This document shows positions 1 to 64,000 of a stretch of DNA of 64,000 nucleotides, piece after piece. Every line of letters starts with the position of its first letter. Within the stretch, counting starts at the first letter, position 1. The position numbers and the translations under genes are program-made. The notes under the pieces were generated by a model, which was given only the letters and a program-made list of their open reading frames with translations, made no database searches and was not told the DNA's origin. Origin of the DNA: Macrostomum lignano (lineage: Eukaryota); contig NIVC01002180.1 of the NCBI GenBank assembly GCA_002269645.1, positions 24,451-88,450 on the forward strand. The letters run 5' to 3'.

Positions 1-437
1 ACCTTTACAAACACTAATAATGCTAGTATTAAGTACAACACGCGATAGCAATTTTAATAAAAGTAAATAATATCGAGATTCAAACACAGCAAAGTATAGG
101 CAATAAAAAACTGTATATGGAATGCAATCGAATTGAAGCTAAAACACGGGAGTTAATTTTCGTTGCTGAAACAATTATTAAAAAGTCAGAAGAGAAAATT
201 AGTTGACTGCACGATGGGTCGGGCAAGTTTCTGGATTGTGAACTTTAGCCACAGCTGTTCTGTTAAATTGAATCGATTTTTTGAAATTTAAAATGTTCAA
301 CAGAGAAAGCTGTGCAAGGAGTTGTGACTAAAAATAGGAAATTCCTGTCGTACAGAATCCGGCAACATTTGCAACACCCTTGGTATATAAAGTAGTAGTA
401 TAGTAGAAAGCAAGCAGGTCTTGGTGAAAACATACAT

Positions 438-594
438 GCGCAACCTTGGGAATCACTCGGCCGTTTCTATTTGCAACACACACATGTAAGTCGCTATTGG
501 CTTGAGAGCAGTCACGACTACTATTCCGTCCAATAGCGACTTACATGTGTGTGTGTTGCCAATAGAAACGGCCGGGTGAATCCCTAGGTTGCGC
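438..594. repeat. Long inverted repeat / foldback (arms 438-500 and 530-594, 29-nt loop), probably MITE-like
   Basis: The left arm GCGCAACCTTGGGAATCACTCGGCCGTTTCTATTTGCAACACACACATGTAAGTCGCTATTGG is the reverse complement of the right arm with 4 substitutions and one CA-unit indel. Confidence 0.85.
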
Positions 595-858
595 CAAGCA
601 TGGGTGAAATTCTGCGCATGCATGCATTGGAAGGCAAAGGCTTAGAAATGGCTCAGCAATGGCAATGAGTCTGATAGTAACTAGATTATGTGCCACTGAC
701 TAAGATTTAAAATTCGTTTCTCCCTCGTCTCTCCCTCATGGCATTTTAGTTAAGCTATATTGAGGCTTAGGTTTTATTTGGTTTTAGAACGGAAAAATGC
801 CGTTATATCATCTACGACACATACTACTAATTCAACAGGATATTATCTAGCCCAATGG

Positions 859-1157
859 AGGGGACGTAGCCTATGATCTAGCGCGACGCTCTGATGTGCC
901 AGCGGCCCAGGCTCGATTCCAAATACAGTCACATTAATTTGCAATCATTGCCCTCGAGGGCCAACCGCAGGGCACAGTAAAAAAAGTTAGGGCCGCTGCA
1001 CACTCCTGTGTGAGTGTGTGCCTGTGCGTATGACTGCGTACGTATCCGCGCGCTTGTGTGCCTGCTCAGGGGAGTCGGTGGAATGGGTGGGGGACAATGT
1101 CGCTTAAAGTGCGCCAGGGTGCACACAGCCACCAGCCTCGAATAAAAATAATAAAAT
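859..1157 (+). mobile_element. tRNA-derived SINE, copy 1 (internally deleted, A-rich tail)
   Basis: It has a degenerate A box TAGCCTATGAT and a B box GGCTCGATTCC. About 100 bp of the body is near-identical to 19667-19767, and it ends in AATAAAAATAATAAAA. Confidence 0.75.
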
Positions 1158-1260
1158 CTTACCCACTTTATTCTACTTATATATATTCTTTACTTGCTAC
1201 TGAATAGTAAATAGGATGCGAAGCTGGCAATTTTAAAGTATTTTTATCCTGACTAATATT

Positions 1261-3009
1261 TCAACTCGATTCGCCGGTCGCTTGACTCGATTCGGCCGAC
1301 TGTCCAGACGCCTGCAGCGACTGCAGCTCAAGCGCTAGGCGCTCCACCGCCGCCTCCAGATGGACATTTTTTAGCGCCATCTCTTCGGTCACATCGCGAA
1401 GATTTCGATTGGCGCCGCCTGTTGCTGGTAAGCATCGGTCAACCAGCACCGATTTCTGCGCCAGCTCGTCTGACATGGCCGAATTGGCCGCCTCAAGCAG
1501 CTGCACCCGCTCTCTGAGGTTGGCGTTGGCTTCGGTCAGCCGCTGCTGCTCCGAGGCCGCCTGTCGAAGCTGCTGCCGCTCGGATTTCAGCTCGTTTAGC
1601 TCCGACTTGAGTTCGGAAATTGAAATGCAGATAGGAAGGCGGTTAAGTTAGTGAGCTCAGACATTTTATTAGCACTAGAACTCATAACTTGCTGGCAACA
1701 ACAGTTAGCCAGTCTTTGAGGGCTGTGTACACAGTGCGGGAGTCGCAATGCAAACCCCAGAACCTGTATTTCTAATGCAGCTTAATTTGCTATTTGGTCG
1801 CGCTACAGGTGCTATTTAACCGCAATTGACTCTGCTTAACTTGCAGCGCCACTGACGGCAATGCGCTAGCCCAATAAATTGGCGACCTATTCTAAAAAAC
1901 AGATTCCCCCCTTTGGCGATGATCATAGCGAGCACTTTTGCTCTTTTCTGGTAAAAGCACACCATTCTGGACTGCTCAATGCACACTATTCTGGACTGCT
2001 CAATGCACACTATTCAGGACTGCTCAATGCACACTATTCAGGACTGCTCAATGCACACTATTCAGGACTGCTCAATGCACACTATTCAGGACTGTTCAAT
2101 GCACACTATTCTGGACTGCTCAATGCACACTATTCAGGACTGTTCAATGCACACCATTCTGGACTGCTCAATGCACACTATTCTGGACTGCTCAATGCAC
2201 ACTATTCAGGACTGTTCATTGTTCAATGCACACCATTCTGGACTGCTCAATGCACACTATTCTGGACTGCTCAATGCACACTATTCAGGACTGCTCAATG
2301 CACACTATTCTGGACTGCTCAATGCACACTATTCTGGACTGCTCAATGCACACTATTCTGGACTGCTCAAACAATGCACATCATTCTGGACTGCTCAATG
2401 CACACTATTCGGGACTGCTCAATGCACACTATTCGGGACTGCTCAATACACACCCTTCTGGACTGCTCAATCAATGCACGTCATTCTGGACTACTCAATG
2501 CACACTATTCGGGACTGCTCAATGCACACTATTCGGGACTGCTCAATACACACCACCGATCTGCCCACCTGTAGCGACTCGGCCCGCTGCTGCCAGAACT
2601 CCCTCTCGGAATCTTCGCCAGCCTGGGTACCGCCAGATCTGTAGGCCTCAAGCTGAGCTTGCAGTCTCTCGTTCTCAGTCAGCAGAGCATCAAATTCCGT
2701 CATTAAAGCGTCGTATTGATCGCGAAAATCATCCTCAGCATTGACGGCTCGACAGCGCAGGCGTTCATTGTCAGCTAGCAGGCTGTCCAGCTGGCCGGCC
2801 CGTTGGCTGCGCGCCAGTACGGCTGTAACGCGGCTCAGTTCGCGTTCCATCTCGCCAGCCCGCTGACGCTGATCGAATAGTTCACCGCTAGCTCTGGCCA
2901 GGGCGGCGCGAGTGTCGGCTAATTGGCGCCGGAGCTGGCTGACTGATGCGGCACTGGCGGTGGTATCCAAGCCAGAGGCTGGGGAGGCCGGACTGCCACT
3001 ACTGCCCAT
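1261..3009 (-). CDS. Uncharacterised coiled-coil protein; two coding exons (3009-2569, possibly starting near 3097; 1620-1261)
   Basis: Both exons are GC-rich and encode heptad-like E/L/Q/R-rich sequence (SQLRRQLADTRAALARASGELF...; ISELKSELNELKSERQQLRQ...). The donor CAG|GTGGGC at 2569/2568 is phase 0, and the 360-nt second exon is in frame to TGA. The expected acceptor reads TTTCA|ATT, with the G missing. The frame is also open for about 29 codons upstream of the ATG, back to a TAG. Confidence 0.7.
1957..2553. repeat. Minisatellite, 24-bp unit AATGCACACTATTCTGGACTGCTC, about 24 copies (intron of the coiled-coil gene)
   Basis: Direct tandem periodicity. Confidence 0.95.
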
Positions 3010-5744
3010 ATTGTAGTGCGACAGGACTGCGTCTGATGTCTGGGCAAGGAGTGGCCTCTGGCTGGCAATAGCGAGGGAGAATGCAGAGTCATGTAGCTAT
3101 TCAACTGAACCTTTGAACTGAAGACTTTTAGTGCCATTTTCAATAAGTACAGCCAGTACATGGTGATTCAGGCAATAGAGTTAAAAGCATGATGATAAAT
3201 TGATAATTGATTGCCAGATTAATTTTCATAGACTGAATAGTATCTAGTAGAGTGGCTTAACCCAAAGGCCTAGAACAAGTGATGAGATAGTTCTTAGCTG
3301 TTTTTAAAATGATTTCCTAAAATTCTATTTAATTATTACTATTAAACAAATAATAAGTTGCTAGTTTTTAATAAGCCTAGGCCAATATAAGGCTTATTTT
3401 TTAACATTTATAGTTATAATTACAACAAAAAACTTTTAATAGCATTTACAAAATTGCAATAGCATTTTTAAATTTATTTTATTATCATTTAAGTATCTGT
3501 AGTTATAAATTGATGAACATTAATTTTCTATCCCAAAACCAGTGGCTAATAAATAACAGCTTTGATCCAACTCTAGTCATAACTTTTACTCTTTGCTTAC
3601 TAGCCCTCACAAAGCTAAGCTAAGCTAAGCTCACAAAGCTAAGCCCAAGCTACAGCTTTGCAACAAATTGTATTAACTAAGAAAGATTTAATGAAAAATT
3701 GAAAAATTGTTTTAAGATCCCTTAATTAACTAATTTTAAAGTAACTTTGTTTAAATACAATATATTTAATCTTGATTTACATTATATTAATTATTATACT
3801 TTCACTATGCTTTTACTTAATGTATTAAAAATAATTAAATCTATCAAAAAATTGCTACTATTAAATACTGACATCAATGTAACTGACAAAATTTGAAATT
3901 ATATTTGACATATCTTTAAGATTGAGAAACATTATTTTAGGGCCAAAATATAAAAAAAACCTAGTTTAATTGTGCTAGAAAGTAGAAATTTTTTCTTTAG
4001 GTTATTTTTAGGTTTGTTTAAAGATGATAAAATAATAATTTAAAATATTATAATCAAAATAGCTAATAAAACTGGTAAGATTTCTTATTCTAGAAGAAAA
4101 TTTACTACAATTCTAGCTTATTATAGGAGTATTTTTATATTTTTATATTGTAGCTTATCTAGTCATAATGCTTTAAAACTTGTTAAATTAGTAGCTAATC
4201 ATATAGTTAAAACTTTTTTTTAGAATAAAAAACTATCTTTTTAAAAATGATATGTCAAAGGACTTGAAAATTAATATTAGCCTATATTAGTTAGTCTATA
4301 TAGGCCTATGCTATAGTTTAGAAGGTGACAATGCTAGGATTACCCAGCATATAACAATTGTCTTACTATTTTTCAGCATATATCAAGATATATCCTGGCA
4401 TACATAACAGAGTAGATACATTATGTCAAATTACATTCTTTATATTGGTGCACAAACCCAATGTACAAATAAAGTCTCATTATTTTTTAGCATTAAAGCT
4501 AGCGTACACTAGTATATAATATAATCCAAACTATGGGGCCTATGTTATTGTTTGGCTAAAAATCTAAGTAGCTAAAATGGCTATAAAAAAGAAAAAGTCA
4601 AAAGAATCTTTCAAATAAGATAAAATATATTGCCAAAGCCCAACAAAGGGTTTGCCAAATAAAAGAGAATAAAGGAGATAATTAAAAAGGGTATAAGCCT
4701 AGGCATCTTGAATTTCAACATTACAAAAAAAATTATTTAATATAATTATTACCTATTTTGCCCTATCTACTTTTATATCCATTATCTAGCTAGAATAGAA
4801 GTATATAACAAAATGATAAAAATTGCTAAATTGTAAGTATAAAAAAGTAAAAATATAATATTAGTACTACTAGTACTAGTAGTATAATATTGCTAAAATT
4901 ACAATTCCAATATCTGCTTCAGTGTTTAATAGGCCTAGCCCATATCCATAAATTATTAAAAAAATAATATGTAGGCCTTATTATGAGGACATTCATGATT
5001 CATTGGCCTAGCTAGATCTTAACCTAGGCCTAATTAAAACAAATATAGCTATTTAATATTTTAAATTACATTTAGAATAAAAAACAACATTTTCAACTAT
5101 TTTATTTATATCTCAAGACAAAGAAAACAAATTTTATACAAAAAATAGGCAAAATTTAGTTTTAATTTGACATAAAAATATTTTGACATAATTTGACATG
5201 AAAAAGAAAATATCATAAAATATCCTCTTGAATTAGTTAGACCTTAGCAGTGTAGTGGTTGTTCACAAATAATGCATAATTGAACAGTTAAATGGTTAAT
5301 TTAAAACTAGGCTAATGAATGCTTAAGCTTAACTGAGGTTAGACTTAGACAGTGTTAAAATAGCATTACAGCCTACGGGCTATGGCCTACTACACTAGCC
5401 CCCCAGGCAATAACAAGGCATGAAAAGCAAATATTTACAACCAGTCACAGCATTGCATAAGCGCAATGCCAAACATTTTAAATTTGGATAGAGTTAAGCC
5501 AGGCTAAGGTTCCAGAGCCGAAAATTGTGTAAAGCTACCGCGAAAATGCATATGCTTCGTTTAAAACGACTCGGGACTCAAACGAGCCTTTAATAAGACT
5601 TCTAGCGACTCTTTGTTCCTTACTTCTTACTAAAATTACGCTGACAAGTGATCTAGTGCCTTAGGGAATATTTTTTCAAGAAACTATTTTATTCAGGGAC
5701 CAGACCCTGACCCTGTGCCATATGTTTAAGAAGCCGTAATTTTA

Positions 5745-6179
5745 GGTCACCGGTCAGATCGTCATTCCATTTTCCATTTCGTCATATCCGATGACGAAGT
5801 GACCAGAAGCAAAGTAGCTTGAAAAAATAATATGACGAAGTGACCAAATATTTAGCTATGCTGGATACTTCGTCATTAATCAATCAATCTGTGTGGGACT
5901 TAAGTTAGTGTAAACTATTTTTTGTTTAATAACTATAAGCTGCGGCAAGCAGAACCGATCGATCGACAGGTTTTATCGATCGAGATGACAAAATGACTAG
6001 GATTAGGATTCCAAGTAAATATGTTTGATAGCCACATTAATTCACTTGAAGTTGGAACTAATATGATTCGTGGATGACGAAATGACTCTCTTCAGGTAGT
6101 GCATGCTAATTAAGATGACGAAGTGACCATCGTCGAGGTGAGCACCCCAGACACCCAGATGACGAAATGACTAGGAACC
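5745..6179. mobile_element. 435-bp non-autonomous TIR element (MITE) with a perfect 8-bp TSD
   Basis: TAATTTTA flanks both sides (5737-5744 and 6180-6187). The termini are GG...CC with imperfect TIRs (GGTCACCGGTCAGATCGTCAT versus rc GGTTCCTAGTCATTTCGTCAT). There are about 9 internal copies of GATGACGAARTGAC in both orientations. Confidence 0.75.
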
Positions 6180-6896
6180 TAATTTTAAATGTGATTTTCT
6201 TAGAAACAAGACGAAGGACATGCATGCTATTACTATTCTTTTCCGTCATCAATCAATCTCGTGTATAATCCAGGAGGCAATTTCAAGTACTGATATTTTA
6301 TGTATAGATTGCGTTGAAAAGGCCTGCTTTAAATTCGGTTAACGTTCCCAACAGTTTCTATTCACATTTCATTGCTGTTAGGGTCTTAATATTTAGTACT
6401 ACTGTACTAGTCCTGAACCGAGTTTTGGCTGTTTGTGCTACTAGCAGCTACTATACCAGGCCTTAATAGATTAAGAACTGATAATTAGGCCCCCTAGTGA
6501 CTAGTCGTTAAACTAGCCACTATTAAATATTAATAGTAGACCTACTACTACTTACAAGTTCCTTAAATACTAGTATTAGAATTATTTAAACTCTAATTTA
6601 ATTTAATAAAACCAATAGGCCCTAGTAGGCTTAGTAGCCAATAGCCCAAGTTATAGACTTACTACTTAGACTTACTACTGCTTTTTAGATTAGGGGGCCT
6701 AATTGCTTTGTTACTTTATTTACATTATTAATAATTATATATAAACTATATATTCCTAAAATAGGATGTCATATTTTAAAGGTAAGTTTTTCACATTTCA
6801 TTTTATATTATATATATTTTAAAACTAAGAAAAAGTATATATGCTACTTATATTACATGTTTAGCTATCCTATCTTATCTAAGTCTATCATATATA

Positions 6897-8633
6897 GGAA
6901 CTAGTTAATTCGGCGACAGGTTGACTTGGTGACAACCAATTTGGCAATAGTCAGTTTGGCAACATATGAGGAGGCAGTTAAAACAGGGCAGTAATTTGTC
7001 ATCCATTGCATTGAGTTTGTATATTTACTTAAATTCCAAAATAAAACAAAATGGTACACTTTATATACCAACATATATAGCTTTTCCCAATATAAGTCAC
7101 ACTTGCTAATAGTAAAACAAAATGTAAGACACTAAGAACGATTGTTGAAGAGACTAAAAATTAAGAATCCTAGTTGAATTGTATTTTATACTCCATACTT
7201 GGATCATGTAGTATATGCCCAAAATTTGGTTGTGCATTGGTATTGCATGCCAAAATTAGGTGTTCACAGTTGGTGGGCATTACTCCTGAGAAAATAGTAT
7301 GCGTGCACACCTGGGGTGCAATTTATAGAATCACATATAAAAGTTATTGTGAAGTAGAAAAAAGATGAAAAAAAGTTTATTTTTAAGCGCAAATTTCAAG
7401 CTTTCCAGTTTTTCAAGCTTGTAAAAGAGCATTTAAACAAATCTTTGTATGTATAAATTTTCTGCTATAAATAGTATCGCCAAAGAAGCGTAAAAAGCAA
7501 CCAAATTATCTGGTAATAAGGGTATATTGCACAATTAAAAAAAGGTCATTTGTTGTCACAATGTAAAAAAGGTCATTTATTTTCTCAACACCAGTGTATT
7601 TTTGAGAATGGGATGTGCACTATATTTTTTTGGCATGCATTTGTATTTATTCAAATTTTTGTTTAGGTATGCACTTAGCATGATCCGGACTATAGTTTAT
7701 ATTGAGTCTTTTACACTTTGCACTTTTTGCTGCAAAAGTATAGGATATGCTATATACATTACATCATATGTACATGTATACATGCATAATGAACTGTGTT
7801 CCACTCAAAGGCTCATTCACAGTGCAGCTATCAAATAAAGCTATAAAGTCATATGACTGCTATACAAAGCATAATGAATAAGGGAATATAATGTTGAGTT
7901 AGCTTTATAAAATATACTGTAAATATACAAAGTGAATATAAAAATTAAAATTGTATAGTGATACATATTAGCTCAATGCACGCAGAATGGTAAAGTAGAA
8001 ATTGAAGTTGCATTCAGTTAATTTTTCAATGCTCAATTTTAATTGTGACAATTTAGACCACTGCATTGTGTGCAAGAAGAGTCACTAATGATGCGACACT
8101 GCCGCCATTTACTGTGATGTATGCCACAAGCAACATATAAAATGTAATTCCAGTAAGTATTTGTACATGTACCAATCAAATACCAAAGTTTGGTGCTAAT
8201 AGAATTCATAAAATACAATTAACATATGGTATACATAATGTACAGTGATATAAGTGTGTAAATTCAATTCTGTATGTAGGCATCTCCAAAAATGGTATAC
8301 CCATCTTAAGTCTGTTGCTTCATTTCACTGGAAGTGCAAGCAGTGCAATCAACAAATACAAGTAGCAAAGAGAAGTAGAAAAATGTACATACTCTAAGTC
8401 CAAGACTCCAAGGGGGTGTACATGCACCTCTTTGAAAATGTGTTATTCGGAATGATTAAAACAAAATTACCTTACCTGAATGGCAAGGACTATAATGGAA
8501 ATATTTTAAATTTTAACAAGTGTCATATATAGCTTTCTTAACCTTTAGCATTTGCCAAATTAGCTGTTGCCAAACTGACTTGTCACTGAATTGGTTGTTG
8601 CCAAATTAGCTTGTTGCCAATAAACTAGAAGCC
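6897..8633. mobile_element. About 1.74-kb non-autonomous TIR element (MULE/Merlin-like)
   Basis: It has about 65-bp imperfect TIRs built from TTGGCAAC-type subrepeats (6897-6963 versus 8565-8633) and GG...CC ends. The candidate 9-bp TSD is TCATATATA/TCATATACT (7/9). No transposase ORF was seen. Confidence 0.65.
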
Positions 8634-9608
8634 TCATATACTAGGCCTATAAAGTTATCTTAGGCTATAAAGCTCCTTTAAAGTTTCTCTACATCTAGAT
8701 CTAGGCCTAAAGTGTTTCTATAGACTACTATTTTCCTATTCTTTTGCCCTACTATACTACTATAGTAACTATAGCCTTAATAGGGGTCTATTTGAAGTAT
8801 AACAATGGGCTAATTCTAATTGCAAAAAATATATTTTCCAATAGGGTTTTCTAAATCTCTTTGAAATCTAATTTCTTTTAAGAATTTTCTTTAATAGTAT
8901 AGTAAGTCAAAAATCTTTATAATTCCCTAGGAAACTTTTTGCTACTGTTCAAAACCATTTGTAGATTATTCCTTATAATTTTTTATTAAATGTATTTGGT
9001 ATAGCAATAAGTATTTTATTTTATTCTAAAAGTATATATATACATGTAAGCTAAATATAATAAACTTGATATATGATATTGCAATTGTACTTGTATCTTA
9101 GCTTTAAGCCCTTTAGGTTATCCTTAATTATTATTTTTCAATATTCTTCATTTTTTTATTGCTTTGAAAGCTTACATTTATTTGATTAGCTCAAAATATA
9201 AAAACAACTTTGCTCTTTTCTGCTTAAAATAACTATAGTGGCCCTATTATAAAAAATATAGAAAAGTTACCTGGTTTTAATATTTTAATTGAATTCTAAG
9301 CACTAAATATTCTAATTCTTTAATGTTATCAATGCTAAGAGGTAGAATCCTAATATAAATGTAACTTGTTTCTTGAAAGAATTTTGTATGAAATTGTATT
9401 GTATAGGCCTCTTAAGATATGTATAGTAGATCATAAGCAAATTATGTTAAAGCTACTAAAAATATCCATATAAAATAATATACTGATCCTACTTAATCCC
9501 AAAAAATAATCTTGCCTCTAAAAACCTACAAGGCAACCAACTTATGATTATTGACTAAATACAATATTGACTTAATATTCTGATCCCTCTAACCCATCAC
9601 TACTAGGC

Positions 9609-11518
9609 ATGTTCATCATGTCTGACGATGACTACAGCCAGACCTACTGGCCCAAGCTGTCCCAGCTGATTGACCTGCTGTTCACCCAATCTGAGGAGGC
9701 TGAGCGCAGCGCCATCAGCTACGAAGAGATGTACTCTTGCGTCTACAAATGCGTCTGCTCGGCGCGCGGACCCCAGCTAAAAGAGGACCTGATGTCCGCT
9801 GTGCAGGCTCACGTGTGCGCCATGGGCCAGCGAGCTCTGGAGAAGGTGAATCCCATGCGCTTTCGCACTACTGATATTTGAATGTTAATTAGTAGTATGC
9901 GATAGGATTTCTTCTGCCGAAAATATTAAGTATTTTCTACTTAATCGATCCGTTTCCTGTCTGAAATATCTGCCTTAGGGTCGCCCCTTTGGGCCTTAAT
10001 GCCTCATCTGTCTCAAAAAGTACAACATTGGTATTATTATTTGTGTTATAATTGCACATTGCAGCAACACTCGCCAAAGGACTACATTGAAGTCTGTCTG
10101 CGCGCGTTTCTCACATTCAATCAGGCTGCATCGACACTGTTCGCCGTATTCCAATACATGAATAGGGTTATGCTAGCTACTAGCGGAGAGGACTCTCTAA
10201 TGGCCATGTTTAAATCTATCTTTGTTCATCAGTTTGTTTCGCCGCATTTGCATAAGCTAATTGGTGAGATTTCTGTTCGAGTAACTGCTTGAGGGTCTGG
10301 AGAAGGGGAAAGGGGATTCACTGAAACCATCTGTTTGGGTGAATAAGTATCTGAAGACAGTTGTTTAACCGGGGCATCTGATGGTGATACGGATACGGTC
10401 GTAACAGGATCTGTAGGAGAGGCTATCAGTCCCACCTGAGGATCTAGAAGAGATGGCTTCGGTTTAATCTTAGGATCTAGAAGGGATGATAGCAATCCCA
10501 CCTGAGGATCCGGAAGGGATATTAGCAATCCCACCTGAGGATCCGGAAGGGATATTAGCAATCCCACCTGAGGATCCGGAAGGGATATTAGCAATCCCAC
10601 CTGAGGATCCAGAAGGGATATTAGCAATCCCACCTGAGGATCCGGAAGGGATATTAGCAATCCCAACTGAGGATCCAGAAGGGATATTAGCAGTCCCACC
10701 TGTGGATCCAGAAGTGATATTAGAAACCCTACCTGAGGATCTAGAAGTGATATTAGAAACCCTACCTGAGGATCCAGAAGGGATATTAGCAATCCCAACT
10801 GAGGATCCAGAAGGGATATTAGCAATCCCACCTGAGGATCCAGAAGGTATATTAGCAATCCCACCTGAGGATCCAGAAGGGATATTAGCAATCCCAACTA
10901 AGGATCCAGAAGGGATATTAGCAATCCCACCTGTGGATCCAGAAGGGATATTAGCAATCCCACCTGAGGACCCAGAAGGGATATTAGCAATCCCACCTTA
11001 GGATCCATAAGGGATATTAACGGTCCCACACGTGAGGACCCAGTAGGGATATTAACGGTCCCATCTGAGGATCTGGAGGAGACTTTTATTGGCACCCTCG
11101 TATACCCACTCCAGGCCACCTAACAGAGGCTGTCCAGAAGCCGTTCCTGGTCCACCCCGACCGGCTTCGCGCCTGCGTCCAGCAGCTGCACTCGGCCTGT
11201 CCGGAATGCGCCTCGGCCAGTCCACAGCTGTTCGCCAGATTCGTGCCCGGCGTGCTGCCGCCAGCCGAGCTGGAGTCGCTACCAGCCTACGCCGCCGAGG
11301 AGAGCCAGCTGCAGCGGGACCTGCGCCGGCACCCGGGGTTCATTGTCGGCGATCGGGGCAGGAAGCGGCAGGGCTCGCCTGGCGGCCTGGACAATGTCGG
11401 CAACACCGAGGACGACGACAGTATCGGCGGCCCGACGCCGCGTGTCCAACAGCGACTCGTGCAAGCCGTTGAAGATATCGAAGCCCTTGAGGACGGCTTC
11501 CAGCAGCCCATGGTTTGA
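9609..11518 (+). CDS. CACUL1: CDK2-associated and cullin domain-containing protein 1 homologue; exons 9609-9845, 10065-10263, 11115-11518
   Basis: The spliced product DDYSQTYWPKLSQLIDLL..ISYEEMYSCVYKCVC..FQYMNR..PFLVHP..LFARFVPGVLPPAELESLPAYAAEESQLQRDL..GF..GDRGRKR matches the remembered CACUL1 motifs (TYWPKL, SYEQIYSCVYKCVC, FIPNILPP, GFTRGDQSRKR). GT-AG junctions are phase-compatible (0, then 1). An upstream exon is possible because an AG lies 2 nt before the ATG. Confidence 0.9.
10430..11076. repeat. Minisatellite, 33-bp unit GGGATATTAGCAATCCCACCTGAGGATCCAGAA, about 18 copies (CACUL1 intron 2)
   Basis: Direct tandem periodicity. Confidence 0.95.
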
Positions 11519-12580
11519 TTTTGGGCTTATGTGCTTTTATATATAGTCTAAGATTACACAGTCAGTATGATGTTTAGGCTCTCTTGTATTTATAAAATAT
11601 TTTGTTTCCTAAAAATATCCGATGCTGAGACTTTTTAATTTTTACTTCTTGAGCTTGCTTCACCCTGCACACCTGTTTCCTGTGGTTTAACGCCTGCTTA
11701 AGTAGCTCAATAGCTAGTCTTTTACAAAAAGGTCCTTGTCAAACTTTGAAATCTTACTCAAAATCTCCCTAATCCCAAATCTTCCCAATCCTTGAACTTC
11801 TCAGTCTCAGTCTTAGCCAAATATAATGTTTGAAAATATTTTATTTAGGCGTTACAATCCTACAATACAACCTTCCAATCCCACTGTGAACTCTAACTTC
11901 ACCGGCATAATCGAACGTTGATAGGAAACCTTTAACTTGGCTGGCTATTTTTTCCTGTAAATTCATATATATGTAGTGTTTAGGCTAATGGGAAATTTTC
12001 CGTTAAATTTCCAGGCAAAGCCTTTAATTAATTATCCACATTTATGCATGCAAATTGTACATAGCTATCTCAACCAAACCAGCTAGAGCCCGCTTGAGAA
12101 ATTTAGTTCAGAAATTATTTGCTTTTTTTGTAAAAAAATTGTTTGCTACAACTTACAATAAGTTGTTCTTTCTCTCAATGTGCTCATTCTGAAAACATTT
12201 TCTCTGCTGTGCTACTTAAAGTAGCCGCATTCGGTCTTGTCCATGTCGATCCATTATTTATTATTATAAGAACACACTTGCACTTCTTGGCACGATTGGG
12301 CGCAACAAGTATCAGTGGAATGTCTTCATTTTTGCGCCCGATTGTCTTGGAAACCGAACGTGTTATTTTTTCTAAATTTGTGTTTTGCCTTTTCTTTTCT
12401 CCTGCTGCTGTTGTGCTGTATCGATAAGCTGATAATATAATATTTATTTTGTTGGTACTTACTGGCCAACAGTTCAACAAACTGACGAAAATCATTTAGT
12501 TAAATAGTGAGCTTTTTTTACCTTTGCACGAGAGTGCGAGACTAATAATTCTAGAGGCAGGCAAAAATTGGGGGAGCGAA

Positions 12581-13305
12581 GGAGCGTGGATTCACCAGGA
12601 GAGACAGCAGAGGCGTGGATTCACTAGAAGAGACAGCAGAGGCGTGGATTCACCAGGAGAGAAGCAGAGGCGTGGATTCACCAGGAGAGACAGTGAAGAG
12701 ACGTGGATTCACCAGGAGAGACAGCAGAGGCGTGGATTCACTAGGAGAGACGTGGATTCACCAGGAGAGACAGCAGAGAGGCGTGGATTCACCAGGAGAG
12801 ACAGTGAAGAGACGTGGATTCATCAGGAGAGACAGCAGAGAGGCGTGGATTCACCAGGAGAGACAGTGAAGAGACGTGGATTCATCAGGAGAGACAGCAG
12901 AGAGGCGTGGATTCGCCAGGAGAGACAGTGAAGAGACGTGGATTCATCAGGAGAGACAGCAGAGAGGCGTGGATTCACCAGGAGAGACAGTGAAGAGACG
13001 TGGATTCATCAGAAGAGACAGCAGAGAGGCGTGGATTCACCAGGAGAGACAGTGAAGAGACGTGGATTCATCAGGAGAGACAGCAGAGAGGCGTGGATTC
13101 ACCAGGAGAGAGTGGAGAGACGTGGATTCATCAGGAGAGACAGTGAAGAGACGTGGATTCATCAGAAGAGACAGCAGAGAGGCGTGGATTCACCAGGAGA
13201 GACAGTGAAGAGACGTGGATTCATCAGGAGAGACAGCAGAGAGGCGTGGATTCACCAAGAGAGAGTGGAGAGACGTGGATTCATCAGGAGAGACAGCAGA
13301 GAGGC
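12581..13305. repeat. Minisatellite, about 28-30-bp units with core CGTGGATTCAYCAGGAGAGACAG, about 24 copies, upstream of engrailed
   Basis: Direct tandem periodicity with two alternating unit variants. Confidence 0.95.
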
Positions 13306-14491
13306 AGATGCTGCCGCTAATCAAGAGAATAAGCGAACTACCAGCCGAGTGAAACCACATGGAACTGCTGTAGGGCTCGACTACACTAATGGGACAAGCG
13401 CATGTAGATCGTAATCGCCAATCGCATATTGGCCTGCAGTGGCCTGCTGCCAGCTCCCGGTTTTCAAGTTGTCACTGCGAAATCCCCTCTAATGATTGGC
13501 CCCCAACAAGCGGAAATGCCGCCCACAGCTCACAGCTATAATAGCTATAACAATTTGCAACGCGTCTGCCACGGAACTTAGATATCCAATATCCATCCGC
13601 ATACGGATATGAAGTTTTTGGCAGTCCGTAACTACCGCCAATCAGCTCTTCATCTCAGTTTCCTAATCCTCACCACATCTTTCTCTCCTGTGTGCTGAAA
13701 TTTAGCGGCAACAGCAAGACGATGGAGTGTTGTAGTAATTACCGGGTTTTGTGTCAGCCGACAACATCCGGTGACTGTGCGACTACTAGCTGGGCGTTAA
13801 ATGGAAGATGTCTGTCCATACTGTACGTTGGAAGTACGTACAGACTTCCGATGGAGATGGAGGAACGTCTGCAGTGGAAACCGAATTTTATAAGGCTTTT
13901 TTCCTTCAATGCGCTAAAGAGGTGCAAGATTTTAGGAATTGATTGTTCAGTTCGGTGTTCTAATTAGTTTCTCGCTGACAGGAGCTTTGGGCAGCGAGCG
14001 CAGTTGTGCCCATTTTGCTGACTCCTGAGCATACACACGGACACACAGGGTGTACACAACTTCATGGGTTTCATTGTTAAACCTTGTGATTTAAAATTTA
14101 CTTTGTTTGAAAGATCCCCACTCGCACTCCTTGAATAATCTTAGGAATTCAACTCCAGATTCTTAATTCTAGCACTCCACGGTCCAACGAATGAGGGGAT
14201 TAACGATGGGAATATACACCAGCAGACCTGGGATAACGCATGCATGCGGGATTATTATTCGCCGGCGGGAGGAGATGGGGCTGCGGGAAACTGGAGCTGG
14301 AATTTCATTGGCCGCGCGGTCCCCCAACTGTCTAATGAAGCGATTACGCGGGGATGAGGAGCGGCGAGAATACGAATTATAACGGCTAGTGCTAGGTATG
14401 TGGAGACAAGAACGGATCCTGTAAAAATCAGTCCAAGAAACAATTCTATTCATAATTGATAAACAAAGATCGCAAATTACAAAACAGCATC

Positions 14492-17400
14492 ATGGTGTTG
14501 GACTCGGAAATATGCCCCGAGAAGCAGCAGCAGCAGAAAGAGGTAGAAGAGAAGGCGATGGAGCAGCAGCAGAAACGACAGGCAACTTACACTCGATTTC
14601 TAATTGAAGAGATACTCAAGCCAGAGTTCGGTAGGCCGCCGCCTGCTCATCTGCATCATCAGCTGCCGACTGTAGTGGGGAAGCTGCAACAGCAGGCTGC
14701 AGCCGAGGACAAGGCCAGTCTGTGGCCTGCTTGGATCTACTGCACCCGCTACTCGGACAGGCCGTCATCTGGTGAGCATGGGGGACACTGAGGGACATGT
14801 TGGAGATAGCGGTGACACTGAGGGACATGTTGGAGATAGCGGTGACACTGAGGGACATGTTGGAGATAGCGGTGACACTGAGGGACCTGTTGGAGATATA
14901 GCGGTGACACTGAGGGACCTGTTGGAGATATAGCGGTGACACTGAGGGACATGTTGGAGATATAACGGTGACACTGAGGGACCTGTTGGAGATATAACGG
15001 TGACACTGAGGGACCTGTTGGAGATATAACGGTGACACTGAGGGACCTGTTGGAGATATAGCGGTGACACTGAGGGACCTGTTGGAGATATAGCGGTGAC
15101 ACTGAGGGACCTGTTGGAGATAGATATAACGGTGACACTCAGGGACCAGTTGGAGATATAACGGTGACACTGAGGGACCTGTTGGAGATATAACGGTGAC
15201 ACTGAGGGACCTGTTGGAGATATAACGGTGACACTGAGGGACCTGTTGGAGATATAACGGTGACACTGAGGGACCTGTTGGAGATATAGCGGTGACACTG
15301 AGGGACCTGTTGGAGATATAGCGGTGACACTGAGGGACCTGTTGGAGATATAGCGGTGACACTGAGGGACCTGTTGGAGATATATCGGTGACACTGAGGG
15401 ACCTGTTGGAGATATAACGGTGACACTGAGGGACCTGTTGGAGATATAGCGGTGACACTGAGGGACCTGTTGGAGATATAGCGGTGACACTGAGGGACCT
15501 GTTGGAGATATATCGGTGACACTGAGGGACCTGTTGGAGATATAGCGGTGACACTGAGGGACCTGTTGGAGATATAACGGTGACACTGAGGGACCTGTTG
15601 GAGATATAGCGGTGACACTGAGGGACCTGTTGGAGATATAGCGATGACACTGAGGGACCTGTTGGAGATATAGCGGTGACACTGAGGGACCTGTTGGAGA
15701 TATAGCGGTGACACTGAGGGACCTGTTGGGGATATAGCGGTGACACTGAGGGACCTGTTGGAGATATAGCGGTGACACTGAGGGACCTGTTGGGGATATA
15801 GCGGTGACACTGAGGGACCTGTTGGAGATATAGCGGTGACACTGAGGGACCTGTTGGAGATATAACGGTGACACTGAGGGACCTGTTAGAGATATAGCGG
15901 TGACACTGAGGGACCTGTTGGAGATATAACGGTGACACTGAGGGACCTGTTGGAGATATATCGGTGACACTGAGGGACCTGTTGGAGATATAGCGGTGAC
16001 ACTGAGGGACCTGTTGGAGATATAACGGTGACACTGAGGGACCTGTTGGAGATATAGCGGTGACACTGAGGGACCTGTTGGAGATATAGCGGTGACACTG
16101 AGGGACCTGTTGGAGATATAGCGGTGACACTGAGGGACCTGTTGGGGATATAGCGGTGACACTGAGGGACCTGTTGGAGATATAGCGGTGACACTGAGGG
16201 ACCTGTTGGAGATATAGCGGTGACACTGAGGGACCTGTTGGAGATATAGCGGTGACACTGAGGGACCTGTTGGAGATATAGCGGTGACACTGAGGGACCT
16301 GTTGGGGATATAGCGGTGACACTGAGGGACCTGTTGGAGATATAGCGGTGACACTGAGGGACCTGTTGGAGATATATCGGTGACACTGAGGGACCTGTTG
16401 GAGATATAACGGTGACACTGAGGGACCTGTTGGAGAACGGTGACACTGAGGGACCTGTTGGAGATAGAACGGTGACACTGAGGGACCTGTTGGAGATATA
16501 ACGGTGACACTGAGGGACCTGTTGGAGATATAGCGGTGACTCTGAGGGACCTGTTGGAGATATAACGGTGACACTGAGGGACCTGTTGGAGATATAGCGG
16601 TGACACTGAGGGACCTGTTGGAGATATAACGGTGACACTGAGGGACCTGTTGGAGAACGGTGACACTGAGGGACCTGTTGGAGATATAGCGGTGACACTG
16701 AGGGACCTGTTGGAGATATAGCGGTGACACTGAGGGACCTGTTGGAGAACGGTGACACTGAGGGACCTGTTGGAGATATAACGGTGACACTGAGGGACCT
16801 GTTGGAGATATAACGGTGACACTGAGGGACCTGTTGGAGATATAGCGGTGACACTGAGGGACCTGTTGGAGATATAACGGTGACACTGAGGGACCTGTTG
16901 GAGATATATCGGTGACACTGAGGGACCTGTTGGAGAACGGTGACACTGAGGGACCTGTTGGAGATAGAACGGTGACACTGAGGGACCTGTTGGGGATATA
17001 GCGGTGACACTGAGGGACCTGTTGGGGATATAGCGGTGACACTGAGGGACCTGTTGGGGATATAGCGGTGACACTGAGGGACCTGTTGGGGATATAGCGG
17101 TGACACTGAGGGACCTGTTGGGGATATAGCGGTGACACTGAGGGACCTGTTGGGGATATAGCGGTGACACTGAGGGACCTGTTGGGGATATAGCGGTGAC
17201 ACTGAGGGACCTGTTGGGGATATAGCGGTGACACTGAGGGACCTGTTGGGGATATAGCGGTGACACTGAGGGACCTGTTGGGGATATAGCGGTGACACTG
17301 AGGGACCTGTTGGGGATATAGCGGTGACACTGAACTGACACAAAGTGACGCAAAGAGTCTAATTGCCGATTAAAAAAGTAAATTGCTATTAATAGTAAAA

Positions 17401-20248
17401 TGACAAAGAAAAATTTGCCTCAAATCAAAGCCGACTTTAATGATTCATTTTTTCCCGATAGTCTCTTTTAATTTCTCGAAGCTATAAAGACTATCTATAA
17501 TGAGTTATTATCGCTTTAATCCGCGCCTCCCATGGCAGCAATTCATCATCATCAGTGCCAAGCCGATCATTATTATAGATCGATCCCTCAATATATTTCC
17601 ACACCCAAGACTCCTACAGGGGCTGAGCAGCCTTATCAGTGTTTCGATGATGATGCCAAGAGGGATGCTGCTGACTTCCTCAGCTCTTTTTTCTGATTCA
17701 TTAACGCCTCACCAAACTTGATGCCATGAGGCGGTTAGAGGCTCTGTCTATCACCTCATTAAGGTCTCTCTGCATGCAGTGATACGAGGGCGGGGGAATT
17801 CTCAGAGGGTGAACGGCTTATCTGCCAAATCCCGATGATGGATGCTGATGGGATAAGTGAGTTAAAAAAATCGCCTCAGCGAGAGCGCCTGGAAGAAACT
17901 CTTTGAAGTTGAGTGAGCAGCGACCTTCTCGAGTAGAGGCTCAAAAATGAGAGGAGGAGTGGGCGGGGTCGCCTGATTGAGTGGGGGTGGGGTGCCCCGA
18001 TCTTCTGGCTATAATATTTTTCTGTTCGAAATATCCCTTTTTATCTAAATTGAATCGGCCGAATGGGGATCCTGCACCATCGCACACCTGTCTGCCCTTC
18101 AGCGCTGCTTTAATTATCCTCCTCCCAAAAAACCGCTGATTGCTAATAAGGAGAATCTCCCAAGGGTTTATCTTGATTTGCCACTCGAATCTGCTGTGTC
18201 GATATTTTTTCGAGCCATCAAACTCCTCATTGATGATGTTTTTTAATTAGCCAACAATTGCTGATTATAAATTCTTCCCAGCGACTAAATTGTTCCCATG
18301 GGAACTCATCGGTTTAAACCACAGGTTCTATATTATCTAGATGTTGTCACTCCTGCAGCATTCGCTAATGCATTTAGCGGCCCTCTCCGAGGTCCCGAAA
18401 ACCCCGGGGTTTGGGCCACAGACACCTGCTGCTGCTGCTAATGCTTGAGAGCAGCAGAAGCTACAGTCTATGGTCTGAACCCCCGGGGGTTTTCGCGCTG
18501 CGAGTGGCCCCATCTAGGAGTATATAGAAAATCGAGTGCAGAGCGTCCTGCATCCAGCTCATTTCTAAGAAAATCGAGTGTAGAGCGTCATTCTGCATCC
18601 AGCTCATTTCTAAGAAAATCGAGTGCAGAGCGTTCTTCTGCATCCAGCTCATTTCTAAGAAAATCGAGTGCAGAGCGTCCTTCTGCATCCAGCTCATTTC
18701 TAAGAAAATCGAGTGCAGAGCGTTCTTCTGCATCTAGCTTATTTCTAAGAAAATCGAGTGTAGAGCGTCATTCTGCATCCAGCTCATTTATAAGAAAATC
18801 GAGTGCAGAGCGTCATTCTGCATCCAGCTCATTTCTAAGAAAATCTATTGTATCGATTGCATCAATCAAAACTTCTAAAGAAAAAATTCCGAGAGCTACT
18901 AGCTAGATAGAAATCAAACTAACTCAAATAGCAAGTTGACCAGGTGTGCTGCACTGTTACTGCATTCCAATCCTGCTGCTACCATATCACAGAAAGGGCA
19001 ACTCCAGATCAGGCTGGACACTCCAGTGCGCATCAAACTTACAACAATATAAATTATCCCATTAAAACGTCATGCTGTCACACGCCCATCCGGCAGGTCC
19101 TCGAGTCCGTAAGTTCCGCCGACGTAGCCGCAAGGACAACGAAAAAAGGCCAAGGACGTCATTCTCTGGCGAGCAGCTCAAACGGCTCAAGCAGGAGTTC
19201 GAAGAGAATAGGTTGGTTGCTATGCAGATTCGCTGAGCTTGCAAATCGAGAAAAATTTTTTCTGGAATATGGTTTTCACCGTATAAAATGCATTGGCGAG
19301 ATGGGATTTTTTAGATTTTTTCTGGGTTTTCGAATTCCAAATGAAGCAAGTGTGCGTTTTTGTGTATTTTTCCGGCGCGGATTAATCTATGGCAAAACCC
19401 CAGTCAGCGCCACGCAAAAAAGCAAATCTTTGCCAGAAGCAGAGCTTGCGAAAGCTATTCATAACTTAACCACTTTTATTGTATCCTATATAGGCGTAGG
19501 GCAGTAGCCTAGTGGTCAAGCGCGGCGTTCTTATGTTTCAGCGGCCCAGGCTCGATTCCAAGTGCAGTCACATTTGAATCTCGGCTAGGGTCTTGCCGTA
19601 AAATTAACGCCCTTGAGGGCCAACCCCCAAGGCACAGTGAAGTGTACATGCCTAACGATAAATACAGTTAGGGCCGCTGTACACTCCTGTGTGAGTGTGT
19701 GCCTGTGCGTATGATTGCGTACGTGTCCGCGCGCTTGTGTGCCTGCTCAGGGGAGTCGGTGGAATGGACACCAATGCCTCTCGCCGGTTGTGTGGCAATG
19801 TCGGTTAAAGTGCACCAGGGTGCACACTGCCCCTGCCTCTGATAAAAATTGTACCCTATTTTGCAACTTGAGCCCTACTACGAGCACCCCATTGCCGACC
19901 ATCCCACCCGCCTCCGCAGGTATCTCACAGAAGAGCGGCGACTCTCTCTGGCCAAGGAGCTGCAGCTGAACGAGTCGCAGGTGAAAATCTGGTTCCAAAA
20001 TAAGCGAGCGAAGGCTAAAAAGGTGAGTTGTTTTAATGCGTGTCAGCTTTTTTGCAGATATGCCAGGTTGCCTGCAGCCCTCTTGCGAATATTTATAAGA
20101 CTAACCTAGCTTATAGTGCCCACTGTACACCTGACCGCAGGGCCACGGCTTCAAGAACCCGCTCGCGCTGCACCTGATGTCCCAGGGGTTGTACAATCAC
20201 TCCGTGCGACTGCGGACAGACTCGGACAGCGATCGGGATGGCATCTGA
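14492..20248 (+). CDS. en: Engrailed-class homeobox protein, about 201 aa; exons 14492-14771, 19097-19211, 19920-20022, 20141-20248
   Basis: All engrailed boxes are present in order: EH1 [14 protein letters not shown]; EH2 [18 protein letters not shown]|PR; homeodomain [24 protein letters not shown]|[34 protein letters not shown]; EH5 [20 protein letters not shown] introns in phases 1, 2 and 0 join into one frame of 606 nt. Confidence 0.97.
14771..17331. repeat. Minisatellite, 32-bp unit GCGGTGACACTGAGGGACCTGTTGGAGATATA, about 80 copies (engrailed intron 1)
   Basis: Direct tandem periodicity, starting at the exon 1 donor. Confidence 0.98.
18524..18845. repeat. Minisatellite, 45-bp unit (GAAAATCGAGTGCAGAGCGT..TTCTGCATCCAGCTCATTTCTAA), about 7 copies (engrailed intron 1)
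   Basis: Direct tandem periodicity. Confidence 0.92.
19499..19848 (+). mobile_element. tRNA-derived SINE, copy 2, inside engrailed intron 2 (the homeobox intron)
   Basis: It has an A box TAGCCTAGTGG and a B box GGCTCGATTCC at tRNA-like spacing, is collinear with 859-1157, and ends in GATAAAAA. Confidence 0.8.
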
Positions 20249-21299
20249 CTCAAAAGCTGGCCGGGACACTAAACTTCTTATGACTACTTAGTGGTTTAGA
20301 ATTTTTGTACTGTTTACTCACGTGTGTAACATGGTAGTAAAAGGATTGTGATTCAGCGCTCAGAGACCGCGGAATAGAGGGGGGGGCAGAGGGGGCAGCT
20401 GCCCTCTCACCTAGCATTGAGATGACATGGGTGGGGCACAGATACAGCAGGCTAAAAATATAAATGGCAAGTTTGGCTAATACTCGTAGAATAGTCAGAG
20501 GATGCCGATAAGCACTTGAGGATTTTTTACCATAGACACACTAATAGCAGTGCAGTAGACCATAGACCATATACTTTCGACCATAGACTATTTTATTCTT
20601 GAATGAATCAAACTAACCGCTAAGTGTCTGAAAAAAGGATTTTCGCTAGTTGTCTATGGCCAGATAAATAATCCTGCTCATGGCTGCGGCCCAGGTGAGG
20701 GAGGAGAATTTAAAAGAGATGAGAGGGAGAGTGGTGAGAGAAGAGAGCTGAGAAGATACAAATGCTCACAGAAGATTCAAAGAACCCCCGAGGGCCGGAT
20801 AGAGAGGGTTGGTGGTCGGAAAGCACAATCCTATTAAATACCTATAGATACTAATATAGATATCCACTTTCACGTTCGTGTTAACTAACAAGCGAAATAA
20901 ATCAATTTTCAGTTTTTCTTCGAACTTAACAAGATTATATCGTCTTATGATTGATTGATCTGTAACCTACAATAGAGTTAGTTTTTTTTAAACCTACGGA
21001 ATATACTTTTACATTCAAACCCCGCATCCTTGCCTCTTATATTAAGCATGACTAACTGTACATATATAATTGCAATTAAAATAATAATTCATATTTACTA
21101 TTACTGTCTTGGCAATCTGTATAGTTGCAATCTTAAAAGCTTTGTCTATTAATAAATTTTGCTTTCTAAAGCAAGTTTTATAATGAATTGCACAGGGCCT
21201 GTACAGAAAGTTTGTTTTTTAAATCAAACCACGAATTGTCACAATGTGACACTTGGTCAACAAGTAGCAAATTAATTTTTTTTACAGAGAGAGGCTTCT

Positions 21300-21563
21300 T
21301 TGGGGGGGGGGAAGCGGAGTTGTGGGGGAAGGCAGCGGAGTTGTGGGGGGGGGGTAACGAAGTTGTGGGGGGAGACAGCGGAGTTGTGGGGGAGGTAGCG
21401 AAGTTATAGGGGGGAGACAGCGGAGTTGTGGGGGTAGGTAGCGAAGTTATAGGGGGGAGACAGCGGAGTTGTGGGAGAGGCAGCGGAGTTGTGGGGGGAG
21501 GTAGCGAAGTTATAGGGGGAGGCAGCGGAGTTGTGGGGGGAGACAGCGGAGTTGTGGGGGGAG
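21300..21563. repeat. G-rich minisatellite, about 20-bp units (CAGCGGAGTTGTGGGGGGAG / TAGCGAAGTTATAGGGGGGAG)
   Basis: Direct periodicity; the G-runs give G-quadruplex potential on the + strand. Confidence 0.88.
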
Positions 21564-22050
21564 GCACGGCAGACATAAAAAAGATGAAGAATACAATGAT
21601 GATAGGAATTAGACATTTTCCACGGCAAAGTACGATCTAAAATGCGGTGCAAATCAGTATCGGGGATAGATTTGTATTTGCTGCAATGATTGATGCAGAG
21701 CTGTAGTTCCGTTTAGAAACAAAAAACTACACAAGGCTAGGGGGAGGTGAAGAGAGTTAGAAAATTGGCATGCGCTAGCGCAACTCCAGCAGCGCAGCAG
21801 TGCGATTGTGACTTGCCAGCCATTCAGTCAGCTGTGTGCTAAGTGAGACTTCGACACGCCGGCAGGGGGGTTGGCGGTGGTGCTGTCGGTTCGGTGGTGT
21901 AATAAATCATTCTCTCTGCACTGTTTCAGTCGCGTACCGCGAAACTAGGACGAGACTTGTTGTTCAACTAGTGATTTTTGAAGCCGCTGGTGTTGAAAAT
22001 TGGCAGCTTAGAACTTGTGTGGTGCCCCAGGCAGACTTATGATTATCAAA

Positions 22051-22537
22051 GGAGAGGAGATAGCTGAGGAGAGAAGATAGCTGAGGAGTGGAGATAGCTG
22101 AGGAGAGGAGATAGCTGAGGAGAGGAGATAGCTGAGGAGTGGAGATAGCTGAGGAGTGGAGATAGCTGAGGAGTGGAGATAGCTGAGGAGAGGAGATAGC
22201 TGAGGAGAGGAGATAGCTGAGGAGTGGAGATAGCTGAGGAGAGGAGATAGCTGAGGAGAGGAGATAGCTGAGGAGAGGAGATAGCTGAGGAGTGGAGATA
22301 GCTGAGGAGAGGAGATAGCTGAGGAGTGGAGATAGCTGAGGAGAGGAGATAGCTGAGGAGTGGAGATAGCTGAGGAGTGGAGATAGCTGAGGTGTGGAGA
22401 TAGCTGAGGAGAGGAGATAGCTGAGGAGAGGAGATAGCTGAGGAGTGGAGATAGCTGAGGAGAGGAGATAGCTGAGGAGTGGAGATAGCTGAGGAGAGGA
22501 GATAGGTGAGTGGAGATAGCTGAAGAGCGGAGATAGC
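22051..22537. repeat. Minisatellite, 17-bp unit GATAGCTGAGGAG(A/T)GGA, about 29 copies
   Basis: Direct tandem periodicity. Confidence 0.95.
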
Positions 22538-23673
22538 ATAAAATGCAGATTTACTCGAACTTCGAATTCGAAGTTAGAACTTCATCTGCAGCTCTCATAA
22601 TAACCACTTTTTTTTGTCTCAGATGTTTAGTTTAACGTCGCCAGTTTAGCGGAGACTGAATAAATTTTAACGACACAACAGCCGAACACAAGCATGGAGA
22701 CAGATTAGCATCGGCATCAGCCACCAAGATCTCCACTTATTATCCCGTGTAGGGTTCCCATCTTAAATTAGCCTGGCTTAGCTCTCCATGTGCGTTGCCA
22801 AGCGACCAAGCAAATAGGCGAGGCGCAGCGCCAGCTGAAGCCTTTGCTGACGAATTATTTTGGCCTGCCCTCCATTCCACTATGACGGACGGGCGCCCTT
22901 GAAGTAACGTCAGCTGGCGCGGGGTGGGCCCGGGGGTGGCTCAAACTCATTAGTGACTGATTTACGCGGCGCCCAGCCAGGTAGACAGGGCCAACTGGAA
23001 TCGCCGCCTCGCCCTACCTTCTCTTTCTAATTTTTTAGTTCGGTCTTCCGAGCTTAAGCCCCGATTCTAATAATTATTCCGTCCAGTGTTTGTTTGATTG
23101 CGGGGGCCGCTCGGGGTCGAGAGGATGCGCCGTCCCTGTCACTATCAATTACAGGCGAGGCCGGGGGGGGGGGGCAACTGCAGCTGTCTCTCTCTCTGTG
23201 TGTCTGCAGATCGCCGCGTGAAAGTTAATTGCGCCACATATTTGCATTTGTTTTAGCCCCCCCCCCCCAACAGTAGCGTACCAAAATTCAGGCTTGAAAA
23301 GGCAAATAATTAACTTTTCCAAGCGCTTGTCCGTCTTTGTTTTGCTGCGCTTGAAGCGTGTTTTTGTCGCCTTTGTCAGGCTGTCGCTGCGGTGTGTGTG
23401 TTTCAAATTTTTGTTACCGCCAACGCCTCTCCCCGTGTGCCAGTTGTTCCAGTTGATGAAACTTGCACAAAAGCTGTCCCTATCCGCGTGTCAGACGCTG
23501 GCTTGACGCGCCCTAGTGACCATAAATATTATATTCATAGAGATGGCGGGTTGTTGCCTTTAAGGAAAGTATATTATTATACAATTGCAATGATTGCCAC
23601 ATTAATAGAGTACAATACTGGGACATTCATTATTTGAAATCCCAAGCTGAGGCAATTTAAACCATATAGCTCC

Positions 23674-24018
23674 CTATGGATGAGGCATCTAACATCTCTA
23701 AAGATGAGGCATCTGACATCCCTATAGATGAGGCATCTGACATCCCTAAAGATGAGGCATCTGACATCCCTATAGACGAGGCATTTGACATCCCTATAGA
23801 CGAGGCATTTGACATCCATATAGATGAGACATTTGACATCCCTATAGATGGGGAATCTAACATCTCTATAGATGAGGCATCTGACATCCATTTAGATGAG
23901 GCATCTGACATCTCTATAGATGAGGCATCTGACATCCATTTAGATGAGGCATCTGACATCTCTATAGATGAGGCATCTGACATCTCTATAGATGAGGCAT
24001 CTGACATCCATATAGATG
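23674..24018. repeat. Minisatellite, 24-bp unit CTATAGATGAGGCATCTGACATCC, about 14 copies
   Basis: Direct tandem periodicity. Confidence 0.93.
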
Positions 24019-24673
24019 CGGAATCTGAAATCCCTTAGATCTATTAGATCTGCATGGCTCGGACTCCACAAGCTTAGAAGTTGTTAACCCTAACGGCCAG
24101 TATATGAATAGCAAATCAATGCAGTTTGAAAAAGCAACCGAAAATTTCTCGCAACTCTTCATTTCGTCAAACAGCTTCCTGAAAAATATGGGGAAAGCAG
24201 ACGGGGGGATGCGTAGAATTATGTTATCCGCTTCCGACGTCCCGGCTGAGCTGGGAGAGCGGGAATCAGGGACTCCGACCGCAAGCCCCGGAAGTGGGAG
24301 CTTGTGAAATTGTTTTCCCCCAGAATCCCAAATCAATGCTATCCAACATCGCCTCACACTCACACCCCCTCTCCCTCACTCGGCTGTCCCAGATTTTGGA
24401 CTCGAGTCTGAGCACTGCGGGATAATGGGGCCAATTATTGTGCCAAGTGCAGGAAGAGAGTTAAGCCTAGTATAGAATCCTCTCGGTTTTAGCGCTAATT
24501 TCGACTGCTAGTGAAATAATCAGCCGCGCAACCCGTGGGAGAGGAAATCTAAATGACTTTGTTCTGGCGATGGAGCTGAGTTGGCTCGCTTGCGGCTGAC
24601 CAAACTAATAAGGGGCTCAGTGCATCCAAGGCAGTTTTAGTGAACTAATCACTAGACTAATGGAAGGGTGGAT

Positions 24674-25295
24674 GGATCTATAGACGGAATTAAAGCATCT
24701 ATAGACAAAAATAAGTGACAGATCTGAGGATCTATAGACGAAAATAAGTGACAGATCTGAGGATCTATAGACGAAAATAAGTGACAGATCTAAGTATCTG
24801 TAGACAAAAATGTGACGGATCTAAGTATCTGTAGACAAAAATGTGACAGATCTAAGGATCTATAGACGACAGATCTGAGGATCCATAGACGGAAATAAGT
24901 GAGATCTGAGGATCTATAAACAGAAATAAGGACAGATCTAAGTATCTGTAGACGAAAATAAGTGACAGATCTAAGGATCTATAGACGAAAATAAGTGACA
25001 GACCTGAGGATCTGTAGACGGAAATAAGTGACAGATCTGAGGATCTATAAACGAAAATAAGTGACAGATCTGAGGATCTATAGACAGAAATAAGTGACAG
25101 ATCTAAGGATCTATAGACAGAAATAAGTGACAGATCTAAGGGTCTATAGACGAAAATAAGTGTGACAGACCTGAGGATCTATAGACGAAAATAAGTGTGA
25201 CAGACCTGAGGATCTATAGACGAAAATAAGTGACAGATCTGAGGAACTATAGACGGAAAGAAGTGACAGATCTAAAGATCTATAGACAGAAATAA
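24674..25295. repeat. Minisatellite, about 33-bp unit GATCTATAGACGAAAATAAGTGACAGATCTGAG, about 19 copies
   Basis: Direct tandem periodicity. Confidence 0.93.
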
Positions 25296-26298
25296 GTACC
25301 AGATAAAAAAAGAAAAGAAACAGGTTACTCATAAAACAGAATTTTAGCAGCTTTAGAAAAGCATCAGCAACCAAGATTGAAGTGGACAAACAATTAAAAA
25401 ATGAGCAGTCTTGCACAAATTTCAGATCAGTGTATATTTATTTAAAAGTTAATCAATATGTATACATACGCCTTCTAAATCAGTAAAATGTTCAGCATCA
25501 ACTACTGGGTGCAAAAGTAGGCACTTTCGTTTGTACGATGAGTATTTATAAATTCATACAGGGCTGTATAAGGGTGTTATAGCCAACAGGTCAATGAGTA
25601 AATACATATAATTATTGTTTTTAAAAGTCGAAAAAAACAAATGTAAGGCAAATTGAGAGTTCAGAACCAGATCAAACGGAGAGAGTGTGGCAGACACAAA
25701 ATGCTCAAAAAACAAGTGTAACACACAAGATGTCGCAAAGTTTCTTTCTAAAGCTAATCTTTAAGAAAGCTTGAAAACTTAAACATTAGCACTTTAGGTG
25801 GCTAACGAAGAAAGTAGATTCAAAGAACTACATATTACTGTTAGTAGAGTATTGCTAAAAAAGAGTCTTGAAGATCAGGTTGATGTCAGATTTTAAACGC
25901 TATATAGACCGAATCAATTATATTTTTTTAAATAAGTTTTTTTGTACAGAATTCATAATTAATATTTAAAATTCAAATAAATAAACTGTACATGAGAATT
26001 TTCTTAGATATGGCGCAATCGCGAGTTCGCATGCATTAGATTAAATATATATTACATAAGGCAGCGTATTGCACGCCAAAATCGGGTGCCAGCAAATCCG
26101 ATGCCTGCTGCTACTATGAGTAGAAAACTTGAAAAAAAACAACCAGGATGCAGGATAACTTTTTGTTGAACGTTTCTTTGAAAAAAGGACAAAAAATAAC
26201 AAAAACAGACCTCAAATTTGATTGGAGGATAATTGGAAAAATGAATTCGCACCCAGTTAAATGTATGACCCAATTGCACCATATACTAATAGTTAACC

Positions 26299-28238
26299 TC
26301 AGTCATGGTACAGGTGATAATGGAAGTGATGATGGTGCCTGTGAATGCAGCGTTTCACTTCACCCTCGGTGGTTGCAGGGGCGGCGGAGGCGGCGGCGGC
26401 GGCAGCTGGAACGGCCGTATGATGAAGCGGTTCACTGTGCAGCCACTCGGCCACCAGCTGCATCGCCTCCAGATGCCGCCAGTGGCTTCCGCCGAGAGTT
26501 GAACGCGGCGGAGGCGGCGGCTGAGAACCGGATCGCCGAGCGAACGACGGATCAGACTGCTGCTGCTGCTGCTGCTGCTTGGTGGCGTGCCGGCGCCTGC
26601 GGCTTCGACCAGACGGTACTGGCAGCGGCGGATTTGTCGGCGGCTCCGGCTGCTCAGTCGGCGGCGGCGGCGGCGGAGGCGGAGTTGGCGAGGACAACCG
26701 TCGGCCAGATTGGCTGCGATGGCGCCTGCGAAGGAAAGCGGCAGAGCGCCGGCCAGGCAGCGGGAAACAGACGGTGGCGCTGGCCGGGCCGGCGGCTGTG
26801 TCGGCGGCGGCGGCAGCCGACGAGCCGCCTTCATTGCCAGCCGGTTCAGCCGGCGGCACCGGGGAGAAAGTCAGCTTCAAGCAGAGCGACGAGGAGCCGC
26901 TGACGCCACCGCCGCCGCCGCTGCCACCGGAGCCGACTGAGCGCTGGATGATGTCAGACAAGGAGCGCATCAGGGCGGTCAGGTCCTACGCGGCGGAGAG
27001 GGGGATTGAAGTTCAACAATATTCACAGGACTAGTTTGCTTATTGTAACAGACCGGCATTGCCTACTGACTTAGTAGCGAGAAAAGGACTTTAAAACGAA
27101 TGCATACTACTAAGACATAATTAAGCTACACACTCTGTGCCGCTGCCTCATACTCACCTCCTTAGTGAACTTGCCCCGTCCATCAAAATCGTATAGCGTG
27201 ACGGACCATTCGGCTTCGGGTTCCTGCTGCTTCTGTTGCTTCTGCTGCTGCTGCTGCTCGATTGACGATTGCTGCTCCGAGTTTTCCTGTTGGAGAATCG
27301 AACTCGCGACGCCAGTTGCAGCCGCCGTCTCGTCATCTTCAACACGACGATGATGCCGACGTCGATGCTGCAATCGACGCTTGCCGCTAAAGTAGGGCTA
27401 AGCAAGCATTGGGTGTTTAGATGTTTTGGAATTGTACTACTGATTTAGAAGAATAGTGTAAGTAGTATACAAGCAGGGAATTTTAAGGAATTTTCGGTTT
27501 TTGGGTGCTACAGAGGGCGATTCATGGGTGTTACAGAGAGCGATTTTTGGGTGTTATAGAGGGCGATTCTTAGGTGTTACAGAGGGCGATTTTTGGGTGT
27601 TATAGAGGGCGATTCTTAGGTGTTACAGAGGGCGATTCTTAGGTGTTACAGAGGGCGATTTTTGGGTGTTATAGAGGGCGATTCTTGGGTGTTACAGAGG
27701 GCGATTCTTGAGTGTTACAGAAGGCGATTCTTCTCTTCGAGAGAATCGTTACAGAAGGCGATTTTTGGGTGTTATAGAGGGCGATTCTTGAGTGTTACAG
27801 AAGGCGATTCTTGGGTGTTACAGAGGAATTTTGGTGAAGAGGGCTAATTGCCAGAAGGGTTTAACTCCTATATTTAATGATACCTGACGACACTCAACAG
27901 CAGTGCATATAATAAGTAAGCATAATTTAGAAGGCATTGGTCGCAGGAGTTACCTCCAGTGTTAGTTTAATGCTTCTGGGCACGCTACTATAAAAATTCT
28001 CGTGCGACTCCCTGCAGCCCAGTAAATCGTCCTGCGCAATTGAGTGTTGCAAAATCTGCTGCTGCTGCTGCTGCTGCTTGCGCAGCTTTTTCTTGTTTTT
28101 CTTCTCTTTCTGTTCCTGTTGCTTATTGCTGTTCTCTTCTGCTGCAGAAGATTCCGCCGCTGGCTGCTTACCGCCACTGCTGCTGTTCGGTTTCTTCGAG
28201 AAAAGCACTGCGTTGGATTGAAAAAATGGAATTGACAT
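26299..28238 (-). CDS. nkd: Naked cuticle homologue (Dishevelled-binding Wnt antagonist); exons 28238-27954, 27397-27158, 26985-26299; 5' end uncertain
   Basis: The spliced EFX motif EWSVTLYDFDGRGKFTKE|DLTALMRSLSDII...LCLKLTFSP parallels NKD EWTFTLYDFDNNGKVTREDI...LRVKLTVAP. The C-terminal His tract HRHHHHFHYHLYHD* is typical of Naked. Junctions are phase 0 GT-AG. Confidence 0.88.
27505..27825. repeat. Minisatellite, 23-bp unit GGGTGTTACAGAGGGCGATTCTT, about 13 copies (nkd intron)
   Basis: Direct tandem periodicity with one interruption. Confidence 0.9.
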
Positions 28239-28356
28239 GGGTCTAGTACTTGTAAAATTTGCAAGTGCATGACACAGAGGATCCGCTCAGTGATGATTGG
28301 CCACGGCCCAGCTCGATTCTTATTTGACAAGACATTTGAGCTCATCTGCACTTGTA

Positions 28357-30785
28357 AGGATTTCTCGGGATGCGGAGGAGTTGGGATCTTCGAGAATTTC
28401 TAAGAGTTGGGATCTTCGAGGATTTCTAAGAGTTGGGATCTTCGAGGATTTCTAAGAGTTGGGATCTTTGAGGATTTTCTAAGAGCTGGGATCTTTGAGG
28501 ATTTTCTAAGAGTTGGGATCTTTGAGGATTTTCTAAGAGTTGATTTTTAAGAGTTGGGATCTTTGAGGATTTCTAAGAGCTGGGATCTTTGAGGATTTCT
28601 AAGAGTTGATTTTTAAGAGTTGGGATCTTCGAGGATTTCTAAGAGTTGGGATCTTCGAGGATTTCTAAGAGTTGGGATCTTTGAGGATTTCTAAGAGCTG
28701 GGATCTTTGAGGATTTCTAAGAGTTGATTTTTAAGAGTTGGGATCTTCGAGGATTTCTAAGAGTTGGGATCTTCGAGGATTTCTAAGAGTTGGGATCTTC
28801 GAGGATTTTCTAAGAGTTGGGATCTTTGAGGATTTTCTAAGAGTTGATTTTTAAGAGTTGGGATCTTTGAGGATTTCTAAGAGCTGGGATCTTTGAGGAT
28901 TTTCTAAGAGTTGGGATCTTTGAGGATTTCTAAGAGTTGAGATCTTTGAGGATTTCTAAGAGTTGGGATCTTTGAGGATTTCTAAGAGTTGATTTTTAAG
29001 AGTTGGGATCTTTGAGGATTTCTAAGAGCTGGGATCTTTGAGGATTTCTAAGAGTTGATTTCTAAGAGTTGGGATCTTTGACGATTTCTAAGAGTTGAGA
29101 TCTTTGAGGATTTCTAAGAGTTGATTTTTAAAAGTTGAGATCTTTGAGGATTTCTAAGAGTTGATTTTTAAGAGTTGAGATCTTTGAGGATTTCTAAGAG
29201 TTGATTTTTAAGAGTTGGGATCTTTGAGGATTTCTAAGAGTTGGGATCTTTGAGGATTTTCTAAGAGTTGATTTTTAAGAGTTGAGATCTTTGAGGATTT
29301 CTAAGAGTTGGGATCTTTGAGGATTTTCTAAGAGTTGATTTTTAAGAGTTGGGATCTTTGAGGATTTCTAAGAGTTGGGATCTTTGAGGATTTTCTAAGA
29401 GTTGATTTTTAAGAGTTGAGATCTTTGAGGATTTCTAAGAGTTGGGATCTTTGAGGATTTTCTAAGAGTTGATTTTTAAGAGTTGGGATCTTTGAGGATT
29501 TCTAAGAGCTGGGATCTTTGAGGATTTCTAAGAGTTGGGATCTTTGAGGATTTCTAAGAGTTGAGATCTTTGAGGATTTCTAAGAGTTGGGATCTTTGAG
29601 GATTTCTAAGAGTTGGGATCTTTGAGGATTTCTAAGAGCTGGGATCTTTGAGGATTTTCTAAGAGTTGGGATCTTTGAGGATTTCTAAGAGTTGAGATCT
29701 TTGAGGATTTCTAAGAGTTGGGATCTTTGAGGATTTCTAAGAGTTGAGATCTTTGAGGATTTCTAAGAGTTGATTTTTAAGAGTTGAGATCTTTGAGGAT
29801 TTCTAAGAGTTGATTTTTAAGAGTTGAGATCTTTGAGGATTTCTAAGAGTTGATTTTTAAGAGTTGGGATCTTTGAGGATTTCTAAGAGTTGGGACCTTT
29901 GAGGATTTTCTAAGAGTTGATTTTTAAGAGTTGAGATCTTTGAGGATTTCTAAGAGTTGGGATCTTTGAGGATTTTCTAAGAGTTGATTTTTAAGAGTTG
30001 GGATCTTTGAGGATTTCTAAGAGCTGGGATCTTCGAGGATTTCTAAGAGTTGGGATCTTCGAGGATTTTCTAAGAGTTGGGATCTTTGAGGATTTTCTAA
30101 GAGTTGATTTTTAAGAGTTGGGATCTTTGAGGATTTCTAAGAGTTGAGATCTTTGAGGATTTCTAAGAGTTGAGATCTTTGAGGATTTCTAAGAGTTGGG
30201 ATCTTTGAGGATTTCTAAGAGTTGGGATCTTTGAGGATTTCTAAGAGCTGGGATCTTTGAGGATTTTCTAAGAGTTGGGATCTTTGAGGATTTCTAAGAG
30301 TTGAGATCTTTGGGGATTTCTAAGAGTTGAGATCTTTGGGGATTTCTAAGAGTTGGGATCTTTGAGGATTTCTAGAGATGTGGAAGAGTTGGGATCTTTG
30401 AGGATTTCTAGAGATGTGGAAGAGTTGGGATCTTTGAGGATTTCTAGAGATGTGGAAGAGTTGGGATCTTTGAGGATTTCTAGAGATGTGGAAGAGTTGG
30501 GATCTTTGAGGATTTCTAGAGATGTGGAAGAGTTGGGATCTTTGAGGATTTCTAGAGATGTGGAAGAGTTGGGATCTTTGAGGATTTCTAGAGATGTGGA
30601 AGAGTTGGGATCTTTGAGGATTTCTAGAGATGTGGAAGAGTTGGGATCTTTGAGGATTTCTAGAGATGTGGAAGAGTTGGGATCTTTGAGGATTTCTAGA
30701 GATGTGGAAGAGTTGGGATCTTTGAGGATTTCTAGAGATGTGGAAGAGTTGGGATCTTTGAGGATTTCTATTGGGATGCAGAGGA
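28357..30785. repeat. Compound satellite: 26-bp GAGTTGGGATCTTTGAGGATTTCTAA plus 14-bp GAGTTGATTTTTAA subunits, then about 12 perfect 36-bp units (30353-30770)
   Basis: Direct tandem periodicity with higher-order blocks. Confidence 0.97.
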
Positions 30786-32602
30786 ATTAGAGAGACGTGT
30801 TTTCCAATGTCTAAACGTGATACGCAGGCCAGTTTAAGCAATTAAAAAAAGAATAAACAAGTACGCGAATATTCTGCGTGAGATCTGAAAGACAGGCGGC
30901 ACAGACAGAGCAATAAAAGATACAATAGAAACTGCAGCAGAAAACTGTGCCAAAACACTGCTCAGCGCTGCACAATAAAGCAAGGAAATCCTCATTGTTG
31001 GATTATGATTTTGCAAAGATATCGGATTAAATAAAAAACGCATAGCCATAAAATCCCTATGGCGCTGGAGTCCATCGTCTCTCTCTCTCACAGCTAAAAT
31101 GTAGAGCAAACAATGCTCCCCTCTCTGGCATAGGGAGATATCCCCATTTTTGGGAGAACAATTTTTTGAGGGGAAGAAGCGAGGAGGAATGCGGCTTATC
31201 AAAGCAAATGACTAGCTATACCAGATAGATTGAGAACAGAGGGTGCAGCCGTGCTCAGCATTAACAGAGATCAGACACTGAGCAAGGTTTTACCGAACAC
31301 TAATACACTTGTACACACTTTGCTTTTCAGAGGGATTTGACCTTCATTGTCCTCACAGATAGAACTCACTGCAGATGATATACACTTAAATACGTATACT
31401 CTTGCATACTACTTTTGGGACCTGCAAGCTGTGAGTAGTATAAAACTGCCAAAATTTTTTAATTACGCCTGACATGGACACCCGCCAGTCAGCTAGCGGT
31501 TTAACACAGATTCGAGCCCGGGTCCTCTGGCCCCAAAAGAGCAATACCCCTCCCTAAGCAATGTATAAATAGGCAAAAACTCACTGGACATGAACGGCAG
31601 CCGCCCTTGTCCGACATCCAATGCCGCGGCCGGCTGACTCATGTCCGATTCTCCGATGTCCGAATAGGACGAAGATCGCCGCCGCCAGACGCTGGTTTTG
31701 GTTGGCATGGCAACGCCTCGCTCTCTCTCTCTTGCCTTAGTTCTCTTGCGCCAGAGTTAAGGAGAGGGGCCGGATACCCCGTATTAGCAATCAGCATGCA
31801 AATGTAAGATCTTGCCTGTTAATAATTGGTTAGAATTCTCCGAGTTCAAGCACGGCTTTAGTTTGAGTAATAATCCCTCTGCATCTCTGCTCATAAATAT
31901 ATGCAATTTAAAATATAACACGTATTATTTATAATTTCTAATCGTTAGAGAAGCTAGAACTGCTAGATCTAAAAAACATTGTGTACAAGAAAACGTTTCA
32001 AAATTAACCAGATAAATAGTTGCTACTTTTTTCAATTTGAATAACTCAAAGCAAACTTATTGGGTATTCCTTCATTTCTCGATAGTTAAACCGCACAGCA
32101 CAACCTCGACAAGCTGGCGTGTACTTAAACTATAGGAATTGGAACAGAAAAGCAGAACAATATTCAGACATTTTCTTGAAGCCTTACTAATAGTAAAACA
32201 ATATGAAAATAATGCTGAAGCTAATATTTCAGTTTTTACAATGCTACATGATCAGCGCGCTGAAATTGCAAGTTTTGGTTTAATAAAAATCAATAAAACA
32301 GTAATAATAATAATAGAAACAATACAAATAAGGCTGCTCACTGATTATATTGGGCAGCAGCGTCAACTTCTTCTGTACACAAGCAGCAAAGCAATCAACA
32401 GGAAGTAGAGGTGGCAAAGCAAAATTAAAGCAACTTCATGTAGCAAACTGTTTTCATTAGTTGCCAGGCTGGGACACAATTTTATAAAACAAAGGAAGAT
32501 GAGCAAAAACTCAAAATAGGCCGCATCAGTTTTAGAAACATAGCCTTTTGCGCTCATCAATTCGGTCTACTGACAAATTGGCGAAGGACCTCGCCTTCGC
32601 TT

Positions 32603-33270
32603 AACAGATTCAGCATCTGGGAGGCTGGCCCAGCAGCTGAGGATCTTGGAGACTGGCCTAGCAGCTGAGGATCTGGGAGGCTGGCCCAGCAACTGAGGAT
32701 CTGGGAAGCTGGCCCAGCAGCTGGGGATCTGGGAGGCTGGCCCAGCAACTGAGGATCTGGGAAACTGGCCCAGCAGCTGAGGATCTGGAAAACTGGCCCA
32801 GCAACTGATGATCTGGGAAACTGGCCCAGCAGCTGAGGATCTGGGAAACTGGCCCAGCAGCTGAGGATCTGGGAAACTGGCCCAGCAGCTGAGGATCTGG
32901 GAAACTGGCCCAGCAGCTGAGGATCTGGGAGGCTGGCCCAGCAGCTGAGGATCTGGGAGACTGGCCCAGCAACTGAGGATCTGGGAAACTGGCCCAGCAA
33001 CTGAGGATCTGGGAAACTGGCCCAGCAACTGATGATCTGGGAGGCTGGCCCAGCAGCTGAGGATCTGGGAGACTGGACCAACAACTGAGGAATGAGGATT
33101 TGAGAGCTGACCCAGCAACTGAAGATCTGAGAGCTGACCCAGCAACTGAAGATCTGAGAGCTGACCCAGCAGCTGAGGATCTGGGAGACTGGTCGAACAG
33201 CTGAGGATCTGGGAGAATGGACAAACAACTGAGGAATGAGGACCTGAGAGTTGATCCAGCAACTGGGGAT
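32603..33270. repeat. Minisatellite, 28-bp unit TGGCCCAGCAGCTGAGGATCTGGGAAAC, about 24 copies
   Basis: Direct tandem periodicity. Confidence 0.95.
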
Positions 33271-33791
33271 CTAGGTGATTGACCCCCAAAGTTCTTCAAG
33301 GCAATATAAAGACACAAATCTGTAATATTTGGCTGCACATTACTAAATAAACATTGCAATGCAGAAATTCAATCACAGCGGAAAAAAAACTAGTAAATTA
33401 AATCAACTGACACAAAGTTCTGATAAATAAGCAATATCTGAGAGTAGGCAGCAGGACAGAAATGATGTATTGGGTATGCAATAAGACTGCAATTGTTTTC
33501 AAAGCTAATAAATGAACAAACAATTTAAAAAAGCTACGGTATAAGGGCACAACAAGTACTCAATAAACCAAAGTGTGCTGGGGATTTCTAACAGAGCAAA
33601 AAAGTTCTACAAAGTTAAACAAAGACAGTTGATAATATATAATATTAAGCAATTCGCAAAAAGAAGCTAAAGGCAAACTTTAAACAATCTGCAACGAATG
33701 AACAGTAATTCTAATACTTAATAACTGGATTGACAACTGGGTTGGCTGGCTGTGCTAAGATTGGGCTGCTACAGCTGCTAGATTTCTATCG

Positions 33792-36262
33792 TCACGGCGG
33801 TGACAAAACGTTGGGCAGAAATCTTCGCAATACGTCCTCTCTGAAATCGGTGGAGAAAAAGTTTTCAGTGTTATCTTTATAGATTATTTATAATGCTAGT
33901 ACCATTGATGACTTAATGACTTTAATGACTGGGACCTGACAGAGTGAGCGGACTGGGACCTGACAGAGTGAGTGGACTGGGACCTGACAGAGTGAGTGGA
34001 CTGGGACCTGACAGAGTGAGCGGACTGGGACCTGACAGAGTGAGTGGACTGGGACCTGACAGAGTGAGCGGACTGGGACCTGACAGAGTGAGCGGACTGG
34101 GACCTGTTAGAGTGAGCGGACTGGGACCTGACAGAGTGAGCGGACTGGGACCTGACAGAGTGAGCGGACTGGGACCTGACAGAGTGAGCGGACTGGGACC
34201 TGTTAGGCGATTTAATTAACAAAGCGAATGAGCAAACTCACTGAAGCAGCACAGGCAGCTGTCCTAGAGGCAGTCGCCAGCGGACCACTGCCAGTGCGCA
34301 GAGAGTCTGCAGACTGGGCAGGGCCTCCAGAACGAACATATCGGAGAGGTCTTTTAATCCCATAATGGAATCGTCAGGTTCCTCTTCCAGCTGTTCAAGA
34401 GGCTCAACATCGTCTGGCGGTTGCGGCCCAGACTCCTGACGCTCGACATCATCGGCCGGATCGGCCTCGCTATCGGAGTCGTCAACCGAGGCTCGCAGGG
34501 CCGGCAGCCTGGCCAGGAGCGGGGCGTACAGTCGCTGAAACTCGGCCGCCGGAAGCGCCGGCTGGAAGCTGTACCGAACGAAACGGCAGGTGCCGCCGAA
34601 CAGGATCACCCGACTGTTGGACACTGGCACGGCTACTAGCCGCCTTCTGGGGCACGGGCCGCGATAGAATGCGGAGCAGGGCTCAGCCCGAGTCACCGAG
34701 CCGCTGCACGGATCCAAGCACCACAGATCGTTGAGATGCCCGTCCTCATGTCTGATTCGCAGGTCGTTAAAACCGAACCCAAAGTAGATTCGTTCGCCTA
34801 AGCGGAACATTGTACCAGACCGTCTGCCCTGAACATTGTCCAGTCTAGCTCGGAGACTCCACGATTGAGAGTCGGCGTCGAAATAATAAATGCTGGAATC
34901 GTAGCAGGACTCGCCTGAGAACACGTGACCGGCTGCGTCGCTGCGGCCGCCCCACAGAAAGAAGCCGCGCCGCCAGGCTATGCAGCAGCTGAAGTCGCGG
35001 GGCGACGGGGCCTCGGGAATTCCGCTCTGCGGGCATGACGGTATGAGGGCATGAGGACATGAGGGTGACGTTATGAGAGAATGAGGGCATGAGGGTAAGA
35101 GGGCATGAGGGTATAATGGCATGAGGGCATGAGGGTATAATGGCATGAGGGCATGAGGGTATAATGGCATGAGGGCATGAGGACATGAGAATATGAGGGT
35201 ATGAGGGCATGAGGATATGAGAATATGAGGGCATGAGGGCATGAGGGACGAGGGTATGACGGTATGAAGGCATGAGGATATGAAGGCACGAGGGTGAGGG
35301 TATGAGAATATGAGGGCATGAGGGTATGAGAATATGAGGGCATGAGGGTATGAGAATATGAGGGCATGAGGGCATGAGAATGAGGGCATGAGGGTATGAG
35401 AATATGAGGGCATGAGGGTATGAGAATATGAGGGCATGAGGGTATGAGAATATGAGGGCATGAGGGCATGAGGGCATGAGGGACGATGGTATGACGGTAT
35501 GAGGGCATGAGGATATGAAGGCACGAGGGCATGAGGGAGGGTATGAGAATATGAGGGCATGAGGGTAAGAGGGAATGAGGGTATGAGAATATGAGCGCAT
35601 GAGGGCATGAACGCCACCTTTAGATAACCAACAAAGGCAACACTCACTAGCACGGCTCGAATCCTAGTCCACTGCAGATTAATCAAATCGCAACAATAAA
35701 CCTGGTTTTCGTATTCCTCCGCGGCAGTGAAGCCGCCAAATATGAACATCCGATTGTCAACCACGCAGGCGGAGTGGCCGTCCCGACTAGGTGGCACCTG
35801 GCCGGAGCCGCTGTGAATAGTCCAGGCCAGCGATATGGGGTCGAACTGGCACACCTGGGGCGGCGCCACCAGCCTGTCGTTGCGGCCGCCAAACATGTAT
35901 GCGCAGCCATCGAATTGTACAACAGTGTGACCGTAGCGCAGCAGCGGCTTGTCCGGCTGGTCAACCTCGGGTTGATCGGCAGCATAGCAACGCGTCGAAT
36001 GAGTGACGTCTGTCCAGCGCAGGCTGCGCACATTCAGGCACTGTACATCAATTCGACGCAATTGGCGAAGATAGTGCGCCCGATTGCCAGAGAAGCCGCC
36101 AAATGAATATACGAATGAGTTGATGAGGACGGCAGCGTGGTTCACTCGCTCCAGGCAGCCCTGCAGAGCGGCTGTCCAGTAGAGACTGTGGCCGGATTCT
36201 TTGGCGCCGGCCGTCGCCAATTTCCCTGATGGCGCTGCCAGTTCTTTCTGTTGGCCAAGAGT
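33792..36262 (-). CDS. KLHDC3: Kelch domain-containing protein 3 homologue (CRL2 substrate receptor); exons 36262-35648, 35026-34242, 33840-33792; start codon not found
   Basis: Motifs LYWT..RVNHAAV..VYSFGG..RRIDV..SLRW, LRYGHTVV..MFGGRND, RDGHSACV..MFIFGG, PRDF, GPCPRRR..VILFGG and the C-terminal BC-box PSLQTLCALAV match remembered KLHDC3. Intron 35647-35027 holds a repeat. The donor CA|GTGAGT at 34242 plus the acceptor TTTCAG at 33841 add ..LLQEDVLRRFLPNVLSPP*. Confidence 0.92.
33928..34203. repeat. Minisatellite, 24-bp unit GACTGGGACCTGACAGAGTGAGCG, about 11 copies (KLHDC3 last intron)
   Basis: Direct tandem periodicity. Confidence 0.95.
35028..35612. repeat. Low-complexity array of ATGAGGGC / GGGTATGAGAAT units (KLHDC3 intron 1)
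   Basis: An 8-bp core arranged in about 24-bp higher-order units. Confidence 0.93.
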
Positions 36263-36954
36263 CTGCAACAGACACAAAATGCCTTTTGTATTATGACAAG
36301 TTATTAAAAAAACGTGCACAGTGGTTTTATTATTCACTAGATTTTCCCTTTATAAGCTTCTATTGCTAGTATAGCTGGTGTCGATTTAAAGTTTATTTAG
36401 TATTAAATAATATATATACTACTCTATTATTTTTACAGTAAAGCATAAAAATGCTTATATGCTAAGAAATAATACTCTATACTTTTATCAGTTCAACTAT
36501 CAACTGTATAGTTTTTTAAATATTTTATGGTGGTCTAGTCTAACATCTATAAATAATAGAGTTCCACTGTTGCTATGGATATGACTATAGGAAGGTATAG
36601 ATTAGTAGGTTTTTAAACAGAACATATGCATATATTATATTGTAGGGTCAGGGACTCAAACAACATTTTTGACACTACACACATATGTGGTTGGGATGGA
36701 GGGTTAACCCAGTTCCAGTTGGACTCAGTTGGGGTGAATAAAGTGCATTGAGTGAGTGGATAATAATGCTAATAATGCTAGGAAATTGCCTAGCATTTGT
36801 CACTATCAAAGGAGGCTAGGTTGCAAATGAGGCTTCTTGCAAACCAACTAATAAGCAGGCCATCATTATTAGAAACAAAAGATCTTAGTAAGAATTGAAG
36901 ATTTTTTGCTTTAGTTACAACTTAGATAAATATTATAAGAGGAGATATAAGAAG

Positions 36955-37092
36955 CAAGATGAGAGAGAAGGCAAAAAGAAAAGAGGAAAAAGAAGAGGAG
37001 AAAAGAGGGGAGAGAGGGGAGAGAGAAGAGAAAAGGGAGTAAAGAAGGGAGAAGAGAAGGAAGAGGATAGATAAGAAAAGAGAGAAGATAGG
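36955..37092 (+). repeat. About 135-nt near-pure polypurine (GA) tract
   Basis: Almost only G and A on the + strand. Confidence 0.85.
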
Positions 37093-40000
37093 CTTCTAAG
37101 CATTTATACTACTCTAAAGCAATTTTACTGCTTTGTAGCAATTTACTATTCTAATCTAAGGTGGTTCTTACTTTTAGGGTTTTAATTCTCCCACTTTGGG
37201 GTCTCTTGTAAAATAAATAAAGTCTCTTGAATTGCCAAAGTGAATTCAATTAGTAGCCTTTCCGAATTGGAAGTTAATAGTTGAGATTGCAGTTTCAGTT
37301 TTTCAGTTTCACTTTCAGTTTTTGGTCTTCTATTTATATGAAACTTTAAACTATTTAAAACAAAATATATTTGCATAATATTTATTTGGAACACACATTT
37401 TTAAACAAACTTTTTGTCAGTAATTCAAATATGATATTTTTGTTAATGAAAAAGGCACATTATTTAATCATGACAAAAAAGTATAATAAAATGAAAATTA
37501 TAATATAATGCACTACTTCATACAATTATTTTTGTTTTATATGTTGACTATAAAAATGCTATTTGTATAGTCACAAACTTAATAACAACTGTCTTTTATT
37601 AATAATATATTGATTGTTATAATTATATAATTATTTATTATTATACGATTTTTAATTATTAAATAAACTATCCTAAAATTCCTAGCAGTCTTAACCCCAT
37701 TAAACCTAGTTTAGGAAACAATTATTAAAATATTAATTTTTAAACATGTTGCTAGCTATTTATCATATGTGTGCACTGCACTCTTTCCATTACTTTGTGT
37801 GACTTGCTCTCATCTAAACTTATTTATTAATTACTACCTAACTAGCTAACCTGATTGTCTTGAATATTATTTCACCCCATCTGCAATACTGACTTGCCCT
37901 AAGAAATGTATCGAAAGTTTGACCAGACAATGAGACCAAGCCACATAATGGGCACTTTCCTAATCCTTGGCATGTATCTAAAACTTTAGAGTTAGGTTCT
38001 AGGCTTCACGTTCAGTACTCCTCGAATAGTCGAATTTTGGCATCTCACTGCTCCCTTCTCTTTAGCATCTTATTAGGCTAGCACTTCTCATTGAGCCTTG
38101 GCAACTTTTTAGCAATGAAATACTACCAGACAATCAAATCCAACATAGTATTTGTGCCTATTTTTGGGCTTGATTGCTCATAACTTAACTTGGGTCTTGA
38201 ATATGTTATGTTTCAACTTCATCTTCAGAACTTTGTAGGGGGTAGTCGACTTTAAGGGTGTAGTCGAATTCGTTATCTTATCTCAGGCTAGACGCCATCA
38301 CTGATGATGACTGATGAGGTAGGTCACTTTCACACGAGAAATAAATATACCGAATTTAATAGAAATTTGGAATTCAGTTAAAGTTAATTACGAAAAATTT
38401 CTTGGAATTTTTTGTTTTTAAAGTTAAAAGCAGAACTCACAAATCTTTTTAAGAGGTAAAGGATGAACAAAAAATAAAAACTAAAAAATTAACCTTGCAC
38501 CACTAACAGATTATGTATAACGTAACAATATATTCAGCAAATTATGAAGGGTGCTTTCAATGACCACGACCTGCAGTTATGCACATTTTCTTATTCATAA
38601 AAGAAGTACTACTATTTTAATTCAACATACACTGTATGCCACTCATACATGATCGAATTCGAATTTCTCATCGCCAGTCCAAATCGCCCACAAGCTGCAT
38701 AAAGTAACAATATTGTACATACTTCACAAGTACATAAGTGAAAGAAAGAAATCTAGTTCAAAGGGCCGGTGTTGGTACTGTTCGTGTACATGGTATGACA
38801 ACAAGCTGTTCACAGAACTGAAAGTCTTTAGATGACTAATAAAAACCAATGATACATAGTCTTTTGCAGCTTAACATCATATGACGAATTCTGAGATGAC
38901 GATCATTCGACTACCTGTACATGTATGTAAAATCTCACCTCAACCATGACTCTCCGGTCCCCATATGCAGTGTTGCTTTAGCTTTAACATGAAAACGACT
39001 TCCTAATTTGAAATAAAAATCCATGAACAGGATTACGTTCATGCAATAATATTTTAACCTTTTTAAGACACCTAAATTTCACAGTATATTTTGTACTACA
39101 TTTTTTACACGGGCATGCATGTAACATGTACATGAGGCAAGGCCTAACGGCACGGCTGCACAAATACATGTACATATGCAGTACTCATTATGGGAGAGAT
39201 TCAAATAAGACTACTGAGAAAAGTAGACGAAGGCAGATTTGAATCGTAAAATATTAACGCGTAAGCCCGAAAAAATATCCCTTGAAAAAAGGACGACGTA
39301 AAGATCGGGCGTAGCCGGTGAAAAAACAAACGGCAGCATAAAAAAGAAACGACTCTGCACACTACGAGTGGTGGGAGCTAGAGGACGGCTTGTGGCTAGA
39401 TGTACTTAAAAAATAACTATGTATGTATGGGCCCGCTCAGCATATTTGCATAGTTTTAAGTCTGGAAGCTTGGCTTCTAAACTTCGCAAAGTCATATTCA
39501 GATTTCAGTGCATTTACTTCAATAAATAGCTTGTGTTTCGATCTTGCAACTGAACTGAGAGTAGAAAGCTGTACGATTTTACTAAGCATTCTATGCATAA
39601 GTGACCCATCTACTTTTAATTATTTTACTAGTAGTAGTACACGTATCGATCTGTGTGGCTCACTGACGAAGGCAAACACGCCAGAAACCAGTCGTCTCAG
39701 TCTGCCTGCGAGAGGTTCGACCCCCACTTTTTAGTGTGTTACTCTCGTTAAATATGCAGTTCTGAGTAATCTAAAAAAGAAGAAGATATTGACTCCATCG
39801 GGGCCACTTCTTTCTGCATCATCCAAAATGTTGGGTATAATTTTTTATGGTGAATTCCTTTCCGTTCGCTTTAGCTTCTGAGACTTATCAACCGCGCAGT
39901 GAAGTTGATTGCTGTGACATTTTTTGTAATATCCCACTATATGCCCTGCCTTGTGCGTCAGTCAGTATAGCGCAAGCCAACACCAACAAGAAGCATGGCC

Positions 40001-40735
40001 AGCTGACCGCGTGCAGAGGGCCTGACATCTGGCATTTCCCCTCGGATTTAAATGCAGCAGTAGCTATCCTTATAGATTCAGGGATTCGAAATAGAAATAC
40101 CCCGTACTATACCAGAAAGGAATTTTTTATAAAGCACTTCTAAAGATTTCGAATCGATCGTCACACCATCGAATTTTGCGTGCTCTGCGGGAAGCCGATC
40201 GACGATTCGAAAATGGCCCGGATGTACATCCTGCGATGCAGGTTAGGGGGGGGGGTAAAAACGGTAATGCAGAGGTGTCGTGTTCAATCCGGTTCGCTCG
40301 GGCCACACGCACCGCAATTTTAGCTCTACACAGCTATACCTGCAGGCAGCCCTACAAACCTTTCACTGCATGACGAGATGCGCACATGGTACGCATGGTA
40401 CGTGCGGTGCGGCCAGATGGCAAGAAAGAAAGAAAGCAAGAAATGAAGAGCGAAAGTACGGGGCTGTCGCTTTTTTCTTACATTCGGGTTAATTTCGCGC
40501 TAGAAATGGAATAGAGGGAAGAGAGTAAAACAGGACCGCCCTGCCCAAATAGGCTAAAAAGCGCGTCAACGTACATCCAACGGGGCAGCTGCAGAGCGGA
40601 CTGAACTTTCACTTATAGAAGTCTGGGAGTCACCTTGCTGTCAGTTGGTTCTGCTGCAACAGATTCGGATTGAAAGTTTTTGCAATCTAATAATAAATAG
40701 TTGTTCCATCGCACGGCCTCGCCAGATTCAAACGC

Positions 40736-41617
40736 ATGAGCATCATCCTGGCCCCATCGAGCCTGTTCCCGGTTGACGAGGCCGAGAATAGCGACTGCGA
40801 GCAGTGCGAGAAATTCGACAAACAACTCGTTGAGCTGCGCAGCATGAAGTCCGGCCCGCCAGCCGATGCTGTCACAACTCCGGGCACGTCGACGTCGAAC
40901 GAAGCGGCTTCGGAGCCGGCGTTCGCTGCCGCGGCCGCTTCAAAATCGGCCACCTCCTCCAAAGTGAGCTGCGTGCCGGACATTGTGATCGATTGCACGT
41001 GCCTGGACCCGAGGCCGAAGCCCACCCAGCTGTACTATTGCTGCTGCTTGAACGTGCGCTGCTCTGTCTCGGCCTGCCGAGCCCTGCTGTTCGTTCTGGC
41101 GTTCGGCCTACTGGGCGGGGCCGTTCTTGCTGCGGCCGTGGTGGCCGTATGGGGCCTGGCCACCGACTGGACTGAGGCGCGTAACTACGGCCTGCTCGCC
41201 TTGCTGATCGGCCTGCTGCTGTTTATCTACGTCTGCTGCGTGGCGTCGCACTGCCAGGCCGGCAGGAAGACTCGGGAACTGCGCGAACTGGCCGCGCAGC
41301 AACAGCAGCAGCAACTACAGCAGCAGCAGCAGACTGCGACTGATCGACGCATCCAGCCAAATCGACTGTCAAATAACTGCCTCGCCTCCAGCCAGCTGAG
41401 CCTGCAATATCTTCAAGAGGACGCTCTGCAGCAACAGCAACAGTCGCAACAGAAAAAGAAGGCGCGACCAAAAGCGACTGGCGCTGCTAAAGGCAAAAAG
41501 TCGACGCCTACTGCAACGGCGGCTGGGAAAAAGTCGGTACGAGGCGGCGGGGAGGAGCGAGTCCTGCTGCCGACCCAGCTGTCTGGCTCGGTCTCGCTCG
41601 GAATGGACAAGTTCTGA
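40736..41617 (+). CDS. Uncharacterised 293-aa protein with two predicted TM helices, flanking Cys clusters and a polyQ/basic tail
   Basis: A single GC-rich ORF from ATG to TGA in AT-rich flanks. It has two long hydrophobic segments (ALLFVLAFGLLGGAVLAAAVVAVWGL; YGLLALLIGLLLFIYVCCVA). No family was recognised. Confidence 0.75.
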   Translation: MSIILAPSSLFPVDEAENSDCEQCEKFDKQLVELRSMKSGPPADAVTTPGTSTSNEAASEPAFAAAAASKSATSSKVSCVPDIVIDCTCLDPRPKPTQLYYCCCLNVRCSVSACRALLFVLAFGLLGGAVLAAAVVAVWGLATDWTEARNYGLLALLIGLLLFIYVCCVASHCQAGRKTRELRELAAQQQQQQLQQQQQTATDRRIQPNRLSNNCLASSQLSLQYLQEDALQQQQQSQQKKKARPKATGAAKGKKSTPTATAAGKKSVRGGGEERVLLPTQLSGSVSLGMDKF

Positions 41618-42534
41618 TTCTCTCAATTGAAATAACAGCCATGTACTATTGGAGACATAGACAGCTGAAGCACGAGTACAAGGACAACTAAATTCGATTT
41701 CCTGAGAAATGGGCGGGAGAAAGGAACGTCAATCAGTGCGTAAGCTCTCGAGAAATTGTCTATGGCGAAACCCCATTCATCGCTATGCGTTCTATCGACA
41801 AATATGCGTTCCTTACCGCGGCCTCCAGCTCATTTCTAAGAAAACCGAGCGCCCAGGGTCCGTCTGCTTCAGTTGTCCGCATGATTGGAGGCCAGTTGTT
41901 GAAGTTTTTTAATTTACACTCAAATGCATTTTTGTTGATATATAGAGAAACGATACTACTCACGATAAATAAGTAGTATCAGTATAGTACAGACAAGGAC
42001 CAACTGCACTCGATTATCTTCCTTGCTTAAACAAAGCTCTTAAAAAGATTGCGATACCAAAATTTACCTGACTTTTTCGATTCTTTGTTATGCTAGATAA
42101 GTAGGCAGTCAAATTATCCATTGATTCAAGTTTAAATATACTCGAACAACAGCGTAAAACTTTGAAAATAAGCAGTTTTGCTTTGTGCTTTGTGATTTTT
42201 TGTATTTTTATCTCTAAAGCGAAGAAATCTTCACATAGGTTTAGGCCGGGAATTAAATTAGAGTAGGGAATCATTGAAATTCAGTTTTTAGGGGATCGGG
42301 GGATGGGATTAGAAAATCACATTTTTGTTTGAAAATTTCGAAGATATTATGATATAGTTTAAGTTAAGTCCAACGCTAAGTTAAGCGTCACAATATTCAT
42401 AGAATTTCAGAAGGTTCTCGGAATCGTAAAACATATTCATTGAAGCAATTAAATAAGGGAGTCAAAACTGTCAAACAAACGGTTTAGTATTAATGAAATA
42501 ACACGGTTGTAATTCAACAGCACAGCGTCACGGG

Positions 42535-45500
42535 TTACAGCGGACCCTGCATCGGTGGCTGCACGGGCGGCAGGATGTGACCGCCTTTTCGGGACAGCAT
42601 TCCGATCTCCTCTTTGAGCGCGTTGAGCTCCTGAGCCTGGATCTGCACCAGCTGCATCAGTTTCTCAATCTCCTCGATGTCAGCTTCTCTGGCGCCTTGG
42701 TACTCGGAGCCCTGCAAGCGTTTGTACGGTTGCACATGTGAGTCAACAGTCTGCAGTACTGTCTTCAAATAGACTACTGTTTTGTAACTAGAAGTACAGA
42801 GCGGTTTAGGCAGGGAGGCCAATGTACTTTTAGCTGAAGGATCAGGGCGGGTCTACATGTAGGTGGCACCCAAACTGAAGGATCAGGGCGGGTGTACATG
42901 TAGGTGGCACCCAAACTGAAGGATCAGGGCGGGTGTGCATGTAGGTGGCACCCAAACTGAAGGATCATGGCGGGTGTACATGTAGGTGGCACCCAAACTG
43001 AAGGATCAGGGCGGGTGTGCATGTAGGTGGCACCCAAACTGAAGGATCATGGCAGGTGTACATGTAGGTGGCACCCAAACTGAAGGATCAGGGCGAGTGT
43101 ACATGTAGGTGGCACCCAAACTGAAGGATCAGGGCGGGTGTACATGTAGGTGGCACCCAAACTGAAGGATCAGGGCGGGTGTGCATGTAGGTGGCACCCA
43201 AACTGAAGGATCAGGGCGGGTGTACATGTAGGTGGCACCCAAACTGAAGGATCAGGGCGGGTGTACATGTAGGTGGCACCCAAACTGAAGGATCAGGGCG
43301 GGTGTACATGTAGGTGGCACCCAAACTGAAGGATCAGGGCGGGTGTACATGTAGGTGGCACCCAAACTGAAGGATCAGAGCGGGTGTGCATGTAGGTGGC
43401 ACCCAAACTGAAGGATCAGGGCGGGTGTACATGCAGGTGGCACCCAAACTGAAGGATCAGGGCGGGTGTAAATGTAGGTGGCACCCAAACTGAAGGATCA
43501 GGGCGAGTGTACATGTAGGTGGCACCCAAACTGAAGGATCAGGGCGGGTGTACATGTAGGTGGCACCCAAACTGAAGGATCAGGGCGGGTGTACATGTAG
43601 GTGGCACCCAAACTGAAGGATCAGGGCGGGTGTACATGTAGGTGGCACCCAAACTGAAGGATCAGGGCGGGTCTACATGTAGGTGGCACCCAAACTGAAG
43701 GATCAGGGCGGGTGTACATGTAGGTGGCACCCAAACTGAAGGATCAGGGCGAGTGTACATGTAGGTGGCACCCAAACTGAAGGATCAGGGCGGGTGTGCA
43801 TGTAGGTGGCACCCAAACTGAAGGATCAGGGCGAGTGTACATGTAGGTGGCACCCAAACTGAAGGATCAGGGCGGGTGTACATGTAGGTGGCACCCAAAC
43901 TGAAGGATCAGGGCGGGTGTACATGTAGGTGGCACCCAAACTGAAGGATCAGGGAGGTTCAGGATGAAGGTAGCGCTGTGCCATCTCAAAGTCTAGATTT
44001 TTTACTTTTTAATAAATGGAATTCATTTCTAGTAAAACCGCGAAAGACAGAAAAAGTTCACAATCGAATTTCAGAGCAGTGATTTCAGTCTAACTAAAAT
44101 TTCAAAAGACAATCCTCTATCAAATGCAGATGCATGCAATTTCTTTGAAATTGACTTTCAGAGGAGGCTTGAAAAAATACTCAAAAGTTTTATAAAAGGG
44201 TTATAAAATGAACCTCTGGTGAGCGTCTTAATAAACAGAAAGTTACAAAACAAAAAGTGGGGAACTGACAAACTCCAGTTAAAAACTGGGATAGGAAAGA
44301 TTAAAACAAAATAGCTATCAGCCAAATCTGTAGAAGAAACCCACAGATGTCATTGGCAGAGTTGCCTGCAAATTATTCGGACATTATTAATAAATAATTC
44401 GGTAATTGGTATCGAACACAAAATTAGTTTGATAATTTGATATAAGCCATGGGAACGAAATTATTGAGCTACTAAAAACTAGCACTCTACTTCCGATATG
44501 GTTGGTGGATGAAGAAATGTTGGAATTTTTACTATAAGTAGCATGATACGCGCCAGCCAGTTCTCAGCTTACCAAATTCTTTTGCCTGGATTCGATCTGT
44601 TCCTCCAGCTCGAACTGGTCAGTGTACAGCATCAGCATCTGGCTGAGCTTCTTCGTGTTGTCCCGCGTCTGGCTGATGAGCTGGTCCTTGGCCTCGCGGA
44701 TCTTGTCCTGCACAGTGTTTATAAGGTGATAGGGGCTAGTTTTCAAGGTGACTAAATATTAGGAGCCTGAAAATGAGTTCATAAGAACCCTACAATCATG
44801 AGAACCCTACAATCATGAGAACCCTATGATCACGAGAACCCTATGATCATGAAAAGCGTATGATCATGAGAACCCTATGATCATAAGAACCCTATGATCA
44901 TGAGAACCCAATGATCATGGGAACCCAATGATCATGAGAACCCTATGATCATCAGAACCCTACAAGCATGAGAACCCAATGATCATGAGAGCCCTATGAT
45001 CACGAGAACCCTATGGTCATGAGAACCCTATGATCATGAGACCCTATGATCATGAGAACCCTATGATCATGAGACCCTATGATCATGAGAACCCTATGAT
45101 CATGAGAACCCTACGATTATGAAAAGCATGTAAAGATGATAAGGGGTAATTTTTTCTGCTCGATTCACTTACATCCCACTGGTTCATCTCGTCCAGCATT
45201 TTCTCCTGCTGCTCAAACATCTTCACTGTTAGCTCTTCGATCTTCGGATTAACGACAATCTGCTCCAGCTTCTCCATGTCCTCCACTTTGCCAAATTTGT
45301 CGACCATCATCTTGTCGCATTTGACCATCATGTCGTCGATGTGCGCCTGATAAAGTCTGCGGTCTTTGTTCAACTGGATATTCTTCCGCTTGGCATCTTT
45401 CTGCTCTTTGTTCTGCTGGTGCTTCTCCTCCTGCAGCTCGCTAATTCGTCGCTTCAGCTGCAGCAAAGCGGAACGTTCAAATACCAAACAATTTGAAATA

Positions 45501-48500
45501 TCTTGCGGCAGGTGACCGTTCTCGTGGTGCAGAATCTGGTGCAATCGCAATACTACAACCTGCGAAGTGATGCAGAAATTTTATGGCTTGAAGTTAGGTC
45601 AGAAATCAACAGGGAGTGAAGTGGGAGTCTTTTGGGGTTTGGAATTGGAAGGGAGTGACGTGGGTGTCTAGTTGGGGCTAGAGGCCGGCAGGGAGTGAGG
45701 TGGGTGCCTATTTGAGGCTAGGAATTGGAAGGGAGTGAGGCGGATGTCTCGTTGGGGTTAGGAATTGGAAGGGAGTGAGGTGGGTGTCTCGTTGGGGTTA
45801 GGAATTGGAAGGGAGTGAGGTGGGTGTCTAGTTGGGGTTTGGAATTGGAAGGGAGTGAGGTGGGTGTCTCGTTGGGGTTTGGAATTGGAAGGGAGTGAGG
45901 TGGGTGTCTCGTTGGGGCTAGGAAGCGGCAGGGAGTGAGGTGGGTGCCTATTTGAGGCTAGGAATTGGAAGGGAGTGAGGCGGATGTCTCGTTGGGGTTA
46001 GGAATTGGAAGGGATTGAGGTGGGTGTCTAGTTGGGGCTAGGAAGCGGCAGTGAGTGAGGTTGAAAATCAATACTTTAAGGTAGAAATCTACCTACCGTC
46101 TCCAACTCGTTCAGCTTGCTCTGCTTCTCCAGCTGGAAGGCCTCGAGCTCCTTCTCGGCCTGCGCCAGCGCCGTCTCCACCGCGCGCGCTTTCTTCTGCA
46201 ATCCTTCGAGTTCTTTGCGCAGCGCCTCCATAGTTTTGCGCTCCTCGGCGAGTTCTTCTTCCAAGTCGAGTCGCTTCTCCCTCAGTGCGCAGGTGTTGTC
46301 GTACAGGTTCTGATCGCAGCCGGCCGGACAGATGTCCAGGTCATACCGGACGCCCTCGCCGTCGGACTCCTCCTCCTCGGACTCAAAGTCGGAGTCGTCA
46401 TCGGAGTCCGATTCGTCATCCTCGTCGGCGTCTGTGCAGTGCAGTTTCGATGGGAGAATATAAATTTATACGCTAATTTGCGCAATATGCCTACTAACAG
46501 TAGAGAGATCGCACGCGCAAATACGCAAATTTTGCTAAAATGACATATACAAAAAACACTAGATGGGCCGATCACTTAGCTAATGACACTACTATCACAC
46601 TACTGTTCAGAGTTATTCTTGGAAATTTGCGCGTAATATCAATTTCATTTCAGAGTCGAGCCAACTCTGAGCTTTCATTGCATGATTTCTCTTTGCATTG
46701 CAAAAGTAGCGCCCGGCTCATCTAGTGTTTCAGAATCCGTGGACTAGAACCTAAAAGAAGAATATCTTCAGCGACAGAGCAGCGCCTGGCTGGCTGGCAT
46801 CGAATCGGAACAGTTTTGACGGACGACACAAAAATTGCGTTTTCTGCGAAACCTTTCATCTCAGATCCAGTTGTATCTCTAAGAAAAAAGTTCAAAGACG
46901 AAATAGTTACAGAAATCATCAAACCGTATAGAAACAGGCTTTGTAAGTGTTTTTAACGCTGGTAAACATTTTTTGCATAATGTGAGATCATTTCAGTTGT
47001 ACAATTTGGTGACGCACTTATAAATCGGAACTGTTAATTTCAGTGAGCATTTCTGGTATTTATACATGTATTTTAAAGAACACATCCAAAGTGATACAAT
47101 CGTTATAAAATAACATTTAAAGATGCAAGCGCACATGAAGACAGTATTAAGTTTTTAATCTGAACTGTTTGAGACACACAGAACTGACGGACACTGACGA
47201 CAGAGCACTGCATGTCGGATTTCTCTGGCATCAAATTCCAGAGAGAAAATAGTTGCAGTCACGTGACTGCCGATTACTTACTTTCGCGGCGAGCTAAAAT
47301 TAACAAAAGCAGTTACTTAGATTTAAAAAACCTAATTCTTTATTAAATTATAATAAAGACACTTTTGAACGGTGTCGCAAGCAGCCTTAACTCGCTGCGT
47401 ACTAACCGCGGCCAATTCAACTTAACCTGAGCAGTGCCGATTGTTTACTGCGCTGATCAACTGAACCCGGCGTCATGTCACAACATGATTTACAACATTT
47501 CATAATCCGGTTAGTGTTAGGCCAAACCGTGCCTAATTAACGGTGGTTTTCTAAGAATTTCTGAGATTATAACAAAAAACTCAAGCAAATTGCGAATCAA
47601 ATGCGCGGGCATGCAAAACACAGTGAAACACCAAAAATTTACGCCTTCTAAAACTCTCATGGAATCAAAATAATGGAGTAATAATTTAATTTTGTTTCAA
47701 GCATTGACAATCGAAAATTGATTTTTTCATGCGGTGAAATTTCTATATACTACTATTGATCACGTGACCGACTTTGTCTCGGAATGCACAGCTCGCAATT
47801 TACCCATAGCGAATATCTCGTCTCCATCGTGCCTGTCTGACTCTGCTGGAATATTTATACACTTTTCATATGTTTTGGGGCTTGGGCAAATGTTTTCTTT
47901 CATCATGCAATGTCCACAACTTCTCTATTATAGCTCGCACTCGTAGTGCACACATGGCAATAAGAAAATTTTCTCGTGTGCTCAGGGATCATCTTGTAGG
48001 CTCCCATCGACTAACTAATTAACTCGGTTTGAAGCTTCGATAGAAACTTGGTCAGAACCTCCAAATGCTCGTTTCTGGCACCACCGATCCCCATTTCTGG
48101 CGCCACCGATCCCCATTTCTGGCGCCACCGATCCCCATTTCTGGCATCACCGATCCCCATTTCTGGCGCCACCGATCCCCATTTCTGGCATTAGCGATCC
48201 CCATTTCCGGCGCCACTGATCCCCATTTCTGGCGCCACCGATCCCCATTCTGGCACCACCGATCCCCATTTCTGGCGCCACCGATTTCCATTCTGGCGCC
48301 ACCGATCTCCATTTCTAGCGCCACCGATCCCCATTTCTGGCGCCACCGATCCCCATTCTGGCGCCACCGATCCCCATTTCCGGCGCCACTGATCCCCATT
48401 TCTGGCGCCACCGATCCCCATTCTGGCACCACCGATCCCCATTTCTGGCGCCACCGATTTCCATTCTGGCGCCACCGATCTCCATTTCTAGCGCCACCGA

Positions 48501-51500
48501 TCCCCATTTCTGGCGCCACCGATACCCATTCTGGCGCCACCGATCCCCATTCTGGTGCCACCGATCCCCATTCCGGCGCCACCGATCCCCATTCTAGCGC
48601 CACCGATCCCGGTTTAGCGCCACCGATCCCTATTTCTGGCGCCACTCTCCTCTAACATCTAACTGACCCTTAATGCCCCCATCGAAAACATGGCACAGAC
48701 TCGGCAGGTAAAAAAATAAACTTGCCATTATCAGGAATTCTTAAAATAGATAGTACATTAATTTAGTTTTTTAATTGTTATCTGTAAAGCTAAAACAACA
48801 AAACGCTCACCTTCGCCCTCCTTTTCAACCTTCTTGCGCTTGATTCGCTTGCGATAGACTTTAGTCAAGTACTCAGTGAACTTGTTGCCTTCGCCAAGGC
48901 TTTCCTTAAAAGTGTCGAATAGCAGTCGATCTTTCTCTTGCACTCGCTCGATATCCTTCTTCTTTGATTCAATCTTGGATGTGCATTCGACCACCTGTTC
49001 AAGGGGTTGTGTTAAGACATTAATAGTTACGCTCGTAGACGGAGACATCGCCAGTTAGACAACTATCACAAGTTATAGACATCGTTAGTACGTCAGAGAC
49101 ATCTCCAATCAGACAGAGACATCTCCAGTCAGTCAGAGACATCGCCGGTCAGTCAGAGACATCTCCAGTCAGACAGAGACATCTCCAGTCAGACAGAGAC
49201 ATCTCCAGTCAGACAGAGACATCTCCAGTCAGTCAGAGACATCTCCAGTCAGTCAGAGACATCTCCAGTCAGTCAGAGACATCGCCGGTCAGTCAGAGAC
49301 ATCTCCAGTCAGACAGAGACATCTCCAGTCAGACAGAGACATATGCAGTCAGACAGAGACATCTCCAGTCAGTCAGAGACATCTCCGATCAGTCAGAGAC
49401 ATCTCCAGTCAGTCAGAGACATCGCCGGTCAGTCAGAGACATCTCCAGTCAGTCAGAGACATCGCCGGTCAGTCAGAGACATCGCCGATCAGTCAGAGAC
49501 ATCTCCAGTCAGTCAGAGACATCGCCGGTCAGTCAGAGACATCGCCGATCAGTCAGAGACATCACCAGTCAGTCAGAGACATCGCCGGTCAGTCAGAGAC
49601 ATCGCCGGTCAGTCAGAGACATCACCAGTCAGTCAGAGACATCGCCGGTCAGTCAGAGACATCACCAGTCAGTCAGAGACATCTCCAGTCAGTCAGAGAC
49701 ATACCAATGGATAGCGCAGCGCGCCTCACCTTATTCTGCACGTCGATCTTTTCCTCGCCCCTCTGCTCCACCCGGTTAGCCAGAGTGCTCTCTGAGATCT
49801 CGAACTGCTGCAGCAGCTGAAACTCCTCAAACAGGGTGATTTGGCGCAGTTCGGCCCGCTTTAGCTTGGCGTCCAAGTCGAACTTCTCGTGCCGAAGCAG
49901 GCGAACTTCGCAATCAAAGTTGCGCACCGCAGACTGAAATTCGCGCAACAGTTGATTTTGCGCATACAAATTGCGCAGATTTTCAGCTGCCAGGCGCTCC
50001 GATTGCAGTTCGGAGAGCGCCGAGGTCGACTTGTCGGCGCCAGCTACCGAGGCGGCGTCGGCGGCGTCCGTCAGCTGCGACGAGGAGGCGCCCGGAGCGC
50101 CACCTGGCGGCGCTAGGCTGCTGATTCCGGCTGCCTGATGACGGATAATTTAGGTCAACATTGGCTTTAAAGTGCAATTATGAGATGGATAATCTTCATT
50201 GGGTCTATGTTTTCAGCTTCAAGATTTGAGATTGACGATGTCGATTTGATCTCAATTGTTTATCAGGTTGCAAAGCGCACTCGTTGTAAAATGATTTGAG
50301 AAAAATAAACGTATAGTAAAATAGAAGGACAGTCAATAAACAATACAAATACGAAGAATATCCCCGTATTTTAAACTGGTGTGCATTTCAGACAGACAAC
50401 AGAAAATCCAGTGCAACCCCATAGAAGATGCACAACAAGATAGACCAGAAAATATTTATCAACTCTCAGAAAAGTTTTGGAATAGTTCGAGTTTAAATGA
50501 AAGCTTTATTTCAAAACTGAAACACTAGCTCAAAACTTTAGCCCTCAGGTGCTTGGTGGTCAGAATCGCGATGGTGCGCCACAAAGCTTTCATAGTTTTC
50601 ACAACAGCACCGAGTTCGGTTTCAAATTAGCAGTACAAACCCGCTTCTTCCGAGCACGCGCAGCGGCGGCCTAAAAACGACAATATTTTTCGCTTTTTTT
50701 AGGTTAAAATGCTTGTATAAAAAGCATAGGCCAGGCAGTCCGGCAAGGTTAAAACAAGGCGAACACACAGGTAACAAGCAGCACAAGCCATACACAGGTT
50801 TACATGACGGTCATGACACAAATAATTGCAACGAACAATTTGCACATAGCGGGTCTCATGACATTCAAGAATTAAAATAGTTTGTGCGAAAAACTTTGCG
50901 CACTTCCGCTAGGTAGCCACATGTATTTTCAAAGCTAAAGCTCTATTTGCATTGCTGATGTTGTTAGTTTAAAAAATGCGATGGAATAAAAAACTAAGAG
51001 AAATATTAATAAAATCCGGCTACTGTGAGAAGCGACAATACTTCTTCACAAAGTAAGTTTATATTAGGATCCGTAAATTAGGAAAATCCAGAAATTTCCG
51101 GCTTTACTAAAACGTAAAGTGAATCAGCTTAAATATTTTTAGCCAGAAGCTCTGTATTTTATAGCTAAATAGATAGAAGTAGAATTATTTACAAATTAGT
51201 ATTTAATTTGTGCTATTTACTTTTTCTGAGCATTTCGTTATAATTTACTAATACTTTAAACTAGATATGTGCATGGTGATGTTATACTGTGACTTTACTG
51301 AACAGCACTAATTTCTTAACTTGCACATCACCTTTTCGTTATCCTGGAATTTAGAAACAAATAGTATTTGAAATTGAAGTTAAAAAGGACTCCTCAGTAT
51401 TTACTTACGGCAATTCAATGGTGTTAATAAAGGTTTGTCAGCAAGAAAACAAAAGTTAAGCTTAAAATCTGACGAGTGGCACAAAATTTAATAACCATCA

Positions 51501-54500
51501 AATTTTGAAAAAAAATTTCAAACCTTTTTAAACGCCGAAAAGCCTTGATCGTCTTCGCCCGTGACCGCAACCGCCGCTTTGGCCTCCATCTCCGCCTTGA
51601 ATTCCATCAGAGTCTCCTGTGTGTATTCGTATTTCCTGCGGGCGACGCCAGTTTAAAATATGGCTTCAGTCCGCTGTACTCTACTCTCAGTAGCGAAATT
51701 CAGACGTTCTGATCAGAAAATGAACAATCATGCGGCGCTGTCGTTGGGGGTGCTGTTTTTATGTGCTGCTACCCTTGGGATACTGTTTTTTATGAGGTGC
51801 TGACTTTGGGATGCTGTTTTTTGAGGCGCCATTCCTTCAGAAGCGCCTCTGGATCCGCCCCTGCTGGATGTGTTTACTTCATGCTACACAATGACAACGC
51901 CGGGCCCTAAACTCACTTCTCCGGAGTCTCTGTTGAGTGCATAGTCAGCTTTGGCGGCAGCGGCTTGCGGTCGTCAGGACGCAAGCGCAGCTGAATGGCT
52001 TCGAGCTGTTGCAGCTTGGCGTTGAGCTCCTGGACCAGCTGCTTCTTGCGATCGCGTAGGGCAACAAGACGCCGGTTGAAGTCGCACTTGTGCTGGTAAG
52101 CCTGAGTGATGTCAATGTTGGTTTGGTTAGAAACTAATGTCAGTTTCAATTAGAGACGTGTGCTCAATGCAGACGACATCGTGTGATCTTAATGTCGAAG
52201 AGGGTAGGAAAAAAGTGAATACGAAAAATATGCTTGCTAAAAATTCAATCATTTTTTGTCATGGTGAATTCTCTAAATCGAATGCCGAACCGCTGTGAAA
52301 GTTTTGTTTGGATGAAGTGCATTTACACGACGTAATTATAATTTACCTGACCCTCAAGGTCGAGGGCTATTTTGTGTATCCGAAGAGCCGGAGTATGGAA
52401 CTACATGTAAAGACATGTTATCTTGTTAGATAAGTTGGTGTTAAGTTGCAACTGAATGGATGCAGTTTCTTTAGTACTTTCGTTACCCATTGCTTCTTCC
52501 AGGCCACACAGACAGTCAGCTATATGTACCTACCCATCTAGGCCACAGAGTCCCCCACCCCCATCCAGGCCACAGAGCCACCCACCCTCATCCAGGCCAC
52601 AGAGCCACCCACCCCTATCCAGGCCACAGAGCCACCCACCCCTATCTAGGCCACAGAGTCACCCACCCCCATCCAGGCCACAGAGCCACCCACCCTCATC
52701 CAGGCCACAGAGCCACCCACCCCTATCCAGGCCACAGAGCCACCCACCCCTATCTAGGCCACAGAGTCACCCACCCCTATCTAGGCCACAGAGTCACCCA
52801 CCCCTATCTAGGCCACAGAGTCACCCACCCCTATCTAGGCCACAGAGCCACCCACCCCTATCTAGGCCACAGAGCCACCCACCCCTATCTAGGCCATAGA
52901 GGCACCCACCCCTATCTAGGCCACAGAGCCACCCACCCCTATCTAGGCCACAGAGCCACCCACCCCTATCTAGGCCACAGAGCCATCCACCCCTATCTAG
53001 GCCACAGAGCCACCCACCCCTATCTAGGCCATAGAGGCACCCACCCCTATCTAGGCCACAGAGCCACCCACCCCTATCTAGGCCACAGAGCAACCCACCC
53101 CTATCTAGGCCACAGAGCCATCCACCCCTATCTAGGCCACAGAGCCACCCACCCCTATCTAGGCCATAGAAGCACCCAACCCCCATCCAATCCACAGAGC
53201 CACCCACCCCCATCCAGGCCACAGAGCCACCCCACCTTTTCATCCAGGTCGATCAGTTTCTGCCTGGCCTTATCGGAGCTCAGCCGCAGATGCGGCGGCA
53301 CCACATAATCGCCGGCGGATTTCAGTTTAAAATCGCCCATATTGTCACGAGCCTCCTGGATGGCGCGAACGTCCTCGGGATCGTCGTAATCGTCGGACGG
53401 TTTGCTCTGCTCCAGCTCCTGGCGCTCCTGCCTGCGCTGAGCTCGCTTGCGCTTCTTCTCCTCCACTTTGCGCAGCTGTCGAAGGATTCTCTCGCCTCGG
53501 GCGCCTTTCAAGTTGGACTTGAATAGCGGCGAGTCCTCCTCCTTCTCGGCGGAGGCCTCCAATGTGACTTCCTCTGCGATTATTTGGAATGGGAACATTT
53601 AAGGTCAAGGCTTACTTGACTTCACAAACCTAAAAATATAATCTAAATAATTATAATTTTGAAATCTTTATTAGCCAAATCAACTGGCGGAACAATTATA
53701 GAATGGAAAGCAAAATCTTAAATGTTTTTTTTACGTTTAAAGAAAATTATAACAAATCAAAAAGTTCATGCGAGGTGCAAAATGTAGAATGTAAAATGCT
53801 TTTTCGTTCAAAATTTTTGCATACATAGTCGAGCATCTAGATAGCAATCAGTGGTGCAGTGCAAATCAGAAACGATATCTGCAGATATAGCTTTACTTCA
53901 ATTTGAACTGGCGCCAAAATCGACGGCCAGCCAATCAGGAATCGCGGCAGTATTACGGTGCATTAAATAGCATTAAGAATTGGTGTGCGCCGGATTCAGC
54001 TAGGGATTGGAAAAGCCAAGAGAAAATCGATAACTCAAAGACAAGTTCATGCCGTGGTGCTGCTTCAAGTTTGTGCTTCTTTATAGAACAGCTTATAAAA
54101 CTGACAGATCTCTGCCTCAGGCCGCGGTCAGATGAAAGCAAATACTGTAGAAAAATCTTACTCTGCGCAGTCGCGATTACTTCGCGATGAATCTGCAGTC
54201 TCTGCTCTGAAAGAATTGCCATATTAATCATTACCCGGCTACTGTTAGTAATATAATTTGGATCTGATTAGTAAATATTTGTGCCAACTTGTGTGACCAA
54301 AGGGTGTGCCAGACTTCAACTCTATTGATATAAGTTTTCATTATGCATTTCTCATAATTAGTTAATGGTTATCAAATTATCAGAAATTTTCTAAACGATA
54401 GCTTTTGTATAAAACCTGGTTTTTTGTAATTGGTATAAATTTAGTTTAGAACTTTGTTGGGTTAGTAAACTTGTTATTAGCAAATTTAAAATGCTGCATA

Positions 54501-57500
54501 TGCAATATTTAGTTAGATGAAGTCAAACAATTTAAAGACTAGTTTGATTACGTTGATCTGAAAGATTGGATGGAAAAGAGTGAAGAAAAAAATGTAAATT
54601 GGCTTGATTGCAACGTAATATAATATTAGGATAAAGACCAGAGGGTAAAGACCAGAGGATAGAGACCAGAGGGTAGACACCAGAGGGTAGACACCAGAGG
54701 GTAGACACCAGAGGGTAGACACCAGAGGGTAGACACCAGAGGGTAGACACCAGAGGGTAGACACCAGAGGGTAGACACCAGAGGGTAGACACCAGAGGGT
54801 AGACACCAGAGGGTAGACACCAGAGGGTAGACACCAGAGGGTAGACACCAGAGGGTAGACACCAGAGGGTAGACACCAGAGGGTAGACACCAGAGGGTAG
54901 ACACCAGAGGGTAGACACCAGAGGGTAGACACCAGAGGGTAGACACCAGAGGGTAGACACCAGAGGGTAGACACCAGAGGGTAGACACCAGAGGGTAGAC
55001 ACCAGAGGGTAGACACCAGAGGGTAGACACCAGAGGGTAGACACCAGAGGGTAGACACCAGAGGGTAGACACCAGAGGATAGACACCATAGGGTAGAGAA
55101 AAGAGACCAGAGGGTAGAGAACAGAGGGTAGAGGACAGAGGGCAGAGGACAGTGGGCAGAGGACAGTGGGCAGAGGACAGAGGGCAGAGGACAGTGGGCA
55201 GAGGACATAGGTCAGAGAGCAGAGCAGTGAGCATTGGCACAGGGTGACTCTATTAGACGCACTGAGGTTGCGCAGGCCCTCCTAGCTCACTCCCCTAAAC
55301 TGTAAGTCAGCCAGAGAACTCACTGGCAGACAGCAGCGTAGCATCCCTAGTAGCGTCCTTCTGACTCGCCAGCGTCCTCTTTCTTTCCATCTCCTCCTTG
55401 AGCCGGTTGAAGGCTTCGCTAAGCTTAGATGTTCGAATTGAGGCCACCTCGTGGTCGCTCTCGATGGCCCGAACCACCACCAGATCGCATTCCAGCTCGT
55501 CGAGGAATCGCTTGCGCAGCTTATTCAGGGCAATCTGACAGCGCTCCGACTCCCAGGCCAGTTCGCGTTCAACTAAATGAACCTTCTGCTTGCGCTGCTC
55601 CTGCATGTCCAGCTTCAGCTGGGGCACCATCTCAAACTCGCGTTGGCGAAGTTGGATTCGTTCTGGTAGAGCCTAAAAATGGAAGCAGCAACTATGATAT
55701 GGCTTGCTGCGGGATCTTCTGAATGGATTGCAGCAAAGCAGCACCAACTTGACAGTCTTTGGATGCAGGGGACGTTCTAAGGTATGAGGAGACAGAGCAA
55801 CTCGTCCAAAGTCACTGGATACAGAAAAAGGTATCAGGAGACAGAGCAACTCGTCCATAGTCGCTGGATGCAGAGGAAGGTATCAGGAGACAGAGCAACT
55901 CGTCCAGAGTCACTTCATGCAGAGGAAGGTATCAGGAGACAGAGCAACTCGTCCAGAGTCACTTCATGCAGAGGAAGGTATCAGGAGACAGAGCAACTCG
56001 TCCAGAGTCACTTCATGCAGAGGAAGGTATCAGGAGACAGAGCAACTCGTCCAGAGTCACTTCATGCAGAGGAAGGTATCAGGAGACAGAGCAACTCGTC
56101 CAGAGTCACTTCATGCAGAGGAAGGTATCAGGAGACAGAGCAACTCGTCCAGAGTCACTTCATGCAGAGGAAGGTATCAGGAGACAGAGCAACTCGTCCA
56201 GAGTCACTTCATGCAGAGGAAGGTATCAGGAGACAGAGCAACTCGTCCAGAGTCACTTCATGCAGAGGAAGGTATCAGGAGACAGAGCAACTCGTCCAGA
56301 GTCACTTCATGCAGAGGAAGGTATCAGGAGACAGAGCAACTCGTCCAGAGTCACTTCATGCAGAGGAAGGTATCAGGAGACAGAGCAACTCGTCCAGAGT
56401 CACTTCATGCAGAGGAAGGTATCAGGAGACAGAGCAACTCGTCCAGAGTCACTTCATGCAGAGAAAGGTATCAGGATACAGGTCAACTCGTCCAGAGTCA
56501 CTGGATGCACTAAATGCAGAGGAAGGTATCAGGAGACAGAGCAACTCGTCCAGAGTCGCTGGATGCAAAGGAGGGTTTAAAGTTTCAAGAGGCAAAGCGA
56601 CTTGTCCAGAGTCATCAGAAGACAGAGAAACTCCTGTTTCCAGTTTCACTCACCTGGTTGAGCTCCTTAAGCTTGCGGAATTCCACCCGAAGCTCGTTAA
56701 CACGCCGACGAATTCCTGCCTTTTTCTCCTCGGCCAATTTCACCCGCCGGTCATGCTCGGACTTCTGCTTGTCCTCCTCGATGCTGTACGCTCCGGGATC
56801 ATCAATGTCGTCGCCGCGTTGAATTCGCTTGGCTGATGGCAGCACCGCGGCTTTGGCTTTGGCCGCGGCAGCCTGTCGCTCCTGTTGACGATAAATGTAT
56901 GAGGATTATTTAGTAGCAAATATAATTTCATCGCTTACTACTATAAGTAGCTTTTAGTTGGCGAAATGTTCTCGGGTTTTTGAAGGGAGCTCCTTCCATC
57001 GATGCTCGATGAAATCTAAAGATTCGCTAAAGATCATGCGATTTTCCGTAGCTACAATAGTCTCACCTGCATCTCCTCCTCGGGCATGATGTTGTACACA
57101 AAATAGTTGCCGTCCCGGCCAACGCTGATCAGGTAGGCGTCGTCGTGGCTCGGACAGATGCCGGTCACGGCGCCATAGTCGTTGTCGTGCATCGGCAGGC
57201 ACCACTGGCTGGTCATGCTGCCGATGTCGAACGGCGTGTCGAGCAGCTGCACACGGACGCTGCCGTCCTGCATGCCGAGGTACGCCCGCCGGCCGGACTT
57301 GCTGAAGCTGATCACCGACACGGGCACATCTGACGAGTCCTTCACCGTCACGCTGTGCACCGGCTCGCGTTTGGCCGCTTCAAAATCTTTCGGAGCTTCG
57401 GCCGGGTACTCGCACCTGTACAGGTAGCCGGAGTCGAAGCCGCCCATGGAGAGCCAGAAGGCGTTCTGCTGATTGTCGGGCACCAGACCGCACAGGATCG

Positions 57501-60500
57501 GCGACGGCTCCTCTGGATAATAAGGCTCCCACTGCTGCTCCTCTGCGCGGCGCTTGGCGATCTCCTTCTCCTGCAAGAAGATTTTGACAAATTTTTATGC
57601 AAACGTGTACTCGTTCTCAAAGCGTGAAGTTTAGGTAAGATTTTCTCGTGCGTTGGCCGAAAGCAATGACGAGAAATATGTGACTCCTATAGGGTTGCTT
57701 AGCATCTATCGTAACGCGAGTCTGTTTTGCATCCGACTCTTGCGTCGGGTGATTGGGGCAAATGAAGGTCAAACCCAAATGCGCATAGAGTGGATGAGCG
57801 TCTACACTCTTGTACATATACCTGTACGTACCCGTGTGCTTTCCGTGTGCTCAGGGGTCAGTATACTACTTATCTACTTGATGAGATGTCAAGACTCATT
57901 AGGGGATAACTAAAATGCTGTGGCTCATGGAAAAGGGGGGGTCTTCCTGAAATTCCAAGGGTCAATTGGGAGTTTTTGGCGAGGCCTAGCCAAAGGCAGA
58001 TCAGAGGGACAATTATGGTTAAGCCATGGCTGAAAGTGAGGCTTTTATGCCAAAGCTCACAGGGAATGCTGATATCTTAGTCTAAATAGTTGGCTTTTGG
58101 TTTAAACATCATTTTCCATAGTTTATGCAATAGCAACTGTACAAGGTCGAAAGCTACATGTAGCTTATTAAAAATCTCCTTTCTTTGTTTCCTCCCCAAC
58201 GGAGAGTGCAGATTGCTATAGTAGCGCCTAAAATCATTGCGCCTAGTAGTATACATCTCCGGACTCGAACCCAGGATCTCCGACTTAAGATTTCCGTGCT
58301 ATGACAATCATTAAACTCTCAAAAACATTATTCGATGCTAAACCTCCAATGCTATAGCAAATATCAGAGAAGTAGTGCAAATTCTGTGCATTATCCCCTA
58401 TTTGCACTGTCCTGCTTACTAATGACTTTGCGCATCGCTACGAGTACTGTAGTACATGAGAATACAACACAGAATGAATCGTCGAATCTCGTCGAGTCAA
58501 CACTTTTGAGCACACGTGTAGAGGTCAAGGACTACTCAAGTAGAAGGAAAGGAAACCTCGTTTCTTGAAAAAAATTTAGAGGCAAGTTTTTTTTCAAAAA
58601 AAAATACACCACGGAGATAGGAAGTTTTCATTTTTTCAGCACAAAAATTGCTATTGCTTTCGATAGGAGGCAGACCCAATGCTCATCTTTTGATATGTTG
58701 TGCCTTTCTTATAGCTCTATTGATATTCATAGGAGCTTTTCGTTCAGAAAATTAGGATTCAATGTTAATTTTTTATTCTACGTACATTCCCTGTACCTAC
58801 AAATCATCATAAAAAATGCATGGCTAAGCTCGACTCCATGGTTTTATGAATCTGTTTTATCATCTCTGTTACACATATTGTTGCACAGTCAGCTGAGAGT
58901 GATAAAATAGATTCATCAAAACCAATGAGTTGAGCCCTGCCATTTTAATGGTTTTTCAGGCACAAGACATGTACAAATGTACGAAGAATAAAAAATATCC
59001 AGGACAGAAACGAGGTCTCCTGTCCTACTTGAATAGTCTTTGATAGAGGTGTGCAACAGTGCAACGTTTTACCAACTTTTGACTCTCATTTTGGTACTCA
59101 AGCCGACAGTCTTTTCGTATTTGATTAATTTCCTCTAATTTCCCTCAAGTCGGTAAGTCTTATAAAAATCGCTGAAAATGAACGATAAATTTGATGAAAA
59201 GCGCGCACACAGTGACAGCTTGATTTGAGCCAAGGGTTCGTTAGCTGGAAAAGGTATTCGTGACAAAATTTGAAGTTCACTCTTTATAAAACTCGCACAG
59301 AGTGACTTTGCTTGCAGCTCTTCGTAGCCTTACAACTTTTACAGCCTCCCGAGTTTCCAATTCCTTAATGACGGACTAAAATTGCGGCGCGCATAAAGTT
59401 TTCATGCTTGAGAATCTGTACAAGATAATTAAATAATTAAACTATCAAGGACATACCGTACTAGTAAGTTATTTCTCAACAGTTGCGCTTGCGGTACGAT
59501 TCTAAATATCTATTTGCACTACTTATAAATAAGTAGCTTTATTTCGAATTTCTCGATCTTGACCAATATAGGCTTGCAGAAACTTCTTACGATCTGACGA
59601 ATCCGGCAGGTGTAAAACAACAACACACTCACCTCGTCCTCCACCTCTTTGGCCTGCTCCTCCTCCGTCTGCAGGCCCCGTTCCAGCTTCCTCTTTCGCT
59701 CCTCGGCACGCCGCTTCATCTCCTCGGCCTCCAGGCGGTGGATCTCCTCCAGCTCCTCGGCTCGGCGCAGTTTGGACTTGACGCTGGCGAAGGCGAAGCG
59801 CTGCTTCACGTCGAAGCCAGCCAGCTCGTAGGTGACAGATGCGTCCACTTTGGCCGGGTCCGGACAGTCGAAGTCGCAGACTCGGCCGTCGGTGAAGAAC
59901 ACGCGGACCTGGTCGGGCTGCTGGTCGCTGCCGGAGGACAGCCAGGCCAGCTGGGCTGGGTAGCCTTGGAAACGGATGAAGCCGACCGGAGTGTACTTGC
60001 TGGCCGACACGGAGAAGAAGAAGATGCTGCTCAGCTGCTCCTCGGCGTGGCTGCTCTCGTGCTCAATACCCTACAGCGAGTGAGTTGGTTTCATGAGCAT
60101 TGAATCTTTCATTGAGATTGATTGCATCACAGCCAATAATCTGAGGCTTAATCCTAGTAGCCTGAGGATCTGAGGCTTAATCCTAGTAGCCTGAGGATCT
60201 GAGGCTTAACCCTAGTAGCCTGAGGATCTGAGGCTTAATCCTAGTAGCAATGAGGATCTGAGGCTTAATCCTAGTAGCCTGAGGATCTGAGGCTTAACCC
60301 TAGTAGCCTGAGGATCTGAGGCTTAATCCTAGTAGCCTGAGGATCTGAGGCTTAATCCTAGTAGCCTGAGGATCTGTGGCCTAATCCTAGTAGCCTGAGG
60401 ATCTGAGGCTTAATCCTAGTAGCCTAAGGATCTGTGGCTTAATCCTAGTAGCTTGAGGATCTGTGGCCTAATCCTAGTAGCCTGAGGATCTGAGGCTTAA

Positions 60501-63243
60501 TCCTAGTAGCAATGAGGATCTGAGGCTTAATCCTAGTAGCCTGAGGATCTGAGGCTTAATCCTAGTAGCCTGAGGATCTGAGGCTTAATCCTAGTAGCCT
60601 GAGGATCTGTGGCCTAATCCTAGTAGCCTGAGGATCTGAGGCTTAATCCTAGTAGCCTAAGGATCTGTGGCTTAATCCTAGTAGCTTGAGGATCTGTGGT
60701 CTAATCCTAGTAGCCTGAGGATCTGAGGCTTAATCCTAGTAGCAATGAGGATCTGAGGCTTAATCCTAGTAGCCTGAGGATCTGAGGCTTAATCCTAGTA
60801 GCCTGAGGATCTGAGGCTTAATCCTAGCACCCTGAGGATCTAAGGCTTAATCCTATTAGCAGTACTCACAGCGGTCACCAACATGTCGCCCATCTTGTCC
60901 AGCACAATGTCCACAACCCGGCCAGTGTGCGGCTTGAGCGCATCAACCAGGGTCAGCTCGGCCACCTGCTTGGCCTTCCTAGTCGGATCTGTCTCGGGAT
61001 TCTCGCCGAAGCTGAGCACCCGGAGCACTCCGTCAGCGAAGCCGGCCAAAATTGTCCGACCTTTGGGGTCAACAGTCTGCGGCGCCCAGAGGATCTTGGT
61101 GCCGGATCCACTGAATCGGCTCTCAACCAGGGTCCGCTGGCCACAAAGTCCGTGACTCGAACGCTGCCGTCGGCGCCCAGGGTGGCAACCAGGTAGGACA
61201 GCGGCGAGGCTGCGCAGCCAGCAATAGCGCCGGCGTGGCAAGACAGAAGGCGCTCGGGCGGCTGGGCAGTATGTGAGAATGACAGGTCCAGGCGCCAGAT
61301 GCCGCCGTTCGAGTCCTGCGCCAGCCACTCGCTGGAGCCCTCGTCCTCGGCGGTGGTGGTGGCATCGGCCGGGGTGACCTGCTTGACAATGTGCGCCAGT
61401 CGGACATTGTTGCCAACCTCGTAGGCGTTCATTGGGTCCATCTCGATCAGGCCGGACTCGTCGCCGGCTTCGGCGGTGTCGATCATCTCGAAGTCCCAGG
61501 TCTGGATCAGGCCGTCGATGCGACAGTCATGAGCTCGCCGGCGTCCATCACCACCTGCGTTACGAGATAGAATTCGTCATGCTTGTAACTCTCTGTGCCT
61601 CTGATTATAATTAAAGTATGAAAGAATACTTTTGGAGCTTTGTAAAGAAGCAAAATGAATTCTCATGAACAAAAGGAACTCACCTGAAAAATCGGGCCAT
61701 TATGCGCCGGTCGCTTGCCCTTCTTAGAGATCTCAACCTTGATGAGGCCGCCGTCCCACACCAGCATGTTGCCCCATTCGCAGCCGCTCAGCACTTTACC
61801 GTCTGGCAATTCAACAAAGCCTTCAATATCGGAGATCTCAGTCTTGCCGAACTTGCCAATGGCGCCCTGCAGCTTCAAGCCGGTGAAGGTTGACGCCATC
61901 TTCCAGAATCGGACGTGGCCAGTACCGGCCGTGGTCAGGAAGCCTTCAAGGTCCTGCGACCAAGAGACCGGTAGACGTCCTGGGAGAAGGCCTTGGACCG
62001 CAGCACGGTTCGCTCGCTGAGCCAGTCCCAGATGGTGAGCATGAAGTCTGGCTCGGAGCCAACAGTGGCCAGGTACTTGCCGCTCGGATCGAACTTGCAG
62101 TAGCAGTAGGCTCGCTCCGTGCCCCCGCAGTATACGGTACAGCCGCAGCGAGGGGTATTCGTACACCAGCACGTTTGGCGCCTCGCCCTTCTCGGCCACG
62201 GCGAGGTACCGTCGGGTCGGGTGCACCGACACAAAGCCGACACCGCCGCCGCTAGAGCTGCGCAGAAATGTCTGCCGCTTGGTGGCCAGATTCACCACCT
62301 TGACCAGATTGCCGGCCACAAAGCAGACGTGCTGCTCGTCCAGGATATGCAGATTGTCCCGCTTGGTGCAGTCATAGCCGTAGGAGTAGACCAGCTGGAG
62401 CAGGTCGGCTGGCAGGCCCGAATCCTCCGTGACGCGCGGCTTCGACATAAACTCGCCGACTTCGTAGAAAAAATCTGCCGGAATGGCCGGCTTGTCCTCC
62501 TCGGCCGGCTGGTTGTCCGAGTTTGTCTCGTCGCCGCCTTCGCCTTCGTTGTCGCGCGGCGGATGCGCCTGGCTGGCGTTGACGGCTTTTCGACTTCTTT
62601 ATCCTCGTCTTCAGCCTCGCCCTCGCCTTCAGTCTTCCCTCGCCTTTAGCCTCGCCATCGCCTTCAGCTTCGCCTCACCTTTAGCCTCGCCCTCGCCTTC
62701 AGCTTCGCCTTCTGCCTTGTCATCGGCCTCGCCCTCAGTCTCGACTTTGCCTTCACCTTCGGCTTTCGCTTCGGTTCCATCGGCCATCGCATCCTCTTCG
62801 CCGGTGCGCTCTCTTCGGCGGGTTCCTCTGACTCTCGCTTTGGCTTGCCTCTCGGCTTCGCCGCGATGACCTCCTCCTGCGGCTCCAGGGCCAGCAGTTC
62901 CTCAGCTGGAGCCTCGTCGGACGTTTCTTCCGACTCTTCCTTTGGCGCTGCTTCTTCGCCAGATGGGTTTTTAGCGCTCGCATCAGCAGCGATTTCTTCT
63001 TCTACTGCCAGCTTTTTCGGCAACCTCTACTTCTTCTGCGGCTGTTTCAGAAACCTCTACTTCTTCTGCTTGAGCCTGGTCTGAAGTCTCGGCTGCGTCT
63101 GCTGGGGCGTCGCTTTCTGAATTGGCCGCTTCCGGGGCCGCATCAGATGGAGCTTCCGCTGCCTGCTCAGCGGCGGCGTCAACTTCGGGCTCTGAGCCCT
63201 GAGGATCATTGTCCTCCTGTCTGTCCTCCGCTGTTTCTGACAT
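42535..63243 (-). CDS. CFAP44: Cilia- and flagella-associated protein 44 (WDR52); 15 coding exons: 63243-61684, 61554-60870, 60070-59633, 57570-57067, 56881-56654, 55672-55324, 53573-53236, 52101-51917, 51635-51524, 50134-49730, 48994-48811, 46431-46097, 45559-45173, 44707-44573, 42711-42535. Exons 1-2 carry frameshifts in this sequence.
   Basis: The WD40 region ([89 protein letters not shown]) and the C-terminal coiled coil ending [19 protein letters not shown] match remembered CFAP44. All 14 introns are GT-AG with compatible phases. The N-terminus is acidic and low-complexity. Confidence 0.94.
42833..43953. repeat. Minisatellite, 41-bp unit TGAAGGATCAGGGCGGGTGTACATGTAGGTGGCACCCAAAC, about 27 copies (CFAP44 intron 14)
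   Basis: Direct tandem periodicity. Confidence 0.97.
44784..45121. repeat. Minisatellite, 17-bp unit ATCATGAGAACCCTATG, about 20 copies (CFAP44 intron 13)
   Basis: Direct tandem periodicity. Confidence 0.93.
45612..46050. repeat. Minisatellite, 40-bp unit GGAATTGGAAGGGAGTGAGGTGGGTGTCTCGTTGGGGTTA, about 10 copies (CFAP44 intron 12)
   Basis: Direct tandem periodicity. Confidence 0.93.
48070..48646. repeat. Minisatellite, 21-22-bp unit GCGCCACCGATCCCCATTTCTG, about 27 copies (CFAP44 intron 11)
   Basis: Direct tandem periodicity. Confidence 0.95.
49093..49702. repeat. Minisatellite, 20-bp unit AGTCAGAGACATCTCCAGTC, about 30 copies (CFAP44 intron 10)
   Basis: Direct tandem periodicity. Confidence 0.96.
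52495..53250. repeat. Minisatellite, 27-bp unit CCACCCCTATCTAGGCCACAGAGCCAC, about 27 copies (CFAP44 intron 7)
   Basis: Direct tandem periodicity; the terminal copy overlaps the end of exon 7. Confidence 0.96.
54632..55210. repeat. Minisatellite, 14-bp unit AGACACCAGAGGGT (about 30 near-perfect copies) grading into AGAGGACAGTGGGC (CFAP44 intron 6)
   Basis: Direct tandem periodicity. Confidence 0.96.
55785..56620. repeat. Minisatellite, 49-bp unit GCAGAGGAAGGTATCAGGAGACAGAGCAACTCGTCCAGAGTCACTTCAT, about 16 copies (CFAP44 intron 5)
   Basis: Direct tandem periodicity; the central copies are identical. Confidence 0.97.
58255..58320 (-). other. Degenerate tRNA-like / SINE head in CFAP44 intron 3
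   Basis: The minus strand has a B box GGTTCGAGTCC preceded by a weak A-box-like AGTTTAATGATTG. It does not fold into a convincing cloverleaf by eye. Confidence 0.35.
60138..60860. repeat. Minisatellite, 29-bp unit TGAGGATCTGAGGCTTAATCCTAGTAGCC, about 24 copies (CFAP44 intron 2)
   Basis: Direct tandem periodicity. Confidence 0.97.
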
Positions 63244-64000
63244 CAAGAGTCTGAAACAATTGTATTTTAAATGTAATAACCGATATGCTAGAAATTAAAT
63301 AAGAAATTTTAGGAATCTGGACTAATTTTCCAGATTAAAGATTAAAAATACGACCAAAAGTTAAAATTGCGACAAATCCTGTGAATTTATCATTAACATT
63401 CAAATAAAAGTCAAGCTGTTTTAACTGTCTACATGTGATAAAAAAATTCATAAAATTCTCAAAATTTAAGCCTCAGATTAAATCAAACCACATACGAGTC
63501 TCTTGATACTATATATTTATTTATAATATACAAATTGCTCTTTTTGCTTAAAATTGTTACACACTCGCTTATTACCATTTAGTATTTATAAAATTTGCTG
63601 CTGCGTTTTGCCATGATTCCCTTATGAAGTCAATTTTAGGAAAATGCAGTGTCCCTTCAACTAAATACACTGAGTTTAATATTGATTTCTTTTTAGGGAA
63701 AACAAAATGCTATTTTAGCTGCTATAATTTGAAACTCTTGCTTATTTCAAATTTTATTTTGAATTAGAAATATTGGTACATTTTTTATTCTGATGGTAAT
63801 GATATCATAAAGCTTCAAAAATAAACTTGTCTAAAAAGAGCACCTAATGATAAATTATTCCAAAATACTTCCAAGCTATATTGCAAATGTTAGCTGTTAG
63901 AAAACTTATACAAATGGACTGTCAAAATTATTTTACTAAGGTGTAGATAAAACGTTTTTCCTTTACATGCAACTGCAAAGAATACCAGGAACGTATTATT

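What the first reader, a model, noticed from the sequence alone, without database searches (positions are those of the whole stretch)
10430..60860. Unrelated minisatellites share a CTGAGGATCT core
Seen: four arrays with different unit lengths and otherwise unalignable units contain the same 10-mer CTGAGGATC(T/C) on the same strand: the 33-bp array at 10.4-11.1 kb, the 33-bp at 24.7-25.3 kb, the 28-bp at 32.6-33.3 kb and the 29-bp at 60.1-60.9 kb. Near variants occur in others: CTGAGGGACC (en intron), CTGAGGAG (22.1 kb), TTGAGGATTT (28.4 kb), CTGAAGGATC (42.8 kb), ATGAGGCATCT (23.7 kb) and ATGAGGGC (35.0 kb). GATC lies in 8 of about 23 units, against roughly 2-3 expected for 30-bp units. Inference: a sequence-specific process seeds or amplifies these arrays, such as a break or recombination hotspot motif, a DNA-binding protein site, or a shared donor element. 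It would be analogous to the classical vertebrate minisatellite core but with a different motif.
Basis: partly seen in the sequence, partly recalled or inferred. Interest (0 to 1): 0.7.

Follow-up and report, generated by a model that had tools for sequence, protein, structure and literature searches.

The report
Flatworm minisatellites sharing one short box
Four otherwise dissimilar tandem-repeat arrays in a 64-kb stretch of the flatworm Macrostomum lignano share the same 9-10-base box, and each array begins and ends within that box, which suggests that DNA is broken and rejoined there when such arrays form or spread.

Summary
The central observation holds. CTGAGGATC(T/C) occurs 54 times, always on the + strand, and only in the four named arrays. 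A 9-mer shared by 4 of 24 independent repeat units was never seen in shuffled or Markov-simulated units.

The secondary claims are weaker. The GATC excess comes entirely from the four arrays. Near-variants in other arrays are only marginally enriched (5 of 20 units against 1.6 expected, P about 0.02).

The window is Macrostomum lignano (assembly Mlig_3_7). Minisatellites make up 26% of it and fill introns.

Outside the box the four units cannot be aligned significantly. The array flanks are unrelated, and there are no dispersed unit copies or transposon hallmarks. Single-strand hairpins are not favoured, and the box is not clearly better conserved within arrays than the rest of the unit.

One new result: all eight array ends, as called by Tandem Repeats Finder, fall inside the box. 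Each array starts at (AGG)ATCT and stops just before a would-be CTGAGG.

My best reading is that the box is a break-and-join point for founding or moving arrays. The closest parallel is the conserved boxes at monomer junctions in Meloidogyne satellites. My confidence is modest. A genome-wide test could not be run here.

The parts
10406..11097 (+). Array A1. The 33-bp unit is CTGAGGATCCAGAAGGGATATTAGCAATCCCAC, in about 21 copies. Central units read GGATCC. The degenerate edge units read GGATCT and resemble the other arrays more closely. The array lies in an inferred intron of a + strand gene with weak cullin similarity.
24676..25304 (+). Array A2. The 33-bp unit is CTGAGGATCTATAGACGAAAATAAGTGACAGAT, in about 19 copies with many length variants. 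It starts at ATCT and ends at ...CAGAT, just before a would-be CTGAGG.
32615..33290 (+). Array A3. The 28-bp unit is CTGAGGATCTGGGAG(A/G)CTGGCCCAGCAG, in about 24 copies. It starts at ATCT. Its degenerate right edge is identical in the paralogous contig.
60139..60860 (+). Array A4. The 29-bp unit is CTGAGGATCTGAGGCTTAATCCTAGTAGC, in 24.8 copies with a 233-bp higher-order period. Both edges are sharp: it starts at ATCT and ends at ...TTAGC. It lies in an intron of the - strand Cfap43-like gene, 9 nt from that intron's 5' splice site.
14784..17333 (+). Near-box array in the engrailed intron. The 32-bp unit contains CTGAGGGACCT (edit distance 2), in 80 copies. The array starts 12 nt after the 5' splice site.
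23671..24040 (+). Near-box array. The 24-bp unit contains TGAGGCATCT. It lies about 640 bp from A2 and shares ATCTGA..ATC..TATAGA with it.
28378..30770 (+). Near-box compound array. The 26-bp unit contains TTGAGGATTT. It runs into a perfectly homogeneous 36-bp derivative.
33927..34202 (+). Near-box array. The 24-bp unit contains CTGGGACCT. It lies in intron 2 of the Kelch gene and has 11.5 copies here against 37.5 in the paralogous locus.
42834..43954 (+). Near-box array. The 41-bp unit begins with CTGAAGGATC. It has 27.3 copies here against 12.3 in the paralogous locus.

Best explanation
The 9-10-nt box CTGAGG|ATC(T) marks where DNA is broken and rejoined when these minisatellites are founded, moved or rebuilt. 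In all four arrays the structure is: flank, then ATCT-y, then (CTGAGG-ATCT-y) repeated n times, then flank. The hexamer CTGAGG therefore occurs only between units, never at the outer edges.

That layout is what a multimer would look like if it were opened on both sides of CTGAGG, for example by a staggered cut in a circular or rolling-circle intermediate, or by template switching at the box. The loose ends would then be trimmed by 0-3 nt and joined into unrelated DNA. The variable part y can differ completely between arrays while the box persists, because arrays that keep the box remain substrates of the process.

Shown: the box is shared, it is strand-specific, the array ends coincide with it, and there is no transposon or flank homology.

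Inferred: that cutting and joining happen at the box, the kind of intermediate, and whether the four arrays arose independently or descend from one array that spread.
For: The box is shared by 4 of 24 units, which no shuffled or Markov-simulated set reached. All 54 copies are on one strand.

All 8 TRF-defined array ends lie within the box interval. Read by eye, the arrays begin at AGGATCT or ATCT and end immediately before a would-be CTGAGG. If the ends are independent, chance is about 3e-4. If each array's two ends count as one event, it is about 0.015.

The flanks of the four arrays are unrelated: 48 comparisons gave a best z of 2.5, and the self-BLAST found nothing. No solo or dispersed copies of the units exist in the window. 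The non-box parts are not significantly alignable.

Edge units of A1 carry GGATCT and the extension ATCTG..GGAG seen in A3 and A4, whereas central units read GGATCC. The box is therefore ancestral in A1.

The box region is prone to small internal duplications: CTGAGGATCTGAGG in A4 and CTGAGGAATGAGGA in A3 edge units.

There is a precedent. Conserved boxes are obligatory parts of monomer junctions in Meloidogyne satellites that are otherwise only 32-64% identical (PMC3694981).
Against: The sample is four arrays in one 64-kb window, and the phase analysis was made after seeing the data. An array's two ends are not independent when copy numbers are near-integer, so the true significance may be only about 0.015.

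The five near-box arrays show no excess of ends exactly inside their box: 3 of 10 ends, about as expected.

No enzyme, dyad symmetry or target-site duplication points to a particular recombinase or nuclease. Flanking direct repeats are only marginally enriched. The box does not sit in a favoured single-strand hairpin (z from 0 to -2).

No empty site was available to show whether arrays were inserted or grew in place. The only paralogous locus reached carries the same arrays.
Confidence: 0.38

Rival explanations
1. Plain common descent. The four arrays, and perhaps the near-box ones, are old, strongly diverged copies of one minisatellite family. The box is simply the least-diverged stretch, and the array-end phase was inherited from the ancestor.
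For: Unit lengths are similar (28-33 bp), the orientation is the same, and the arrays cluster within 50 kb. A3 and A4 can be aligned along the whole unit, and the similarity extends to CTGAGGATCTG(G)GAGGCT (P = 0.004 uncorrected). A1 edge units resemble A3 and A4 more than the A1 consensus does (P about 0.01 against shuffles). The adjacent 23.7-kb array and A2 share segments beyond the box.
Against: No pair of units aligns significantly over its full length once 276 comparisons are allowed for (best z 2.9). Residual similarity is not significant against real unrelated units from the same window (P 0.08-0.38). Ten identical bases next to about 20 randomised ones still require a constraint on the box. 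The flanks are unrelated and lie in different genes, so some flank-free way of moving arrays is still needed.
Confidence: 0.25
2. Ectopic patch transfer. Stalled replication or repair in one array switched template to a neighbouring array and copied a 10-17-nt patch. Concerted evolution then spread the patch through the recipient array.
For: All four arrays are in direct orientation within 50 kb. The length of shared sequence differs by pair: 9-10 nt in most pairs, about 17 nt between A3 and A4. Arrays change copy number quickly, as the paralogous locus shows.
Against: It does not explain why the patch sits exactly at both ends of every array. It also does not explain why the oldest-looking edge units of A1 already carry the box.
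Confidence: 0.12
3. Functional binding site. The box is bound by a protein, or by an RNA-binding factor in intronic transcripts, and is kept by selection in arrays of different origin.
For: Conserved boxes in otherwise divergent tandem repeats are associated with a protein in other systems, for example CenH3 with the 19-bp box repeats in Meloidogyne (PMC8097292). In A3 the box varies less than the rest of the unit (0.043 against 0.14).
Against: In A1, A2 and A4 the box varies about as much as the rest of the unit. An RNA-level role is unlikely, because A1 is on the sense strand of its inferred host gene and A4 on the antisense strand of its host gene. A binding role does not explain the coincidence with the array ends.
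Confidence: 0.1
4. Chance combined with shared purine-rich composition on the + strand.
For: Under a pooled strand-specific Markov model, the general excess of same-strand similarity among units largely disappears. The near-variants are only marginal.
Against: A 9-mer in 4 of 24 units was never reached in 1500 Markov or 2000 shuffled sets.
Confidence: 0.04

Closest known systems
Conserved boxes in Meloidogyne satellite DNAs: Box 1 (CENP-B box-like), Box 2 and the 19-bp box (PMC3694981, PMC8097292)
   Same: Tandem repeats with low overall identity (32-64%) share a short conserved box. Transitions and junctions between monomer types fall exactly at the box, and cut-and-paste or illegitimate recombination at the box was proposed. 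Here the units are unalignable outside a 9-10-nt box, and all array ends fall in it.
   Different: This case has minisatellite-sized units (28-33 bp), not monomers long enough to carry 17-20-bp boxes. The arrays lie in euchromatic introns and intergenic DNA of a flatworm, not at centromeres. The box is shorter with an unrelated sequence, no dyad symmetry or hairpin was found, and no protein association is known.
Classical vertebrate minisatellite core (Jeffreys' G-rich, chi-like core GGGCAGGAXG; from my own knowledge)
   Same: A roughly 10-nt core is shared by hypervariable arrays with different unit lengths at different loci and is thought to promote recombination. Copy number is highly variable here too.
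   Different: The sequence differs and is not G-rich. Here the core is locked to the unit junction and the array ends, which is not a defining trait of the vertebrate core. No link to meiotic hotspots could be tested.
Transposon-derived minisatellites (arrays inside or at the ends of MITEs, Helitrons and other elements; from my own knowledge)
   Same: Many unrelated loci carry arrays that share a sequence derived from the element.
   Different: No shared flanks, terminal repeats, target-site duplications or solo copies were found.

Membership tests
Conserved-box tandem-repeat library (Meloidogyne type) | Repeat units of low mutual identity share one short conserved box | tested here: met
   A 9-mer occurs in 4 of 24 units, against 0 of 1500 null sets. 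The non-box parts are not significantly alignable.
Conserved-box tandem-repeat library (Meloidogyne type) | The box lies at junctions or transitions of arrays | tested here: met
   All 8 TRF array ends lie inside the box (sequences). Transitions between different repeat types could not be tested because no mixed arrays are present.
Conserved-box tandem-repeat library (Meloidogyne type) | Association with the centromeric histone or a CENP-B-like protein | not testable with these tools
   This needs ChIP or cytology. By inspection the box has no resemblance to the 17-bp CENP-B box.
Classical minisatellite core family | Core sequence of the GGGCAGGAXG (chi-like, G-rich) type | tested here: not met
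   The box is CTGAGGATCT, and the GC skew of the four units is only 0 to 0.33.
Classical minisatellite core family | Hypervariable copy number | tested here: inconclusive
   Seven other arrays differ up to three-fold in copy number between the two paralogous loci. For the four box arrays only the right edge of A3 was available in the paralogue.
Classical minisatellite core family | Association with recombination hotspots | not testable with these tools
   No recombination map or population data were available here.
Transposon-borne minisatellites | Homologous flanks or terminal repeats around the different arrays | tested here: not met
   48 comparisons of 150-nt flanks gave a best z of 2.5. 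The self-BLAST found no flank matches.
Transposon-borne minisatellites | Target-site duplications, and solo or dispersed copies of the unit | tested here: not met
   The four arrays have no consistent flanking direct repeats. One 7-mer lies 5-6 nt from the edges of A4. Window-wide enrichment of such repeats is marginal. No dispersed copies of their units were found.

The most novel reading that the evidence does not exclude
Macrostomum lignano has a sequence-specific break-and-join activity, for example a domesticated recombinase, transposase or nuclease that cuts on both sides of CTGAGG. This activity founds and relocates minisatellites genome-wide and would help explain why tandem repeats fill its introns and make up about 15% of its genome.
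Probability: 0.12. Interest if true: 0.8.

Novelty: new member of a known kind. Interest (0 to 1): 0.42.

Why it matters
Simple and tandem repeats make up about 15% of the M. lignano genome (PMC5730564). In this window minisatellites are 26% of the DNA and fill whole introns. What generates them is unknown.

A short box that is shared by unrelated units and coincides with array ends would give a concrete handle on that process. It defines a motif to search genome-wide, to look for at the junctions of circular DNA, and to use as bait for a binding or cutting protein.

It would also extend the 'conserved box at repeat junctions' idea from nematode centromeric satellites to euchromatic minisatellites in another phylum.

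If the genome-wide test fails, this is a local family of four related arrays and of little wider interest.

Tried and rejected
1. Transposon or donor element. A self-BLAST of the window, sensitive flank alignments and a search for solo units found nothing for the four arrays.

2. Target-site duplications. Flanking direct repeats of 6-7 nt are only marginally enriched, and some are degenerate repeat units.

3. Hairpin or slippage structure at the box. Folding unit dimers as single-stranded DNA gave z-scores of -2.05, -1.09, 0.00 and -0.86.

4. Selective constraint within arrays. The box is not clearly less variable than the rest of the unit, except in A3.

5. A general network of same-strand homology among all arrays. 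19 of the 20 best pairs were same-strand under simple shuffles. This largely vanished under a strand-specific Markov null and in full-length circular alignments.

6. G-rich strand polarity of arrays. The count is 15 against 8, which is not significant.

7. Relatives elsewhere. The protein searches gave only anonymous, distant contigs without the motif.

8. Rfam. No RNA family matched in the window.

9. Literature. There is no paper on the motif or on Macrostomum satellites in the held library. The 2015 genome paper is not held.

10. Extending the paralogous contig towards A2 and A1.

11. Young tandem duplications. Between the two paralogous loci nearly all indels lie inside existing arrays, so no newborn arrays were available to inspect.

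Full report
**What the window is**

An exact look-up of the 293-aa open reading frame at 40736-41617 places the window on contig NIVC01002180.1 of assembly GCA_002269645.1. The cluster partner of that protein is named as a Macrostomum lignano protein. NIVC is the accession of the Mlig_3_7 assembly of this free-living flatworm. The assembly paper reports that simple and tandem repeats make up 15% of the genome and that large parts are present as near-identical duplicates (PMC5730564).

The window carries these genes:
- Engrailed: the EH2 exon ends at about 14770, and the homeobox is split over exons near 19.1 and 20.0 kb.
- A gene with weak cullin similarity around 9.6-11.5 kb.
- A Kelch gene at 33.8-36.3 kb on the - strand.
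- A long Cfap43-like gene on the - strand from 42.5 kb to about 62.6 kb.

Tandem Repeats Finder finds about 26 minisatellite arrays with 24 independent unit types. Together they cover 26% of the window.

**Checking the observation**

CTGAGGATC(T/C) occurs 54 times, against 0.34 expected.

I tested the sharing on the 24 independent consensus units, treated as circles. A 9-mer present in four units never appeared in 2000 unit-wise shuffles. It also never appeared in 1500 sets drawn from a first-order Markov model that keeps the strand-specific dinucleotide make-up of the real units. The central observation is therefore real and not due to composition.

Two supporting claims are weaker:
- GATC is in 8 of 24 units as stated, but the composition-aware expectation is 4.9. 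Outside the four arrays it is in 4 of 20 units against 3.9 expected.
- The listed near-variants exist. Five of the other 20 units lie within edit distance 2 of the core on the + strand, against 1.64 expected (P about 0.02), and none on the - strand. That is suggestive and no more.

**Are the four arrays plain homologues?**

I anchored the units at the box and aligned the remainders. With consensus units the summed similarity is not above controls. P is 0.14 against shuffles and 0.38 against pieces of unrelated arrays from the same window. Pairwise, only A3 against A4 stands out (P = 0.004 uncorrected), because the identity runs on as CTGAGGATCTG(G)GAGGCT.

The degenerate edge units of A1 read GGATCT instead of the central GGATCC. 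They are somewhat closer to A3 and A4 (P about 0.01 against shuffles, 0.08-0.2 against real units). Full-length circular alignment of all 276 unit pairs gives a best z of 2.9, which is what that many tests would produce by chance.

Under simple shuffles there was an apparent excess of same-strand similarity among all arrays (19 of the 20 best pairs). It largely disappears under the Markov null. So descent from one family cannot be shown. With units this short it cannot be excluded either.

**Is a mobile element involved?**

The evidence is against it:
- A self-BLAST of the window shows almost no dispersed repeats, and none next to these arrays.
- Sensitive alignment of 150-nt flanks in both orientations gives nothing beyond chance.
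- The units have no solo copies elsewhere in the window.
- Direct repeats flanking arrays are only marginally enriched window-wide, and they are not consistent for the four arrays.

**A new result: the box sits at the array ends**

TRF phases its consensus at the first base of an array. Three of the four arrays are reported as ATCT....CTGAGG. Read base by base:
- A2, A3 and A4 begin at ATCT, directly after unrelated flank. A1 begins at AGGATCT.
- All four arrays stop immediately before the position where the next CTGAGG would start, and the flank there does not resemble CTGAGG.

The layout is therefore: flank, ATCT-y, (CTGAGG-ATCT-y) repeated n times, flank. The hexamer occurs only between units.

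As an objective measure I took TRF's own start and end coordinates. By that measure all eight ends fall inside the 10-nt box interval. If ends are independent, chance is about 3e-4. If the two ends of an array count as one event, it is about 0.015. I made this analysis after seeing the pattern, and it rests on four arrays. The five near-box arrays show no such excess (3 of 10 ends).

**Other properties**

- Within arrays the box is not clearly more conserved than the rest of the unit. Variant frequencies for box against rest are 0.085/0.100 (A1), 0.094/0.120 (A2), 0.043/0.140 (A3) and 0.029/0.037 (A4).
- Unit dimers do not fold better than shuffles as single-stranded DNA.
- A1 lies in an inferred + strand gene and A4 in a - strand gene, so the box is read in opposite senses in the two transcripts. 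This argues for a role at the DNA level rather than the RNA level.
- The box region tends to duplicate itself locally: CTGAGGATCTGAGG in A4 and CTGAGGAATGAGGA in A3 edge units.

**Evidence from a second copy of the locus**

The 293-aa protein has a near-identical paralogue on contig NIVC01002890.1. That 21-kb locus is 97.7% identical to window 30.7-51.6 kb in alignable columns. It carries the same seven arrays with the same units, but copy numbers differ up to three-fold: 11.5 against 37.5, 27.3 against 12.3, and 20.4 against 41.3. It also carries the identical degenerate right edge of A3.

So the arrays predate this duplication and keep their unit sequence while changing length. Nearly all indels between the copies lie inside arrays. 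No empty site and no newborn array was available.

**Interpretation**

Chance is excluded for the exact box. A transposon donor is not supported. A selected binding site is possible, but it explains neither the end phase nor the ordinary variability of the box.

Patch transfer between neighbouring arrays would explain the sharing and the common orientation. It would not explain why the patch marks both ends of every array.

Plain descent from one family still needs two things: a constraint on the box, and a way to move arrays without their flanks.

The explanation that covers most of the facts is that the box is where DNA is cut and rejoined when arrays are founded, moved or rebuilt. A multimer opened on both sides of CTGAGG, with its ends trimmed before joining, would give exactly the observed layout. 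This is inference. No enzyme or intermediate is shown.

I put it at about 0.38, plain descent at 0.25, patch transfer at 0.12, a binding function at 0.10 and chance at 0.04. The rest stays unassigned.

**Comparison with what is known**

The nearest described case is in root-knot nematodes. Satellites that are only 32-64% identical share conserved boxes, transitions between monomer types lie exactly at the boxes, and cut-and-paste or illegitimate recombination at the box was proposed (PMC3694981). A 19-bp box shared by otherwise divergent repeats there is associated with the centromeric histone (PMC8097292).

The classical vertebrate minisatellite core is similar in concept. Its sequence differs and it is not tied to array ends (my own knowledge).

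The present case fits this known kind. Its box has a new sequence, it is in a new phylum, and it involves intronic minisatellites rather than centromeric satellites.

**Limits**

Everything rests on one 64-kb window plus a paralogous 21 kb. Neither the frequency of the box among the many thousands of M. lignano arrays nor the generality of the end phase could be measured here. Those measurements decide whether this is a genome-wide mechanism or a local quartet of related arrays.

Noticed in passing
window 33792-36262 (- strand), arrays at 35031-35610 and 33927-34202: Minisatellites make up most of two introns of the Kelch gene. With canonical GTGAGT...CAG splice sites that reproduce the annotated 482-aa product, intron 1 is 621 nt, of which 580 nt are the 8/24-bp array. 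That array ends 5 nt before the 3' splice site. Intron 2 is 401 nt, of which 276 nt are array. The engrailed-intron array likewise starts 12 nt after the 5' splice site, and A4 lies 9 nt from a 5' splice site.
   Followed up: partly
L125 (NIVC01002890.1) against window 30736-51617: A second copy of the locus is 97.7% identical and carries the same arrays with up to three-fold different copy numbers. It also has two large insertions (1820 bp and 821 bp) that are absent from the window and are probably mobile elements.
   Followed up: partly
window 859-1149 and 19498-19849: A dispersed repeat of about 300 bp is present in two copies, matching in three pieces at 85-95% identity. One copy lies in the intron that splits the engrailed homeobox. 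It is probably a small non-autonomous mobile element.
   Followed up: no
window 41821-41867 against the array at 18526-18845: A solitary copy (85% identical) of the 45-bp unit of the 18.5-kb array lies 23 kb away, outside any array. It is the only array unit in the window that has a dispersed solo copy.
   Followed up: no
window 28378-30770: This is a compound array. A heterogeneous 26-bp repeat (about 80% matches) runs straight into 11.8 perfectly identical copies of a 36-bp derivative, which is the same unit plus GAGATGTGG. It looks like a very recent expansion of a new unit variant.
   Followed up: no
window 14456-20100 (+ strand): The engrailed gene has an intron after the EH2 motif, one inside the homeobox (after ...EFEENR), and one right after ...KRAKAKK. 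A protein search with the first exon found nothing, so the gene may not be among the annotated or indexed proteins.
   Followed up: partly
window 60139-60860: A4 has a higher-order period of 233 bp (8 units). A 30-bp variant unit (...TAGCA ATGAGGATCT) recurs at that period.
   Followed up: no
metagenome loci L006, L019, L021, L037, L048, L050, L080 and others: Many environmental contigs carry pure octamer runs (CTGAGGAT)n, sometimes followed by the reverse-complement motif. In several, the runs degrade into TTGAGGAT or CTAAGGAT variants. Their organisms and meaning are unknown, and they are unrelated to the flatworm locus.
   Followed up: no
window 14784-17333 and 33927-34202: The 32-bp engrailed-intron unit and the 24-bp Kelch-intron unit align along most of their length, sharing GGGACCTG and ...GAG..GAGCGG. 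This hints that arrays 19 kb apart can be related. It is not significant after multiple testing (z 2.3-3.4).
   Followed up: partly
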